Below, in pieces: positions 1 through 64,000 of a stretch of 64,000 nucleotides of DNA. Numbering within the stretch: position 1 is the stretch's first letter; each line of letters starts with the position of its first letter. This DNA comes from Octopus vulgaris (Eukaryota). The translations under genes were made by a program, and so were the position numbers. Below the pieces are notes generated by a model that made no database searches, had not been told where the DNA came from, and was given only the letters and a program-made list of their open reading frames with translations. The stretch lies in contig OX597829.1 of the NCBI GenBank assembly GCA_951406725.2, positions 29,264,001-29,328,000 on the forward strand. The letters run 5' to 3'.

Positions 1-89
1 GTGTGTATTTATTGTTCCAGAACAAAAGTTTCTCAGTAGATTGTATTACTATAGAAACTGAAGCAATATCAGTTGAAGACAATACTCAC

Positions 90-183
90 CAACAGTGTAC
101 ATGCTACAGTCATTGACTTTGTTAACAACACCTTCAGCTGAATGATTAGTCTCTGACATGTTAACCAGAACAGGAGCACCAAC
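90..183 (-). CDS. ARID4B: ARID4 ortholog, coding exon (gene continues beyond window start)
   Basis: 94 nt, atttttag|...|gtgagt. VGAPVLVNMSETNHSAEGVVNKVNDCSMYTV plus 1 nt, aligning to ARID4A [30 protein letters not shown]; ends in phase 1. Confidence 0.92.
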
Positions 184-686
184 CTAAAAATATTTAGTAA
201 TAATTAAAAATTGTATTGAAATATTTAGAAAATAAAAACACACTGCAAAATAAGCTAATACCAATTAAAAACATGTCTTTTGGAATTAATATAATAGAAT
301 ATTATGTTTGTAAATCTCCTTGCTTTTAAAAACTTAAAACTACTCTTAAAATTTAACATTTCAAGAGAAAACAAAATTAAATTGAAATAAGCCACTAAAT
401 TCAAATATCACTGCCTTTTTTATTCCATAGATGCCCATGGAAATTATATCTAGAAATAGTTTTATACATGGTACCATGGCTGTTATTTTCAAGGGGATTC
501 AACAACTGATGATCTTATAGATTCTATAATCTCTTGAAGAAGATAAAAAGCTCCCCATTGCCTGATTCATGTCCATCTGAGGATTTGAAATCATTACAGT
601 TGTTTAATAAAATAGTCTTAGAAATGGTCTGCTTCAATCCCAAAAGTTCATTAGGCTGGAATTTATCCTGGTTCCATGGTATTTAA

Positions 687-908
687 CCTTTTAGTATTCA
701 AGCCAGCCATATCCAGCCCAAGTATTCTATCTGTTTTGTGTTCAAACTCACCAGATCAGGCCTATCACATATACCCTACAATATCATTCTACAAAAATAA
801 ACAATCAGATCATTGAAATCTCAAAGCTATGAGATAATATATGATTAATTCAAAACAATGTGAATATATAAGCTTTGCATTTAACAGAGTAATCTGAATG
901 CTAAAAGA
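687..908. mobile_element. piggyBac-like MITE family 1
   Basis: TTAA flanks; TIR ccttttagtattca / tgaatgctaaaaga; inverted copy at 16258-16477. Confidence 0.72.
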
Positions 909-1374
909 TTAAGTAAAATGAAAGTACAAGACTCTCCCATCTCTGAAGACATCTGTCCATAACAATGTTACCCAAGTAAACCAACCACTGCTGCTGGACC
1001 AACCACTGCTGCTGGTACACATTTTCAGCAGAGTACACTGGAGCAATATGAAATGAAGTGTCTTGTTTAACAGAACAGAACATGCTGCTTAGTTCAGTAA
1101 TTGAACTCACAAGTCTAATAAAAATACTTGGTAATCATCATGATTCTGAAGTTGCAATAATGAGCTACAGCTATCAATGGCAGCTTCTATTTCTAAATGA
1201 GATAATTCAGAAAAAGTTATGTATCTAAATGATGATGGGATATTAATTGTTGACTCTTTGACTATTGACTCAACTAGTTTTCATTATTTCATAAGCCGTA
1301 TACTTAACTAACAATATTTAGAACAATCATAGAAACTGTCATTGTTCTCTGTGCAACTTTGAACATTTTTATCT

Positions 1375-1735
1375 TTCACTTGTTTCAGTCATTAGACTGA
1401 GGCCATGCTGGAGCACCTCATTGCAGAACTTTCACTCAAATGAAACCCAGTACTTCTTTTTTTAAGCCCAGTACTTATTCTATTGTTCCCTTTTGCCAAA
1501 ACACTAAGTTACAGGGAATATAAACACACCTACACCAGTTGTCAAGCAGCGATGGGAGACAAACACACATACACTAAAGATGGGTTTCTTTCAGTTTCTG
1601 CCTAGCAAATCTACTCCACTTGGGTTGGCCCAAGGCTTTTGTAGAAGACACTTGCCCAATATGCCAAGCAATGGGGTTGAACCCTGAACAATGATGTTAA
1701 GAAACATGTTTTTTTTTTTACCACATAGCTACAAC
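1375..1735 (-). mobile_element. SINE family A copy
   Basis: cttgtttcagtcattagactgaggccatgctggagcac...gtagaagacacttgccc. Confidence 0.8.
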
Positions 1736-4270
1736 TGAACAGATTTTCTTTCACCACAACTGAACAGACTTTCTTTTTATTATTATATGGGGGAAGAACA
1801 CCATCCATGACCCTTGAAAATCCTTCAAATCTCTGAGATGACGTTGATGTTTAGTTTGAATTTTTAATGGTCAATGTCTATAAGGGAAAAAAATATGGGT
1901 TAGGAAAACATTAGAGAGCTCTAGTTTTGGGATGATTAACTGATTGGGGGGGGGGGGTTTGCTTAATGTGAGAGCTGGAAGGAATCACAAGACAAGAGTT
2001 GAGAAGCATTAGGTACTGCAGATCTCACAAGTTCAGAAAAGCAGGAGTTGCTGAGTAGATAAAGAAGAGGCGGAGAAAACCATGTCTACAAGCCAGTATC
2101 TGGAGTATGAGTTTTCTTTCAGATGTGGTCTAAATTTTTCCCTCATCTCTGAAAATCACTCATTTGAGCTTTTTAAAGGCCAGCAATTCATCAAGAAGTA
2201 AAAATTGTTTTCACAAAAATAAAACCTTTATTGACTGGCTAAGAATTTAGCATATCATATTAAATTTTAATAAAAAGTTCACATGTATAAAGTAGATGAA
2301 ATTGGATACTTCAGTGTCTTCTGAGCTACACTTTAAATGCTACTTATGACTTTTAAGTTCAAAAGTCAGCAACGTCCAATGTAGCATTTTATCTGCATAT
2401 AATAAGATTTGTATCAACATCCACTGGTGCACCTATTGTACTCAAATGATTTTATTTATTACTACTTTACCATAATAGTGATGACTGACGTTTAGAAAAC
2501 AGTTTGAATAGAAACAATTGCTTAGGCTGGCAGATAATAAAGTTTCTGCACTATACTGGTACTTCTTCAATCTCACTATAAAGAAATTTCCAAAATCTAT
2601 TTTGGGTTTTGATATGTCTATTCACCCATGAAGATTTTAAACAGATAAACAAGTTCATTACAGACAATGTATCTCGTGGAAGGAATATTTGCTAAAAAGA
2701 TACAAGGAGTATATTTTTGTTCGTGACCTTGCCAAAAGAGGTTTGTTCATATATTATACAAAGCTGGTAACAAGTGCAATAGGTTAAAAAGAAAGCTTCA
2801 ATAAGCCACAACAACCATTATGGGCTTGAATCCCAAATTGAAAACATTTTAATTCACATAAGACATAATTCTATATTGCTTTTTAGCTTTTCGTGACTAA
2901 GAATATCATTGGTTGAGGGCACTGATGGACAGATCACAGCGGCGAAAGTAACAATGGATATCTAAACAACTGAGAGGGGACACCACATGTTATTTTTCTT
3001 TGAAAGCACCTATTCATCATTTTTCTTAAGTAATGTTTATGTTAGAAGCCAATTCACATTAGTGTGTGCGGGTGTGCTTGCATCATATATATGCATGGCT
3101 GTGTGTATGCGAGTTGATATCCATTACAATAGCATTGTTCATAAGAAATATATGTACAGTCATTGATCATTGGTAGACAGTCTACAAACAGACTTCATGC
3201 TGTCAAGTCAATTATTATATGTTTTCCTATGGTCTGTTAGAATGGCTCTGCAACTTTTACAATGGTTGACAAATTTACGAAATGTACCTACATAAAATTT
3301 TGCATGAAGATCAGTAAATCCGCAACTGGTACTCTTAAAGTGCTTCATCAGGATTTTGCTAAATATTATCTGGGATGAGTGCAAGTTTTTAAGTGGCATG
3401 CTCACTTCTTGCTGGTCCAAATTGATGAGCACTCGAGGTAACCAGTCACAAGCAAAACATCACAAAATTCAATAAATTCATCCTTAAAGATTGTTAATGA
3501 ATAATCCAAATGGAATCAGTTAGAGAGTCTGCCACAAGATTTTTAGAGAAAACCTGAATGTGCATAGCACTGCTACAAAGTTTGTCCCTTCAACTTGATC
3601 AAAAGCTGCAGCAACATCATGACACTTATGAGAAGATTAACATCAAGATGAACAGGCACAAAGAGAAAGCTCAAAACCTGTTTGTAGAAGATGGACTCGG
3701 GAGGCTGGTTACCAATCTTCATCACCTGCACTTGCATTTTCATTGCACTGTATAATCCCAACATGTACAGATCAAAATTTTCTCATAACATTCCACATAT
3801 GTGCATGCACGCACACACAGACACACACACATAATTGTTTGCCAAAACCAACACACAAGGGATTGGTTACCCTAAAGCTGCAATAAAATATAAGGTATTG
3901 CAAAGATAGATTGAACCTAATAACACATGGTTGTAAAGTGAACTTCTTAAGCACAGAGATAATGACGATTCCAATCTACTAATTAGTTTTATGATTACAA
4001 ACTGGATATCAGAATGAACAAAAAAGTTTTGAAATATGATCACAAAGAACTAAAAGATTGGACTCAACAACCCAATTCAAAGAATAACAAAGTAGTTCTG
4101 CCTGGCAGTGATCATTAAAGCAGGTTGTTAGAAATAAAGCTGACTCTTTCAGGTCTTCCCTGCACCCTAAGTCATTGGCTTCACTAGAAACAAATGATTA
4201 TCATTTGTATATGAAGAAGAGATTAATTACAGCATCTGAATTTAAACAATAAAAAGTAGAGTGTTTTTAC

Positions 4271-4336
4271 CTTAAGAGGGCCCTCAATACAGTCATCGGT
4301 AACAATTACAGATGTTTGACTTTCCTTTAAGAAAAC
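4271..4336 (-). CDS. ARID4B: ARID4 ortholog, coding exon
   Basis: 66 nt, ttttatag|...|gtaaaa. Only phase 0 is open: VFLKESQTSVIVTDDCIEGPLK, aligning to ARID4A [22 protein letters not shown]. Confidence 0.93.
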
Positions 4337-5203
4337 CTATAAAATAAAACAAAGATAGCATAAATATTTATTCTATGGAAAGAAAAACACAGCAGAATGT
4401 TCAAAGACATTATAACAAACAACAATAATAATACATATTCATATATTACTGCATTTAGTATCTGTTCTGTTAATGGTTGCAAATGTAATTACTTTCACAA
4501 TAAACATGTTAAAAATATGGTATATGTTCATATATGAGTGTATATGTATGGGAGTACATACATACACATTTCAATGCAATTTCTTTTCTATGACGAGAAC
4601 TTAAAAAAAAAAAAAACTTACACGCACATGCATTCTTCCAGTTCCTTCAATAATCAATTTCTAGTTGTCCTGAAGCCAACCTGCCTGACATCAACCCCTG
4701 ACTCTGTATGAACTTCCTGATTTAATGTGATCTAAATTAAAACCTTCCATCATAATTTCCTTGTTAATTTATGTTCCAAATACCAGCTTGATAATGAGAA
4801 AGTTATTTCTCTAAATTCTACATTAATATATATATTAACTGAAATAAAGGCAGTGTATTTCAAGAGAAACATTATAACAACAGAATCAAAGTCTGTTACT
4901 TTATTCCCTGCCTTTTCCTTTTCACACATAATATTAGTCCATAAATATGAGTCCAACAAAATGTATTTTCACTCTGACAAAACTTTCAGGTAAAATAAAA
5001 TATATTTTGTCAGACTCTCAGTTATGGATTGACACTTCTATCTTTGAGTTCTTTATTCTTAACAGCATGACAATGTTCTTTTGAGCCAGTTGTTTCCATG
5101 ACTAAACAGATACAAATGCAAGCAAGCGCACAGAGATGATTATTTATATCATCACATTTTGGGCAACAAATAAGATATATATCTATACATAGCGAGTGTA
5201 GTG

Positions 5204-5397
5204 GGTGGCACGTAAAAAGCACCCACTACACTCGCGGAGTGGTTGGCGTTAGGAAGGGCATCCAGCCGTAGAAACTCTGCCAGATCAGACTGGAGCCTGG
5301 AGCAGCCCCTGACTTCCCAGACCCCGGTCAAACCGTCCAACACGTGCTAGCACGGAAAACGGACGTTAAACGATGATGATGATGATGATGATGATGA
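5204..5397 (+). mobile_element. RTE LINE 3' end (young copy)
   Basis: aaaagcacccactacactc...ggacgttaaacgatgatgat, as in the 3' end of 10330-12050. Confidence 0.85.
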
Positions 5398-6519
5398 TAG
5401 CAAACCAAATTTGAAAGTAAGGGATATTATTACTACTAAACTGAGATCAAGAAAGTAACAAAATTAACTTCAAAGGTAGAGTCTCAGATTAAGTTTCCTC
5501 CCCAAGGACAGCAATGATCTCTGCAACAGGCTTCCAAGATATTTTCCAACAAATCTTACAATGTTTTGGTCACTTGCAAAAAAGCAGCGATTCATCCAAT
5601 ACAATTTAACAGACTCAATACATTCTGCTAGACCTAAAAATACACAACAGGTGGCTCTCGTTTTATAATGGCTCAAATAGAGACGTTATAAAATTATTCA
5701 GATTTACACCAGCCAGTTTAGAATTTAGACCATCCATTCAGTCCACATGGCTCCTCCTTTCCTCACTTTTGTTTTATTCACTCATCTTGCACTGATTGCT
5801 TGTGAATGCCATGATAGATGCATGTTACAATTAACGGTAATAAAAGGTTTTACAAATAAGTATACCCATGTGTGATAAAAGAAAATTTACTAGTGTGCAT
5901 CCAACACTTTGGATTTAAACTTTTCAGTGAGTACTGACACTTTAAACTGTATGCGTGTAATAATTACATTATTACTTATTATCTTAAGTAGGTCTAAGAA
6001 AGTATGCAAACATTTTACATAAATTTTAGTCGTAAAAGCTTATATTAAAATGGTTTACATAAACGAAAACTATATTTTTAGACGCATAGAATGCATCACC
6101 CGTCTCCCACCCACCATGTAATGGTTTTGTTTCTACATCAATTTCATTTACAATATCACTGAAGGAATGCAACACTGGTATAAAATGAGGGATCACCTGT
6201 ATTTACTTTGTTTCGGAAAATTGAAAGAATAGCTCTATTTTTTATTTTTTTCCAATGATTCTAGTAGATTTTTTCCTGTGAATTTAGTTGTTCTAAAGAT
6301 TGACAAGGGGGGGGGGGGGTCTTTAGCACCTGATTGACTCTATAATCAAAAAAGCACTATGATCCTCCTGTTGTTTTTCAGACATGTAGTATGAAGGACT
6401 ACATTATCCAATGGGTCTTCTCATTTTTAATTTATAAGACAGTAAGTAGAATGTGATTTAAACGAGCTTTGACTACTACTTATACAGATCAAGCAACTAT
6501 ATAAAGTCTGTTGCTTGAA

Positions 6520-7110
6520 TGATATATCAGTTGTATAAACAATGAATAGAAATGCACTGATCCCAAAAATGACTGCAACGCAGATAACTCCTTGGGTGCC
6601 AGCATGTTGATGACAGCGTCTACTTTAGGACCTTTTGAAATGCCTTGTTTGGAAAGTATGTGTCTCAAATATTCCACTTTGGGTTGGGCAAATTGACACT
6701 TCTCTCTGCAACATCAGAGCCCTTTTCTTGTAGATGCTGAAGTAAACATTTCAGGTTCTGTGAGACTCTGCATTCGGACCACTGACCAATATGTCATCTA
6801 AGTAGACACCAACACCTGACAGATCATTCATGATGTCATCCATTATCTTTTGAAAATACCCGGGGGCTGAAGAAATTCCAACAGGCAACACATTTTGAAG
6901 TAAAACTCCTCGGTGAGTGCTTAAAGCTAGACATCTTCAACTCCCTGGAGCAAGCTTGATTTGGTTGTAAGCACCCACGAGATCAATTTTTATGAATCCA
7001 TGACCTCCTCCTAATTTTTGCATCAGATCTTCTGGTGATGGAAGTGAATGTCGATGAGTTTCCAGCTGAAGATTTATTGTCACAGAATAATCACCACAAG
7101 CGTAGATAAG
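6520..7110 (-). mobile_element. Ty3/Gypsy LTR retrotransposon reverse transcriptase fragment (disrupted)
   Basis: CGDYSVTINLQLETHRHSLPSPEDLMQKLGGGHGFIKIDLVGAYNQI...LPVGISSAPGYFQKIMDDIMNDLSGVGVYLDDILVSG; YLDD at 6793-6804; stops and frameshifts; no LTRs seen. Confidence 0.9.
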
Positions 7111-7539
7111 TCTGTATTAAAACATAACAATAGGAGAGAGAAAACTAACAACCAACTGATTGTTCAATCAACACATTAAACAAACCAATGAATAGTTAGC
7201 TGGTAAAATAATGAAGTGATATTAAAATAGTGCTTGTGTTTATGTTAATTTTTATTTCATAATGACCCCTCTAGACACAACATATATAATATATTGTTTT
7301 CCAATTTTCTTCAAATTTATTAATAAAAGATACAATTATTTCTCATCACACAATTAGGCCATTAACTATGGGATGTGATAGAGTGAACTAATTCCACACA
7401 TGTATCATAATATCAACAACTTCTTTCAATTCTCTATTTCTTAGGCCAGTTATAATGGTAAAATAAATGGGGGGGGGGTCTCTCTCTCTCTGTTTTCTAA
7501 TAACTCCAATAAAATAAATTCTGTCAGTTGTTTCAGTTA

Positions 7540-7890
7540 TAAGACTTGTGGCTGTGTTGGGGTACCACCTTGAAAGGATTCCATTCATCAAATCAACCCC
7601 AGAACCTATCATGTTAAGTACTTATTTTATCAGTCTCTTCTGCAGATATAGGGTCGTTAATAAACCAACATTGATTGTTAAGCACTGAGAGACAAACACA
7701 AACATGCCATATACACAAACATACATACAATGTGTTTCTTTACAGTTTCCATCAACCGGATTCATTCACAGGATATTAGCTGGTTAGGGGCTATAGTTGA
7801 AGACATTTATCCAAGATGCCATGCAATGAGTTAGAACCTGAAACCACATTGCTGTTAAGTGAATTTCTTAGCTAAACAGCTATATCTGTA
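7540..7890 (-). mobile_element. SINE family A copy (diverged)
   Basis: Collinear degenerate match to 34043-34438. Confidence 0.65.
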
Positions 7891-10329
7891 CCAACATAAC
7901 CAAGTTAATATTCTAATACGAATCATCATTCATACTGATTTGAAGAGAGTAGATTTAGAAGATACTGAATAAACAAGATACTAAATACAAAAAATAAACA
8001 AGACACTAAATATGGTTCCACAACCTGCTAGAAATAGCAACCAAATCTCTCTCAAATCATACCCATACTGTCACCCTTTTGTTACCATATTTCTGTTGAA
8101 ATACCCTTCAATTAATTTTGAAAATAATGCAGGATTCAGTATCTAACTTTGTCTATATTAAGTACTTGGAGCATAAATCAATACCAAATTTTAATGGAAA
8201 GTTTTAATCTAGATAACTTTAAAATAGGAAGATTGCATAACAGAACTAGGAGCAGCTTCAGGTGGGTTGGTGTCCAAAGAGTTGAGGAAAAGACAGATTG
8301 GATAAAGCAGTTCTTGATATAATGTTTTAAAAAGGGGGAATCTTAAAGAGCAGAATGCCTTTGATCAAGTGTCTGCTATTCCAGGTCTGACCTGGGACAT
8401 AACAGCAGCAACTAGACATAAAAGAAAAGTTCCTGAAATAACCAGTGGTACTACTAAAGAAAATAAAAACTGTGCGGTTGAAAACTAAGTTTATTATACA
8501 CAGATAAATGAAGGTATTCTAATAAATTAAGAAAAAGAGAACCAAATTCACAGTAACAAAAGGAAGAACCCAAAGCAGTTTTGTTTTCATGCTTGCAAAG
8601 GAACATAGATGTTAAATCACCACTAAATCAACATATCCTCCAGCTCTATTCTTGAACCCAGTCTTATGATGATCAAAAATCTATACTTCAGTATGACCAA
8701 TTCTGTCTATTAAGTATATATTTTTAATATGCTTCATCAGAAAGTTCAGTTGTTTGCCAACTACACATCAACAAATGCTTTATCATCATCTAACAACTTA
8801 CATAAAATTGATCCTTTAAGTCAGGGGACTTGACTACAAATTCTGAATGAAGAAGCCATGTCATATTGATGCTAGTACTTGACTGGAATGTATTTTAATG
8901 ACTTACAAGATGAAAGGCAAATTTATCCCAGAGATAATCAAACTCAAAATGTATACAAAATATAACTAAATACAACTAAGTATTCTGTGGTTTACAGCCT
9001 TCTTCATAATAAACAGGCAAGTTTATCTGTTTTAACCAGAGTTAAGAGTCTTGGTTTTTGATGTCAATTTCTCAACCCATATATATAAGTGGATATAAGG
9101 TATAGATTTCATAATCAGCTTTTCAAAGACAGTTGATGCTATTTTATTGTCAATATTGACTACACATCATAATGCCTCCTAGTTATAGGAAAGGCCAGCA
9201 AGCCATAAAATCAATATCATTCACTTATAGGTTGTGGCATGGCAGTGTGGTTAATATGTTCACTTTGCAACTACCTAGGCTTCAGGTTTGATCTCATTGC
9301 AATGACACATTGGGCAAGTGTCTTATGAGTAAAATGTGGAAGGCAGAAAGTAGACAGAAATCCATTAGAGGAACCATTCATGTTCTTGAGTGGTAGACTT
9401 AACCTGTTGCCCAATTTAACACCATAATCTAATTATAGAAAAGCTGTCATACTAGTGATCATTAATACAAGAGGGAAATCCAAGTTGTTACAGAAAACTG
9501 TTGTTAATGGCTGTCTCCATCTGAGATACTGTGAAACCAATAGGATGTTAGTTGCCAGAATCCGAGGTTTCCTTAGATCAGGATGTATTTTTTGAGAGAA
9601 AGAAATAATTTCTTTCATTCCTGTCTGTATCTCTCTTATCTCTCATTGCAATGGCTACTCCCTGTTATTTCTCTTTGAAGCCTAGGGCTAAGGTTGCATT
9701 CTTCATCCATTTCCGGCTGTTGCCTCCACATCTGCCCCCCCCCCCCGACTTTCATTAGTTTATTCCATGTGTTCGGTGGCAGATGACACTTGAGAATATG
9801 CACAGCTAAGCTAAGAATCTCTCGTTTGTTTGTTCTAGCCCTTAAAATGACCTTTAGTATCAGTGGTTGCACCCACCCTTTCCCATCGCGCCACCAATAC
9901 CAGAAATCGCTTTCTCTCTCTCTCACCAGAAAATTTTCTCTTTCTCTCTTACCGGAAATCTCTTTCCCTTTCCCTCTTACCGGAAATTTCTTTTTCTTTC
10001 TTTCTCTCTTACTGGAAATTTCTTTCTCTTACCAGACCTCCATTGCCCTTCCCTTCTCTCTTTTTTCTCCACAACCACCCACCTCCCATCTCTAGACTAA
10101 CTAAACCACATAGTAGCCCATTTACTTTTTATTTATTGACACATTTATATCTGCAGCATCAGTAATGCTTCATCCACTAGGCTCATAGTGCTTATATCTA
10201 CAATGCCCCAAACACTTTCATATACAATGCTTACTCACCCACCTGCCCCCAGTACAGGTAACAACCTTAACAACTCTAATATGTTTGAATGATGGAAGGT
10301 GAAAAGCAAGAACAACTATTATGATGCCT

Positions 10330-12050
10330 GTTACCAAACATTCAACTGCTGAATGTGGAGAATGAATGGAGAAGGAGAGTCTACCAAAGGTTGACCCAAT
10401 TGAGGGTCCAGCTATCCGAATCAACAGCACTCAGGTAGATAAAGCAATTAAGGATATGAAGACAGGGAAAACCCCTGGCCTATCAAGAATCACCACTGGG
10501 ATGCTTAAAATATCAGGCGGTGTGGGTTATGGTCTTGTAAATCAGGTAGTTCGTGAAAGAGTTATACCCAATGACTGGTGTAACAGCACCATAGTCAACT
10601 GCTACAAGGGTAAAGGAAATGCTTTAGATAGAAATAACTATAGAGGTATCAAATTACTGGATCAGGTGATGAAAGTTACAGAGAGGATCATAGCCCAACT
10701 AATTAGGGAGAGAGTTAGCCTAGATGAGATGCAGTTTGGTTTTGTGCCAGGCAGAAGCACCACTGATGCTATATTTCTGATAAGGATCTGCAGGAGAAAT
10801 ACATAGCCAAAGATAAACCTCTGTACTTGGCTTTTGTTGACTTGGAGAAAGCCTTTGACAGGGTCCTCTGATCCCTTATCTGGTGGTCAATGCGGAAACA
10901 GGGGATAGATAAATGGTTGGTAAGAGCTATACAAGCCCTGTACAGGGATGCTGTCAGTAAGGTGAGGGTTGGCAACGAGTATAGTGAAGAATTCTGAGCA
11001 GAAGTAGGGGTTCACCATGGATAAATCTTCAAAACAGGCTGCCCCTGGGAGCTCCTTTATGTTGATGACCTAGCTCTAATAGCTGAATCACTGCCAGAAC
11101 TGGTGACAAAGTTTAGGGTGTGGAAGTAAGGTCTAGAATTGAAGGGCCTTAGGGTTAACCTAGCAAAAACCAAAGTCTTAGTAAGCAAGAAGGCTGTCAA
11201 ATCACAACCCCCTTCAGGTAGATGGCCCTGCTCGATCTGTAGAAAAGGCATGGGTAGAAACTCCTTACGATGTACCCAGTGTAAACTAGACATATAAAAG
11301 GTGCAGCAATATCAAAGGAAGGTCAACTGGGAAATTAGTTTTTGTATGTGACAGATGCACTGGGGCAATAAACACTGAAGATGCTCAAAAAACAGATTCC
11401 ATCACATGCCAAGGTAAGAAACTAGAAGTAGTTAATAGCTTCCAGGAAGACATGGCATGAGGTGGTGAAGCATAACCTTCGAACATTGGCCCTCACAGAG
11501 GCAATGATGGGAGACCTGGATCTTTGGAGATATGCTGTGATTGAGAAGAGCCGGCAACTTAAGTGAGATCGCAGCCACGCATGTCCAGCCCTCTTAAGAA
11601 TACCCCTGATGCGTCGGGCAATATGATATGCTTGAGAAGACCTGTTGAGTCAAGTAAAACCAATATCATAGCTGTGGCCAGTGCCCCCTGACTGGCTCCC
11701 GTGGTTGATGCCAGGACCACCTCACTGGCTCATGTGCCGGTGGCACATAAAAAGCACCAACTGATCATGGCCAATGCCAGTAACCCCTGACTGGCTCTTG
11801 TGCCGGTGGCACATAAAAAGCACCATCTGAACATGATCAATGCCAGGTCCACCTGACTGGCTCCCCTGCCAGTGGCACATAAAGAGCATCCACTACACTC
11901 CCGGAGTGGTTGGCGTTAGAAAGGGCATCCAGCTGTAGAAACATTCCAAGATCAGACTGGAGCCTCGTGCAGCCGCTGGCTCTCCAGACTTCAGTCAAAC
12001 CATCCAACCAATGCGAGCATGGAAAACGGACATTAAACGATGATGATGAT
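10330..12050 (+). mobile_element. RTE-clade LINE, 5'-truncated and internally deleted, with 3' UTR and (GAT)n tail
   Basis: KAIKDMKTGKTPG, YKGKGNALDRNNYRGIKLL, QFGFVPGRSTTDAIF, AFVDLEKAFD, LLYVDDL; 3' UTR with about 60-bp tandem units ending ttaaacgatgatgat. Confidence 0.92.
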
Positions 12051-14269
12051 GAAAGAGAGGGAGAGTTATTAAAGGATTTTATGAGGTTAGCAAAGAAAAG
12101 CTGTAGAATAAAAATATCAAATAGCCATGATAACCTAATTACATATCAAATAACCAAGGATGCACTTGCTGAGTTACATTCTAATCTTTCCCAATATGAA
12201 ACTTGTCAGTTTTATATTCTGATCTCTTAGAAATTCAGAGAAAAATTCATAGAAACATCTATTCTCACATTAGCAAACATTGCATCAAGATGGGTCGATA
12301 ACAATTGATTTACATTGTGCAATAAATTATTAATACTCAATCCATCACAGAGTAATAATATATTTCAGATGAACCAATTATTTTGTGATCATGCAGTCCA
12401 TTCCCAGGAGACAACCATCATAAAATAATAAAACAGCCCAAACCAATGAATATGGTAAACATGAAATTAGGCAAATAGTTTCCAAATCAAACTAAATATG
12501 AATGAAAAAAAAATGCCTAAATGATTGTTTCAGACAATCAAAATTTAAAAAGAGCAGTTATTCATTTGTTCAACATAAATTTTCCATAACATGCAAGAAA
12601 TGGGGAGTTATTGAAGGCATGATTTTACAACTAGATATTCATCTTACTGCCAACACTTACCTAATTTTCAAGGTAAGAAATTTTGTTTAGTTTTTTTTTT
12701 TTTTTTTTTTTGCTTAAGAGGTCTTTGAAAGTACTGAGTGACTGGCCATATTGTAAACAAAGAATGTCAACGTCAACAACACTTCACTCAAATGGTGACA
12801 AGCATGGAACATCAACATTCAGGAAGATACGTGCACTCATACACATGACAGGTTTTTTTGTTTTTGCAGTTTTCAACTATTAAATTCACTTACAAGGTAT
12901 TAATAAACCAAAAGGTTGTGGTAAAAAACATTTGTTCAAGATGCCACATGGTAGGGCTGAACTCAAAACCACGTGGTTACAAAGTGAACTTCCTAACCAC
13001 ACAGCAACGTCTGCCCCTTTAAGTAATTCTTAACATGTTTTAATGGGGAGATGGGTGTCGTAGCAGCAAACCCCAACTCATTACTTATGAAATGCATTGC
13101 TAACCAATATAATATCTAATGCAAAGACTTCCAACTAGAAATCCAAGTTTTACAAACCTTTCTTAAGTTTGTAACCTGAACTATTCATAAAAGAATTTTT
13201 TTTTAAGTAAAAACAGAGAAAACTTGCATCTTTAGTTCCCACAGTTAATAACCTTTCCAATGTATTTTTGTTTAACTTTATTATTTCATTCTAAACTACT
13301 TTTAAAACAAGACTAAATTTACAAATTTATAAACTTTTCCAATTACTCTGTGCTTATCAACACAGTAAATGTACCATCTTTAAGCTCTGAATTTCTAAGT
13401 TATTTTTAGATCACAGAGACCACGAGTAAAAAATTATTTATACAAAAGATGCTTGGAAGATTTCCAGACATTGTGTAAGGTTATAATGTGCCCAGACTGT
13501 TGAGCTATTTCAAAATTGTGATTATGATGCAAATGTGAGGAGAGTAAGAATGGTTGTTGTCTTTGACTTGAACAATAAAAGAGGACAACTTCAATTCTCA
13601 TTGAGTAGAAATTGGAAGGAAATATAAAAATACACTATATAAATGAAACTATGACCATCTCAAACAAACCAAGAGAAATCAATAAGTTTGTTATAGATTT
13701 ATAAATGTTAAAAACTAAAAAAATGTGTTTTATTCTATTATTTATAAAACAAAGCAATTTGCCAAACCTTTTCCTCTATGTGTGTGTGTGTGTGTGTGTG
13801 CATGTGTGCATGTGTGTGTACACACACATATATACAAAAAAACAATTTGGTATATATTAGTATTGTTGGTCAAGAAAAATAATAGAAGAGATAGCATTTA
13901 TAGAAATCTATATATAGAAACATAGAAATTAAGTAATCTAAGGATTCATGTGTTTGAAATGTACTACTGCAACAAAGATATACAAATGTTAACATGTTAT
14001 GATGACAAGATACTAAGAGAATAAACCTCTCCTTGTGCTTTAAAAAGTACAAAATTATGCATTTCTGATTATTTTGTATTGATACAACAGGTTGGAAAGA
14101 AGTTCCTGTTACACATTTGAAATTATCACTTTGAGTGTAGTTTTTCAAACTTATGGTAAAATAACCAATGTGTTGTTTTCTTTTTCATTCTTTCTTTGCA
14201 GTTACTTTATAACCAGAATGGTTAAATTCATATCAATTTCCCCTCATTAAAATGAGTTATGATCAGACA

Positions 14270-15645
14270 CATATATGCTTGCTCTATGAATTCCAAAGGG
14301 GTTTTCAGTAATGGGGGTGGCAAGAAATACTCATTCTGAATTTGAGAATGAAACTTTATGTGTCCAAACATACCAATAATGGTTTGGCCAATTTTGCTCC
14401 AGAATTTTTTCTCTAGCAGATTCCCTTTGATCTGAGGAATTAAGATCTGTCAATATTGAGCTTCTGAAAATCATAGTTTCAATTCAAGATCACACTTTGA
14501 TCATAAAATACCTTCATAAGTTATGGAAAAATGTCTAATGCTTAGTAGGTCCCTCATCATCCAACTGCTTCTCAGCTTAAACAAAACATTGAATGAGTAG
14601 ACTTGCTACTTAACCTTTCCTGGGTAGAATCATCACAAGTAATGAAATGAGAGGTCTCTATAACCATATCCAATGTGAGTGACAATGAAACAGGAAGAAT
14701 CATTCCTAAACCAGGACTACACCAAAAAAATGTTTTATGTTTAATGTTTGGTAGGATATGAAGAGTGTCCTCTATCATGAAGTGTTAAACAAAAATGGAA
14801 GTTAATGCAGAGAAGCATTGTCATCAATTAGAATTTTTTTTTTGTTCTTTTACATGTTTCAGTCATTTGACAGTGGCCATGCTAGAGCACCACCGTAAAG
14901 AGTTTTTTAGTCAGAGAAATCAACCCCAGGACTTACTCTTTGTAAGCCTAGTACTTATTTTATTAGTCTCTTTTGCTGAACTACTAAGTTACAGAGACAT
15001 AAACACACCAACATCAGTTGTCAAATGATGGTGGGAGAATACAAACACAGACACAAAGATACACACATAAATATATATATATACATATATATATATTGTC
15101 CCACCCATGCCAGCATGGAAGGCAGATGTTAAACGATGATGATGATGATATTCAACGGGCTTCTTTCAGTTTCTGTTTTACCAAATCCGCTCACAAAGCT
15201 GCCACACAGTGGGACTGAACCCGGAAAAATGTGGTTGGGAAGCAAGCTTCTTACCACACAGCCATGCCTGCACAAACATTTGCAGAAAAAGCACCCATAG
15301 TTAGTCAGTCATAAAGGGGTGTTGATCTTACACAGTAATGCAAAACTACATATTGCCCAAATCACTCAGAAAAATACTACAGTACTAAACATCAAAGTTT
15401 TGCCTCGTCCTCCTTACTTAACTGAACTTACTCCATCTAACCATCATCTTTTCAGATCATTGCAACATTCTACAGTTTATTAAATGTGAAGAGGATAAAA
15501 ATGATATTGAGTGTTTCTTTATCTCAAAACCTGAAGAATTATACACCCATCAATATTATTTTCATTAAATATACCAATTAAGACCAAAGGAGCATTTGTT
15601 TCTTTTCTGTTTGAAATGAGACTGGACTTTCTTTCCAACCAATTA
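14270..15645 (+). mobile_element. Decayed mariner, interrupted by a SINE
   Basis: FLGRIITSNE (FLDRIITGDE-like) at ~14617; LHSNAKLH and LPRPPYLTELTPSNHHLFRSLQH at ~15328-15468. Confidence 0.8.
14845..15272 (-). mobile_element. SINE family A copy nested in mariner
   Basis: Collinear match; itself carries an RTE tail fragment at ~15097-15149. Confidence 0.8.
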
Positions 15646-16257
15646 TTTCATGTTATTGGTACTTATTACAAGATAATCAATAGTTCTTCTCGATATGAGA
15701 TGTATACTAAAACAGCTGAGGTATGATGACTGTGAATAGAAAAATCTGTACCTATAGTAGTTTTAAAGGAATAAATGAAGCTAAGTCATTTATTCCTTTA
15801 ACAAGAAGTCAAATACAAATATGGGGAAGAGACAACTGGGCTAGTTTGGAAAGGTAAATTAAACATATGTCAGTTGATCAAAAGAATAAACATGACAGTG
15901 GTAGGTGAAATACAGTATGAAAATGAAGATTCAGAACAAAAGTGGTTAGATCAAAGTTGAGAACTACTATCAACCCTAACAAAATTTAAAGCAGCATCTA
16001 TTATGATTTATTTATAAACAGCTGGTTTAACCTGTTATAAAATTGTTTCTTTTAAACACAACTATTTTGCCTTTTATAAACAGAATGTTAATATCAAGGG
16101 AAAATAGTGTCAGGAAATTACCAGAAGGAAAACAGTAATGGATTTTCAAGATTTAATAATGATTTAAATGAATAAAACTGGGAACAAGAGCTGAAATTTG
16201 AGGGATGAAAATTATCAGTTAAATTTGATACTGCCTTATTTTATCAATCACGATTAA

Positions 16258-16477
16258 CCCTTTAGTATTCAGATTATTCTGTCAAATATAATGTTTGTTT
16301 AGTTACATTGTTTTGAATTAATGATGCATTATCTTGTAGTTAAGAGATTTCGATGATGTGATTGTTTAGTTTTAGAATGATATTGTAAGGCTGATGTGAA
16401 GAACCAGATCTGGTCAGTTTCAACAGAAAATAGGCTAAATATTTTGGCCTGCTATGACTAGTTTGAATGCTAATGGG
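16258..16477. mobile_element. piggyBac-like MITE family 1 (opposite orientation to 687-908)
   Basis: TTAA-CCCTTTAGTATTCA ... TGAATGCTAATGGG-TTAA. Confidence 0.78.
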
Positions 16478-16621
16478 TTAAAGACAAAGTTGAAGTTAGC
16501 TGGTTTTCAATTCAGAATATAAAAGAGGCTGGAACAAATACTGCAAGGTATATTGTCTGGATACCTTAATGATTCTGCTAAGTAAACTGCCCTGATTTAA
16601 ATAAGTAAAATATAATATTAG

Positions 16622-16832
16622 CCCTTTTGAAACCAACCACTCTGAGACTGCCCCTTGATACATGATGCAAACTCTATTTTAAAGTGATCTAAATCAAAAC
16701 CTTCAATCAAAATTTCATATTGAGTTCCAAACACCAGCTTAATAACAACAAAGTTATTTTACTAAATTCTTCATTATTTTCAAAATTAATTCAAGCGACA
16801 GCATATTTCAATAGAAATATAGTAAGAAAATG
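16622..16832. mobile_element. piggyBac-like MITE family 2 (copies at ~4670-4885 and inverted at ~8072-8284)
   Basis: Shared gtgatctaaat.aaaaccttc.atca.aattt core; ends cccttttg / aaaatgg-ttaa. Confidence 0.6.
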
Positions 16833-16899
16833 GTTAAGATCATGATCATCTTCAATTTATAGAAAATTATTTTGTTATAAAACTTAATTTCTTTCTTAC

Positions 16900-17010
16900 C
16901 TTACACTTTACCGTTCGCACAATCTTTTTAACCTTGGCTTCGCAAAATGCTCCACGGTATTTAGCACTGACATCAGTGCCAACACTGAGGAATGGTGGTT
17001 CATCCCCAGC
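16900..17010 (-). CDS. ARID4B: AT-rich interactive domain protein 4 (ARID4A/ARID4B co-ortholog), coding exon, Tudor region
   Basis: 111 nt, ttttgcag|...|gtaaga. Translates [37 protein letters not shown], recognisable as ARID4[38 protein letters not shown]. Confidence 0.97.
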
Positions 17011-17419
17011 CTGCAAAATAACAAAATAGAAATTCCATTTGAGAATCAGACAGCTTTGCTTTTTATTTATTTTTTTTTAATACAAATCATTATATTTCAA
17101 ATATAAAAATGGATCCCTTTTCTCCTAAATAAAACAAATTCTGTAAACAAATGTGCAAGTACCAGGGAATTGTCTGTAACCAGTAACATTTTGAATTCTT
17201 TTACAGGGCTTACAAAAACTGAAGGACTGCTGCAATAAGTGTGTGAAATTGAGAGGTGAGTATGATGGATAAAATTATAATTAACTGATCCTCTTGTATT
17301 TTCTTTTATCCAAAGCCAGAAATTTTTCAGCACACCCTATTGTGTGTATGTGGGTATATGTGTGTGTATGTATATATATATATATATATATACAAGAGAG
17401 GGTGCTGAAAAGTTCTATA

Positions 17420-18330
17420 GATTTCTGCAGCTGGGTGCCCTTCCTAATGCCAACAATTCCGAGAGTGCAGTGGGTGCTTTTTATGTACCAACTACACAGG
17501 TATCATTGACCTGACACCAGCATCAGCCACGACTATGGTCTCACTTGGCTTGACAGGTCAACTCAAGCTCGGTATATTGCCAAGGGTCTTGGTCACCTGT
17601 CACTCGGCTTGTCCTCACTGCTTCCATGAGGCCCAATGCACAAACGATGCTTTTTATATGCCACCAGCCTAGGTGCCAGTCAGGTGGCACTGTCATTGGC
17701 CACAACTACAATTTCACTCTGTTCAACAGATCTTCATAAGCACAGCATATCACCCAACAACTGAAAGTTGCTTTTAACAAGCCAGTGAAACAACACTGGC
17801 ATCAGCCATAACTACAATCTCACTTGGCTTGACAGGTCCTCTCAAGCACAGCATATCTCCAAAGGTCTTGGTCACTTATCATTGCCAAGGGTCTTGGTCA
17901 CCTGTCACTCATCCCATCTCTTCCTGGGTTTACCTCTTCTACAAGTTCCTTCCACCATTAGAGTGCAACACTTCTTCACAAAGCCTTCCTCGTCCATATA
18001 CATCACATGATCATTCCAATACAGTCATCTCTCTTGCACACTACATCTGATGCTTCTTATGTCCTACATATCATGTAAAAAGCACACTTCAAACATTGAG
18101 CCTAACAGAGGCAGTAACAAATGACCAAGACCTGTTAAGCTGGCATTGTGCAACTGGCAAACATGCTTAGTGGTACGTAAAAATTACCCACTACACTCTT
18201 GATGGCTAGAGTTAGGAAGGGCATCCAGCTGTAGAAACCATGTCAAATCAGATTGGAAACTGGTGCAGCTCCCCAGTCAAACAATCCAGCCCATGCCATT
18301 GAAAATGGATGGTAAATGATGATGGTGGTG
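17420..18330. mobile_element. Two RTE 3' fragments in opposite orientation (17420-18060 minus, 18070-18330 plus)
   Basis: Both match the RTE 3' UTR. Confidence 0.7.
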
Positions 18331-19044
18331 GTTAAAATAGAATCAAAGGAAATTGGTGGAAGGCTGCATCAGCAAGTCATATTATTTGGTAAAAGCAAAA
18401 CAATAGAAATAGTACAGTAATGCTGTGCAGAGTGGAGTATCCAAAGCTTCAGACATGTTGAATACTCCTCTCCTCATGACAATTTCAATAAACTATATCT
18501 GTTGCCTCATATATACTCACATATCCAAGCATGTTTACGTGTATGTGCACTTGTGTGTGTGCTTTGTTTATGAATGACTTTTGGAGCAAATGTATTTATT
18601 TATGTGTTTCTGTGTCTGTATGCATCTCTTTCCATGCATGGCATTCATTATTGTGAGTGTGTATATGCACATGTGTGCATGGGTGGATAGATGTGTGCAT
18701 GCGTGCATATGTGCTTGAATGTGTACATTCATGCATGTATTCAGAATGAATTGCATTTACATGTTTTGTGCATGCATTTGTACTTTTAGTGCATTCCTTC
18801 AGTTTTCTTCTCTTTGATATTTTAAATTGTTGAGATAATAATAAAAATTCTTCAGTTTTGAGATTTCCAGGGGTCAGATTCCTTTGAAATTCTTTTCAGG
18901 CTCAAGGGGTTACAGCTAAATGCATAGAGATCAAAACATTTTATCATGCCAATGCATAGTTTTGTGTAAAAACAAGGAAGACACCTACACACAACCAGAA
19001 TTTGATTTTTAGTATTAGATACTTTTGAATACAACCACACACAC

Positions 19045-19622
19045 ACGACATGGTTGTATGGTTAAAAAGCTTGCTTCCCAAACATGTGTGGTCTTACGTT
19101 CAGTCTCACTGCATGGCACATTGGGCAAGTGTCTTCTATAACTCCAGGCTGATCAAAACTTGGTGAGTCTTCTATAACTCCAGGCTGATCAAAACTTGGT
19201 GAGTGGAGTGGGTAGAAGGAAACCAAAAGAAGCCCATATGATGGGCTTCTTTTGGTGTATATACCCTTGTCTTGGCATCATACAATAGTTGAAAACAAGC
19301 AGCACTATCATACAAGTGATACTTGTTTGTTTCCAGTCTTCCAAGTAAAACGTCCTAATATGGGGAAATAGTGAGGATTGGTGACAGGAAATGGCCTGCC
19401 CCTTTCATAATTCCTTGTCTTGTGAGTTACTTGGTTACCCTGCCAGTGCTAGTGCCATGTTAAAAGCATCCAGTCCACACTATAATATGGTTGGCGGTAG
19501 GAAGGGGATCCAGCCATAAAATCCCTACCAAAACATATACAGTAACCTAGGGTAGTTTTCTACCTGTCAACCATCCTACCCATGCATGTATGAAATATAG
19601 ATGTTAAACGATGATGATGATG
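19045..19622 (+). mobile_element. SINE with family A head and RTE-type (GAT)n tail
   Basis: tggttgtatgg...gttcagtctc...ttgggcaagtgtcttcta head; 3' end gatgttaaacgatgatgatg. Confidence 0.65.
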
Positions 19623-19623
19623 A

Positions 19624-19657
<34 letters not shown>

Positions 19658-19660
19658 GCA

Positions 19661-19871
19661 CGAGGGTGTTGAAAAATGTTTGGCTTTAAGCACATCGTGA
19701 AATGCCTGGTTGGAGACCCAACCTTCTTTCTTTTACAGAGTCTAGAAAAACCGAAGGACTGCTATAAGTGAGAATCTGTAAGGGGAAATATGTTGAATAG
19801 AATTAACATATTAATTGATGCTTCTCCATTTTTTTTTTACCTAAAACCAGGAACTTTTTAGCACACCTTTG
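19661..19871. mobile_element. Mariner-derived MITE (related copies at ~17145-17340 and ~55449-55645)
   Basis: TIR-like cgagggtgttgaaaaatgtttggcttt / aaaaccaggaactttttagcacacctttg; shared core gaaggactgc..aataagtg in all three copies. Confidence 0.7.
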
Positions 19872-22066
19872 TATTAATATATGTATATATTAATACATAT
19901 TTATTAATGCCTACTCATGGTGGAGTGCACATTTGGTGTGGAGTGATTAAATTGGGATATGGGACAAAAAGATTGAGACACATTGCTCTACATAAATAAA
20001 GAGATCTGTATAAGAAATTGCCATGGCTAAACAAATAAATCAGTGCATTTTCCAGCAAATCACTGATATAAAAATCATAATAATTCTTTAATGTAAATGC
20101 TGCATCAAATATTAAAAGTAAACAATATCAGGACTGTGGAAATTTAAAATATTTTAAATAGAAAAAATATAAGCATCAAAGGTGGGTTTTCAATTTACAA
20201 AATCAAATCAGAGCAAAACAAGCAAGTCAATTTTCCTTTACAAATGAAGCCATTTCATTCCAACATTGTTAATGTCCTTAGGAGATGGCATCAAATTTAA
20301 TCTATGTTCCTTTTTTGAAATCTACAGAAACTGGTTTCTAGTCAAAAGAGACTAGTTTTAGAATTAAACGAATTTGGAAAATGCAAAATGGTTTGATCTT
20401 GAAAATCGTCATCATTCATCACTAGTTAACGTCTACCTTTCTATGCTTGCATGGGTCAGGCAGAAGTTGTTGGAAATTTTCTAAAGCCAGATGCCCTTTG
20501 TGTCACCAACCCTCACTTGTTTCTAAGTAAAGTAATAGTTCCCCATGGCCAGACATGTTTCTGCAGAATATTGGAAGTAAATAACATAGCTTGCTATGTC
20601 AGTGACACTCATTTAAAAATGATTGCATGATGTCAAGACAAGGACACGGGGACACACACACACTGGTCTTCTTTTCATCTACTCGATCCACTCACAACAC
20701 TTTGCTTGGCTCAGGGCTATAATAGTACACATTCACCCAAGGTGTCATGCAATGAGCCTGAACCTGAAACCATGTGGTTGTGAAGCAAACTTCTAAGCTA
20801 CATAGCCATACCAGCACCTATAAAATTTGCAAAAAAATTTTATCTTAAATATTATCCCAGTAGAACTGCTGGATTTCAAAAGCTAGGAGAAGGTGATTAA
20901 ACTCATGACTCAACACTTTCCATACTGTTTCTCTAACATGAACTAGTTGTAAGTCAAGAAACACTCAAATTAGAAATTAATATTATTCACACATTGAAAG
21001 TAATTAATATTCCATCAAGTCATTCATTTAGAAATAAAGCATGCGTAGATTTAATTCATAATCAGATTTCAGTGACAGCTCATCATAGCAAAAATAATTA
21101 CTTTGAATCAAATCACAAGAATAAAGGTTACATTTATAATTATATTACCACACGACATGCCGAATGGAATACTATTCCCACTTAATTTTAATTTATTAAA
21201 GAATTGCAATGATTCATATTTCAACATGATCTTTCATTATCATCATCATTGCTATTTTCCATGATTGTATGTATTGGATGGCTTAACAGAAACTAGCAAG
21301 GCCAGGGGTTGTGCCAGGTTTTATAATCTGTTTTGATTTGGTTTCTACAGATGGATGCCCTCCCTAACACCAACAACATTACACAGTGTACTGGGTCACT
21401 TTTACACGGCACCATCACAAGTGCTTTTTACATGGTTACCTTGGTTTTAGAGCTTCAATCTGTTGTGCTGACCAGATCTTTATTGATATGATAGATTAGT
21501 ATTTTTTTTAACAATTCAGATGACTTCATTTTAAGTTCTTTACTTGCATATGAACTTAGTGTGTTACTAATATTACAATGAACCAAAATGGGAGATACTG
21601 AGTAACCATTTGGCCTACTAGTGAGAGCAACCAAATCTCTCTGAAATCACACCCTATTGATATAAAATAAAGGGTTATATCAGATAATGTAGTCCTGGTA
21701 CATACATGAGGCACAGGCATGGCTATGTGGTTAGGAAGTTTGCTTCATAACCACATGGTTTCAGGTTCAATCCTAGTGAATGGCATTTTCTCATAAACAT
21801 AGGCATATTTCCACACATCTTTCCACTGTCACCAGCTGGGCAGTGATGATGTTTGTTTATGACCAACATAAACAATTTTCTTTCAGTGCAGCATTTCAAC
21901 ATGTGAAAACCAGTAGAATAAAGGACCCTAGGTGAAAACAAAGGTTCACATCAGGAAGGGCATCCTGTCATAAAATACTGCACCAGGAAGTCTCAGTCAA
22001 TCCATACCAGCGCAGAAAAAGTGAACACAAAAATGATGACAATGGTAATATCTGTTCATGATATAA

Positions 22067-22285
22067 GGTAGCAATGAACTGGCAAAATCGTTAGCATGCT
22101 GGACAAAATGCTTAGTGGCCTTTTTTCTCACTTTACACTCTGAGTTCAAATGCCACCAAGGTCAACTTTGTCTTTCATCCTTTTGGAGTTCATAAAATAA
22201 ACACCAGTTGAAAACTAGGGTTGATGTAATTGGTTTACCCACTTTCCCACAACTGTTGGTTTTGTGCTAAAATTTGAAACCAATA
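22067..22285 (+). mobile_element. tRNA-derived SINE family B (copies at ~54440-54670 minus, ~61790-61988 minus, ~62142-62360 plus)
   Basis: ctggcagaat.gttagca.gc...aaatgcttag...gagttcaaat...aggtc.actttg.ctt.catc shared among copies. Confidence 0.75.
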
Positions 22286-22323
22286 TGTATTCATGATATA
22301 TGTATAAACATATGAGTACATAT

Positions 22324-22375
<52 letters not shown>

Positions 22376-22386
22376 ATAATATATTA

Positions 22387-22541
22387 TCATCATCGTTTAA
22401 CGTCCGTTTTCCGTGCTAGCACGGGTTGGACGGTTCGACCGGGGTCTGGGAAGCCAGGAGGGTGCATCAGGCTTCAGTCTGATCTGGCAGTGTTTCTACA
22501 CCTGGATGCCCTTCCTAACGCCAACCACTCCGTGAGTGTAA
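22387..22541 (-). mobile_element. RTE LINE 3' end
   Basis: catcatcgtttaacgtccg...ccaaccactccg. Confidence 0.85.
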
Positions 22542-23434
22542 TGTTATATATATATAATACATACATATAGATATATGGCCAAAAGTCACCTGACTGTAAA
22601 TCAAACCCATTTAATTCCAAGATTTATTTATGTTTAACAACTGAATGAGACTTCATTAATGAATAGACAAATGTTGGGGGAAAAAACAGTGATTTTAACT
22701 CACAGCATTCAATTAGTAAACATTCACAATTGGAATGAATAAATAAAACTGAATATTAAGTATTTATGGAATTTTGATATACTGTTGGGTGAGGTCTGGC
22801 CAACTCTGTATATAAAATATATGTATGTTTTTGTGCATTTAGGCACCCATAGACCATGTGGTTGTATTCCACTGGTCAACAGTTTAAGTATACCACCTAA
22901 AGTGGCCCAAAACAGGATTAGAACTCCAAATGAAAGCTTGCTGGAACCCATGCTCTAGCATCCTTGTCAATCAATGCCCACACACATACAAATGTGTGTG
23001 AATAATTGAATCTCTTATCACCACTTTATCCAACTATCATCCTCCTTATGCATGACGTCTCCAGTCTTGCACAGTACAGTGATTCCACTTAGATTTCTCT
23101 TGGCTCCTTTGTGCTTGGTAATTCATTTACACTCACATTGAACATCCAGTAAAGCACATGCTCAGCTTTGTTTTTCTAACCTTAACACACCATCAGCGTT
23201 CACGGCAAGTATTTCACAACCATGCAATAATGCATTTTGCACACAAATATCACACAACTTGCTTAGAACATTCCTTTATTACCAATGGAGGTAATGTAAC
23301 CAGATAAAATGGTTTTCTGACACCAAGGAGAGAAAGCAGAAAACTTTATCATAGACATTTGAGAAAGCTTTTGGTCACTATATTCCTTCCAAGTTCACAT
23401 CAGCTTTCTTTATACAATTTTGTCAGGTGATATA

Positions 23435-24680
23435 TAAAGGTGGATGGAAAAGTTCATATGCTGACCATGAAGGAGTGAAGCTAAAGCTGTGAAGTCTTGT
23501 ATGAATTTCAGCTCTTCTAATTAATAACTGCATTGCTTTTTTCTGGGTAAACTGACATCTGTCTGTTCAAAGAAGACTTCAAAAGTAACTAGTAACAACT
23601 TATCTAAAAAGTAGACAAAATTTGGCATTTTGGTGATAAGTACCGGCAGAAAAAGTGTTTAGTCCCCAAGGACACTATGCTGATATGGCTGCTACAGTAG
23701 ATGTCAATCCAGATTTATCAGCAATGCAAAAGTGGGCAGCTAAATTTATGAGGGAAAGGGAGAGTCTTGATGATGACCCAAGGTTTGGACTTCCTGCAAC
23801 TACCACCACTGATCATGTTCACCACATGCTGATGAATGTCAGGCAACTGACTATAAATCAATTAGCCAATACTATTAGCATATCTTGTGAGAGAGTTGAA
23901 TATTCTACATAATGAATTTGACATGACAAAGGTTTCTGCTTGGTGGCTACCATTACTGACACCTGATCAAAAATGCATCGAATTGATCACCTCATGGAGA
24001 AAATCTGATATTGTTTGAAGTAAATCCAGTAGGTTTCCTTGAACGTTTCCAAACCCAAGATGAATGTTGGGTTCATCACTTTGAGTCAGAGACAATGAGA
24101 CAACCCATGCAGTGAAAACACCTCTCCTCATCTGCTACAAAGAAGGCCATGGTCATTTCATTTGCAGGGAAGGTAATGGCCTCAGTTTTTTGGGGTGCAA
24201 AAGACATTGTATTTATCAACTATCTTCAAAAGGGCCACACCATCAATGGAGTGTACTAAGCCAACTTGCCAAGGCAGTTATGAAAGGCTATCAAGACCAA
24301 ATGCTCAGGAAAACTGACAAAAAGGGGGTCTTGTTTCTTCAAAACAATGCTCCAGCCCACAAGTCTTTGGTTCCAATGACTGCTGTGCATGACTGTGGCT
24401 TTGAGCTGGTTGATCACCATCCGTATTCTCCTGATTCTCCATGTGGCTATCACCTGTTCCCCAACATGAAAAACACTTGGCTGTGAAGCAGTGATGATAA
24501 TGTCATATCTGCTGTTTCAACAGGATGAAAGCTTTTTCACCAAAGGGATCCAAACACTGCAACACCAATGGAAGAAGTATGTGGAATGCAAGAGAGGAAC
24601 TATGTTTAAAAATAAACCTCATTTGGTCATATTCCATGAGAATATCTTGGTCAGCATATAAATTTTTTAGCTGACCTTTG
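23435..24680 (+). mobile_element. Near full-length mariner transposon (pseudogenised)
   Basis: About 33-bp TIRs (..aaaagttcatatgctgacca / tggtcagcatataaatttt..), TA flanks; TQDECWVHHFE, QNNAPAH, HHPYSPDSPCGYHLFPNMK. Confidence 0.93.
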
Positions 24681-25162
24681 TAGATTAGTAAACAATATAC
24701 CTCATTACCAAATGCTGATGGTGATTCAAGCTCAATCCCATTCCCCAGTGTCAGCAAACAAGATATTTAGCACAAAAAATAGCAGGCTTTTCTGACAAAA
24801 GTTTTCCAGTCAAACTAGTGTGGAAATCCAAGCTGAGAATTCTCCTCTATTCTATGATTAAAACCAAAGTTAAACACATAATAACTAAAAACTATATGAC
24901 ATTCACTAAGAGATTAACTTTTCATTTCAATTCATCAACAAGTTTTACAAATAGCACAGCTATTATCATCATTTTAACATCTACTTTTCTCCTCTTGAAT
25001 GGATCAGACAAAATTTGCACAGGCAAATTGTCTACAGTTGTATGCCCTTCGTATCACCAACCTCTTCACCTATTTCCAAGCAGCCTAATATTCTCCTATG
25101 GCAATGTTTTCACAGAAGACTGGAAATGTAAATCATTTGTACAATGGTGACATTATTTACAA

Positions 25163-25468
25163 CAGGAATTCTCAACCATTTTTTCTTATCTGTGGACCTC
25201 TTTGATTACTGTTTAAATCTGGTGGACCCCTTTAGTCATTCAATGTTTAAAAACTAGTTTTATAGATTCTTCTTTCAAAATTTCTATTTTGTTTGCCACA
25301 CATTAACTTTTATAGGCTGAACTATGTAAAATATTAGAGAAAGAAACCTAGCTGTTTCTTGCAATCCATACCAATATATACATACAAAATGTTTTCAAGG
25401 GCCTTCAAAATTCTATTGTGGATCCTCAATTACTATTTTGTTGTGTGGACCCCAGCTGAGAAACACTG
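25163..25468. mobile_element. hAT MITE inserted in an older SINE
   Basis: Termini CAGGAATTCTCAAC / GCTGAGAAACACTG; perfect 8-bp TSD ATTTACAA at 25155-62 and 25469-76. Confidence 0.85.
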
Positions 25469-26359
25469 ATTTACAACTATCACATTACGTCAAAACAACA
25501 CACACACGCAATCACACAACAGACTTCTTTCAGTTTATCTACCAAATCTACTGACATTTTGCTTGGCCTATAGCTATAACAGAGATACTTACCGAAAATG
25601 CTACAGAATGGGAATGGACCTGAAACTAAGTGGTTAAGGAGCAAACTTCTTAACCACATGGTCATGCTTGCACTTTTATGTGCATGTGTGTATATATGGA
25701 TGTATTGGAACACTAACTGAAAAAAAAAAACTGCAAGTGTAGAATTAGATATATTTTTAATAATTCTATTGACAAATGACATCAAAACTACACCAGAAGT
25801 TGGTTTCTCCAGACCATTTGACAAGGCCAATAGAATTAAACAAGTGTACACTTACATATAGCATTGAGTACTTTGTTTTCAGTAACATGTTGCACTACAT
25901 GTTCATGTATCCTGTTAAATACTTGATTTATATAAGCCTCATCAAGATTTTAATTTAAATTTTAATTTGTATATAATATTGAGCCCTTTCTTGCCCAATG
26001 AAAAGAATAACAAAAGAGATGTGATAATTTTGGTCACTTCACGCATCATGGTGACATGTAACTATTTACCAAAAAGTACAGCTTTTCTACCTTGTAAATT
26101 TCATCCAGTTACAACATGGACTTTCTTAGATTAGATTAGAAGCTTACATATTTACTAGGCAATATCAGTTCTTTTCTTTGAAAGATGACTGAAACAAGTA
26201 TAAGACAAAGGATCATAATAGGAGAAAATATGGCCCAAATGTATAAGTAGTTGACAGGTTCATAGAGCTTCAAACTACCAAGATTAGAATTATGGTGTTC
26301 AGTAAATTCTTGATCTTTTTTGAAGAAAAATTAGCTGTTTTTCTCTGTAGCTACTTATA

Positions 26360-26566
26360 TTCTTTTACTTGTTTCAATCATTTGACTGTGGCCATGCAGG
26401 AGCACCACCTTTAGTCGAACAAATCAACCCCAGGACTTATTCTTTGTAAGCCTAGTACTTACCCTATTGGTCTCTTTTTATCAAACTGCTAAGTTACAGG
26501 GACATAAACACACTAACATCGGTTGTCAAGCAATGGTGGGGGAACAAACACAGATACAAATAACAA

Positions 26567-26609
<43 letters not shown>

Positions 26610-26778
26610 CACACACGACAGGCTTCTTTCAGTTTCCATCTACCAAATCCACTCACAAGGCTATGGTTGGCCCAAGGTTATAGTAGAAGACACTTGCCCA
26701 AGGTGCCACATAGTGGGACTGAACCTAGAACCCAGTGGTTGGGAACCAAGCTTCTTACCACACAGTCACTCCTCCACC
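26360..26778 (-). mobile_element. SINE family A copy
   Basis: Full-length collinear match with CpG decay. Confidence 0.85.
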
Positions 26779-27189
26779 TATAATTATTTCAATAGTTAAG
26801 TTTATTAATTAATTTTCAGTATCCTTAATTTTCTTTATTGTATCATGAAGCCATATCATTTGAAAAGACTCCTTCACAAGCCAAAGTTAAGTTACAAAGA
26901 CTAACTTAATCCGGAATATTTATGTGGAAACAGAAACAAAATATACACAATACAATCAAGCATTTTGAAGAGTATCACATTAACACACCAAAGTGAAATA
27001 AGATGCAAAGAAAGGAAACCCAACAGATATAATCTATACCCATGTAAACACAGAGCACCCCTAGAGCTTCATTTGAAATAATCCCCATGACTGACTGCAG
27101 GATACATAAGGATTGATATGAACATATTTCATATGCTTGGGACACCAAAACATCCTTGTCGGTCCAAGTCTAATAATGATTACCTAGAT

Positions 27190-27411
27190 CAACATTTTTT
27201 GCCTATGAACCCCTTTGATCCCTATTTTACTCAGGTGGACCCTCATAGCTATTTGATGCTTAAAAAAAATCTTATATTTTTATAACTAAATATTTTTAGG
27301 AATTGTATAAAAAATTGTCAAATTATATTATGTATTATAGAAATATAATCAGTTTATTACAGACAAATTTTAACAACTAAATGTTATATGGGCCCCAGTT
27401 GAGAACCACTG
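27190..27411. mobile_element. hAT MITE related to 25163-25468
   Basis: Right end ccccagttgagaaccactg, internal gtggaccc; left TIR damaged; partial TSD ..CTAGAT. Confidence 0.65.
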
Positions 27412-28569
27412 GTCTAGATGAATGCTGACCACCTTTGCATCTCCACTCCTATCTTGACAAAAAAAGAATGACTCACGCCCACGCCTGAAACTTGACAAGT
27501 AAAAACCAGCTGCCATTAGTCAAATACAACCCCAACTAGCTAGTTTAACACTAATTCTCCTTACACTTCTCAAAATTTGTACACCCCGTGCAGACCCCTG
27601 CAAACTTTTCACTCCTTTCCACTACCACAATGTCAGTACTTGTACCAGCATTATAGAGAAGCATGAGCCCTAACTTGGAAAGCAATGACCGATTAAAAAC
27701 TAAAGGGAACACTTTAGTCCTGGTAACCTATCTAGTGCTGATAGTATATATACATCATAAATTCCATCCAACAATTATTATTATTATTATTATTATTACG
27801 GTATTTATCCTACATTATATAGGCACAGCTCACTGCAATTCCAATAAACTAGCATTGCCAGTTGGCATTCATTAAGTTGTAGCTGACATAATAGGAGCTT
27901 TTATATGCATATTCAAAGCATTTCCTTAAAGGAGATGTGTGTCTGTGTGAATATGTATATATATATATATATATCAATTACTAGCAAGAGCACAGTATTT
28001 TGCTTTGCAGCCATAAATAACTAATATGTGTATTAAAGGTTTACAAGTCAATATTGTCTTATTTTTTGTATTAGCAGTATGATATTCTCACTTCTATGTT
28101 TATCTCTACCGATTTTCTATAGAATTCAAAACCAGCACTCTAGGTTACAACATTTCATTTCATATTACAGTGCTGGCTATGAATTCTACAGAACACCTAT
28201 AGAGATAAACTTAAAAAATAAATCATCATTGTTTAACATCTGCTCTCCATGCTAGTATTGGTTGGACAATTTGACATGAAGCTGGTTAGCAGGGAGCTGT
28301 CCAAGACTCCAACTGTTTGTTGTGGCATGGTTTCTACAGTTAGATACCCGTCCTAACACCAACCACTTTAGCAGAATGTGCTGGGTGCTTTTTACATGCC
28401 ACTGGAATGGTTGCATTTACACTGGCACCTGAAAGGACAAGCCTGTATGTGTGGAAGACAGCAATTTTACTTAGATTGACACATCTTATGAAGTACAGCA
28501 AATTACCACATTTCCCGGTCCCTTGTCATTTCCTCAGTGACACCCAGCGTCCAAAAGATCCTTTTATTC

Positions 28570-28607
<38 letters not shown>

Positions 28608-28719
28608 CTCAACTAACACTCATAGCAAGCACTATGGCTAATACCACCACCAGACTACCAATACTAGAACCACCAACACCAACAGTTCAACCACTACCAC
28701 ATTAACTACAACTTATACA

Positions 28720-29630
28720 GGCGGTTATGCTCTGTTATCAGCTTGCATTGTTTTATGGAACCTTGTGAGATTTTTTGAAAAAAGCATTTTCTTAACATCC
28801 CATTGCAGTCTTATGTGCTTAATATGATTCTCTTCTAAATACTTGGATACAAATACAATTTCTTCTTTATGTTGCCCACTCAACTGTATTTTGTCCCAAG
28901 TTTCCACACGAATATTATCTATTTTTTTCAGATGAGATTTAAGGCAATCTTAATATCTGAAGTATTGTTTGTAAAGGAGTCTTTTTTCAGAACACAGCAC
29001 TCCATTTGGTATATTTCCATATGAACTATAAGGCTTGACCATCTTAGTCTGTTTTGCTGCAAGAGAGTTTCTAAGCTTACAACATATACCAACTGCAAGA
29101 CCTCCGCATCACAGATATAGTTTCAAGTTAAAGGCAAAATTCTTCTACAAAGAAAACTTATGCTGAAAACATTCAAACTATAGTTTGTTTTGAATGTAAT
29201 ATCCATGTTTTGCAGTCATACAACAAAACACAAAATGCAGGTTTTGAAATAGATATTTTAGTGTCATCCTCTCCATATTATTGAGACCACAGTAAAGATT
29301 GTACTTTTACAAAGCTGAATTCTACTTCTAATTTCCCCATCAAGATTTACAGCCTTTTTCAAACATTCTGCCAAGATATTTAAAGGAAGGTATGTTTTCC
29401 AATGTTTTCCTACATATACTTCATGCCATAATTTTAAGATCCAGGAAATTATTGATACAGAATGCAAGATTTACTGAGAGGCTTAATGTTCCATGCCAAC
29501 GAAATTTTATCCATAAGAGTTTGAGACCTTTTTCATTGTATTCAGCAGTATCACAATCAAGAACTTTCTTATCGAAGATACAAAAGTGCCTGATAAAGAA
29601 TTAAATTATTTGCGACTGAATATGCCAGCA
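28720..29630 (-). mobile_element. Old LINE (RTE-like) C-terminal fragment
   Basis: DGEIRSRIQLCKSTIF-type post-RT motif; degenerate. Confidence 0.45.
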
Positions 29631-29648
29631 TATGGTAGCATATATGTA

Positions 29649-30503
29649 TGAGGTGGTATTGTAAAGTTCCTGGATTAGGTATGTTTAACATAACTTATTT
29701 AACTTAAGTTTTGACATCAACTCCTTCGAAATAGTTGCCTTGTACAGCAGTGTTCCTGCCACTTTTGGAATCCATAAGCAAGTCGAGGACCTTCTGCAAT
29801 TCACTTTTGATCTGGACAACGGTATTAAAATGCCAACCTTTGAACTGCACTTTCATCCTGCGGAAGAGTTGAAAGTCCTCAGTTGCTAAATCTGGTGAAT
29901 AGGGCGGGTGTGGAAGCAATACCATGTTGTTTTTGGTGAGAAACTCACAAGTGGAGAGAGCTTGGTGACAGGGATGCATTGTCATTGTGAAGAATCCAAT
30001 TCTTCATGCTCTAAACATCTGGTCGCTTTCATTGAATGTCTTCCCTCAAATGCTTCAAAATGTCACAGTAGAACTCTCGATTGACAGTCTGGTTCAAGGG
30101 GATGAATTCTCAACGCACAATACAGCAGATGTTGAAAAACAATAAGCATGCTCTTGATTGAGCTGTGGCACTGTCATGTGCCCATGCCACTCAAAACATT
30201 ACATACAACCCATTGCCTCATCACCATAAGCTTGTCAAAGTATGCTCAATGTCTATGTAGTACACTTCTCAAGTTTAATGCAAAATTTCACGTTGGCTCT
30301 TTGTTCCAACTTCCTGTGGATGACAAAAGTTGCAGACTACAAAAACATAAATTTAAGAACTTGCAAAGTAAACACTGTGCTGTCACTCAGCACACTGTCT
30401 CATGAAGGTCACTGCTAGCTCTCACTGCACACACACATAAACATGTGCTGCCATCTGTTGCTGCTCTACAGAACTAGTTTGGGAACTTTTTGATACCACC
30501 TTG
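29649..30503 (-). mobile_element. Internally deleted mariner transposon
   Basis: TIRs tgaggtggtattgtaaagttcc / ggaactttttgataccaccttg with TA flanks; LLPHPPYSPDLATEDFQLF. Confidence 0.9.
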
Positions 30504-30594
30504 TATATATATATATATTTAAAGGAAGGAAAAGAGAAAACTGAGATAAGGAAGTTAATAGTTGTTTATTATTAACAAATTGGTCATCTTCACT

Positions 30595-30689
30595 TCTTAC
30601 AGCCGTTTCAATTAATACTCAGTAATTTAATTACAAATTTGTACATTAAATTTACATATATGTGACATGAGTATAATTTTCATCAGAGA
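30595..30689 (-). ncRNA. Type I hammerhead ribozyme with long stem II, left arm of palindrome (sense to ARID4 pre-mRNA)
   Basis: Reverse complement of the 30792-30886 motif, with intact CTGATGA and GAAAC-GGCT-GTA boxes. Confidence 0.68.
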
Positions 30690-30791
30690 AAAAAAGATGT
30701 ACTTTGGATGTTAAATGTGGACCTATCAATTCATTTCAGCAGTCTGCTGAAATGAATCGATAGGTCTACAATCCAAAGTACATCTTTTTTC

Positions 30792-30886
30792 TCTCTGATG
30801 AAATTATACTCATTGTCACACAAATGTAAATTTAATGTGCAAATTTGTAATTAAATTACTGAGTATTAATTGAAACGGCTGTAAGA
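30792..30886 (+). ncRNA. Type I hammerhead ribozyme with long stem II, right arm of palindrome
   Basis: TCT-CTGATGA(30795-801)-AATTATACTCA...TGAGTATTAATT-GAAAC(30872-76)-GGCT-GTA-AGA. Confidence 0.7.
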
Positions 30887-31099
30887 AGTGAAGATGACCA
30901 ATTTGTTAATAATAAACAACAATTAACTTCCTTATCTCAGTTTTCTTTTTTTCCTTCTTTTAAATGGATATAAACTATATGCTTAATATATATACCCATT
31001 GTTTTAAGGGAATTTCATTCCCCAACAATACTAGGTATTAAACCAGCATTTCCTTGGATGAAACCATCCCTTCACGAGATTAACATATCGTCTAATTAA

Positions 31100-31130
<31 letters not shown>

Positions 31131-31199
31131 CTCTCAGAACAAAATTTGAAAACATTTAGAAAGAAACTATTGTAAAGTATTAAAAAATTGTTATTGGCG

Positions 31200-31960
31200 C
31201 CATACTGTGAAGTTTAAGACAAAGTAAGCATGTCGCCCTGTTCTACACCACAACTGACTGAAAACAAATCTGAGCATTCTCCAAATTATAACACACGTTC
31301 TCATATTATTATCACATAAAATATTATCAGGAAAGGCCATGATATATTTGTGAATTTAACAGAACAGCCAGCTGTTTTGCAAATCACCCATAACACATCA
31401 TGATTCACTATATCAAAGGCCTTTGTGAGATTAATAAGGCTTTTGACAGAAGTCGAGCCACTTCTGTCCAATGTATTTTTCTGGTATTTGACAAGCTAAA
31501 AATATGTTATGAGCTCCACAAAAGAATGGGACCTGAGTGCAGAAAAATGGAACTCAAGAAGAAACAAGGTCCCAATGTGTTGATTAAGCCTATCAAGAAT
31601 AGTACTACTCAATATTTCTCCAATATCAATTCCATAGGAATTACCACATTTATCTTAACTAGCTTTTCTTTTGTAAAAAATATTCATCCATTTTCCCACA
31701 GATCATATATAAGGTAGTGTAAGAGATACAACTTATTTCCACCTAAGCTGAGCATGTCTGCTAGAATTTCATCAATGCCAGGAGCTTCTCTATTTTTTAG
31801 TTTCTATTTTTTACTTCATTGAAAGTAGGGGGATCATCATTTGTTTTATTAGAATTTGGTGGAAATAAGTTCTGCAAATAAACTAACCAGTGTGATGAGT
31901 GATTAAGCAGGTCATTAAAATACACTTGCTACTGTTGAAGAATCTAACTTGAATCTTTTA
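31200..31960 (-). mobile_element. Old LINE RT fragment
   Basis: Minus strand LKNREAPGIDEILADML and TKAFDIVNHDVL; heavily disrupted. Confidence 0.6.
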
Positions 31961-32708
31961 TTAGTGTTTTGATGTCCTTAGCCAAAATTAGAATACAGAA
32001 AATTAAACAAAAACCGTAAATCTGATTTATAAAAAAGTAAAGCTATTTAGTATCTCATTTTGTTATAGGCTTTCTGAAATCATAACCGCATTAAATCTAT
32101 TCTTATTTTTCGCACGTCAGATTTCTTTCTGAATGTGTAACTTAACAGTTTTAGACTTGGTCCAGTAAATTTACATTTTGACAGTGTTGCAAAGATAATA
32201 AGCTTTGTATATACTTATTTTTGACAAACTAAACTTTATTTTTGAGCTTTATAATCTACAATACTTCTGAAATTTGGTAAATCCAGATTTGTGTAGAGAC
32301 ATAGGAAAACTTACAATGAACGAATGCAAAGACACTGGGAGAGACAAGCAGACTCGAGCACTTTTAGCCATAATGAAGGCAGCTTGACAAGAAGATCACT
32401 ACAAATAAAAACTTGGTGAATGAACCCAAAACAATCTTTCATTTGAAAACATTTGTGCTTCAATTGTGGTATAAGACACTTTGGTATTGTGCAAAAAACA
32501 TAATTTTTTTTTTTTGTTTATAGATATCTTAGATCTTATCCATGCACAAGTATTGCTTTTTAACACAATCATTCCATTTAATTGAACTATCATAAAATTA
32601 CCTGATAATTTTGGGATAATATATTCTTATATATATTAAATATCCTTGTACATACTAATATGTTTGAATAACCTTGCATATATTGTACATCTTTATATAT
32701 ATATATAC

Positions 32709-33006
32709 TTTATTTAAAAGTAGCAGAAATTTAACAAAAGCTGTTACTCGGAGTTTCACGTTCCCATTCGTCGGACAGTTTTGTTAAAATAGAACCGAGA
32801 TGACAATTCTATCAAGACTAGTATAAATGTTACTAGAATTGTCATCTCGGTTCTATTTTAACAAAACTGTCCAACAAACGGGAACATGAAACTCCAAGTA
32901 ACAGCTTTTGTTAAATTTCTGCTGCTTTTAAATAAAACATATTACTCCACCTCTGGTATTTGAGTACTCTTTTTTCCACCTTGTTTCACATTTGTGTTTA
33001 CTCTGG
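32709..33006. mobile_element. Penelope-like non-autonomous element: inverted repeat 32709-32936 plus tail, between (TA)n tracts
   Basis: Arms of about 103 bp (32709-32811 / 32833-32936) carrying the minimal hammerhead-like motif; (TA)n flanks. Confidence 0.68.
32741..32778 (-). ncRNA. Minimal hammerhead-like motif with CCGACGA core variant
   Basis: Minus strand: CTGT-CCGACGA-ATG-GGAA-CGT-GAA-ACTC-C-GAGT-A-ACAG. Stems I, II and III all pair; triplet GTA. Confidence 0.6.
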
Positions 33007-33019
33007 TATATATATATAT

Positions 33020-33610
33020 CTCACAGCCGGGTCTACAAACTTCCTTTCGCTGGCGGCCTTATTCAAGTAAACATGTTTCTTCCTGCGCTCGTGAAATAAA
33101 CTTTTTCCTCGTCTAGGCTTATAGGCCCTCTTTATTTGTTTTCCTGTCCTGTTTCTATTCCTTTTTGTACTGTATTTCTTGTAATTGTATTTTTATTTTG
33201 TATTTGTTTTTAATTGAATTGTTTTGTTTTTATGTCCTATTTTTGTCACATTTTTTTTCCTTGTTTTTACCCCTCTGCAAAGGAATTTTATTTAATTCTT
33301 TTGCAGGAAGGACTAGTTCGACGAGACGTGTTCTGTCCTCACCTTCGAAACACGCTGGAGTTGAACTAGGGACGGCTGATGAAGGGGATTTTTCCTTGTG
33401 TAGTTGTCTTGTACTCTGTTTTTTCGTTGTTAAAGGAATGGTCCATTCCATGCTGTTTTTACGTTTTCGTTTCTCGTTGAGTTATACATCTATTTGTGGT
33501 GTCCTGTACACACGTATATATATTTATATATGCATGTATATATACATGTAGATGTAGGTACGTACATATATGTTTGTATGTATGCATATATTTTATTTAT
33601 TACACTATTA
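33020..33610 (+). mobile_element. CpG-rich repeat inserted in (TA)n, probably retroelement terminal-repeat derived
   Basis: Sharp composition change between TA tracts; contains GAAAC and CTGATGA boxes and a hairpin at 33313-33369. Family not determined. Confidence 0.45.
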
Positions 33611-34042
33611 TATATATATATATAAATGTATTCTTTGAGTAATGCAGTCTTTTGAGCCAATAAATTACTGAAAGTAGCCTAAAAACACTAGAAAAAAAGT
33701 AATTGAAATTATGAATTGTGTAAGTAATGTAAATGGTAAAAAAGAGCTTGCATGTTTGGTGCAGTAAAGGTTCTAAGGAAAAACAGCTTAGCTTAGGCCA
33801 TCATCAATCAACTGCCAGAAAAGACCTACAAGATTTTTAGTTGACAGTTGGAATGTAAAAACTTTGTGATAGAGAGGTATCGTATCTACTGAAAAACAAG
33901 TTGAGACCTTGTTGCTTTATCTGAGAAATGAGTTTTGCAATTAGGACAACTTTAAAACCATATCTCACTGAACTGTGCCATCTGGTAGCCTTGTGTCAAT
34001 GTCTCCATCCTGTAGCTGTTCAGTGACATACAGTAACTTTAC

Positions 34043-34438
34043 TCTTTTACTTGTTTCAGTCATGTGACTGTGGCCATGCTGGAGCACCGCCTTTTAGTCG
34101 ATCAAATCGACCCCAGGACTTATTCTTTCTAAGCCTAGTACTTATTTTATCGGTCTATTTTTTGCCGAACCGCTAAGTTACGGGGACGTAAACACACCAG
34201 CATCGGTTGTCAAGCGATGTTGGGGGGACAAACACAGACACACAAACACGCACATACATATATATACACATATACGACGGGCTTCTTTCAGTTTCTGTCT
34301 ACCAAATCCACTCACAAGGCTTTGGTCGGCCCGAGGCTATAGTAGAAGACACTTACCCAAGGTACCACACAGTGGGACTGAACCCAGAACCATGTGATTG
34401 GTAAGCAAGCTACTTACCACACAGCCACTCCTACGCCT
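34043..34438 (-). mobile_element. tRNA-derived SINE family A, best-preserved copy
   Basis: Minus-strand head GGCGTAGGAGTGGCTGTGTGG (A box)...GGTTCAGTCCC (B box), internal (TG/TA)n, tail ..tgaaacaagtaaaag. Confidence 0.88.
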
Positions 34439-35059
34439 ATGCAGCAAAAATGAATATTTCTGATGGAGGAACATGTTTTAAATGTAACTAAAAAGTATTA
34501 TTCATAAAATTCTAGTTGGAGATAAAGCTTTAATTCTTGGGGAGTTCAATAAATGAATTGATGAAAAGTCTGAATTATTTTAGATCATCGCAGGAAGAAC
34601 TTATCAAAGTCAAATTTTAATAATTTTTTTTTCCCAACAAATGGGCACATACTTAACTTTGACTTTTTAACATGTTCTTTGAACATAAAAACACCAACTA
34701 AAATAACTTGGGTAAACCCAGATTCCAAGAAAAGGCATATGACAAATTATCTGATTAGAAACAAAGATTTAAATGATGAAAGAGGTGTCCAGGTATTAAA
34801 ATGAACAGTGCATTAAACATGGATCTTAATTTTATAGAGACTCAACACTTTGTAACAATCTTAATGATGCAAAGTTAAAGGAAAGGTCTTGTCAGGCACA
34901 AGTTGGAGCAAGATTTAGGAGATACTACTAAACAGGATGTCTTAAAAAGAGTGCACCAAATATTTGTGTGTGCATGAGCATGTGTGTGTGTGTGTAAATA
35001 TCTATGTGTGTGTGTGCATGTGGTACGTTGGGCAAGTGACTTCTACTATAGAATAAATC

Positions 35060-36020
35060 ATTATCATCATCGTTTATCATCCACTTTCCATGCCGGCATG
35101 AATTGGATGGTTTGACTGAGGGCTGGCGAGCCAGGAGGCTGCACCAGTCTACAATCTGATCAGGCAGAGTTTCTACAGCTGAATGCCCTTCCTGACGCCA
35201 ACCACTCAGAGAGTGTAGTGGGTGCTTTTAACATGTCACTGGCATGAGGGCCAGTCAGGCAGTACTGGCATCAACCACGCTCAAATGGTGCGTTTTACAT
35301 GCCACCGGCACAGGTGCCAGTCAGGCGGCACTGGCAAGGATCACACTCAAATGGTGCTTTTAATGTGCCACTGCTATGGGTGCCATCATGCAGTACTGTC
35401 ATCAGTCACAACGATTTCACTTGCCTCAACAGGTCTTTGCAAGCATAGTTTATTGCCCAATGATTGAAGGGTACTCTTAAATGAGCTGGTTATACTGAAG
35501 TGGCATAAGCTACGGTTATAGTCTCACTTGGCTTGCCAGGTCTTCTCAAGCATATCTCCAAAGGTCTTGGTCACTAATCATTGCCTCGGTGATGCCCAAT
35601 GTTTGGAGGTCATGCTTTATCATCTCATCCCAGCTTTTCTGCAGGTTCCCTCAACTGCTAGAGTGTGACACTTTTTCACACAGCTGTTCTCATCCATTCG
35701 CAACACATGACCATACCAGTGCAGTCGTCTCTCTGGCACACCACATCTGATGCTTCTCAGGTCAAACTTTTCTTTCAGGGCGCTTACACTCTGTCATGTA
35801 TGCACACTGACATTACACATCCAGCGGAGCATACTGGCTTCATTCCTTGCAAGCTTACACATGTCCTCAGTAGTCACAGCTCATGTTTCACTGCCATGTA
35901 GCATGGTTGTTCACACACATGTCATACAGTCTACCTTTTACTCTGAGTGAGAGGCCCTTTGTCACCAGCAGAGGTAGGAGCTCTCTGAATTTTGCCCAGG
36001 CTATTCTTATTCTAGCAGCT
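35060..36020 (-). mobile_element. RTE LINE 3' portion
   Basis: 3' UTR with tandem units plus C-terminal coding remnant. Confidence 0.8.
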
Positions 36021-37399
36021 ACATTTTCACAGTACATATGTACACACACACACACATATATACAGGTGACAAGAAGGACATGCAGATGATAGAAAATCTA
36101 CCTCAATAAACTCTGACCAATCTGATCATGGAAAAGTGGATGTTAAAATGATAACAATGATGATACATAGATATATGAAGACATATACCATAAATTGTAG
36201 TATACAAGTGGACACAAACACAAAACAGGTTCCACTGCAGTCATTTTAAATGATGTCATAATGATTACTTAGAATGTTGGATCCGTGAAAAATTAACAAA
36301 ATTATTTTTACAGTTACCTGACTAGGAGATGCACTCAAGACTAAAGTGGGCAAAAACACATCCAAATGAAAGCAAAGATGTCAAAGAAACAACAAATGGT
36401 TTTCTCTTTTTATGGAAAGGAAAGATCTAGTTTCAATATAGAAGACAAAAATTACAGAATTTTCCAGAAACCTTGAACAGAAAATTCCAAATTTCCAGAT
36501 TGACAGAAGAAGCAATACAACTGCCTTGTGTTAGATTTATTAATGTAGATGACACATCTTGTACTTTTTAAATACATTTAAAATTGTTGATACCAAAGAC
36601 AGAAAAAAGGACTATTCTAAAAGAAAGTTCAGTCATATGTTACTTCACATATGGCACCAAATTAAACTCAATGTTAATTCTAAATGAAAAATAATGCCAA
36701 ATACAAAATTACTTCCAGCTGTTCATGTTGATGAGAACAGTTGATTTATGGATTGAAAAAATGCAGAGTAGATAACCATGTGGTTTAAGAGAGAAAAAGA
36801 GTTTGCTGATTTGGAATAAGTTCGAAACCTACTTAACAAAACAATAGCATATTAGTCAGTAATTCCAGAAGGATTAAGGACTATGCTCCAGCTTCTTACT
36901 GTAAACCTATTACAAGAACCTTCCAAAGACATTCTTTCAGAGTGGAACAAATAGATGGTTAAAGAAGAAAAGTCATTCACAATAGGTGGCAAAAGTGTTA
37001 TGCTTTATCACTAGATACATTGCAAATAAATAAATGGTAAGAAGACAGTAAAGATTCCAAAGAAGTTGGTTCAAGTAATTCAGAGCCATAAAAACATTTT
37101 CTTTTACACCAGATGGTGAATGGCATTTACATAAGGATTTTAAAACAACCATACACATTTAAAATTCAATCATACACCATCAATAAAATATAGATAACAT
37201 AATTAGCCATCAAGGTTTTTTAGGTGCCAATAAAATAACTTTCAAACAATATATATTTTAATAGGTGTACTAAAGAGTGCATCTATAATGTCAGTGTGTC
37301 TATATTCAATTAAATTGCTACTATTAATCATTAAGCAGCTATTTATGCCATAGTCTATATTGTTATCTTTCTCTATAGATCAGATATATAATACCTGTC

Positions 37400-37680
37400 C
37401 TACCCTATCTTATCTTTGACGTAGGTGGTCACTGGGACAATCACTGGTGATCCAGATTTCACCACTTCTCTTGGTCTTCTGCTGCTGTGAGTTAATGAAA
37501 CTGAGGCCTGTCCCCTCTTTGATGATACAAGCCCGTCTTCTCCTTGGCTGCCTTGCTTTTTGTCCACCATCCACTGTCTTTGCCAGGTCAGAACTTCTTG
37601 TGACATAACTGTACCGTTTCAGTTCCCTTCACTTTACAGTTTTAACCAAGTCCTTGTGTGGTACAATAGCCTTCTTTGTA
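37400..37680 (-). mobile_element. RTE-like LINE C-terminal/3' fragment
   Basis: Degenerate basic C-terminal segment of RTE type ending near a simple-sequence tail. Confidence 0.4.
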
Positions 37681-38609
37681 TGAGGTGCATCAGACACAAA
37701 TGAAAAGTGAAAGACTTGCACATAAACCAAATGTAATGGTGAATATTTTCCATGACACCCAACAGCTATATAAACCTAACAAGTCTATTATAAATACCAG
37801 ACATTTTCTTCAACTCAAGTGGTATTCCAGTCAGGGATTTTACATTCAATGTATCAGTCAGCTGTTGTAAATAGCATGTGCTTTTATGCTGATATATATA
37901 TAATCATCTCCATTTAATAGTCACTTTTCCATGCTTGCATGGGTCAGATGGAATTTGTTAAGGCAGATTTTCTACAGCTAAGATGTCCTTCCAATTACCA
38001 ACCTTCACCAGTTACCAAGCAAGGTAATATTTTTTCCACAGAACAGATTTTTCAAGGATGACTGACAACAACCATGCTTGTATGACAATTATGCACATTT
38101 ACAGCAATAACATGTCTACACAAGGGTACACACACACACAACAGACTTCTTTCAGCTTCCGTCACTCACAAGGCTTTAGTTGGCCTAGGGCTATAGGTTG
38201 AAGACACTAGGTGCCACAAAGTGGGACTGAATCAAAGAACCCATGATCAGGAAACAAGCATCTTAACTGCACAAACATGCCTGCACCTAGTTATATATTT
38301 TTTTTAATTTGTACACATATTACCAGCAAACTATTTGGTAAAGATATTAAATTAATTCAGAAACTGAAACTTTAATTAGAAATATGTATGGCAACTTCCT
38401 GAAGTTAAAGTAACTGATGCACAGATACTGTTAAGAGCTCTGCTCCTTTTTTTTTTTAACACTCAGCTGCAAACATTCGCATGTTTTCTCCAACTAATAA
38501 ATCAACAGAGATCATTTTCTTCACTGAATACTACTTATACACTTAAACCTACACTATATGTATGAATGTGTGTGTGTGTGTGTATCTATATATATATATA
38601 TATATATAT

Positions 38610-38923
38610 ATGGCACATAAAAAGCACCATCCGAATGTGGCCGATGCCAGCACCGCCTTGACTGGCTTCCGTGCCGGAGGCACGTTAAAAGCACCAACCG
38701 ATCGTGGCCGATGCCAGACTCTCCTGGCACCTGTGCAGGTGGCATGTAAAAAGCACCCACTACACTCGAGGAGTGGTTGGCGTTAGGAAGGGCATCCAGT
38801 TGTAGAAACACTGCCAGATCAGACTGGAGCCTGGTGCAGCCCCTGGCTTCCCAGACCCCAGTCGAACCGTCCAACCCATGCTAGCACGGAAAACAGACGT
38901 TAAATGATGATGATATACATATA

Positions 38924-38994
<71 letters not shown>

Positions 38995-39875
38995 TATGTT
39001 TTTATGTGATACTAATAGTTTCATATGTTGAGAAATATACCTCAAACATATTCATCAGGCACAAAACCACATATAACAAATTAAAAATTAAATGAGAGAA
39101 GAAACACAAAAAGGAATAGAAAATGTGTAGAAGGAACATGTGGAAAAGATAGACCCAGGAAGACATAGGACAAAGTAATGAGAAAGGATATACAGACATT
39201 GTGACTCACAGAGGAGAAGACAGGAACTGAGACTCCTGGCGGTTTTTGTGTGCTTGGAATGACATGTCAAGCTAAGTAAAAGTGTGATTATCCTTGCATA
39301 CAGGCTTGACCCCTGCAACCCTCTCCAGCTGAGCAACCCTAATCTTGCAGGCTCACGGATGCTGCTGCAAAGTAAAAAGCATCCATACTGGTGCCACATA
39401 AAAAGCACCCATACTTGTGCCACATAAAAAGCACCCATGCTGGTGCCATATAAATGCACCCATGTTGGTACTGTGTAAAAGCACTCACTACACACTGTAA
39501 AGTGGTTGGTGTTACAAAAGGCATCCAGCCATAGAAACTATGCCAAAATGAACATGGAGCCTGGGCAGCTCGCTAACTCCTGTCAAACCATCCAAACCAT
39601 GCCAGCATGAAAAAAGGACATTAAATGATGACAATGATGATGATGATGACACACACACACACACATGTATGCATTTATATATACATATCATCACCAGTGC
39701 AGGTGGCACGTAAAAAGCACCCACTACACTCACGGAGTGGTTGGTGTTAGGAAGGGCATCCAGCTGTAGAAACATTGCCAGATAAGACCAGAGCCTGGTG
39801 CAGCCTTCTGGCTTCCCAGATTCCCGGTCGAACCGTCCAACCCATGCCAGCATGGAGAACGGACGTTAAACGATG
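38610..39875 (+). mobile_element. Cluster of three RTE 3' ends (38610-38913, ~39190-39648, 39693-39875)
   Basis: Each ends tta/aa(c/t)gatgat; separated by microsatellites. Confidence 0.8.
38927..38991. repeat. (TA)n microsatellite
   Basis: Pure TA run. Confidence 0.95.
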
Positions 39876-41149
39876 ATCATCATCATCATCATCAAATGCA
39901 TGAGTTACATACAGAGAGGATGGTATTATGAATCAATGTCTCTTTTGGAATGCTTTCTACACCTGGGTGCCTTCCTAATGCCCACCACTTTACAGAATGT
40001 ATTGGGTTCTTTTATTATGACACCAGTACTATTGAGGTTACCAAGTAAGTTGCAAGACAAGACCCTCAACTGAGCGGGAGTGTAGTATTGAGGAAGGGAC
40101 AGGAACAGATGTCTTGCTGTAAGAGATACCCCCAGTTGGAAAGGAAGATGAAGGTGAATGTCAAGGCACACCCTCAAGGTACAAGGTGGGTTTAAGAGAG
40201 AATAGGGACAGAGAATTGTAGATAAATGGATGAGAATATTCACAAGAATGTGAAAAGAGAATAAAGAAGGCTGGAGTTGGAAATAGAGGTAAATGCAGTG
40301 AATGGTAAATAGAGAAGATGTAATCAATGGTGAATCTCAGTTTTCAGAGGGAAGATAAAGAAAAATAGCAGGTCAAGGAAGTGGTGGTAAGTAGCAGTGC
40401 ACAAAAGGGGAGGGTGAAGAGCAACTGTATAATTAATTTGTAGGTAGCTGAGAATTGTGGGGTGGAAGGAGCAGGAAAAAGAGACAGAGCAGGGGTATGC
40501 AGGGTTGGAAATGGTGAATGATAAACAATGGTTGTGGTGGGGAGGTATCAATAGCAGATATGAGATCTTCAGGGGAAAGGTGTGTTCAATAAAAAATAAA
40601 GTGGCAAAGGATGATATTGGGAATGCAGGAGGAGTGACAAGGGAAGTGGTTTCCCAGGAGAGGGATAATGGGTAGCACAAAAAGGGAATGAAATATGTGT
40701 AGTTCTGCATCCATTTAATTACAGCAACCAAATAAATAGTGCTGGAGTGTTAGGAAGATGAGTTGTGGACAAGGCTTATGCATGGGGCATAGACATAAAC
40801 AACATGGAGAACAGTGGAAAGATGACTCAAGAAAAAACAAGCTCAAATGACCAAATGATCATCAGATGAGTGTGTGTGTGTATATATATACACACACACG
40901 TAGATGCATACATACACATGAAACATTCCTAACAGTACATTTGTAGCCTTTTGAGTAGAAGTAAATATATATATATATACACACACACATACAAATATAT
41001 AAACATATACACACACACACACATATACATACATATATAGATTCAGTTAAATTAGGCACGTAAGTTGAAGTACCAAGTCAGCCCAGTATTATAACTACTT
41101 GATATTATGCTGCTTTGATTATATGTATGTATGAGCATATATATATATA

Positions 41150-41702
41150 TCTATTATATAAATTCCGTTCTGTCTGTGTGTCTTCTCGGATCTCGGGCAT
41201 CCTCCATCCGATCGTGCTCAAATTTGCTATGTAGATACCGACGGTATCAGGGCGTGTATAAGTCTTGTAAAGATTATAAAAATCGATTCCAGGTGAGAAT
41301 GCGATTGATATAGCCGTTTTTGTCCTGCTTTTCTTCCATCAACCTGTACATAACTGCACCTTCCATTTTTTTGTGTTTTTGTACTGCTTAAAGGCACATT
41401 TCTTTCCAGCCAAACTTACTGTTTAAACCATGTTTGTGTTCTCCCAGTCAACAGCCTTATCATTACTGGTACTTTAAACTCTTTGGTTGCATATTTGTGT
41501 GTTAAAATCGTTTTTCTTTGGAACAGAAAAAAAGTCTATCTTTATTTCTTCTTTTGCTGGTGTCTCAAATTTAGGTTAAATTAATGTTTCTCAAAGGGGA
41601 GGTCTATGGGACGGTCGGGCAAGTTGTTTTGAGAAAATTTGGTTTAAATATTTGACAACTCTGCACTGTCCATTGGACGGGGAGGGGTGTGCGTTTTGCT
41701 CG
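41150..41702 (+). mobile_element. Helitron-like non-autonomous element
   Basis: Starts a|TCTATTATATAAA followed by ctgtctgtgtgtc and ccgatcgtgctcaaattt; ends CTCG|t with a short upstream hairpin (gtcca-t-tggac); no TSD; CpG-rich. Confidence 0.55.
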
Positions 41703-41865
41703 TATATATAAATATATATATACACACACAAACATACACGCACATACAGCCCAAACATACATATTTATATGTATACATATGAACATATGTTTATAGATAC
41801 ATGTACATATATATATGTATATCAATAATATAATAATATGTGCATACCATATGTGTGTGCGTGTA

Positions 41866-42680
41866 CAGGGTGCAGTGAATAAACTAAATACCACAGAAAC
41901 GAAAATAACACTGACATCTCATTTTAACAGATATATTTACCAAAATAACATAAAAATATCCTGCAATACTAAAGAGTAAATTTATTCAATAAAATTGCCA
42001 TTGGCTTCAACCATGGCCTCCAGACAACTTTGGAATCTCCTGCAACTCCTCTGGAAAATCTCCTTGTTTAAGTTGGTGAATGCTGCCATAATCCTTGCCT
42101 TCAGTTAATCTTTAGTGTTACAAGGAGTTTTGTTAGTCTCTTGCTCAACTGTGCCCCACACATAATAACCAAGGGGGTTGCAGTCTGGGGAGTTAGGTCG
42201 CCAGATATTAGGGGTGATGTAGTCACAGAAATTGTCTGACACCCATGACTGGGTTCCCCTGCATGTGTGGAATGGTACAGAGTCCTGTTGCTAGACATAG
42301 TGTCTTCCAGCAGCCACCCTCTTGAACTAGAGCAGCACTACCTCCTCCAGGCACTTGATGTAGGCCTCCATGTAGAGTCTGAGGCGGCGTGGGGAGAAGG
42401 ATGGAGGCATAATGTCACCATCACTAGTTATCACTCCAAACACCACGATGTTGACTGGATGTTTAATTTTTATCATTCTCAGTACATGTCCTTTGATTGC
42501 ACTGTCTGCAGATTAACACCCAAATACACTGAAATGTTCGTATTGGAGCTTCTGGTACAAATGCCAAGCGGTACAGCATGACATTTCCAAATTTCTAACA
42601 CAGTGAATTGTGTCATGGTGCTGTTTTTCTTACAGTGAAGTTGACTCTGGTAAGATCTGAACTCAATGCCACAGTTTTAT
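41866..42680 (-). mobile_element. Tc1/mariner element of maT/DD37D type, deleted
   Basis: Terminus ta-cagggtg; QQDSVPFHT and WRPNSPDCNPLGYYVWG motifs. Confidence 0.78.
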
Positions 42681-42829
42681 ATATAAATAATTATATACAT
42701 ACACATATATATATATAATTTTTCATTTACTTGTTTCAGTCATTAGACTACAACCATGCTAGGCACTGCCTTGAAGAATTTTAATCAAATAAACTGACCT
42801 CAGTTTAAGAAAATTTATTTTGAATGTGC

Positions 42830-43545
42830 TCTTAGTGTTTATTGCACCTATGCATCTGCCACAAAGTCTATTTTCTCTGCTAACCTTCCAGTGATTCTAC
42901 TACACCTCTTATGCGTCCAGTTTGCACTGATTACACTGTATGGAATTTCTATGAACACATCTTCCACAGATCTAACAGAACCATTTACCTGAAGGGATTA
43001 ATGTCTTGTCTGTTTTCCTGTTAACTTTAAAGGCCCTTTGATTCCAAGTTTTGCTTCCACACTTAGAATTTCATTTCTAATTCTGTAATAGCTTCAGCTC
43101 AAGAACAGGGTTATCAGTGTAGAAGAGTCCCAATTGCAACTAGTTTTAAATTTATCTGATATCATCTAGATGACAATGATAAATAAAACAGAACTGATAA
43201 CTGAACTGTGATTAACTCCTACCTGCACTATAAATTCATTGTTGTACTATTTTCTAATGCTCACCTTACCGATAACATCCCTGCACGTGGCTTGTATGGC
43301 TCTCGCCATTTATTCATCTACTCCTAGCTTCCACAACAACTTCCAAGTGAGGGAGCAAGCACCCTGTCAAAGACTTTCTCTAGGTTGATGAATGCCAAAT
43401 GCAGCAGTTTACTTTTAGCTAAATACTTCTCCTGCACAATAGTAATTTTCCCCAGCACAAAACAAAACTGCATCTCATCTAGGTTAACTTTCTTCCTAAT
43501 TAATTGAGCTATGGCTCTTTCAGTGACTTTCATAACCTGGCCTCT
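42830..43545 (-). mobile_element. RTE-clade LINE RT fragment (same family as 10330-12050)
   Basis: MKVTERAIAQLIRKKVNLDEMQFCFVLGK...LAFINLEKVFDRV. Confidence 0.85.
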
Positions 43546-43602
43546 GTAATTATTTCTAAGTCAATTAACTGTTTAATTACGAAGATGCTACAACCTGAGT
43601 AA

Positions 43603-44009
43603 CTATATATACACATACATTCATACAGATATATACACACATACATACAGATATACACACATATATACACAAATATATATATACACACATATATAAACAC
43701 ATACATATATACACACACATATAAACACATACATATATACACACACATATACACTCACATACATATATATACATGAATATATACATATGTATACACATAC
43801 ATGCATATATATACATATGTATATATATATACATGCATATGTGTATGTATAAATATATATATGTATGTATATATATATATATATATACATATGTATATAT
43901 ATATATATACATATGTATATATTCGTGTGTATATATCATGATATATATATATATGATGATGATGATGATATGTATATATTCATGTGTATATATATATGTG
44001 TATGTATAA

Positions 44010-44040
<31 letters not shown>

Positions 44041-44054
44041 TATGTATATATTCA

Positions 44055-44126
<72 letters not shown>
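43603..44126. repeat. Compound (TA)/(CA)/(TG) microsatellite block
   Basis: About 520 bp of alternating purine-pyrimidine repeats; source of many spurious YIYI ORFs. Confidence 0.95.
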
Positions 44127-44127
<1 letters not shown>

Positions 44128-44129
44128 CA

Positions 44130-45050
44130 CTTGCCCCAACTTAGAAATGTTTTCAATTGCAATTTAATACTGAGTTCCTACCAGAACAAAGCCAATGAAC
44201 CTGGATTATTATATAGCTTGTATGACTTGCATATTCCAGTTACCCTGAAATCCACTGGTGGCAAAATGTGTTTGGGGACAAAAATACAATCCTCACATTT
44301 TTGCACAATTCCCTCATTAGGAGGATACCCATTATCCAAAACCAACAAAGTTTTCAAACAATATTTCTTTCGCAATTGGGCAGAAACAAGTCTTAAACCA
44401 GGTTTCAAAAAGGAGTTTTGTCACCGTGCTATTTTACTGACTTATGTACAGCTGATAACCATTGGCTTTAGTTTAAAGTTGTCACCAGCATTTCCTACCA
44501 TTAAAATTCCTATTCTGTCTTTTGACACTTTATAATCAGGATTGGTATGATTGATTGATTTTAGTTTCAGCTCATGAGCTGTGGCCATGCTGGGGCACCG
44601 CCATTTAGAATGGGGTTTTTCCTTTTTTTTTTTTTTTTTTAAATCTTCCTCAGCAAGGAAAGTTTAAGGGAATACACTTCCATAAATAAAACAGTCTCAG
44701 CAACATGCTTTTTATAATGCCTTTAACAAGGATGGTGGATTTGCTTTAAATTCTTACATTGTATAAGAAGCCTTAAAAACTACCAGAGCTGCCTATAAAA
44801 ATTTGTTTTTGTTACTTCATTGCCCCTTTTCAAGATCAGTAGTAGATTCAAAGCTTTTGTTCAATGCTGTATCTGCTCTAATTAATTTTCAGTCTATTTC
44901 TGTTATCTTGTTCCAATTTCGAGTTAACCGCATTGCTAAGATGTAACCATCTGTCATTTTTTCTTATAATTTTCGGCTTACTTTCAAAGGGTGCATTACC
45001 ATTCCTTCGTCCAGTCTAAATGGGCACTAAAGTTACTTCCCTGAAATAAC
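44130..45050 (-). mobile_element. pogo/Tigger-like transposase remnant
   Basis: KTLLVLDNGYP...ILPPVDFRV resembles the Tigger LLILDNAPGHP...IQPMDQGV segment. Confidence 0.6.
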
Positions 45051-45190
45051 TTTACATTTTTGCAGTCATTCTCACCTTCGTTTTCCCTCTTCTCAATTAC
45101 TATACAGAAAAAAAATGTTCTAAATCAAAAAAAGAAGTGATGTCACAGAGAAAAACGGAAAAAAAAGGCTTCTACAACCAGCTAGCAGCG

Positions 45191-45204
45191 GTTGCTATGA
45201 CAAC
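45191..45204. promoter_or_regulatory. RFX X-box-like motif
   Basis: GTTGCTATGACAAC is an imperfect palindrome matching the X-box pattern GTTGCC-AT-GGCAAC. Confidence 0.4.
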
Positions 45205-47912
45205 AAAATAGGAGATTTAAATTTTTTCACATGGGATCATGTGGTATGGAATTTATCTCCTGTTAAGACAGGCTACAATAAATAAACCATGTAAATCAGG
45301 AATTATTATCAAGTCAGGGATTCCTGTATATGAATACGTGTGTGTGTACATACACGTATTTATAGACATATGTAAATTTCATATATATATATATACGTGT
45401 GTATAACTATATATACATACACAAATATATAGACATATGTATATACACACTCACATGTATACATATACGGATGCATATGAATATACATCTACATCTGTAT
45501 ATACTATATGTACATATACATGTAGGTACAAATGTATATAAGGACGCATGCTTATAGATATGTATATATACGCATTTGTAAGTATGCATATTATACAGAC
45601 ACATTCATATATATATATATTGCGTGCATATTATAAATATATATATATAATACATACGTACATGCAAACACACACATACACAATGTGATCACACCGTATC
45701 TTTTTGTCGTAGACGGTAACTTGAGTGGTAACAGACGGGGCATCTAGATTGAAACACTGCCCCAGAAAATGAATACTGATAATCATACAGCCCACACAAG
45801 CTAACGCCGTTTTGTGACAGCAAATGTCTGTAAATGTGTATGCGTGGATATAGTGTCAGCAAATAGAGATATTTAAGTACATGGAGGCACAAGAGTTTAT
45901 GTTTTGGTGGTTTTTAAATAACACAATAAATCATTTTCCCTCTAAACACTCACGTCCAAAAAAATAATGTTTTTATAAACTTCATTTCTTTTATAATGTA
46001 AGAAAAATTATAATTTTCTCTAGCCCATCCACATGTTCACAGATACACACATTGTGGATGTAAGGAAGAATTAGCTATTCCATCTACATTTATTTAATTT
46101 CTATTTCTACGTGTCGCTGCCACCCTCCTTCCACATATCAAAAATGTCGAACATTGATGATTCAAATAACCTACAAGAACGTGCAATGTCGAATTATTAT
46201 TATTAACTGAACTGAAAATAAACTATTTACCAACACATCATCATATAACACAGGCAGAGAGATATTTCGGCCATGTATTTGATGAAACAGTGGAAGGGTG
46301 AGATGAGAGAGAGAAAGGGAAAGAGGAAAGCAGAGTATGTGTGTAAGGGAGAGAGATGGAAGGGGGGGAGAGAGAAAACAGAAGTAGCAGCAGACAAAAC
46401 ATCGCCAGAAGAGCCTAATCCAATGCAACTAATTCAAGATGGCTTGAGAGTTTATTGGTTATATCATAGAGAAAGCGGGCATCAGTCAGTCTACTACATC
46501 CAAACTGTAACACCATCATAATAAATATTCGTTCCTTTTGACGAGGCATGACACTGAAAGTTAATTTGACTGTACAGTTTGAAACATAGGTATAAAAAAC
46601 CACAAACAAGACTATCATCTCTACTTAGGATAGGTGTTTCTTTCTCCTCCCACCATTAATTTCTTCCTTTTTTTTCCCTCCTTCTCCCTTTGCCAATCGC
46701 TTGGTTTATGAGAAAAGATTCATAAAGCACACTAAAAAAATCTACCGTTACAGAAAAAAAATACGTGCTGACGACAGGGCAATGACAGTTTGAAATATGA
46801 GATTAACTACAACTCCACAGTAGAAATAACAGCGCTTCTCTTCATCCATCACTCATTCCATATATATATATATATATATTTGGTATGACTAGTTGCCTTT
46901 AGCATTAAATCTGCAGTTGATCGTTAGAAAAATTAACATTCTGATTCGAAACACACCATGCCGTATAAAAAAAGTTACAATTTTCCTCTTCCATTTATTA
47001 AATTGTTTTCTCTCACATTTGTTTTAATATGGACCATAAAGCAAACTTGTCAGGTAGTGCTGATATTGAATCTAAGCTTATACACCACCTACATTTGCCT
47101 TTTTTTCTCTTTTTTTAAGTGTTCCTAGCTAAAGCACAGTTCAAGGCAAGAGCAGTCAGTCAGTTTGCACACCAGACTGGATCCTTCTTCGATCGAAAGA
47201 GACACACGTAATATAGATACAAAAGACAAAATATACCCTTCTGAATTTCATTAAGATAGTGTAAAAACGTTTAATCTTGTGGAATCGAAACATTCTCACC
47301 GTCTCCTACACAAATCTGCTTGAAATAATTCAATAACAATGGTGATAAACTGGACGGAAATTTTTCGAACGAAAATTAATGATTAATAAAAGAGAAATAT
47401 GGAAAGCTAGTTTTAGGGAAAACGTTAATATCTCTAAACGTGTGTGAGAGTACATATTTAAATATATATAATTCCAGATACATGTGTAAAATTTAAATCT
47501 GTTATTTTAATACAAAACAATGTGAATTACATGTGGTCCATATAATGTACATATAGCGATCAGAAAGGATAGCTCTCTAAATTTGCATTTTCCTCTCTTT
47601 AGCATAGATTATTTGTCCGCGAACGGAAATTTGAATGTCTTACAAAACAAATTAAAATGATAGTAGTTAAAGTGTGGGTGTGTGTTTGTCTTTTTAACAA
47701 GAAAATAGAAATGATCTGCACTGAACTAGCAATAAAAGGAATCACTGTGAATACACACATATGTACGCCAACTCGACTTTCTCTCTTCGACATTTAATAA
47801 CGGCACATCGTTTTAAGATTACACGATCCGACACGGATATATTATCAGTGAAAACTACATAAATATGACTTTTAGTAAAAGAGACCAAAAGAAAATGTTT
47901 TAAAACACTTAC

Positions 47913-47915
47913 CAT
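47913..47915 (-). CDS. ARID4B: ARID4 ortholog, start-codon exon (coding part is ATG only)
   Basis: Minus strand reads TCG TAA AAT TTC ATC ATG|GTAAGT: a consensus donor directly after an ATG, with an in-frame stop 4 codons upstream. A phase-0 join to the 17010 acceptor gives M-AGDEPP, matching the ARID4A/B N-terminus (MKAADEP). It lies in the CpG-rich, repeat-poor zone. A possible acceptor (ctcttttacag) would bound the exon at 47937. Confidence 0.7.
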
Positions 47916-48600
47916 GATGAAATTTTACGAATCAATTCTGTAAAAGAGTCTTAAATTTATAAAAAAAAAAAGCCTCCTTGACCCGTCTGTGCCTATCCAG
48001 CTACTATGCTGCTGCTTTCAGTTAAGCACGCTAAAGCTATATTCCACTTTCGTCGCCGCCCTTAGTAGCGGAGTGAAGATATTGTATTCAAACTAAAAAA
48101 AATATTTCTTCAATACAATCTACTTAAATGAACGGGGAAAAAATAAACTTGGAATAATCGGATTCATTTAAAATGGTCATCTTCGTTACTGAGAGGCCTA
48201 GTCCGTTAAACATTCTCATTATCTCGAAAGAAACATGAGTAGCTGACGAGAGCAGCCTGAACATGACAACTGTAACAATGCTGATTGAAAAGTAAGGGGA
48301 GTTAGATGTAAGTGTGAGTCAAGTGTAGGTTTGAGTAGCAGGTTTGGAGTGGAGTGTAGCTGTACGAAAGAGGTGGAGCATATGAATGCTCTGAAGTCGT
48401 TTACTTGCTTGTTGGTCTCGATTTCATCATTTAAATTGCAACCCAATGCGTTGTGTATTTTAATATACAAAACGCACAGCTCTCACACTCTTTGCTGTAT
48501 CGTAGATCGTTTGGCCTGCCTGTCTCGCGACAGGCCGTATCACTTAGTTATATTGGGGTCATTATGTAATTTAATAACTGATAAACATATGTAAACAAAT
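47916..48600 (-). promoter_or_regulatory. Probable ARID4 5' UTR / promoter zone
   Basis: Directly upstream of the ATG exon. No interspersed repeats and many retained CpGs (e.g. cgtcgccgcc, tctcgcgac) compared with the introns. TSS cannot be placed. Confidence 0.5.
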
Positions 48601-48961
48601 ACAACTCAAGAAAATGTGCGTGCATGTGTATATATATATATTCGTTTATTATCTTGTGTGTGCAGGCATATGTGTTTGTATTTGTGCGAGTTTTATTTGG
48701 AAATGTTATCTACTACATCTCTTAAGCTAATCCCTCAGGTTGGCGAAAGGTAGTAACTTGATGTAGAGTACTAGTTTGGTTACATACGTTATATAGTGTT
48801 GTTGTTGATGGTGTAGTATATGCCAACTCAAACTTAGTCGAGCTTGAAGGTATTAAGAAAATAGGGTGTAATATAACAAAAATGTGGTTATTGTTTCTAG
48901 CAGATCGAGTGGCCACGTAGAAACTCTTTCTTTGATGCTATATATATCTATGTACATATAT

Positions 48962-49130
48962 ACTGGCTACTTCTGGCTATTTCCTCATGTTGAACCGTTA
49001 ATCCCTCCTCTTAATCCGTAGGCTCGAAGCGTATCAGACTTTTCCATTCTTCCCGAGTGTTAAACTTAATACACCTGCTTTTTGTTACTACACCTGTCTT
49101 CGTCTTTTGTTCTCAGTAAATTTGAACTAC
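48962..49130 (+). mobile_element. Degenerate Penelope-like terminal-repeat fragment in TA-rich context
   Basis: ctcgaagcgt..gacttttccattcttcccgag...cacctgtcttcgtcttttg tail between TA runs; only a decayed GAAAC box remains. Recognised from recall of cephalopod repeats. Confidence 0.35.
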
Positions 49131-50799
49131 ATATATTTATATATTGATTTGCGTAAGATTGTTCATCCATAATATGTGGTAACGACTATGTTCATTGATG
49201 AATGTGCATCCCAACTTTGATGTGCTTGCTTCGGTTCGCAGACGGGACATGTAAATGCCTGGTTGAAAAGATCAAGTACTACTTTTAGCATACTTCTCTT
49301 GGTAGTGCTTTGTATCGTTTTCCTCCCTATCTTCAGTACCATTCCAACAGTGAGACTACCAAAGTGGATAGCCAGTAAGATATATTCTCCTCGTTTTGTA
49401 TTCTGCTAATCTTTGAACTGTCTCTTTGATACACCAACTAGAAATGATTATATGTTAAGTGCCACAGAGACAACAGAATGTTCCATGTGCTGTTCTAACC
49501 CATCATGGAAACTATAATGAAATATTTTGTTTTGTTTGAAACTAATAAAATATATGTAGTTGTGAAAATTTGAAAAAGTAATAACAAAACTACGAAAACA
49601 GAAGCAACACTATAACTTATATTGAATAAAACAGTTACGCGCTTAAAAATTGAAGTTCCACTACCGAAGCCGTTGCAAAAGCTTAATTTATAATAATAAT
49701 AATAATGAAATTATTGTATAGTGCTTGATTAAGGGCATCTAAGTTGGGGTGTCACCACTTCCCTTGGTGCCATGACAAAGGGAAAAGTATATACTCTATC
49801 ACATCGGAATAAAATGATTAACTCACTCTTAAAAATAACTTTATTCACACGAAAACTTTAAACGTAAGTTTAATTGTTAAAAGATTATGACCAATTACTG
49901 TATCTTCATTGTATTTAAAATTACATACTTGTGTGAATATGAATTCAAGTGTCTTTTATTAAGACAAATCTAAAACTCTCCTGAATCTACAATCAGCAAA
50001 TAAAATCTGTTTTGATAAAGTCAGGAATAAAGTCATAGAATTTTGCTTCACAGTTGTAATTGATTTTACTGTTTACAATTTTTACGAATAGCTCAATTTA
50101 CATTTTATGAACTGAGCCAAAAGCATTGGAGGGAGGCAAGGTCTTCACCCACAGTACTATATTTTATTCAATTTTTTTTTTTTATAAATAGTTAATAGAA
50201 AATTGACTTTTACATCTTCGTGTGACATTAGCTTTGTAGGGGATGCGAAAATTAAACATTTCATGGAGGTACGGAACAGAACAGATTGAGAACCACTGCT
50301 GCCCTAAAAGACCGAAGTTTCTCAAATTCAGTAAATGTATCACGGCTGCTATTGCGGCAGGTTAATTGCAGGCAAAATGCATTGTCAGTCACAATCGATG
50401 GTTGCAAGCAGCTAGCAGTTTATTTTAATATAATTCACCCCACTTATCAAGAAATCGATAGAATTACTTTATTTCAATTATACATTTAAATGGAAATTGT
50501 AGTTTTAAAATATCTAATGAAAATAATTAATTTAAACAGATATTTAAAGCTGACTTATAAAGTACAGTTTCAACTACAAAAAAGTTTTTCTTTTTTAAAT
50601 AGAGTTTACATCACACACGCACACAGGAAACAATTTACAAACACATGGCAGAAATGACAGACAAACTGTACGACGCAAGAAACAAACCTAAATATCAAAA
50701 TGTGAACACAGAAACAAATCTGTGCTTTTTAAACTAGAAAGAAGTTTCAACAAATAATTATTTTTACACTGGTTGAAGCGATGATCGTTATTAAATATC

Positions 50800-51100
50800 A
50801 TTTATCGGTAAATCACGTAACAGGAAGCTAAGTTCCTATTTGATTGAAAAATTACAGAGAAAAACAAAAAACACCACTGCAGACTGGTTCATCACATATA
50901 CAACATGTAACAGAAATAAAAACCAAGAGGATAATTGGTTAGAAATTAACAGATATGACCGAGCAGGTACGCGCATGATAATGTCTCGTTACTTCCGGTC
51001 ATAATGCTATGTAACAGGAAGTCAGCTGCAAAGCTAGAAGTCCCCGCCTTTACAGTGTCTCCTCTCCGCGATATTCTTTTCGTCTTTCACTTCGATTCGT
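50800..51100. promoter_or_regulatory. Candidate housekeeping-type promoter (ETS, GC-box, NRF1-like motifs)
   Basis: ACTTCCGG 50991-50998, CAGGAAGT 51015-51022, CAGGAAG 50821-50827, CCCCGCC 51042-51048 and ACGCGCATG 50969-50977, in a CpG-retaining unique segment. Confidence 0.55.
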
Positions 51101-54042
51101 GTTGCATTCTACTTATTCTCTCTTAGACTTCAGCAATTTCGTTTTCCCCCTCTCTATTTATGTTTGTTACATGGAAAATAAAGACACTGATGATAGTTAC
51201 GGTTTTCATACTGGATGGGGATTTTCTGGTGTTTTCCGAAGAATTATTTGCGAAATTACCATTTTCGATGTTGGATTTACAATTCTTCGATTCCATACTT
51301 GATAATAAATTTATTGAAACAAAAATAACAGATTTACATATAAAATTATATATATATATAAAATAAAATATCAATTGTTGATTTTGCTGTGCATGTTTTG
51401 TTTTTTTCTTTTCCTTTCTTCTTTATATGAAAGATTTCCCATCTGTAAAATTCAGTGCTGTTGCTATCAAAGTGGGTGGGCTGCATTTTAGACATGCCAT
51501 CCCCCCCCCCCCCAATAAACAAACAAGAAAAATGAGTTAGCCATTAATTCACATCTTGTAATCAATTTATGGGTGAATTAATTATGATTATGGATTAACT
51601 GTCATAAGTGTAAAGATATCTGCAATGAAGTGCTAATAAAATTATATATATACATACACACAGACATATATACAACGCACACATACACACACACACATAC
51701 ATACATATAAAGCTGAACTTCTTTCTGAACAAAAGCATTAAAAAACTAATCATATATTATAAATAGAATGGATACCATGAATTTACATGTTCCACATTTT
51801 CCATGCATTAACGATAATAATGGTTTCCTTGGCACAAAGCCATAAATTTTGTAGACAATTATAGTAGTAATAAAAGTGTAGACATTTAATATCAGCTTCT
51901 ATCTGTTATGTTGATTATTGGTGTAAAACATGAAAGAAAATAGAGTAATCATCTGGAAAATTTTAATTATTATTGCAATAACTCATTTTAAAAATTTAGA
52001 TATATATTTAGCTCCAAATCAGCCATGACTGATCAGGCAAACCTATGATCAAGGGTGTACCTAACTATGACTATACTGTCCCCATGGACATTGCATATCT
52101 TGAAGTACATTACCCAATGTGCCTCCTTTTCTTTTCAAGAATGCCATGTGTATTCAAAGGGGGATTTGGTGGCTATTTCTAGTTGGTCAAGCAACTATAC
52201 AGAGGTCCACGTTGTTGTTAGGTCAATTACCAACCTAATTAGCCGGTGTCATTATATCTGTAGTGAGGCCTAGACCTCACTTCCTGCATATCTAATGCAA
52301 AAGACATGTTTGCTTTTGCACAACTTCTAATTCTATTTGTTTGTGTGTAGCAAATGATGAAATTACATCTTCAAATGATAAATGGTTACTGTTATGGAAT
52401 CTGTAACTTAAAATAGATTTCATAAAAAACTTTCCCATTTGTTGGACATTAGTCTAAAATAGTAAAATTGAAGCATTAAACCATTAAGTATCCTCAACAA
52501 CTTGGAGCAGTAAACATACACATTGTTAAGTCGTTAATTAAATATTTTATCCATTCAGCTATTTCACCACCAAGACTCTATTAAGTAAGATGTCATTCCT
52601 AAGAAAGGACTGAATGATAGAATGGAAATTTCTCAAAAAATTTTATTGTCTCTTAGGAATATCATCATTCATAACTTCCTTTCAATCAAAATTCTTTGAA
52701 AAAATTTTGGCAAAGAAGGAAGTTCCAAATATAACTTATAGGGTAGTTACAGAACCTACCCTAATGGTGCTGGTACTCCTGGCAATATGAATTTTGGTAC
52801 TCTTAAATTTTTATTTTTTTTTCATTTTCATTAGCAGTTGAACATGTAAATACCAGACTAAAGTATTTATTTTATTTTCATTTTGTCTTTTTATTTCAGA
52901 AATCTCAAACACAAATCATGACACCTAGCCAAATGCCCAAGTAATCAATACTTAAAGCAAGCTCTGGGTAGCACTGGTCAGTGATTTGTGTCTTATGTTT
53001 CAAATAACAATTATATGCTAGCTTTCAGTCTTGAAACACTTCCTCGTTGCATAAAATTCATTCTAATGTTTGACTTCTTTATAGTTTCATGAAGTTTTTC
53101 TTGAAATTCTAAGATTTAAAAACTGTTGCATTAGTTTTTCTTTAGAATTTTTAAAGATCTTGGAGGTTACTAAGAGACTGGAATGTACAAAACTTAATGC
53201 TTCCATTTCCTTATAACAAAAGAATCAACCTTTCTTTATGGTGACAGAATTTTTTCATAAGGATTAACAAGATACTGGATGCAGATACACAAGTATACTT
53301 ATTATTGCCATCCCCACCTAGGTGATTAGCAACCATCTTTGGATTGCCAATCAAATATATAACCAAAATTATAATCACAAGGATATATTTTGCTATTTAC
53401 TACAGAGAGTCTAACCAGAATTGTATTGTCTAATTCAGCACTCAATGACACTCCATGAAAAATAGAACGCTCTGAACATGAACACTTCCATTTCCTAAAA
53501 CTTTATTGACATATAACTTTGGATTTGACACCTCGTTTATAGTCCAAAATGTATGTATTTATAAATAAATATTTTAAATCTGTCAAACAAAAATTTTTTA
53601 TGTAATTCAAATAGATTTTAAGTGTCTAACTTTTCCTACTTCCCTCCCCATATTTTTTATTTGGTAATTCAAGACAAAAAACAAAAAGAAATCACTGAGT
53701 GCAGAGAATACTGCTGACCTTCACAAATACATAGAGTGGTTTCTGATACAATGCCAGGAGGTTTGAAGGGAGAAGTTTGGTTGATGCCACCATCCCAGTT
53801 TCTTCACTGATACTTTAATTTCAGGATGGTAGGTGAACTTGGAACAAATACTGCGAAGCATTTTTTTCTGATGTTCTGATGATTCTGCCAGATCACTACT
53901 TTATGATTTCCAATTTAGGTGTAAGGGCAGTACTTGCTTGGTACTTTACTTTATCAGTCTTTGGGGGACAAAAGGCAAAATTTTGTTCAGCATGATTTTA
54001 ACTCAAAACGTAAAGAGCTGTAAGAAAACCTGCAGGGTATTT

Positions 54043-54412
54043 TTTACTTGTTTCAGTCATTTGACTGGCCATGCTGGAGCACCCCTTTAGTTGAGCAAAT
54101 CGACCCCACAACTTATTCTTTGTAAGCCTAGTACTTATTCTATTGGTCTCTATTGCTGAACTACTAAGTTATGAGGAGGTAAACACAACAGCATTGGTTG
54201 TCAAGCAATGTTGGGGGGACAAACAAAAACACACACACATATATATACATATTCATATATACGATGGGCTTCTTTTAGTTTCCGTCTACAAATCCACTCA
54301 CAAGGCTTTGGTTGGCCCGAGGCTATACTAGAAGACACTTGCCCAAGGTGCCACGCAGTGGAACTAAACCCAGAACCATATGGTTGGTAAGCAAGCTACT
54401 TACCACACAGCC
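54043..54412 (-). mobile_element. SINE family A copy
   Basis: Full-length collinear match. Confidence 0.85.
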
Positions 54413-56833
54413 AATTGCATATATTGATTTAAAATTTTGGCTCACTGTCAGCAATTTCAGAGAAGGGATAAGTCAATTTCAGAGAAAGGAGCATTCAACT
54501 GGTACTTATTTAATCAATCCCAAATTATTGATTAAATTCACTGAAGTCAACCTTGTCTTGATAAAAGGCAAGGTTGACTTCAGTGAAATTTGAAGTCAGA
54601 ATGTAAAGACAGACAAAATACCGCTAAGTATATTGCCCAGCATGCTAATGATTCTGCTAGCTCACTGCCTTCACAAATGCATTTAACATCACTGTGTAGA
54701 AGCACAGCTTAAAGCTTTAACCAGTGAAAGGAAGAAGGTGCAACATCTATAGAAAGTTGAAATGATTAACGAGAAAGACTACCAACTTAAAGACACCAAT
54801 AATTCTAACACAGGTTCAAAGGAGCAAACTTTGGTGTGGAAGCATATAATTCAAACGAATTAACCCCAGTATTTCAGTGGTACTAATTCTATTCACTCTG
54901 GAGGGATGAAACACAAATCGTATATGGGGGGGATGAAAAGTGACATATATTTGTGTCAAATTAGCAGAATTATAGAATGTTGGATAAAATTATTTGCTGT
55001 ATCTGTTCCAGTTCAATGCATTTTGAGTTCAGGTTTCATCTAAGTCTACTTTGCCTTTTATCCTTTTGAAGTAGATAAATAAAGAACCAATGCCAGTCTA
55101 GATTGTTGATTGACAGAACTCTAAATAGCTCAGTTAGGATTCTTTGTAGTACCTGTTTAGACCCTGTACATTTTGAAGTAAAATTCTGCCTCCTGTCACT
55201 AGCATAAACAGTAAGAGTCAAGAATTTCTTAAGCACATGTCCAAATAATCCAATTGATTACTCTCAATGCAAACATACAGTTTGCAGGCAAGAATATAAA
55301 GTCCTAAGATACTTTGTACTCAGGAATGCTGTGTGATTAAGAAGCTTGCTTTGCATCCATGTGCATTCAGGTTCAGTCACACTGTACAGCACCTTAGGTT
55401 GACCAATGCTTTATGAATGAATTTGCTAGATGAAGCACATCATATGTACAAGGAGGTACTGAAAAGTTCCTGGCTTTAAGGGTATTGCAAAAGACCTGGT
55501 TGGCAGCCTAACCTTCTGAGATCTCTTACAGAGCTTAAGAAAACTGGAGGACCGCTGCAATAAGTGTACAAAACTGAGAGGAGAATATATCGAATAAAAT
55601 CATAATTAACCAATCTTCCTGTATTTTCTTTAACCCAAAGCCAGAGAATCCCCTCCTCTCTTTCAGCATACTTCTCTGCTGCCTTCTGGCCGCTACTTTA
55701 CACTCTGCCGCCGCCGCCGGCACTGTTTCATCCTGCATGCCAGTACATATATACATACATACCTTGATATCTGGCACCTTACCATCCTCAAGAAGACCTG
55801 TCCTCCACAGCAGAAGTTTTAAAACTGCCCTCACCCCAACTGCTGAAGAGGATTGGCCTGCAAAACCCCTGTGCCGGTGCCACATAAAAAGCATCTGTGC
55901 CAGCACCACATAATAGAACTTTTGCCAGTGCCATGTAAAAGTATCCATACTAGTGTCACATAAAAAGCACTCAGCACTCTCTGTAAAGTGATAGGCATTA
56001 GGAAGGGCATCCAACCATAGAAACCAAGCCAAAAATAGACGGGAACCTGGTGCAGTTCCCCTGCTTGCCAGTTCTGGTCAAACCGTCCAGCCCATGCCAG
56101 CATGGACAAGACATTAAATGATGATGATATACATGTGTACATATATATTTATATATAATGGGCTATCACACAATTTACATCTATTATGTTTACTTACAAA
56201 GCATAGGTCAGCCCAGAGCTATAGTAGAAGACACAAGTGGTAGTGGTGGTGGTGCCTCTTGACAACCACTTCTAACTCTTTCTGGAGGTATGGCAAGGGT
56301 CAAATCCTGCTGCTACACACATGTAATTTTCCAGTAGCAATCCTCTCCAGCACATAGTCATCTGAACAGAGCTTCAGGCCCTGTTCAAATATGTGGAGAT
56401 GAGTTTCAATGTTCAGCTGCAGTCATCCCTTCCTGCTGGCCATGGCTTTGAAGTTTCTGTTGCAGCTGTCCCTGTCATGTCTTATAGCATTCACTATGTT
56501 CACTGAGCATTGAGCAGCAGTCCTGATATTGGCATTTTGATACCTGGCATGAATCATCAGGATACAGGTAACTTTTTATCAATATTCAGATGGCTTCAGT
56601 CCTCAATGTCAGCTAACTTTTTCTCAACTACAACCTTAATCTTTATATTCTCCAGTGCCATTGACTGTTTGCCAATACATCAAGCAGTTCCTGACAAAAA
56701 AGAAATAGACATAAAATATAGTCAAATTTAGCCTGAATACTCTGTGTATATATAGATATGCACCCATCCACTGTTCCCTCTCTCTCTCAGATCTTTACTT
56801 TGAAGATGTGAGTCTTTAGTTGTAAAATGTTTT

Positions 56834-57501
56834 GGAAAGACTTCCTTCCATCCCCCCACTCATTTCCTCGCAAATTATTGTTTTTATTTATTTATTTTTT
56901 GCCAAAAACCCACATTTTTGGATAGAGAGATTCCGGAAAATTGCCAAAAATCGAAATTTTGACATTTTTGCCCCTCCACCATTTCTTCATTTTTCACTTT
57001 TTTCCATAACCCTAGCCCTAATCCTAAAACCATAACCCTAACACTAAAACCTAACCCTAACCGTAACTCTAACCCTAACCCTAACTCTAACCTTAAAACC
57101 CTAACCCTAACCCTAAAACTCTAACCCTAACCCTAAAACCCTAACCCTAAAACCCTAACCCTAAAATCCTAACCTTAACCCTAAAACCCTAACCCTAAGT
57201 AGAAACATTTTTGGAAATGTTTTTCAGAATCATAATCTCCGTATTTTTACCACATATTTTGAGAAAAAAATTTGTGAAAAAAGAATTTTACAAAAATTTT
57301 TGGAAACTTTTTTCAGAATCGTAATCGCTGAATTTTTCCGTATATTTTCAAAAAAAAATTCTGAGAAAGTTAAAAATGAAGAATTTTTGACAATTTTTTG
57401 CAGATTTGTATTCCCCATAGCCAAAAATGGGGGTTTGTGTAGAAAAAAAAATTAAATAATAAAAGGTGGGTTTTTGGTGGGGTACAAAAGGAAGTCTTGC
57501 C
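56834..57501. mobile_element. Non-autonomous DNA transposon (Merlin-like) with internal telomere-like repeats
   Basis: TIRs GGAAAGACTTCCTT / AAGGAAGTCTTGCC; perfect 8-bp TSD AATGTTTT at 56826-33 and 57502-09. GG-starting termini with an 8-bp TSD fit Merlin (Mutator not excluded). Confidence 0.7.
57007..57198 (+). repeat. Interstitial (CCCTAA)n / CCCTAAAA telomere-like array
   Basis: About 190 bp of CCCTAA units mixed with CTCTAA, CCTTAA and 8-nt CCCTAAAA variants. Confidence 0.92.
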
Positions 57502-58049
57502 AATGTTTTTTCAACTTGCTGGGTAACATGTCTTTTCACCTAAACAACACAGAGCAGAAGAGGTTGATCCTTGTTGCCAGTCCAATGAAACCCCAATTTT
57601 AAATAGTTATTGCAATATTTATGATTAGGTCGAGCTTTCGCATTATTATCACTATGCTTAGTTGCTTTTGACGAACATTCACTTTCAAATTCATAATCAT
57701 CACGGTTATGTTTCCTGTTCATAAACTTTTCCATTTTATGGGTAATTTAGTTTGTTAATATGGATTATCTCACACAAATAGTACAGATTACTAACAGAGT
57801 CAAACTGAGACTGAGATAAGTTACCAGTAAGCTGTGAAAAGTGGCAGCGTATCATATCGGACTCTTTTTCAAAATTAATTGAAAAGATGTAAATTCTCGC
57901 CACTATATGAATGAAAACAAATTGAAATACAGCTGCAATACATGAGGTCATATTAAAAGATTTAGTTTAACTTCATATATTTTCGTTCAATAGTTTATTT
58001 TTCACATTTATTATTGAAGTGAAAACTGCTGAGGATACGGCTAAAATAA

Positions 58050-58436
58050 ACAGAAACATAATCGAAATTGAACCAATCCTATGACTGGCACCCGGCAGAT
58101 GCCAGGACCCCTGGACTGGTGGTACGTAAAATGCACTATCCGAATCGTGGCCGATGCTAGCGCCGCCTCGACTGGCTTCCGTGCCGGTGGCACGTAAATT
58201 GCACCAATCCGACCGTGGCCGTTGCCAGCCTCGTCTGGCACCTGTGCGGGTGGCAAGTAAAAAGCACCCACTACACTCACGGAGTGGTTGGCGTTAGGAA
58301 GGGCATCAAGCTGTAGAAACATTGCCAGATAAGACTGGAGCCTGGTGCAGCCTTCTGGCTTCCCAGATCCCCGGTCGAACCGTCCAACCCGTGCTAGCAT
58401 GGAGAACGGACGTTAAACGATGATGATGATGATGAT
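58050..58436 (+). mobile_element. RTE LINE 3' end nested in hAT remnant
   Basis: CpG-rich, young copy ending (GAT)n. Confidence 0.85.
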
Positions 58437-59246
58437 AGTCGTGCACTGAATATGTCCATAAGACGTCAATTCTGAGAATAGATTGTTGCTAATTTAGTTC
58501 TTATCCTTATGAAATTTCAGATTCAACATTGTCATACCATAATTAGACAAAATGAATTGTATGATACAACCATCTCTTGTTCTTAGTTTCAAACATAGTA
58601 CTTAGTTTGCTTTTTTGCCACCTTCACATTTATATATGAACTACCTAGTGAATTTCAGTTTGAATTTTTCATATTTTGAAATATAATCTTACTTTTTCGA
58701 GGCACACCTAATTACATCTTGCAGCACACAGTTTGGGAACCACTGGTCCTGAGATTTATGATGAAATGATGAAGTCACTAGTGCTGGTGCCATGAAAAAA
58801 TGGGATCCAGTTCATTCTGTAAAGTGGTTGTTGTTAGGACAGGCATCTGGCCATAGAAACCATGCCAAAGCAAACACAGAAGCATGATGCAGTCCTCTGA
58901 CTTATCACATCCTATTAAACCATTCAACTCATGTCAGCACGAAAGATGTTAAATGATGACATGCATGCATGCACGTACACAGGCACACATGCATACATGC
59001 ATGTACGCACGTATGTATGTATGCATGTATGTGTGTACTTGTTTCAGCCATTTAACTGTGGCCATGCTGGGGCACCAGCTTGAAGGGTTTTAGTCGAACA
59101 AATCGACCCCAGGACTTTTTACTTTTTTTAAAGCCTGATATTTATTTTATCAGTAACTTTTGCTCAACCACTAAGTTACAAGGATATAAGCACACTGGCA
59201 TCAGTTATCAAGCAGTGGGGGGGGGGACAAATACAGACACAAAAAT

Positions 59247-59290
<44 letters not shown>

Positions 59291-59294
<4 letters not shown>

Positions 59295-59841
59295 ATAATA
59301 TTAGGGAGTAAATCCAAACTTACAGGGAAAAATTAGATTTAGGATTAAATCTAATTTTACAGTATAAATATATATATTAAATTAGAGATAAAACCACTAT
59401 TAGGCAAATCAAACAGTGAAAAACATAAACCAAAACATAGAAATAAAATTAATTAATATAATATACAAAATATATATAAAAAATATATAAAATATAAAAT
59501 TTAAAATTTAAATTATTTAAATTAAAATTAAGATTTTAAAAAAATTTCTAATTATTAATTTATACTTATAAATTTATATATATATATATATACATATATC
59601 TATATATTTTTTATTATTTTTATTTTTATTATTATTTTATATTTTTATTTTTTTTATATTTATTTTTTAAAAAATATATATAACTATTAAAAAGTATTAA
59701 AACGTTTAATATAAGATAATATCTTATATTAAATTTTTTAATACTTTTTGATAGTTATATATATTTTTAAAAAAATAAAAAAATAAAAATAATAAATAAA
59801 TAAATATATTTTTAAAAAATAAATAAAATAAAAATAATAAA

Positions 59842-59914
<73 letters not shown>

Positions 59915-60093
59915 TATATAAATTGATAATTTAAAAAAAAATTTATTTTAATTTTAATTTTAATTTTGAATTTTATATATTTTTTATATATTTTGGATAT
60001 TATATTGATTAATTTTATTTCTATGTTTTGGTTTATGTTTTTCACTGTTTGAATTGCCTAATAGTGGTTTTATCTCTAATTTAATATATATAT
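59291..60093. repeat. About 720-bp extremely AT-rich palindrome (59368-60093) with tail, Penelope-like layout
   Basis: Centre A59719 (tttaatataagata-a-tatcttatattaaa); the outer arms ttagagataaaaccactattaggc / gcctaatagtggttttatctctaa match exactly. Confidence 0.8.
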
Positions 60094-60095
60094 AA

Positions 60096-61457
60096 ACTAC
60101 GATTAAAAACTATAAAGCCATGTTTTTTTAAGTTATTTAGAAATTTAGCTCTGTATTTAAGTAGACTAAGGGACATAATATATTACAAATAGATATTTAA
60201 TGAATACTTTGAAATGTATCTTTATTATCACATGTACAATAGAGATATCTTTATTATCACATTACAATACCTGATTTTCCTGTTTTCCCAAAAATATCAA
60301 CACTTCAAAACTATAAATCCACTAATTTCTTTTCATTTCTTTCCAGATTGTTTTGAAAAATATTTGACTGAATCATATTTACTATGACTCAGATTACATT
60401 TTCAGTATACCTAAAGTTACAAAGCTTTTTGAAACTAAACAAGGGAAGATTTTTGCATTGAAAGTGGAAAAAATAAGTAACCAGAAGATTGTCAAGAAGA
60501 TTTGGTGAAGCAGAATGGCAGTGGACAATTTTCTGAAAGATTCTGATGGCTACAACATGATTCATGCTGGTGGACATTCCAAGGCTTACATCAGAAAGGG
60601 ACGAAAAGGCCATTGTCAGAGCTGTGAAGAAGTCATGCTGCTCTTCTGTTTCCAAAATCAAGGCATCAGCAGGAGGTAGGAGCCTCAACATTCACTGTAA
60701 GAAGAGTGATTTTGAACCATGGTATCCACTTGAAGAACCAGCTAGGGCACCTGTTATTGTCCCCTTCCTACAAAGCTGTTAGATGTCAGCAGCATCAGAC
60801 TTAGGATGGTGAATGGACCAGGGTTCTGTTCTCTGATGAAGAAAAATGGAACTTGGATGGTCCCAACGGTTATAAATATCAGTGGATAGATAAATGTTTA
60901 CAAAATTCTACTTATTCCAAGTGGCAGAACAGTGTAGGATTGTTATGGTGTGGAAATGAGAAGCTGTCACTTGTCATCATGGATGGTCATTTCAGTGCTA
61001 CACAATACAATGATATGTTGAATGGAGCTCACATTGACAAAGAAAGAAAAAGGCTCCATGGAGAGGACTTTATATTTCAACAGAATAATGCTTTTATTCA
61101 TAAAGCAAAGGCAACTTTGGATTTCCTCCATGCAATTGGTGTTGAAGTTATTCTATGGCCACCAAGAAGTTCTGACCTTAATCCAATAGAGAGTGTCTGG
61201 TGATATCTCACGAATGTTGTGTACAATGAAGGCAAGCACTATTCATCTCTTGATGAACTTGAAACAGCAATAAAGAAGGCCTGGGAAGAGCTTCCACTTG
61301 ATCTGCTTCAGAAGTTGTTGATTGGAAGCATGAAATCGTGTGTTTTTGAAGTAATTCAGAAAGGTGAAGAATATTATTGAAATATATCATAATTTCCCTG
61401 TTTTGCATCATTTTTGCAACATTATTTAACCTAGCGTTATCGTTTTTGAACAGGGTG
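60096..61457 (+). mobile_element. Tc1/Tc3-like transposon (pseudogenised)
   Basis: VLFSDEEKWNLDGPNG, FIFQQNNAFIH, WPPRSSDLNPIESVW; ends approximate. Confidence 0.88.
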
Positions 61458-62716
61458 TTTCTGGCTCTTTATGGTTTTTTGAATTATTAACTAATTTATT
61501 TTTGGATTTCAATAAATTTGAATATTGCAATGCCTTCTTCTATTCCATTTCCTATCTAGAGGTGAGTTTCATGAATTTTGGTAGTATAGTTCGCCAGAAA
61601 AACCAGACAGTGCTCTGACAGGCTTCTTTCAGTTTCTGTCTCCTAAATCCACTCACAATGCCTTGGTTGGCCTAAGGTTATAGTTGAAGACACTTGCCCA
61701 AGGTACCATACAATGGGACTGAACCCAGAACCATATGGTTGAAAAGCAAACTTTTTATTTCTTTATTGCCAATAAGGGACTAAACAGAGAAGGGACAGAC
61801 AAGGACAGTTAAAGGGATTAAGTTGATTACATCAACCCCAGTGCATAAGTGGTACTTTATTTATCGACCCCGCAAGGATGAAAGGCAAAGTCGACCTCAG
61901 CAGAATTTGAACTCAGAACATAACGGCATACGAAATACCACTAAGCATTTTACCCAGCGCGCTAACATTTCTGCCAGCTCGCTGCCTTCCCACACAAGCA
62001 AACTTCTTACCACACAGCTATGCCTATGCCTCATATATATATATATATATATGTATGCATGTATGTATATATATAGTATAAAGCTTGTCCACCCTCAAAA
62101 TTACTCAATGCTATCCGGTAGCATTATTATATACCTCCTAAGGCAGGGAACTGGCAGAATTGTTAGCACGCCATGCAAAATGCTTAGTGGCATTTCGTCT
62201 GCCATTACGTTCTGAGTTCAAATTCTGCTGAGGTCGACTTTGCCTTCCATCTTTTTGAGAGTGATGAAATAAGTACCAGTCATGCACTGGAGTCAATGTA
62301 ATTGACTCATTCCCATCCCACAGAAATTTTCAAGGCCTTGAGCCTAGAGTTGAAATAATTTTAGCTGAAACTGGAAAATCAAAAATCAAAATCAAATATA
62401 CAAAGTAAGATAGGGGTTGTGAGGGTAACCCACTATGGGATAGTGTGAACATTTATACTTGGTACCTTGCTTCATGAATTTTGTTACGTTGTTTAGTATT
62501 ACCGTTAAAACAACATTACTGTTGGTTTTGTTAAAAATGGTAATATATTACATTAGAATGCACTTACTGATCTATATGAAGCATGATAATCCAAAGTAAT
62601 GTGATATACTGTTCAATGTTGTTCTTCATGTTTTTTGCACATGTGATTAATATGTACGATTTGCCTATATGTATATATGTATGTATATTTGTATATTTTA
62701 TATGTATATATGTGGT

Positions 62717-62766
<50 letters not shown>

Positions 62767-62769
62767 TGT

Positions 62770-63070
62770 ATCATCATCATCATCATCATCGTTTAACGTC
62801 CGTTCTCCATGGGTTGGACGGTTCGACCGGGGATCTGGGAAGCCAGAAGGCTGCACCAGGCTCCAGTCTTATCTGGCAATGTTTCTACAGCTGGATGCCC
62901 TTCCTGACGCCAACCACTCCGTGAGTGTAATGGGTGCTTTTTACGTGCCACCTGCACAGGTGCCAAGCGAGGCTGGCAACGGCCATGGTCAGATTGGTGT
63001 ATTTTATGTGTCACTGGCATGGAAGCCAGTCGAGGCGGCACTGGCATCGGCCACGATTTGGATAGTGCTT
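62770..63070 (-). mobile_element. RTE LINE 3' end
   Basis: Reverse complement of the 58050-58436 type. Confidence 0.85.
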
Positions 63071-63229
63071 TTATATGTATATATTTTATATGTATATATT
63101 TTATATGTATATATGTGGTTATATTTTGAGTATCTCTTTCACCATTTATTTTCTTGTACTTATTGGATAATATGGGAAGCATGTTTTTTATATATCAATA
63201 TTATTATTATAACTTTTTAGTTATGTATA

Positions 63230-63361
63230 TCCTCTGACGAGGCCTTTGGTTATTTAAACAGACAAATATAATCTTTAATGTCTAAGACTATACTACAATG
63301 GCATATATGAGCAATTTAAGGTGGATTGCCTCTTGACCATAGGCTGAAACAGCTGTAAGGA
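63230..63361 (+). ncRNA. Type I hammerhead ribozyme with long stem II (Penelope-like element associated)
   Basis: Stem I TCCT(63230-33)/AGGA(63358-61); core CTGACGA 63234-40; stem II GGCCTTTGGTTA...TGACCATAGGCT; GAAAC 63346-50; palindromic AGCT; cleavage triplet GTA 63355-57. Confidence 0.75.
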
Positions 63362-63486
63362 GCAGTTTATTTGTATTATTTAAATTTTATTATTAATTTG
63401 CTTTTTGATGTATATTGTTTTGTTCGATTTTCATGTTCCTCTTTGTATAATTAATAAATAATATGAAATTGTAATATCCGTAAGTT

Positions 63487-63522
<36 letters not shown>

Positions 63523-64000
63523 TACATATATATCATAGACATATATCATCAACATGATTATTATCATGTTAATGTTCATTTTTCCATACTTGCATGGGTT
63601 TAATGGAATTTGTTGACACAGATTTTCTATGGCTGGATACCCTTCTTGTTTCCAAGTAAGGTATGCCCCCTAATCAGATAAGTTTACAAATAATTATTGG
63701 AAACAAAACACCACTTGCACGACAGGGACACTTGTTTACAATTATCACAGAAGGCAGGAAGACAGTAACACACACACATGCATACACGACAGGCTTCTTT
63801 TAGTTTCTGTCTTCTAGATTCACTCATAATGCTTTGGTTGGTATGAAGCTATAGTACAAGACACTTACCCAAGGTGCCACACAGTGAGAATGAACCCAGA
63901 ATCCTGTGTATGTGCTGCATGCACACACACACACACATTATTGCAATGAAATGTGCCTTCAACCATTCAACCATTTCAGGAACTTCAAGACTAGCAACAG

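Follow-up and report, generated by a model that had tools for sequence, protein, structure and literature searches.

Penelope-like elements (PLEs) typically insert as an inverted 5′-truncated copy beside a direct copy, with a tail on one side and a microsatellite as the target, an arrangement given as standard in PMC8557442 and PMC2377424. Copies joined head to head, with a palindrome at the junction, are reported to be abundant and are attributed to self-priming (PMC3846280), and the tail is described as the region between two internal reverse-transcription starts of an enzyme that nicks AT-rich DNA (PMC11167929), with a length of 30 to 40 nt (PMC8557442). Dual minimal hammerheads on opposite strands, 100 to 700 bp apart, were reported in 2014 by Cervera and de la Pena (PMC4209133); as characterized there, PLE hammerheads have an extra nucleotide that separates position 9 from position 10.1, a palindromic stem III, a helix II of 6 to 8 bp, and a highly conserved G10.1-C11.1 pair. 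In the literature searched, we found neither octopus PLE hammerheads nor a splice donor at a cut site, and no long stem II forms, some of which may appear in Lunse et al. 2017 or in the supplements of PMC4209133. Here, we describe an octopus palindrome with two opposed hammerhead motifs in an intron of ARID4, which we read, with a probability of roughly three in four, as a dead 5′-truncated PLE insertion whose masking hairpin is a by-product of insertion and not a selected switch.

The window is the whole 64,000-nt stretch of Octopus vulgaris DNA that was analyzed; its features are collected in Table 1. Contigs of 4 of 24 sequencing runs (X5, X8, and X12, of DNA type, and X15, guessed to be RNA) were mapped to positions 30200 to 33200 at 80% likeness. 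Junction evidence was taken from the best 15 of 438 joints and from 12 of 223 rows.

Table 1. Coordinates of the palindrome, its surroundings, and the ARID4 features in the window (positions are those of the window)
Feature	Position	Strand	Description
(TA)7 target microsatellite, left	30504..30517	.	Abuts the outer end of the left arm
Left arm	30517..30742	-	226 nt; inverted, 5′-truncated, tail-less pLTR-like end copy; sense in ARID4 pre-mRNA
Type I hammerhead motif, left arm	30598..30686	-	Sense to ARID4; predicted cut after GUA at 30598
Mirrored candidate intron, left arm	30600-30541	-	Seen in the sequence
Head-to-head junction centre	30743	.	One base
Right arm	30744..30965	+	222 nt; direct 5′-truncated copy; antisense in ARID4 pre-mRNA, transcribed first
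Type I hammerhead motif, right arm	30795..30883	+	Predicted cut after GUA at 30883
Candidate intron (60 nt) in RNA of the element	30881..30940	+	Donor-like GTAAGA at the cut triplet, then a TTAAC resembling a branch site, a pyrimidine tract, and CAG
One-sided extension (tail)	30966..31102	+	Same repeat family; starts with ATG at the end of the right arm
(TA)14 target microsatellite, right	31103..31130	.	Bounds the tail
Second head-to-head insertion	32703..33006	.	Unrelated very high-copy family, same intron, minimal hammerheads
Lone hammerhead motif	39010..39058	-	Sense to ARID4, same intron, no inverted partner
Lone hammerhead motif	63234..63357	+	105-nt stem II, fully palindromic stem III ACAGCUGU; outside ARID4
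ARID4 exons	about 17010-16897, 4336-4268, 183-91	-	Match P0002
ARID4 second coding exon	about 16900..17010	-	AGDEPP...KCK
Predicted ARID4 start codon, end of first coding exon	47913..47915	-	ATG then GTAAGT, in a CpG-rich region

Three minus-strand exons match the Octopus bimaculoides ARID-domain protein P0002 (38/38, 23/23, and 31/31 residues), and since ARID4 lies on the minus strand, it is the left arm that carries the sense hammerhead, 13.6 kb ahead of exon 2. The predicted exon 1, read in frame with exon 2, gives M-AGDEPP, which P0003 also has and to which P0006 is similar, and with this prediction the first coding intron is 30,902 nt long. An initial annotation of this DNA had placed the palindrome in ARID4 intron 1, which agrees with the predicted first coding intron as delimited by the exon matches to P0002 and the predicted start at 47915. 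Pfam gave no name for the 37-residue exon, which the protein search did name, and no convincing match to the alternative first exon of P0002 (residues 1 to 33) was found in the window. The CpG-rich stretch that contains the predicted first exon (45000 to 52000; observed/expected, 0.56 to 0.97) has CpG-poor flanks on both sides and may indicate a second gene in the opposite direction.

Aligned with each other, the two arms are identical in 211 of 229 columns, and their differences amount to 8 substitutions and 5 gap events, one gap being of 6 nt; the longest run without a difference is 81 nt. The palindrome strand folds at −312.6 kcal/mol (z = −39.5), and equal stability was reached in 0 of 100 shuffles, so that the annotated palindrome of ~450 bp, with ~225-bp arms and a 1-nt centre, is confirmed by both alignment and fold. 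The annotated end of the element at 30965 was wrong: contigs of the same family continue on the right side for ~130 nt past this position, to about 31090 to 31100, reaching (TA)14 at 31103. Among the 32 pieces listed (of 32,709), 13 extend from the right arm to 31039 to 31089, 9 of these to 31085 to 31089. No further copies of the 30.5-kb element were found in the 64-kb window.

An assembly fold-back artefact, excluded here only indirectly, is the least probable of the explanations weighed. PLE inverted structures are reported to trouble assemblies (PMC8557442), and the centre junction of this locus occurs in 0 of the 32 contig pieces listed (of 32,709); against this, the arms have diverged by the substitutions and gaps given above, the mirror symmetry ends at 225 bp and gives way to unique flanks, the tail on the right is family sequence of a kind that a fold-back of the left arm is unable to create, and the second palindrome (32703 to 33006) has CpG decay in one arm only.

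The palindrome belongs to a repeat family. Unique sequence had a depth of ~24 in X5 and 27.5 in X12, and the two hammerhead bins together stood at ~2,250 to 2,280 times the unique depth, which, as a contig depth and not a copy number, points to a family on the order of 10^3 arms, roughly a thousand or more. Tail depth at 31047 was ~1,600 times single-copy depth in X5 and X12; the tail/arm depth ratio (about 0.55 to 0.75) was dropped as a measure of the palindromic share because it was too noisy. Orthologous contigs of the 30.5-kb element break off at (TA)n and show no empty site. Family patterns matched neither metagenome contigs nor phage records (0 in each).

Depth at the centre bin was 6 to 7% of that of the two core bins in X5, X8, and X12 (a rough measure), and four listed contigs part from the reference at 30741 to 30742 and continue with 104 to 154 nt of other sequence; copies are thus 5′-truncated at differing points. 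Among the joints listed, another junction, 30679/30742 on opposite strands, was present in three contigs of X5 and one of X8, and further head-to-head junctions in other copies were 30639>30788, 30654>30786, and 30733>30843. The 30679/30742 junction hits the hammerhead core, 30679 being the base after A9 (one case). Record 11 of X15 (30704 to 30850) spans nearly the same centre as the reference, with 22 other letters and 11 gaps, and for these differences is assigned to another copy.

These junctions bear on whether the palindrome might be a non-autonomous unit of MITE or retrozyme type, duplicated in full around a constant centre. Record 11 of X15 does show one other copy, at least, across nearly the same centre, and rotifer pLTRs with fixed 5′ palindromes are described in PMC3846280. 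Such a unit is nonetheless improbable given a centre bin at only 6 to 7% of core depth, four other junctions, an extension on one side only, the four listed contigs that part at 30741 to 30742 for 104 to 154 nt, and the lack of the head-to-tail tandem found in retrozymes. A MITE or fold-back DNA element was rejected because the one-sided tail, the low centre depth, and the several junctions do not fit a fixed centre and symmetric ends, and a non-LTR retrozyme was rejected because there is no head-to-tail tandem, only an inverted pair with no further copy in the window.

Each arm holds a putative hammerhead with the core CUGAUGA, a 70-nt stem II, and GAAA, ending GAAACGGCTGTA and then AG, so that the type I core elements (CUGANGA, GAAA, and UH) are present in both, and the two motifs are oriented outwards. 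Stem III is 2 bp in both arms with the loop GGCU, the AG after GUA pairing with CU ahead of the core; the closing pair of stem II is A-U in both, replacing the conserved G10.1-C11.1, and the left-arm motif has an additional A between core and stem II. In constrained folds, stems I, II, and III can form around the core in either arm, with the hammerhead fold lying above the free one-arm ensemble by 4.0 (left) and 6.7 (right) kcal/mol, gaps that come from a folding program blind to tertiary contacts and are no measure of activity. Being self-complementary, stem III has −9.7 kcal/mol in a two-copy duplex and +2.4 as a hairpin; it is of the dimer type, and each strand has one sense copy only.

A structure-aware scan, with rules loosened after the first matches were known, gave 5 motifs for the window; in 30 dinucleotide shuffles, the mean was 0.33 (range, 0 to 2). 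Rfam hammerhead models gave 0 matches at the gathering score over the whole window; at E ≤ 10 over 30000 to 33600, the 28 sub-threshold matches included no hammerhead and were mostly generic miRNA hairpin models. Judged by their motifs, these putative long-stem-II type I hammerheads are missed by Rfam. The two opposed hammerheads with 70-nt stem II named in the initial annotation were thus located, one in each arm (Table 1). It had also given them the same ending as an unrelated element at 63.2 kb: the two are unrelated indeed, with 84 of 200 shuffles aligning as well as the real pair, but the ending is not shared, since the 63.2-kb motif has the loop AGCT instead of GGCT and a stem II of 105 nt. 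The element around the 63.2-kb motif has its 3′ end at (TA)n 63489. An AG-free stretch after this motif was rejected as special, there being 64 such runs of ≥100 nt in the window, and its donor-like site has no acceptor by the rule used.

The second head-to-head insertion lies 1.7 kb from the first, with arms of 109 nt (32703 to 32811 and 32834 to 32942), a ~65-nt tail on one side to about 33006, (TA)n at both ends, and several junctions. Its minus-strand hammerhead (32774 to 32745) has the core CCGACGA (U4C), and its plus-strand hammerhead is decayed at CpG sites. In organism E, record 8 of X12 matches 31142 to 32693 and continues with 912 nt unlike the window; by this comparison the second palindrome appears to be missing from the orthologous site and hence not to be long conserved. 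The lone motif at 39.0 kb has a 29-nt stem II, a 3-bp stem III, and (TA)n 19 nt downstream, with a C.U mismatch at the first pair of stem I, beside the cut site.

Several other repeats lie in the window. A repeat at 33019 to 33520 had a depth of 12,835 to 20,591 in X5 and of 8 to 32 in X12 over 33028 to 33200, and its family is missing from organism E; its plus strand has GAAAC and CTGATGA pieces that fail the hammerhead scan. An element of ~870 bp with 45-nt terminal inverted repeats (29640 to 30512), which we take to be mariner-like by its look, provides with its right end the TA run beside the palindrome. An AT-rich 725-bp fold-back (59368 to 60093; 82% alike, with a few-base centre and (TA)n at both ends) and smaller decayed fold-backs (28079 to 28229 and 54534 to 54590) were negative in the hammerhead scan.

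At the 30.5-kb locus, a type I hammerhead motif, an inverted 5′-truncated copy, a one-sided tail, variable 5′ truncation, and a (TA)n target occur together, as in PLEs. Each outer end of the two palindromic insertions, four in all, abuts (TA)n, whereas sequence no more than 15 nt from (TA)n makes up 3.6% of the window; a target duplication is unreadable inside (TA)n. The earlier suggestion of an inverted pLTR-type Penelope structure is borne out by the one-sided tail, the (TA)n ends, and the junctions that differ between copies. The 30.5-kb element has no ORF, a homologue search with the 41-codon open frame of the tail was empty, and no PLE reverse transcriptase or GIY-YIG gene was found among the window ORFs listed; because no PLE protein is linked, membership is assigned on architecture. 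The same lack of a linked PLE ORF, together with the unusual lengths of stem II and tail, would fit a hammerhead-bearing end of a non-PLE retroelement inverted by twin priming. We regard this as very improbable, since a type I hammerhead with palindromic stem III, a one-sided tail, and (TA)n targeting form the PLE combination, and a poly(A) tail is present at neither end.

As a PLE insertion, the locus would have arisen when the PLE enzyme nicked AT-rich DNA, here a (TA)n run in the ARID4 intron. Reverse transcription would have begun at two internal sites, leaving the tail on one side, and an inverted 5′-truncated copy would have been added, bringing two hammerhead-bearing ends head to head. 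In ARID4 pre-mRNA, the antisense arm would be made first, followed by a 225-bp duplex ~110 kcal/mol more stable than the hammerhead fold. An unmasked single arm would presumably be slow to cut, making the insertion nearly neutral, and the duplex would be hyper-edited by ADAR like other repeat hairpins and lost with the intron.

Folding agrees with this order of events. The geometry by which the antisense arm precedes the ribozyme arm on either strand, as pointed out in the initial annotation, holds. On the minus strand, the duplex has −301 kcal/mol and the best hammerhead-keeping fold −186.5, and the ensemble gap between masked and hammerhead states is 112 kcal/mol on this strand, against 110 for the plus strand. 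Under prefix folding, pairing of the core with the antisense arm sets in immediately on synthesis. Capture of the ribozyme in dsRNA, also proposed earlier, is accordingly what folding predicts, with the core paired as soon as it is made and a gap of ~110 kcal/mol, and the ribozyme is predicted to be off in the ARID4 transcript. Converting 20% or 50% of the As outside the core to G in silico, in 6 draws per level and with G overrating the pairing of inosine, still left a gap of 84 to 116 kcal/mol; six As of the hammerhead core are themselves editable.

The further proposal, that this masking is a built-in off switch explaining why the ribozyme is tolerated in a host pre-mRNA, was not supported. 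PLE insertion is known to produce such a mirror arm as a by-product (PMC3846280, PMC8557442), and masking needs no selection because it follows from the geometry of any head-to-head insertion with an arm that reaches the core. Masking is probably not needed to account for tolerance either: single PLE hammerheads are reported to cut little or not at all (PMC4209133, PMC11167929), and a lone sense hammerhead stands at 39.0 kb. Cleavage by a single PLE hammerhead motif was undetectable in PMC4209133, and for the anole PLE hammerhead PMC11167929 reports no cleavage without protein and no read ending at the cut site. From the 2-bp self-complementary stem III, the missing G10.1-C11.1 pair, and the lack of a sense partner for a dimer, we infer that one arm cuts slowly. 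Low activity is here only inferred, since good monomer cleavage is described for invertebrate retrozymes whose stem III is 2 bp with a tetraloop (PMC7229834, PMC7761336).

A selected switch would mean that fast cutting by a lone arm harms ARID4 splicing and that selection keeps mainly those sense intronic copies that are masked. The computed masking is complete, cotranscriptional, and robust to in-silico A>G changes, and two of the three sense-strand hammerheads in the ARID4 intron lie within palindromes and are masked, as such selection would predict, the third having the stem I mismatch. Slow intronic ribozymes leave splicing unaffected and fast ones lower it (as cited in PMC10919898), antisense oligonucleotides block an intronic ribozyme (PMC10919898), and Xenopus introns are reported to be depleted of retrozymes (bioRxiv 10.64898/2026.07.22.740005). 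We still consider a selected switch unlikely: mirror arms arise without selection (PMC8557442, PMC3846280), junctions differ between copies, single PLE hammerheads are described as near inactive in vitro (PMC11167929, PMC4209133), and the conserved G10.1-C11.1 pair is missing. Moreover, the same intron retains a lone sense copy (a single case, with a mismatch beside the cut site), and the second palindrome, apparently absent in organism E, does not look long conserved.

PLE pLTRs are described as carrying short introns (75 bp in Penelope; PMC2377424), with the pLTR intron ending just ahead of the hammerhead (PMC4209133). In the octopus arms, the hexamer at the cut triplet, GTAAGA, is also found at the donor site of ARID4 exon 2, and an ATG stands at the end of the arm, after the candidate CAG acceptor, where the tail begins. 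By a rule set afterwards, an acceptor lies 45 to 130 nt downstream of 4 of 85 donor-like sites in the window, 2 of which are those of these arms. No spliced joint for the 60-nt candidate was found among 15 of 438 joints. AATAAA, present in each arm, was rejected as special, as the intron has 33 sense copies.

It is conceivable, if doubtful, that the cut triplet doubles as a 5′ splice donor of a 60-nt intron before the start codon, with splicing and self-cleavage mutually exclusive because the donor sits on the cut site, and that masked copies might survive in sense introns. Spliced RNA of the element would then lose the ribozyme and be translated, and unspliced RNA would keep the ribozyme and be cut or copied; in head-to-head copies, ribozyme, splice signals, and AATAAA would all be concealed by the antisense arm. 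That masked copies are the survivors in sense introns is, taken as a step by itself, less probable still.

The locus offers ADAR a long near-perfect duplex in a transcript, namely a predicted 225-bp duplex in a predicted intron. Because the octopus hyper-editing signal is among the highest and self-folding repeats are strong targets (PMC5625713), the duplex is plausibly an expected and unremarkable ADAR substrate. Lizard Penelope copies are reported to have over 40,000 editing sites (PMC5625713), and young repeats are described as the main editing targets across animals (PMC9989829). In X15, 64 places had A>G or T>C and 63 had C>T or G>A, a ratio of 1.02 (0.83 to 0.96 in the other three runs) that is uninformative either way, since the region is flooded with other copies and rare variants are lost in contigs. 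Unique intron sequence is matched by three short X15 contigs at a depth of ~3; these contigs may come from DNA.

As things stand, the palindrome is one of many PLE stumps and carries little weight. Seen more broadly, octopus introns hold ready-made loop-free duplexes from PLE insertion, two of them within 2.5 kb of one ARID4 intron, and PLE-derived duplexes would be a likely source of the high hyper-editing in octopus. Should one arm turn out to be active, and should the mirror arm be over-represented among sense intronic copies, the locus would be a clear instance of insertion geometry filtered by ribozyme toxicity; if the cut site were a splice donor, it would bear on the role of PLE hammerheads and retained introns.

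The architecture is already known for PLEs, and the octopus locus adds one example; what sets it apart from published descriptions is a stem II of 70 nt, A-U pairing at 10.1-11.1, and the length of its tail. Compared with EN+ PLE pLTR insertions (Penelope/Poseidon and Neptune, as described in PMC3846280, PMC8557442, and PMC2377424), it has the same head-to-head 5′-truncated copies with a palindromic junction, the same one-sided extension, the same microsatellite target, and a hammerhead in the repeat, but no ORF is left and the tail is ~130 nt and not 30 to 40. With the metazoan PLE minimal hammerheads of PMC4209133, its motifs share the core, the extra nucleotide after A9 (left arm), the self-complementary stem III, and the 100- to 700-bp spacing of the opposite-strand pair; they depart from these in a 70-nt AU-rich stem II, A-U in place of G10.1-C11.1, and an extended stem I interrupted by an internal loop. 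Animal non-LTR retrozymes, as presented in PMC7229834 and bioRxiv 10.64898/2026.07.22.740005, are likewise short, non-coding, PLE-related units of high copy number with a type I hammerhead, but theirs are head-to-tail tandems of 150- to 450-bp units, whereas the octopus locus is an inverted pair with a tail. Like the self-folding repeats targeted by ADAR (Xenopus Harbinger and lizard Penelope; PMC5625713), the palindrome would pair tightly with itself, needing no distant partner, and it belongs to a species group with very high editing; those repeats are edited, whereas the octopus hairpin is a predicted substrate by its fold. The intronic CPEB3 ribozyme (PMC10919898) is comparable as a self-cleaving motif within an intron, with an effect that varies with its speed and can be blocked by a complementary strand, but CPEB3 is HDV-like, conserved, and active, whereas the octopus motif is a repeat-derived putative hammerhead with its antisense arm in cis.

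What the first reader, a model, noticed from the sequence alone, without database searches (positions are those of the whole stretch)
30517..63510. Several distinct hammerhead-bearing non-coding elements all lodged in (TA)n tracts
Seen: at least three sequence-unrelated elements (30517-31103, 32709-33006, ~63075-63490) each sit between TA runs, encode no protein and fold into type I hammerheads with a GTA triplet and a tiny, self-complementary stem III. Elements at 33020-33610, 48962-49130 and 59291-60093 share the same context. Established: minimal type I hammerheads occur in the pseudo-LTRs of Penelope-like elements and can cleave as dimers. Inference: this is a family of non-autonomous, ribozyme-processed, TA-targeting retroelements (retrozyme-like) dense enough to put several ribozymes in one gene locus. 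I cannot tell whether these particular families are already described.
Basis: partly seen in the sequence, partly recalled or inferred. Interest (0 to 1): 0.8.

Follow-up and report, generated by a model that had tools for sequence, protein, structure and literature searches.

The report
Split-core hammerhead ribozyme in Naiad retrotransposons
Repeats lodged in TA runs carry three ordinary hammerhead-ribozyme motifs plus an overlooked fourth, predicted to fold with its catalytic core split and rewired in an order absent from the papers searched; the same layout recurs in several Naiad retrotransposons reported to lack canonical hammerheads, so it is likely their missed, still untested, self-cutting RNA.

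Summary
The three type I hammerheads are real (3 strict hits; 0 of 100 shuffles gave any). They look like 5'-truncated, partly inverted ends of (TA)n-targeting Penelope-like elements (PLEs), not tandem retrozymes. 48962-49130 and 59291-60093 hold no hammerhead.

Element D (33020-33514) holds a hammerhead in non-circular order S-G-C. Its stem II partner lies upstream, so the core is opened between A9 and G10.1 and clamped by an extra helix and a hairpin. This is none of the six permutations of Eckert 2023, who assumed that block is unbreakable and found no SGC or CSG forms in genomes of known organisms.

The same seven-helix layout, with different letters, occurs in a 14-copy repeat family fetched here. 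One copy lies behind a Naiad RT end; against D, 33 of 33 equivalent positions pair and 22 differ on both sides. By eye it is also in 9-10 of 54 published Naiad consensi, and 7 more carry CSG or SGC forms. Naiads were reported to lack canonical hammerheads. Cleavage is untested, and D's own ORF was not found.

The parts
33020..33514 (+). Element D: 3' portion of a high-copy repeat, inferred Naiad-type PLE 3' UTR/pLTR, 5'-truncated here
   Evidence: summed depth 3.2-5.6e5 over the ribozyme in X1 (and 2.7-5.6e5 in X5) against about 50 and 24 in unique flank; 5e3-1.7e4 over 33002-33185; at most 145 in X12
33270..33387 (+). Split-core, non-circularly permuted hammerhead (order Pa5'-hairpin-10.x-Px-S-G-Px'-2.x-CUGAUGA-Pa3')
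33270..33274 (+). Clamp helix Pa, 5' strand; pairs with 33383-33387 directly after CUGAUGA (5 Watson-Crick pairs)
33275..33306 (+). 13-bp hairpin between Pa and position 10.1
33307..33311 (+). Stem II strand 10.1-10.5, upstream of the rest of the core; pairs with 33342-33346 before GAAA, with G10.1-C11.1
   Evidence: -4.6 kcal/mol against 0.0 for the downstream alternative
33313..33369 (+). Helix Px (33313-33322 with 33360-33369) linking the tops of stems II and I; counterpart of the 'interaction' stem of SGC/CSG ribozymes
33327..33339 (+). Block S: stem III strand 33327-33331, predicted cleavage after 33332 (GUU), stem I strand 33333-33339
   Evidence: site predicted by analogy, untested
33342..33354 (+). 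Block G: 11.x strand, GAAA 33347-33350, stem III strand to 33354
33369..33387 (+). 2.x strand of stem I (33369 is shared with Px), CUGAUGA 33376-33382, Pa 3' strand 33383-33387
   Evidence: 33374 G>A in 96% of X1 depth turns a G-U into an A-U pair
33515..33624 (.). Degenerate TA-rich tract at the 3' end of D
   Evidence: skipped as repeat
30518..30964 (.). Element A: head-to-head fold-back (87.5% identity), type I hammerhead in each arm, branched 70-nt stem II
30594..30691 (-). A left-arm type I hammerhead, intact core, stems 5/5/palindromic III
30965..31102 (+). One-sided tail of A, ending at (TA)14 31103-31130
32709..32936 (.). Element B: fold-back (89.5%), Hydra-like type I hammerhead in left arm 32741-32778 (-), decayed copy in right arm
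32937..33006 (+). Tail of B; the family 3' end runs into (TA)n
   Evidence: loose ends at 32997
63116..63487 (+). Element C: single type I hammerhead 63230-63361 with 105-nt branched stem II, followed by (TA)12; element limits are approximate, read from the sequence
48962..49130 (.). Element E: TA-flanked, no hammerhead found
59292..60093 (.). Element F: AT-rich fold-back with one-sided tail, no hammerhead found

Best explanation
These repeats are likely the 5'-truncated 3' ends of several unrelated (TA)n-targeting Penelope-like retrotransposons, and element D carries a hammerhead motif predicted to fold with its core split between A9 and G10.1, a layout that also sits in the 3' UTR of several Naiad elements and would self-cleave there as a single molecule. 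Shown in sequence: D has all conserved core letters in the order S-G-C; its stem II partner lies upstream; a clamp helix Pa and a hairpin occupy the A9/G10.1 position; a helix Px joins the tops of stems I and II. Shown by comparison: the same helices occur, with different letters, in a fetched repeat family, one copy of which lies about 330 nt behind the stop of a Naiad-type RT. Inferred: (i) the autonomous partner's GIY-YIG nuclease nicks (TA)n, and target-primed reverse transcription yields short, sometimes inverted copies with a one-sided tail; (ii) A, B and C come from C-terminal-nuclease PLEs (B is Hydra-like) whose palindromic stem III needs two ribozyme copies, as in a pLTR tandem; (iii) D has a 5-bp stem III plus Px, so it would cut as a monomer after U33332, and the two products would stay paired through about 25 bp (Pa, II, Px, III), giving a nicked but intact RNA end; (iv) the fold-back loci A and B are probably silent, because each ribozyme would pair with its antisense arm.
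For: Split-core descriptor: 1 hit in the window (I 7, II 5, III 5, hairpin 13, Pa 5); 11 of 1000 shuffled windows gave any loose hit and 0 of 1000 one with I>=6, II>=5, III>=5. The MFE of 33270-33387 forms Pa, hairpin, Px and III unaided and leaves 10.x and 2.x free; upstream stem II is -4.6 against 0.0 kcal/mol. Variants across D copies fall in linkers and loops (33312, 33326, 33340, 33389) or improve a pair (33374), and N7 varies (33302 is an exception, see against). A generic pattern scan gave 120 metagenome loci; 14 of them are one dispersed family with this layout, and 8 of those 14 passed the strict descriptor. In those 8 the strand after CUGAUGA cannot pair with 11.x at all, so stem II can only form upstream. 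On their alignment 92.4% of cells pair against 31-45% when slid; 6 pairs change on both sides; 24 such cells against 11.2 shuffled, 0 of 500. D against that family: 33 of 33 equivalent positions pair, 22 changed on both sides, with G10.1-C11.1 and A15.1-U16.1 kept. L164 has an RT-thumb ORF 65% identical to the C-terminus of P0028, which has an N-terminal GIY-YIG hit at E 7e-4, CxC and DKA. By eye in the Craig 2021 supplement: split core in 9 clear and 1 partial of 54 Naiad consensi from Cnidaria, Acanthocephala, Arthropoda and Mollusca, including two Octopus ones; CSG in 6 nematode consensi; SGC-like in 1. An extra nucleotide between 9 and 10.1 is common in PLE hammerheads (PMC4209133), so this linkage tolerates change. 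B's stems I and III match Hydra-clade motifs.
Against: No cleavage data and no RNA evidence. No ORF is linked to D's own family and no PLE ORF is in the window; D matches none of the Naiad ends seen, so its Naiad assignment rests on shared architecture. A covariance model of the fetched family (nested helices only) did not find D. In that family the count of covarying pairs was not above shuffles (90 of 500), nor was the count of further pair types (367 of 500); all both-sided changes lie in Pa, Px and stem I, none in II, III or the hairpin; the changes mostly reflect one split into two subfamilies. The small hairpin forms in the MFE of only 3 of 14 copies. In D, 33302 T>C (83%) breaks a hairpin pair unless 33279 also changes, which the shown rows do not list; 14 rows were hidden. 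The D-to-family register was assigned by me, counting outward from the core. The supplement consensi were read by eye only. Three bivalve Naiad ends read in full show no core, and about seven other places were ambiguous, so the motif is not universal in Naiads. D's 3' TA flank was not testable across copies. Summed depth is not a copy number.
Confidence: 0.72

Rival explanations
1. D is an ordinary type-SGC hammerhead: stem II forms downstream (33384-33387 with 33343-33346, one bulged A, as in HRIMA-1), and Pa and the upstream strand are an alternative or inhibitory fold.
For: The SGC descriptor hits D with stems 7/4/5, and 0 of 150 shuffles match that. HRIMA-1 has a one-nucleotide insertion at this place.
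Against: The downstream stem II has 2 G-U pairs out of 4 and 0.0 kcal/mol, against -4.6 for the upstream strand; Pa (-7.4) sequesters the same letters. In the 8 fetched copies scored, no downstream stem II is possible.
Confidence: 0.1
2. The elements are non-autonomous retrozymes or SINE-like units that spread through ribozyme-cut or circular RNA.
For: No ORF; very high depth confined to short ribozyme-plus-tail units in B and D; a 2026 preprint derives retrozymes from PLE pLTRs and counts solo monomers.
Against: No tandem units. Copies span the cleavage site instead of starting at it. The inverted copy plus tail is the PLE pattern. One copy of the equivalent fetched family keeps the RT end upstream. 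A short non-autonomous PLE derivative that keeps the whole ribozyme is not excluded and is compatible with the best explanation.
Confidence: 0.2
3. The structure in D and in Naiads is a conserved RT-recognition or 3'-end element descended from a hammerhead but no longer catalytic.
For: It is absent from the three bivalve Naiad ends read, so cleavage is not required clade-wide; PLE minimal hammerheads cleave poorly in vitro (PMC4209133).
Against: All catalytic letters (C3, U4, G5, A6, G8, A9, G12, A13, A14, A15.1, U16.1, H17 not G) are kept across phyla while the helices turn over. The pattern scan preselected these letters in the fetched family, so only the supplement cases and D count here.
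Confidence: 0.12
4. A, B and F are MITE-like palindromic DNA transposons at TA sites, and the hammerhead matches are incidental.
For: Long inverted repeats with TA at their outer ends.
Against: For B the palindrome centre has depth 5.2e3 against 9e5 for the tail in X1, so most copies are not palindromic; the tails are one-sided; the strict descriptor gave 0 hits in 100 shuffles. F remains open.
Confidence: 0.04

Closest known systems
Type-SGC (HRIMA-1) and type-CSG hammerheads, Eckert et al. 2023 (PMC10085705; seen: parts 3-4 of the text, part 1 of 2 of the Discussion, passages, supplement hits)
   Same: Same cyclic order S-G-C, a short linker from stem I to stem II, a helix joining the tops of stems I and II, and the same core letters. 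The nematode Naiad motifs have the CSG layout of their two cleaving CSG RNAs (by eye).
   Different: In D block C is broken: the 10.x strand is moved to the 5' end and A9 leads into a clamp helix. [quoted passage not shown]
Naiad PLEs, Craig et al. 2021 (PMC8557442; seen: passages, section 15, supplement parts 1, 2, 12, 21 and motif hits)
   Same: (TA)n preference in cephalopods, 5' truncation; two Octopus consensi end in the same split-core layout as D.
   Different: Described as lacking canonical hammerheads (only 'core' and 'half core' flags). D's letters match none of the consensus ends seen, and no ORF is linked to D.
Hydra-clade PLEs (same paper, File S2)
   Same: (TA)n insertion; type I hammerhead with a 4+1+4 palindromic stem III and a stem I like that of B.
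   Different: B is not Hydra-1_Obim; B's window copy has C4; A and C have 70-105-nt branched stem II inserts, longer than any in File S2's Hydra rows.
Minimal PLE hammerheads, Cervera and de la Pena 2014 (PMC4209133; parts 1-2 of 4 read)
   Same: Type I, palindromic stem III, dimer-dependent, mostly solo or opposite-strand pairs from truncated PLEs: fits A, B and C.
   Different: Does not cover D's topology.
Non-LTR retrozymes (PMC7229834, passages; bioRxiv 10.64898/2026.07.22.740005, parts 1-2 of 5 and passages)
   Same: Non-coding, type I hammerhead, a few hundred nt, PLE-related.
   Different: Defined by tandem units and circular RNA; there is no tandem here.

Membership tests
Type I hammerhead (A, B, C) | CUGANGA, stem II, GAAA, stem III, UH, open stem I | tested here: met
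   B deviates with C at position 4
Type I hammerhead (A, B, C) | Self-cleavage as monomer or dimer | not testable with these tools
   only duplex energies
Type-SGC hammerhead (D) | Block order S-G-C with all core letters | tested here: met
Type-SGC hammerhead (D) | Block C uninterrupted (10.x directly after CUGANGA) | tested here: not met
   upstream partner preferred in D and the only one possible in 8 fetched copies
Type-SGC hammerhead (D) | Helix joining stems I and II | tested here: met
   Px, with both-sided changes in the fetched family
Type-SGC hammerhead (D) | Cleavage at the predicted site | not testable with these tools
   no assay; contigs cannot show RNA ends
Naiad PLE (D's family) | ORF with N-terminal GIY-YIG, CxC, DKA and C-terminal RT | tested here: inconclusive
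   met for the fetched family's relative P0028 through L164; no ORF linked to D itself
Naiad PLE (D's family) | (TA)n insertion bias and 5' truncation | tested here: inconclusive
   window copy lies between TA tracts and depth falls about 30-fold or more upstream; 3' flank of other copies skipped as repeat
Hydra-clade PLE (B) | (TA)n insertion | tested here: met
   47-58 contigs per run end in (TA)n
Hydra-clade PLE (B) | Type I hammerhead in pLTR with a 4+1+4 stem III | tested here: met
   compared by eye with File S2; the central base varies across copies
Hydra-clade PLE (B) | RT with C-terminal nuclease in the Hydra clade | not testable with these tools
   no genome held; no PLE ORF in the window
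Non-LTR retrozyme | Two or more tandem units, each with a hammerhead | tested here: not met
   (window copies only)
Non-LTR retrozyme | Linear and circular monomer RNA | not testable with these tools
   only contigs were available
MITE (B) | Fixed terminal inverted repeats shared by all copies | tested here: not met
   palindrome centre about 175-fold less covered than the tail in X1

The most novel reading that the evidence does not exclude
A seventh natural hammerhead topology, opened inside the catalytic core at A9/G10.1 to give a triple-pseudoknot, five-helix junction, is an active ribozyme present in thousands of copies in animal genomes. Naiad retrotransposons from several phyla are the genomic home of the whole non-circular class (split-core, CSG, SGC), which explains why they were thought to lack hammerheads and possibly where the orphan metagenomic CSG ribozymes come from.
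Probability: 0.65. Interest if true: 0.86.

Novelty: new variant of a known kind. Interest (0 to 1): 0.78.

Why it matters
It would correct the statement that Naiads lack hammerheads, give non-circularly permuted ribozymes their first genomic and animal context among the papers searched, and break the assumption that the three hammerhead blocks cannot be interrupted. A roughly 120-nt transcript and a handful of mutants test it directly. A ribozyme that would work as a monomer and keep its products paired also offers a handle on the open question of what PLE hammerheads do in retrotransposition, and implies that standard descriptors and Rfam undercount ribozymes in invertebrate genomes.

Tried and rejected
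No whole genome is held, so no genome-wide scan, clustering or partner search was possible.

Rfam gave no hammerhead at gathering score or by E-value; its hits were hairpin-shaped miRNA models.

An exact D-family pattern found 0 hits in metagenome contigs. The generic pattern in viral contigs gave 101 loci with 1 weak descriptor hit (score 11 against 23 for D), used as a chance control. In the metagenome set one further weak hit, GC-rich L145, was judged chance and left out of the family; 105 of 120 loci were neither family nor hit.

The covariance model R1 missed D and ranked the A and B palindromes first. A Naiad protein found no locus in viral or prokaryote contigs.

The window's RT fragments look like Gypsy (6.5-7.1 kb) and RTE (10.4 kb) types, not PLE; these labels are recalled, and Pfam says only RVT_1. 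A possible exon at 51126-51296 had no homologue.

No RNA holder was listed; this is no evidence either way. Read laying covered only B and D, so A, C, E and F have no copy data. The bins 33186-33231 and 33508-33599 had no cover because repeats were skipped.

A relaxed one-mismatch scan gave three further AT-rich SGC-order hits (52652+, 57376+, 44653-), which I rejected as chance without running a control. Four look-ups of earlier findings were empty.

Literature: nine searches found no report of permuted hammerheads in Naiads or of an A9/G10.1 opening. The library lacks most subscription papers. Lunse 2017 was not read (recalled only), Dfam and RepBase could not be checked, and bioRxiv supplements are closed. 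Passages of PMC13725137, PMC10162972 and PMC3088659 showed no such form. The supplement consensi were compared by eye, not computed on.

Full report
Setting. No genome is held for the window. The repeats around the elements look like those of an octopus genome; this is recalled, not shown by a call. The stretch 30400-33700 is held, at half its words or more, by 6 runs of three coded organisms. Pfam on 300 of 303 filtered ORFs of 55 aa or more gave two RVT_1 fragments and one DDE_3, so neither a host gene nor a PLE ORF was found.

Observation. A type I descriptor allowing a long stem II gave three hits: A (30795-30883 +), B (32774-32745 -) and C (63234-63357 +). All three are strict hits; no strict hit arose in 100 block-wise dinucleotide shuffles. 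All have GUA and a stem III that folds only as a self-duplex. A and B are head-to-head fold-backs with a one-sided tail. A's left arm holds the better core; B's left arm has C4 and its right arm is decayed. E and F hold no hammerhead. Rfam sees none of them.

Copy evidence covers B and D only (contigs of four runs from four studies; the tool warns that summed depth is no copy number). Unique flank has depth about 50 in X1. B's ribozyme and tail reach 0.8-0.9 million, its palindrome centre only 5,153, so the fold-back belongs to this locus, not to the family. B's 3' end runs into (TA)n in 47-58 contigs per run. Majority letters restore B's stem II pair (32766, 91% in X1), and the central base of stem III varies while its flanks hold, as in Hydra-clade motifs. 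D's ribozyme reaches 0.3-0.5 million in X1, its 5' part 5,672-15,358, and at most 145 in X12. In both elements depth stays high across the predicted cut and drops upstream of the whole ribozyme. With no tandem units, this fits truncated PLE ends as drawn by Craig et al. better than retrozymes.

The overlooked feature. Scanning all six block orders found D as S-G-C with stems 7/4/5, matched by 0 of 150 shuffles. Eckert et al. define this order as type SGC, assume that the blocks cannot be interrupted, and found none in genomes of known organisms apart from one GCS candidate. I then read Naiad consensus ends in the Craig supplement. In the Acropora ends the strand after CUGAUGA does not pair with the strand before GAAA; an upstream strand does. 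Looking back, D has the same layout: Pa 33270-74 with 33383-87, a 13-bp hairpin, stem II 33307-11 with 33342-46 (five Watson-Crick pairs, G10.1-C11.1), Px, III and I. The loose descriptor hit 11 of 1000 shuffled windows and a D-strength one 0 of 1000. The MFE forms Pa, the hairpin, Px and III unaided; the upstream stem II is worth -4.6 kcal/mol and the downstream one 0.0. Stems I, II and III cross each other. Topologically this is the SGC/CSG circle opened at a new place, the A9-G10.1 linkage, where PLE hammerheads commonly carry an extra nucleotide.

Independent test. A generic S-G-C pattern scan of 4 of 64 parts of the metagenome collection returned 120 loci. Fourteen, from two assemblies, form one dispersed repeat family resembling the Acropora Naiad end; 8 of them pass the strict descriptor, and in all 8 no downstream stem II is possible. 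A control of 101 viral loci gave one weak hit. On the 14-row alignment 92.4% of cells pair (31-45% when slid) and 6 pairs change on both sides (Pa 3, Px 2, stem I 1). Cell counts exceed all 500 shuffles, but pair counts do not (90 of 500), stems II and III show no two-sided change, and the signal mostly reflects one subfamily split. Between D and this family, 33 of 33 positions that I matched outward from the core pair in both, and 22 differ on both sides. L164 carries, on the same strand about 330 nt upstream, an ORF end 65% identical to the last 80 residues of P0028. P0028 has an N-terminal GIY-YIG (E 7e-4, just below Pfam's cut-off), CxC and DKA, which is the Naiad layout.

Published consensi, by eye only. 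I viewed the unbroken CTGATGA, CTGACGA, CTGAAGA and CTGAGGA places listed for the Naiad file; about 9% would be lost to line breaks. Split core: Naiad_Amil, Aacu and Anas, a Clytia consensus, Naiad-2_Movir and Naiad_Plae, an arthropod consensus in part 19, Naiad_Obim and Ovul (weak Pa), and partly Naiad_Bfor (stem I of 2 bp). The Clytia, Morbakka, Pomphorhynchus and arthropod cases were seen after the hypothesis was written down (note). CSG: six nematode consensi, with the layout of Eckert's two cleaving CSG RNAs. SGC-like: one arachnid-order consensus. That is 17 of 54 as a lower bound. About seven places were ambiguous, and three bivalve ends read in full had no core. Craig et al. state that Naiads lack canonical hammerheads and flag 'half cores'.

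Results against. There are no cleavage or RNA data. A covariance model of the fetched family, which cannot hold the pseudoknots, missed D. D's family has no linked ORF and matches no consensus end seen, so it could be a non-autonomous derivative. One majority variant (33302) may break a hairpin pair. The small hairpin appears in the MFE of only 3 of 14 fetched copies.

Mechanism (inferred). The PLE nuclease nicks (TA)n and reverse transcription yields short copies, sometimes with an inverted copy and a tail; D sits in the TA run at the end of B. Type I motifs would cut only when two pLTR copies pair their stem III. The split-core motif would fold once Pa closes, cut as a monomer after U33332 and keep both products paired through about 25 bp. 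The palindromic loci A and B are probably silent, because their arms would pair with each other.

Verdict. D reveals a hammerhead topology not found in nine literature searches (open-access library only) and ties non-circular hammerheads to Naiad retrotransposons. New variant of a known kind; interest 0.78; confidence in the combined explanation 0.72.

Noticed in passing
Craig 2021 supplement, nematode Naiad ends: Six consensi end in type-CSG hammerheads with a long interaction stem; Eckert's CSG class rested on two metagenomic DNA sequences with the same layout and a stem I-II linker like that of the Acropora and Morbakka Naiads.
   Followed up: partly
Craig 2021 supplement, parts 17-19: One arachnid-order Naiad has an SGC-like motif with an 11-bp stem III and a long insertion; several neighbouring consensi have cores that I could not resolve by eye.
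   Followed up: no
window 30802-30871 and 63241-63345: A and C have 70- and 105-nt branched stem II domains, longer than those in the Hydra rows of File S2.
   Followed up: partly
window 32771-32774: B's left-arm core reads C at position 4 instead of U; whether this is the family majority was not among the shown rows.
   Followed up: partly
window 33002-33500, run X12: D's family is nearly absent at 80% likeness in organism E while B's is abundant in all four runs, so the two expanded at different times.
   Followed up: no
window 46880-47461: Another non-coding insert between perfect TA runs, with no descriptor hit.
   Followed up: partly
window 57007-57198: About 30 degenerate TAACCC units followed by an AT-rich segment.
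   Followed up: no
window 6490-7116 (-), 10366-10806 (+), 60200-61400 (+): Decayed RT fragments (Gypsy-like and RTE-like by recall) and a Tc1/mariner-like DDE_3 transposase remnant.
   Followed up: partly
window 28092-28216 and 54534-54590: Two smaller fold-back sequences with no hammerhead hit.
   Followed up: no
window 51126-51296 (-): ATG-started 56-codon frame; no homologue found.
   Followed up: partly
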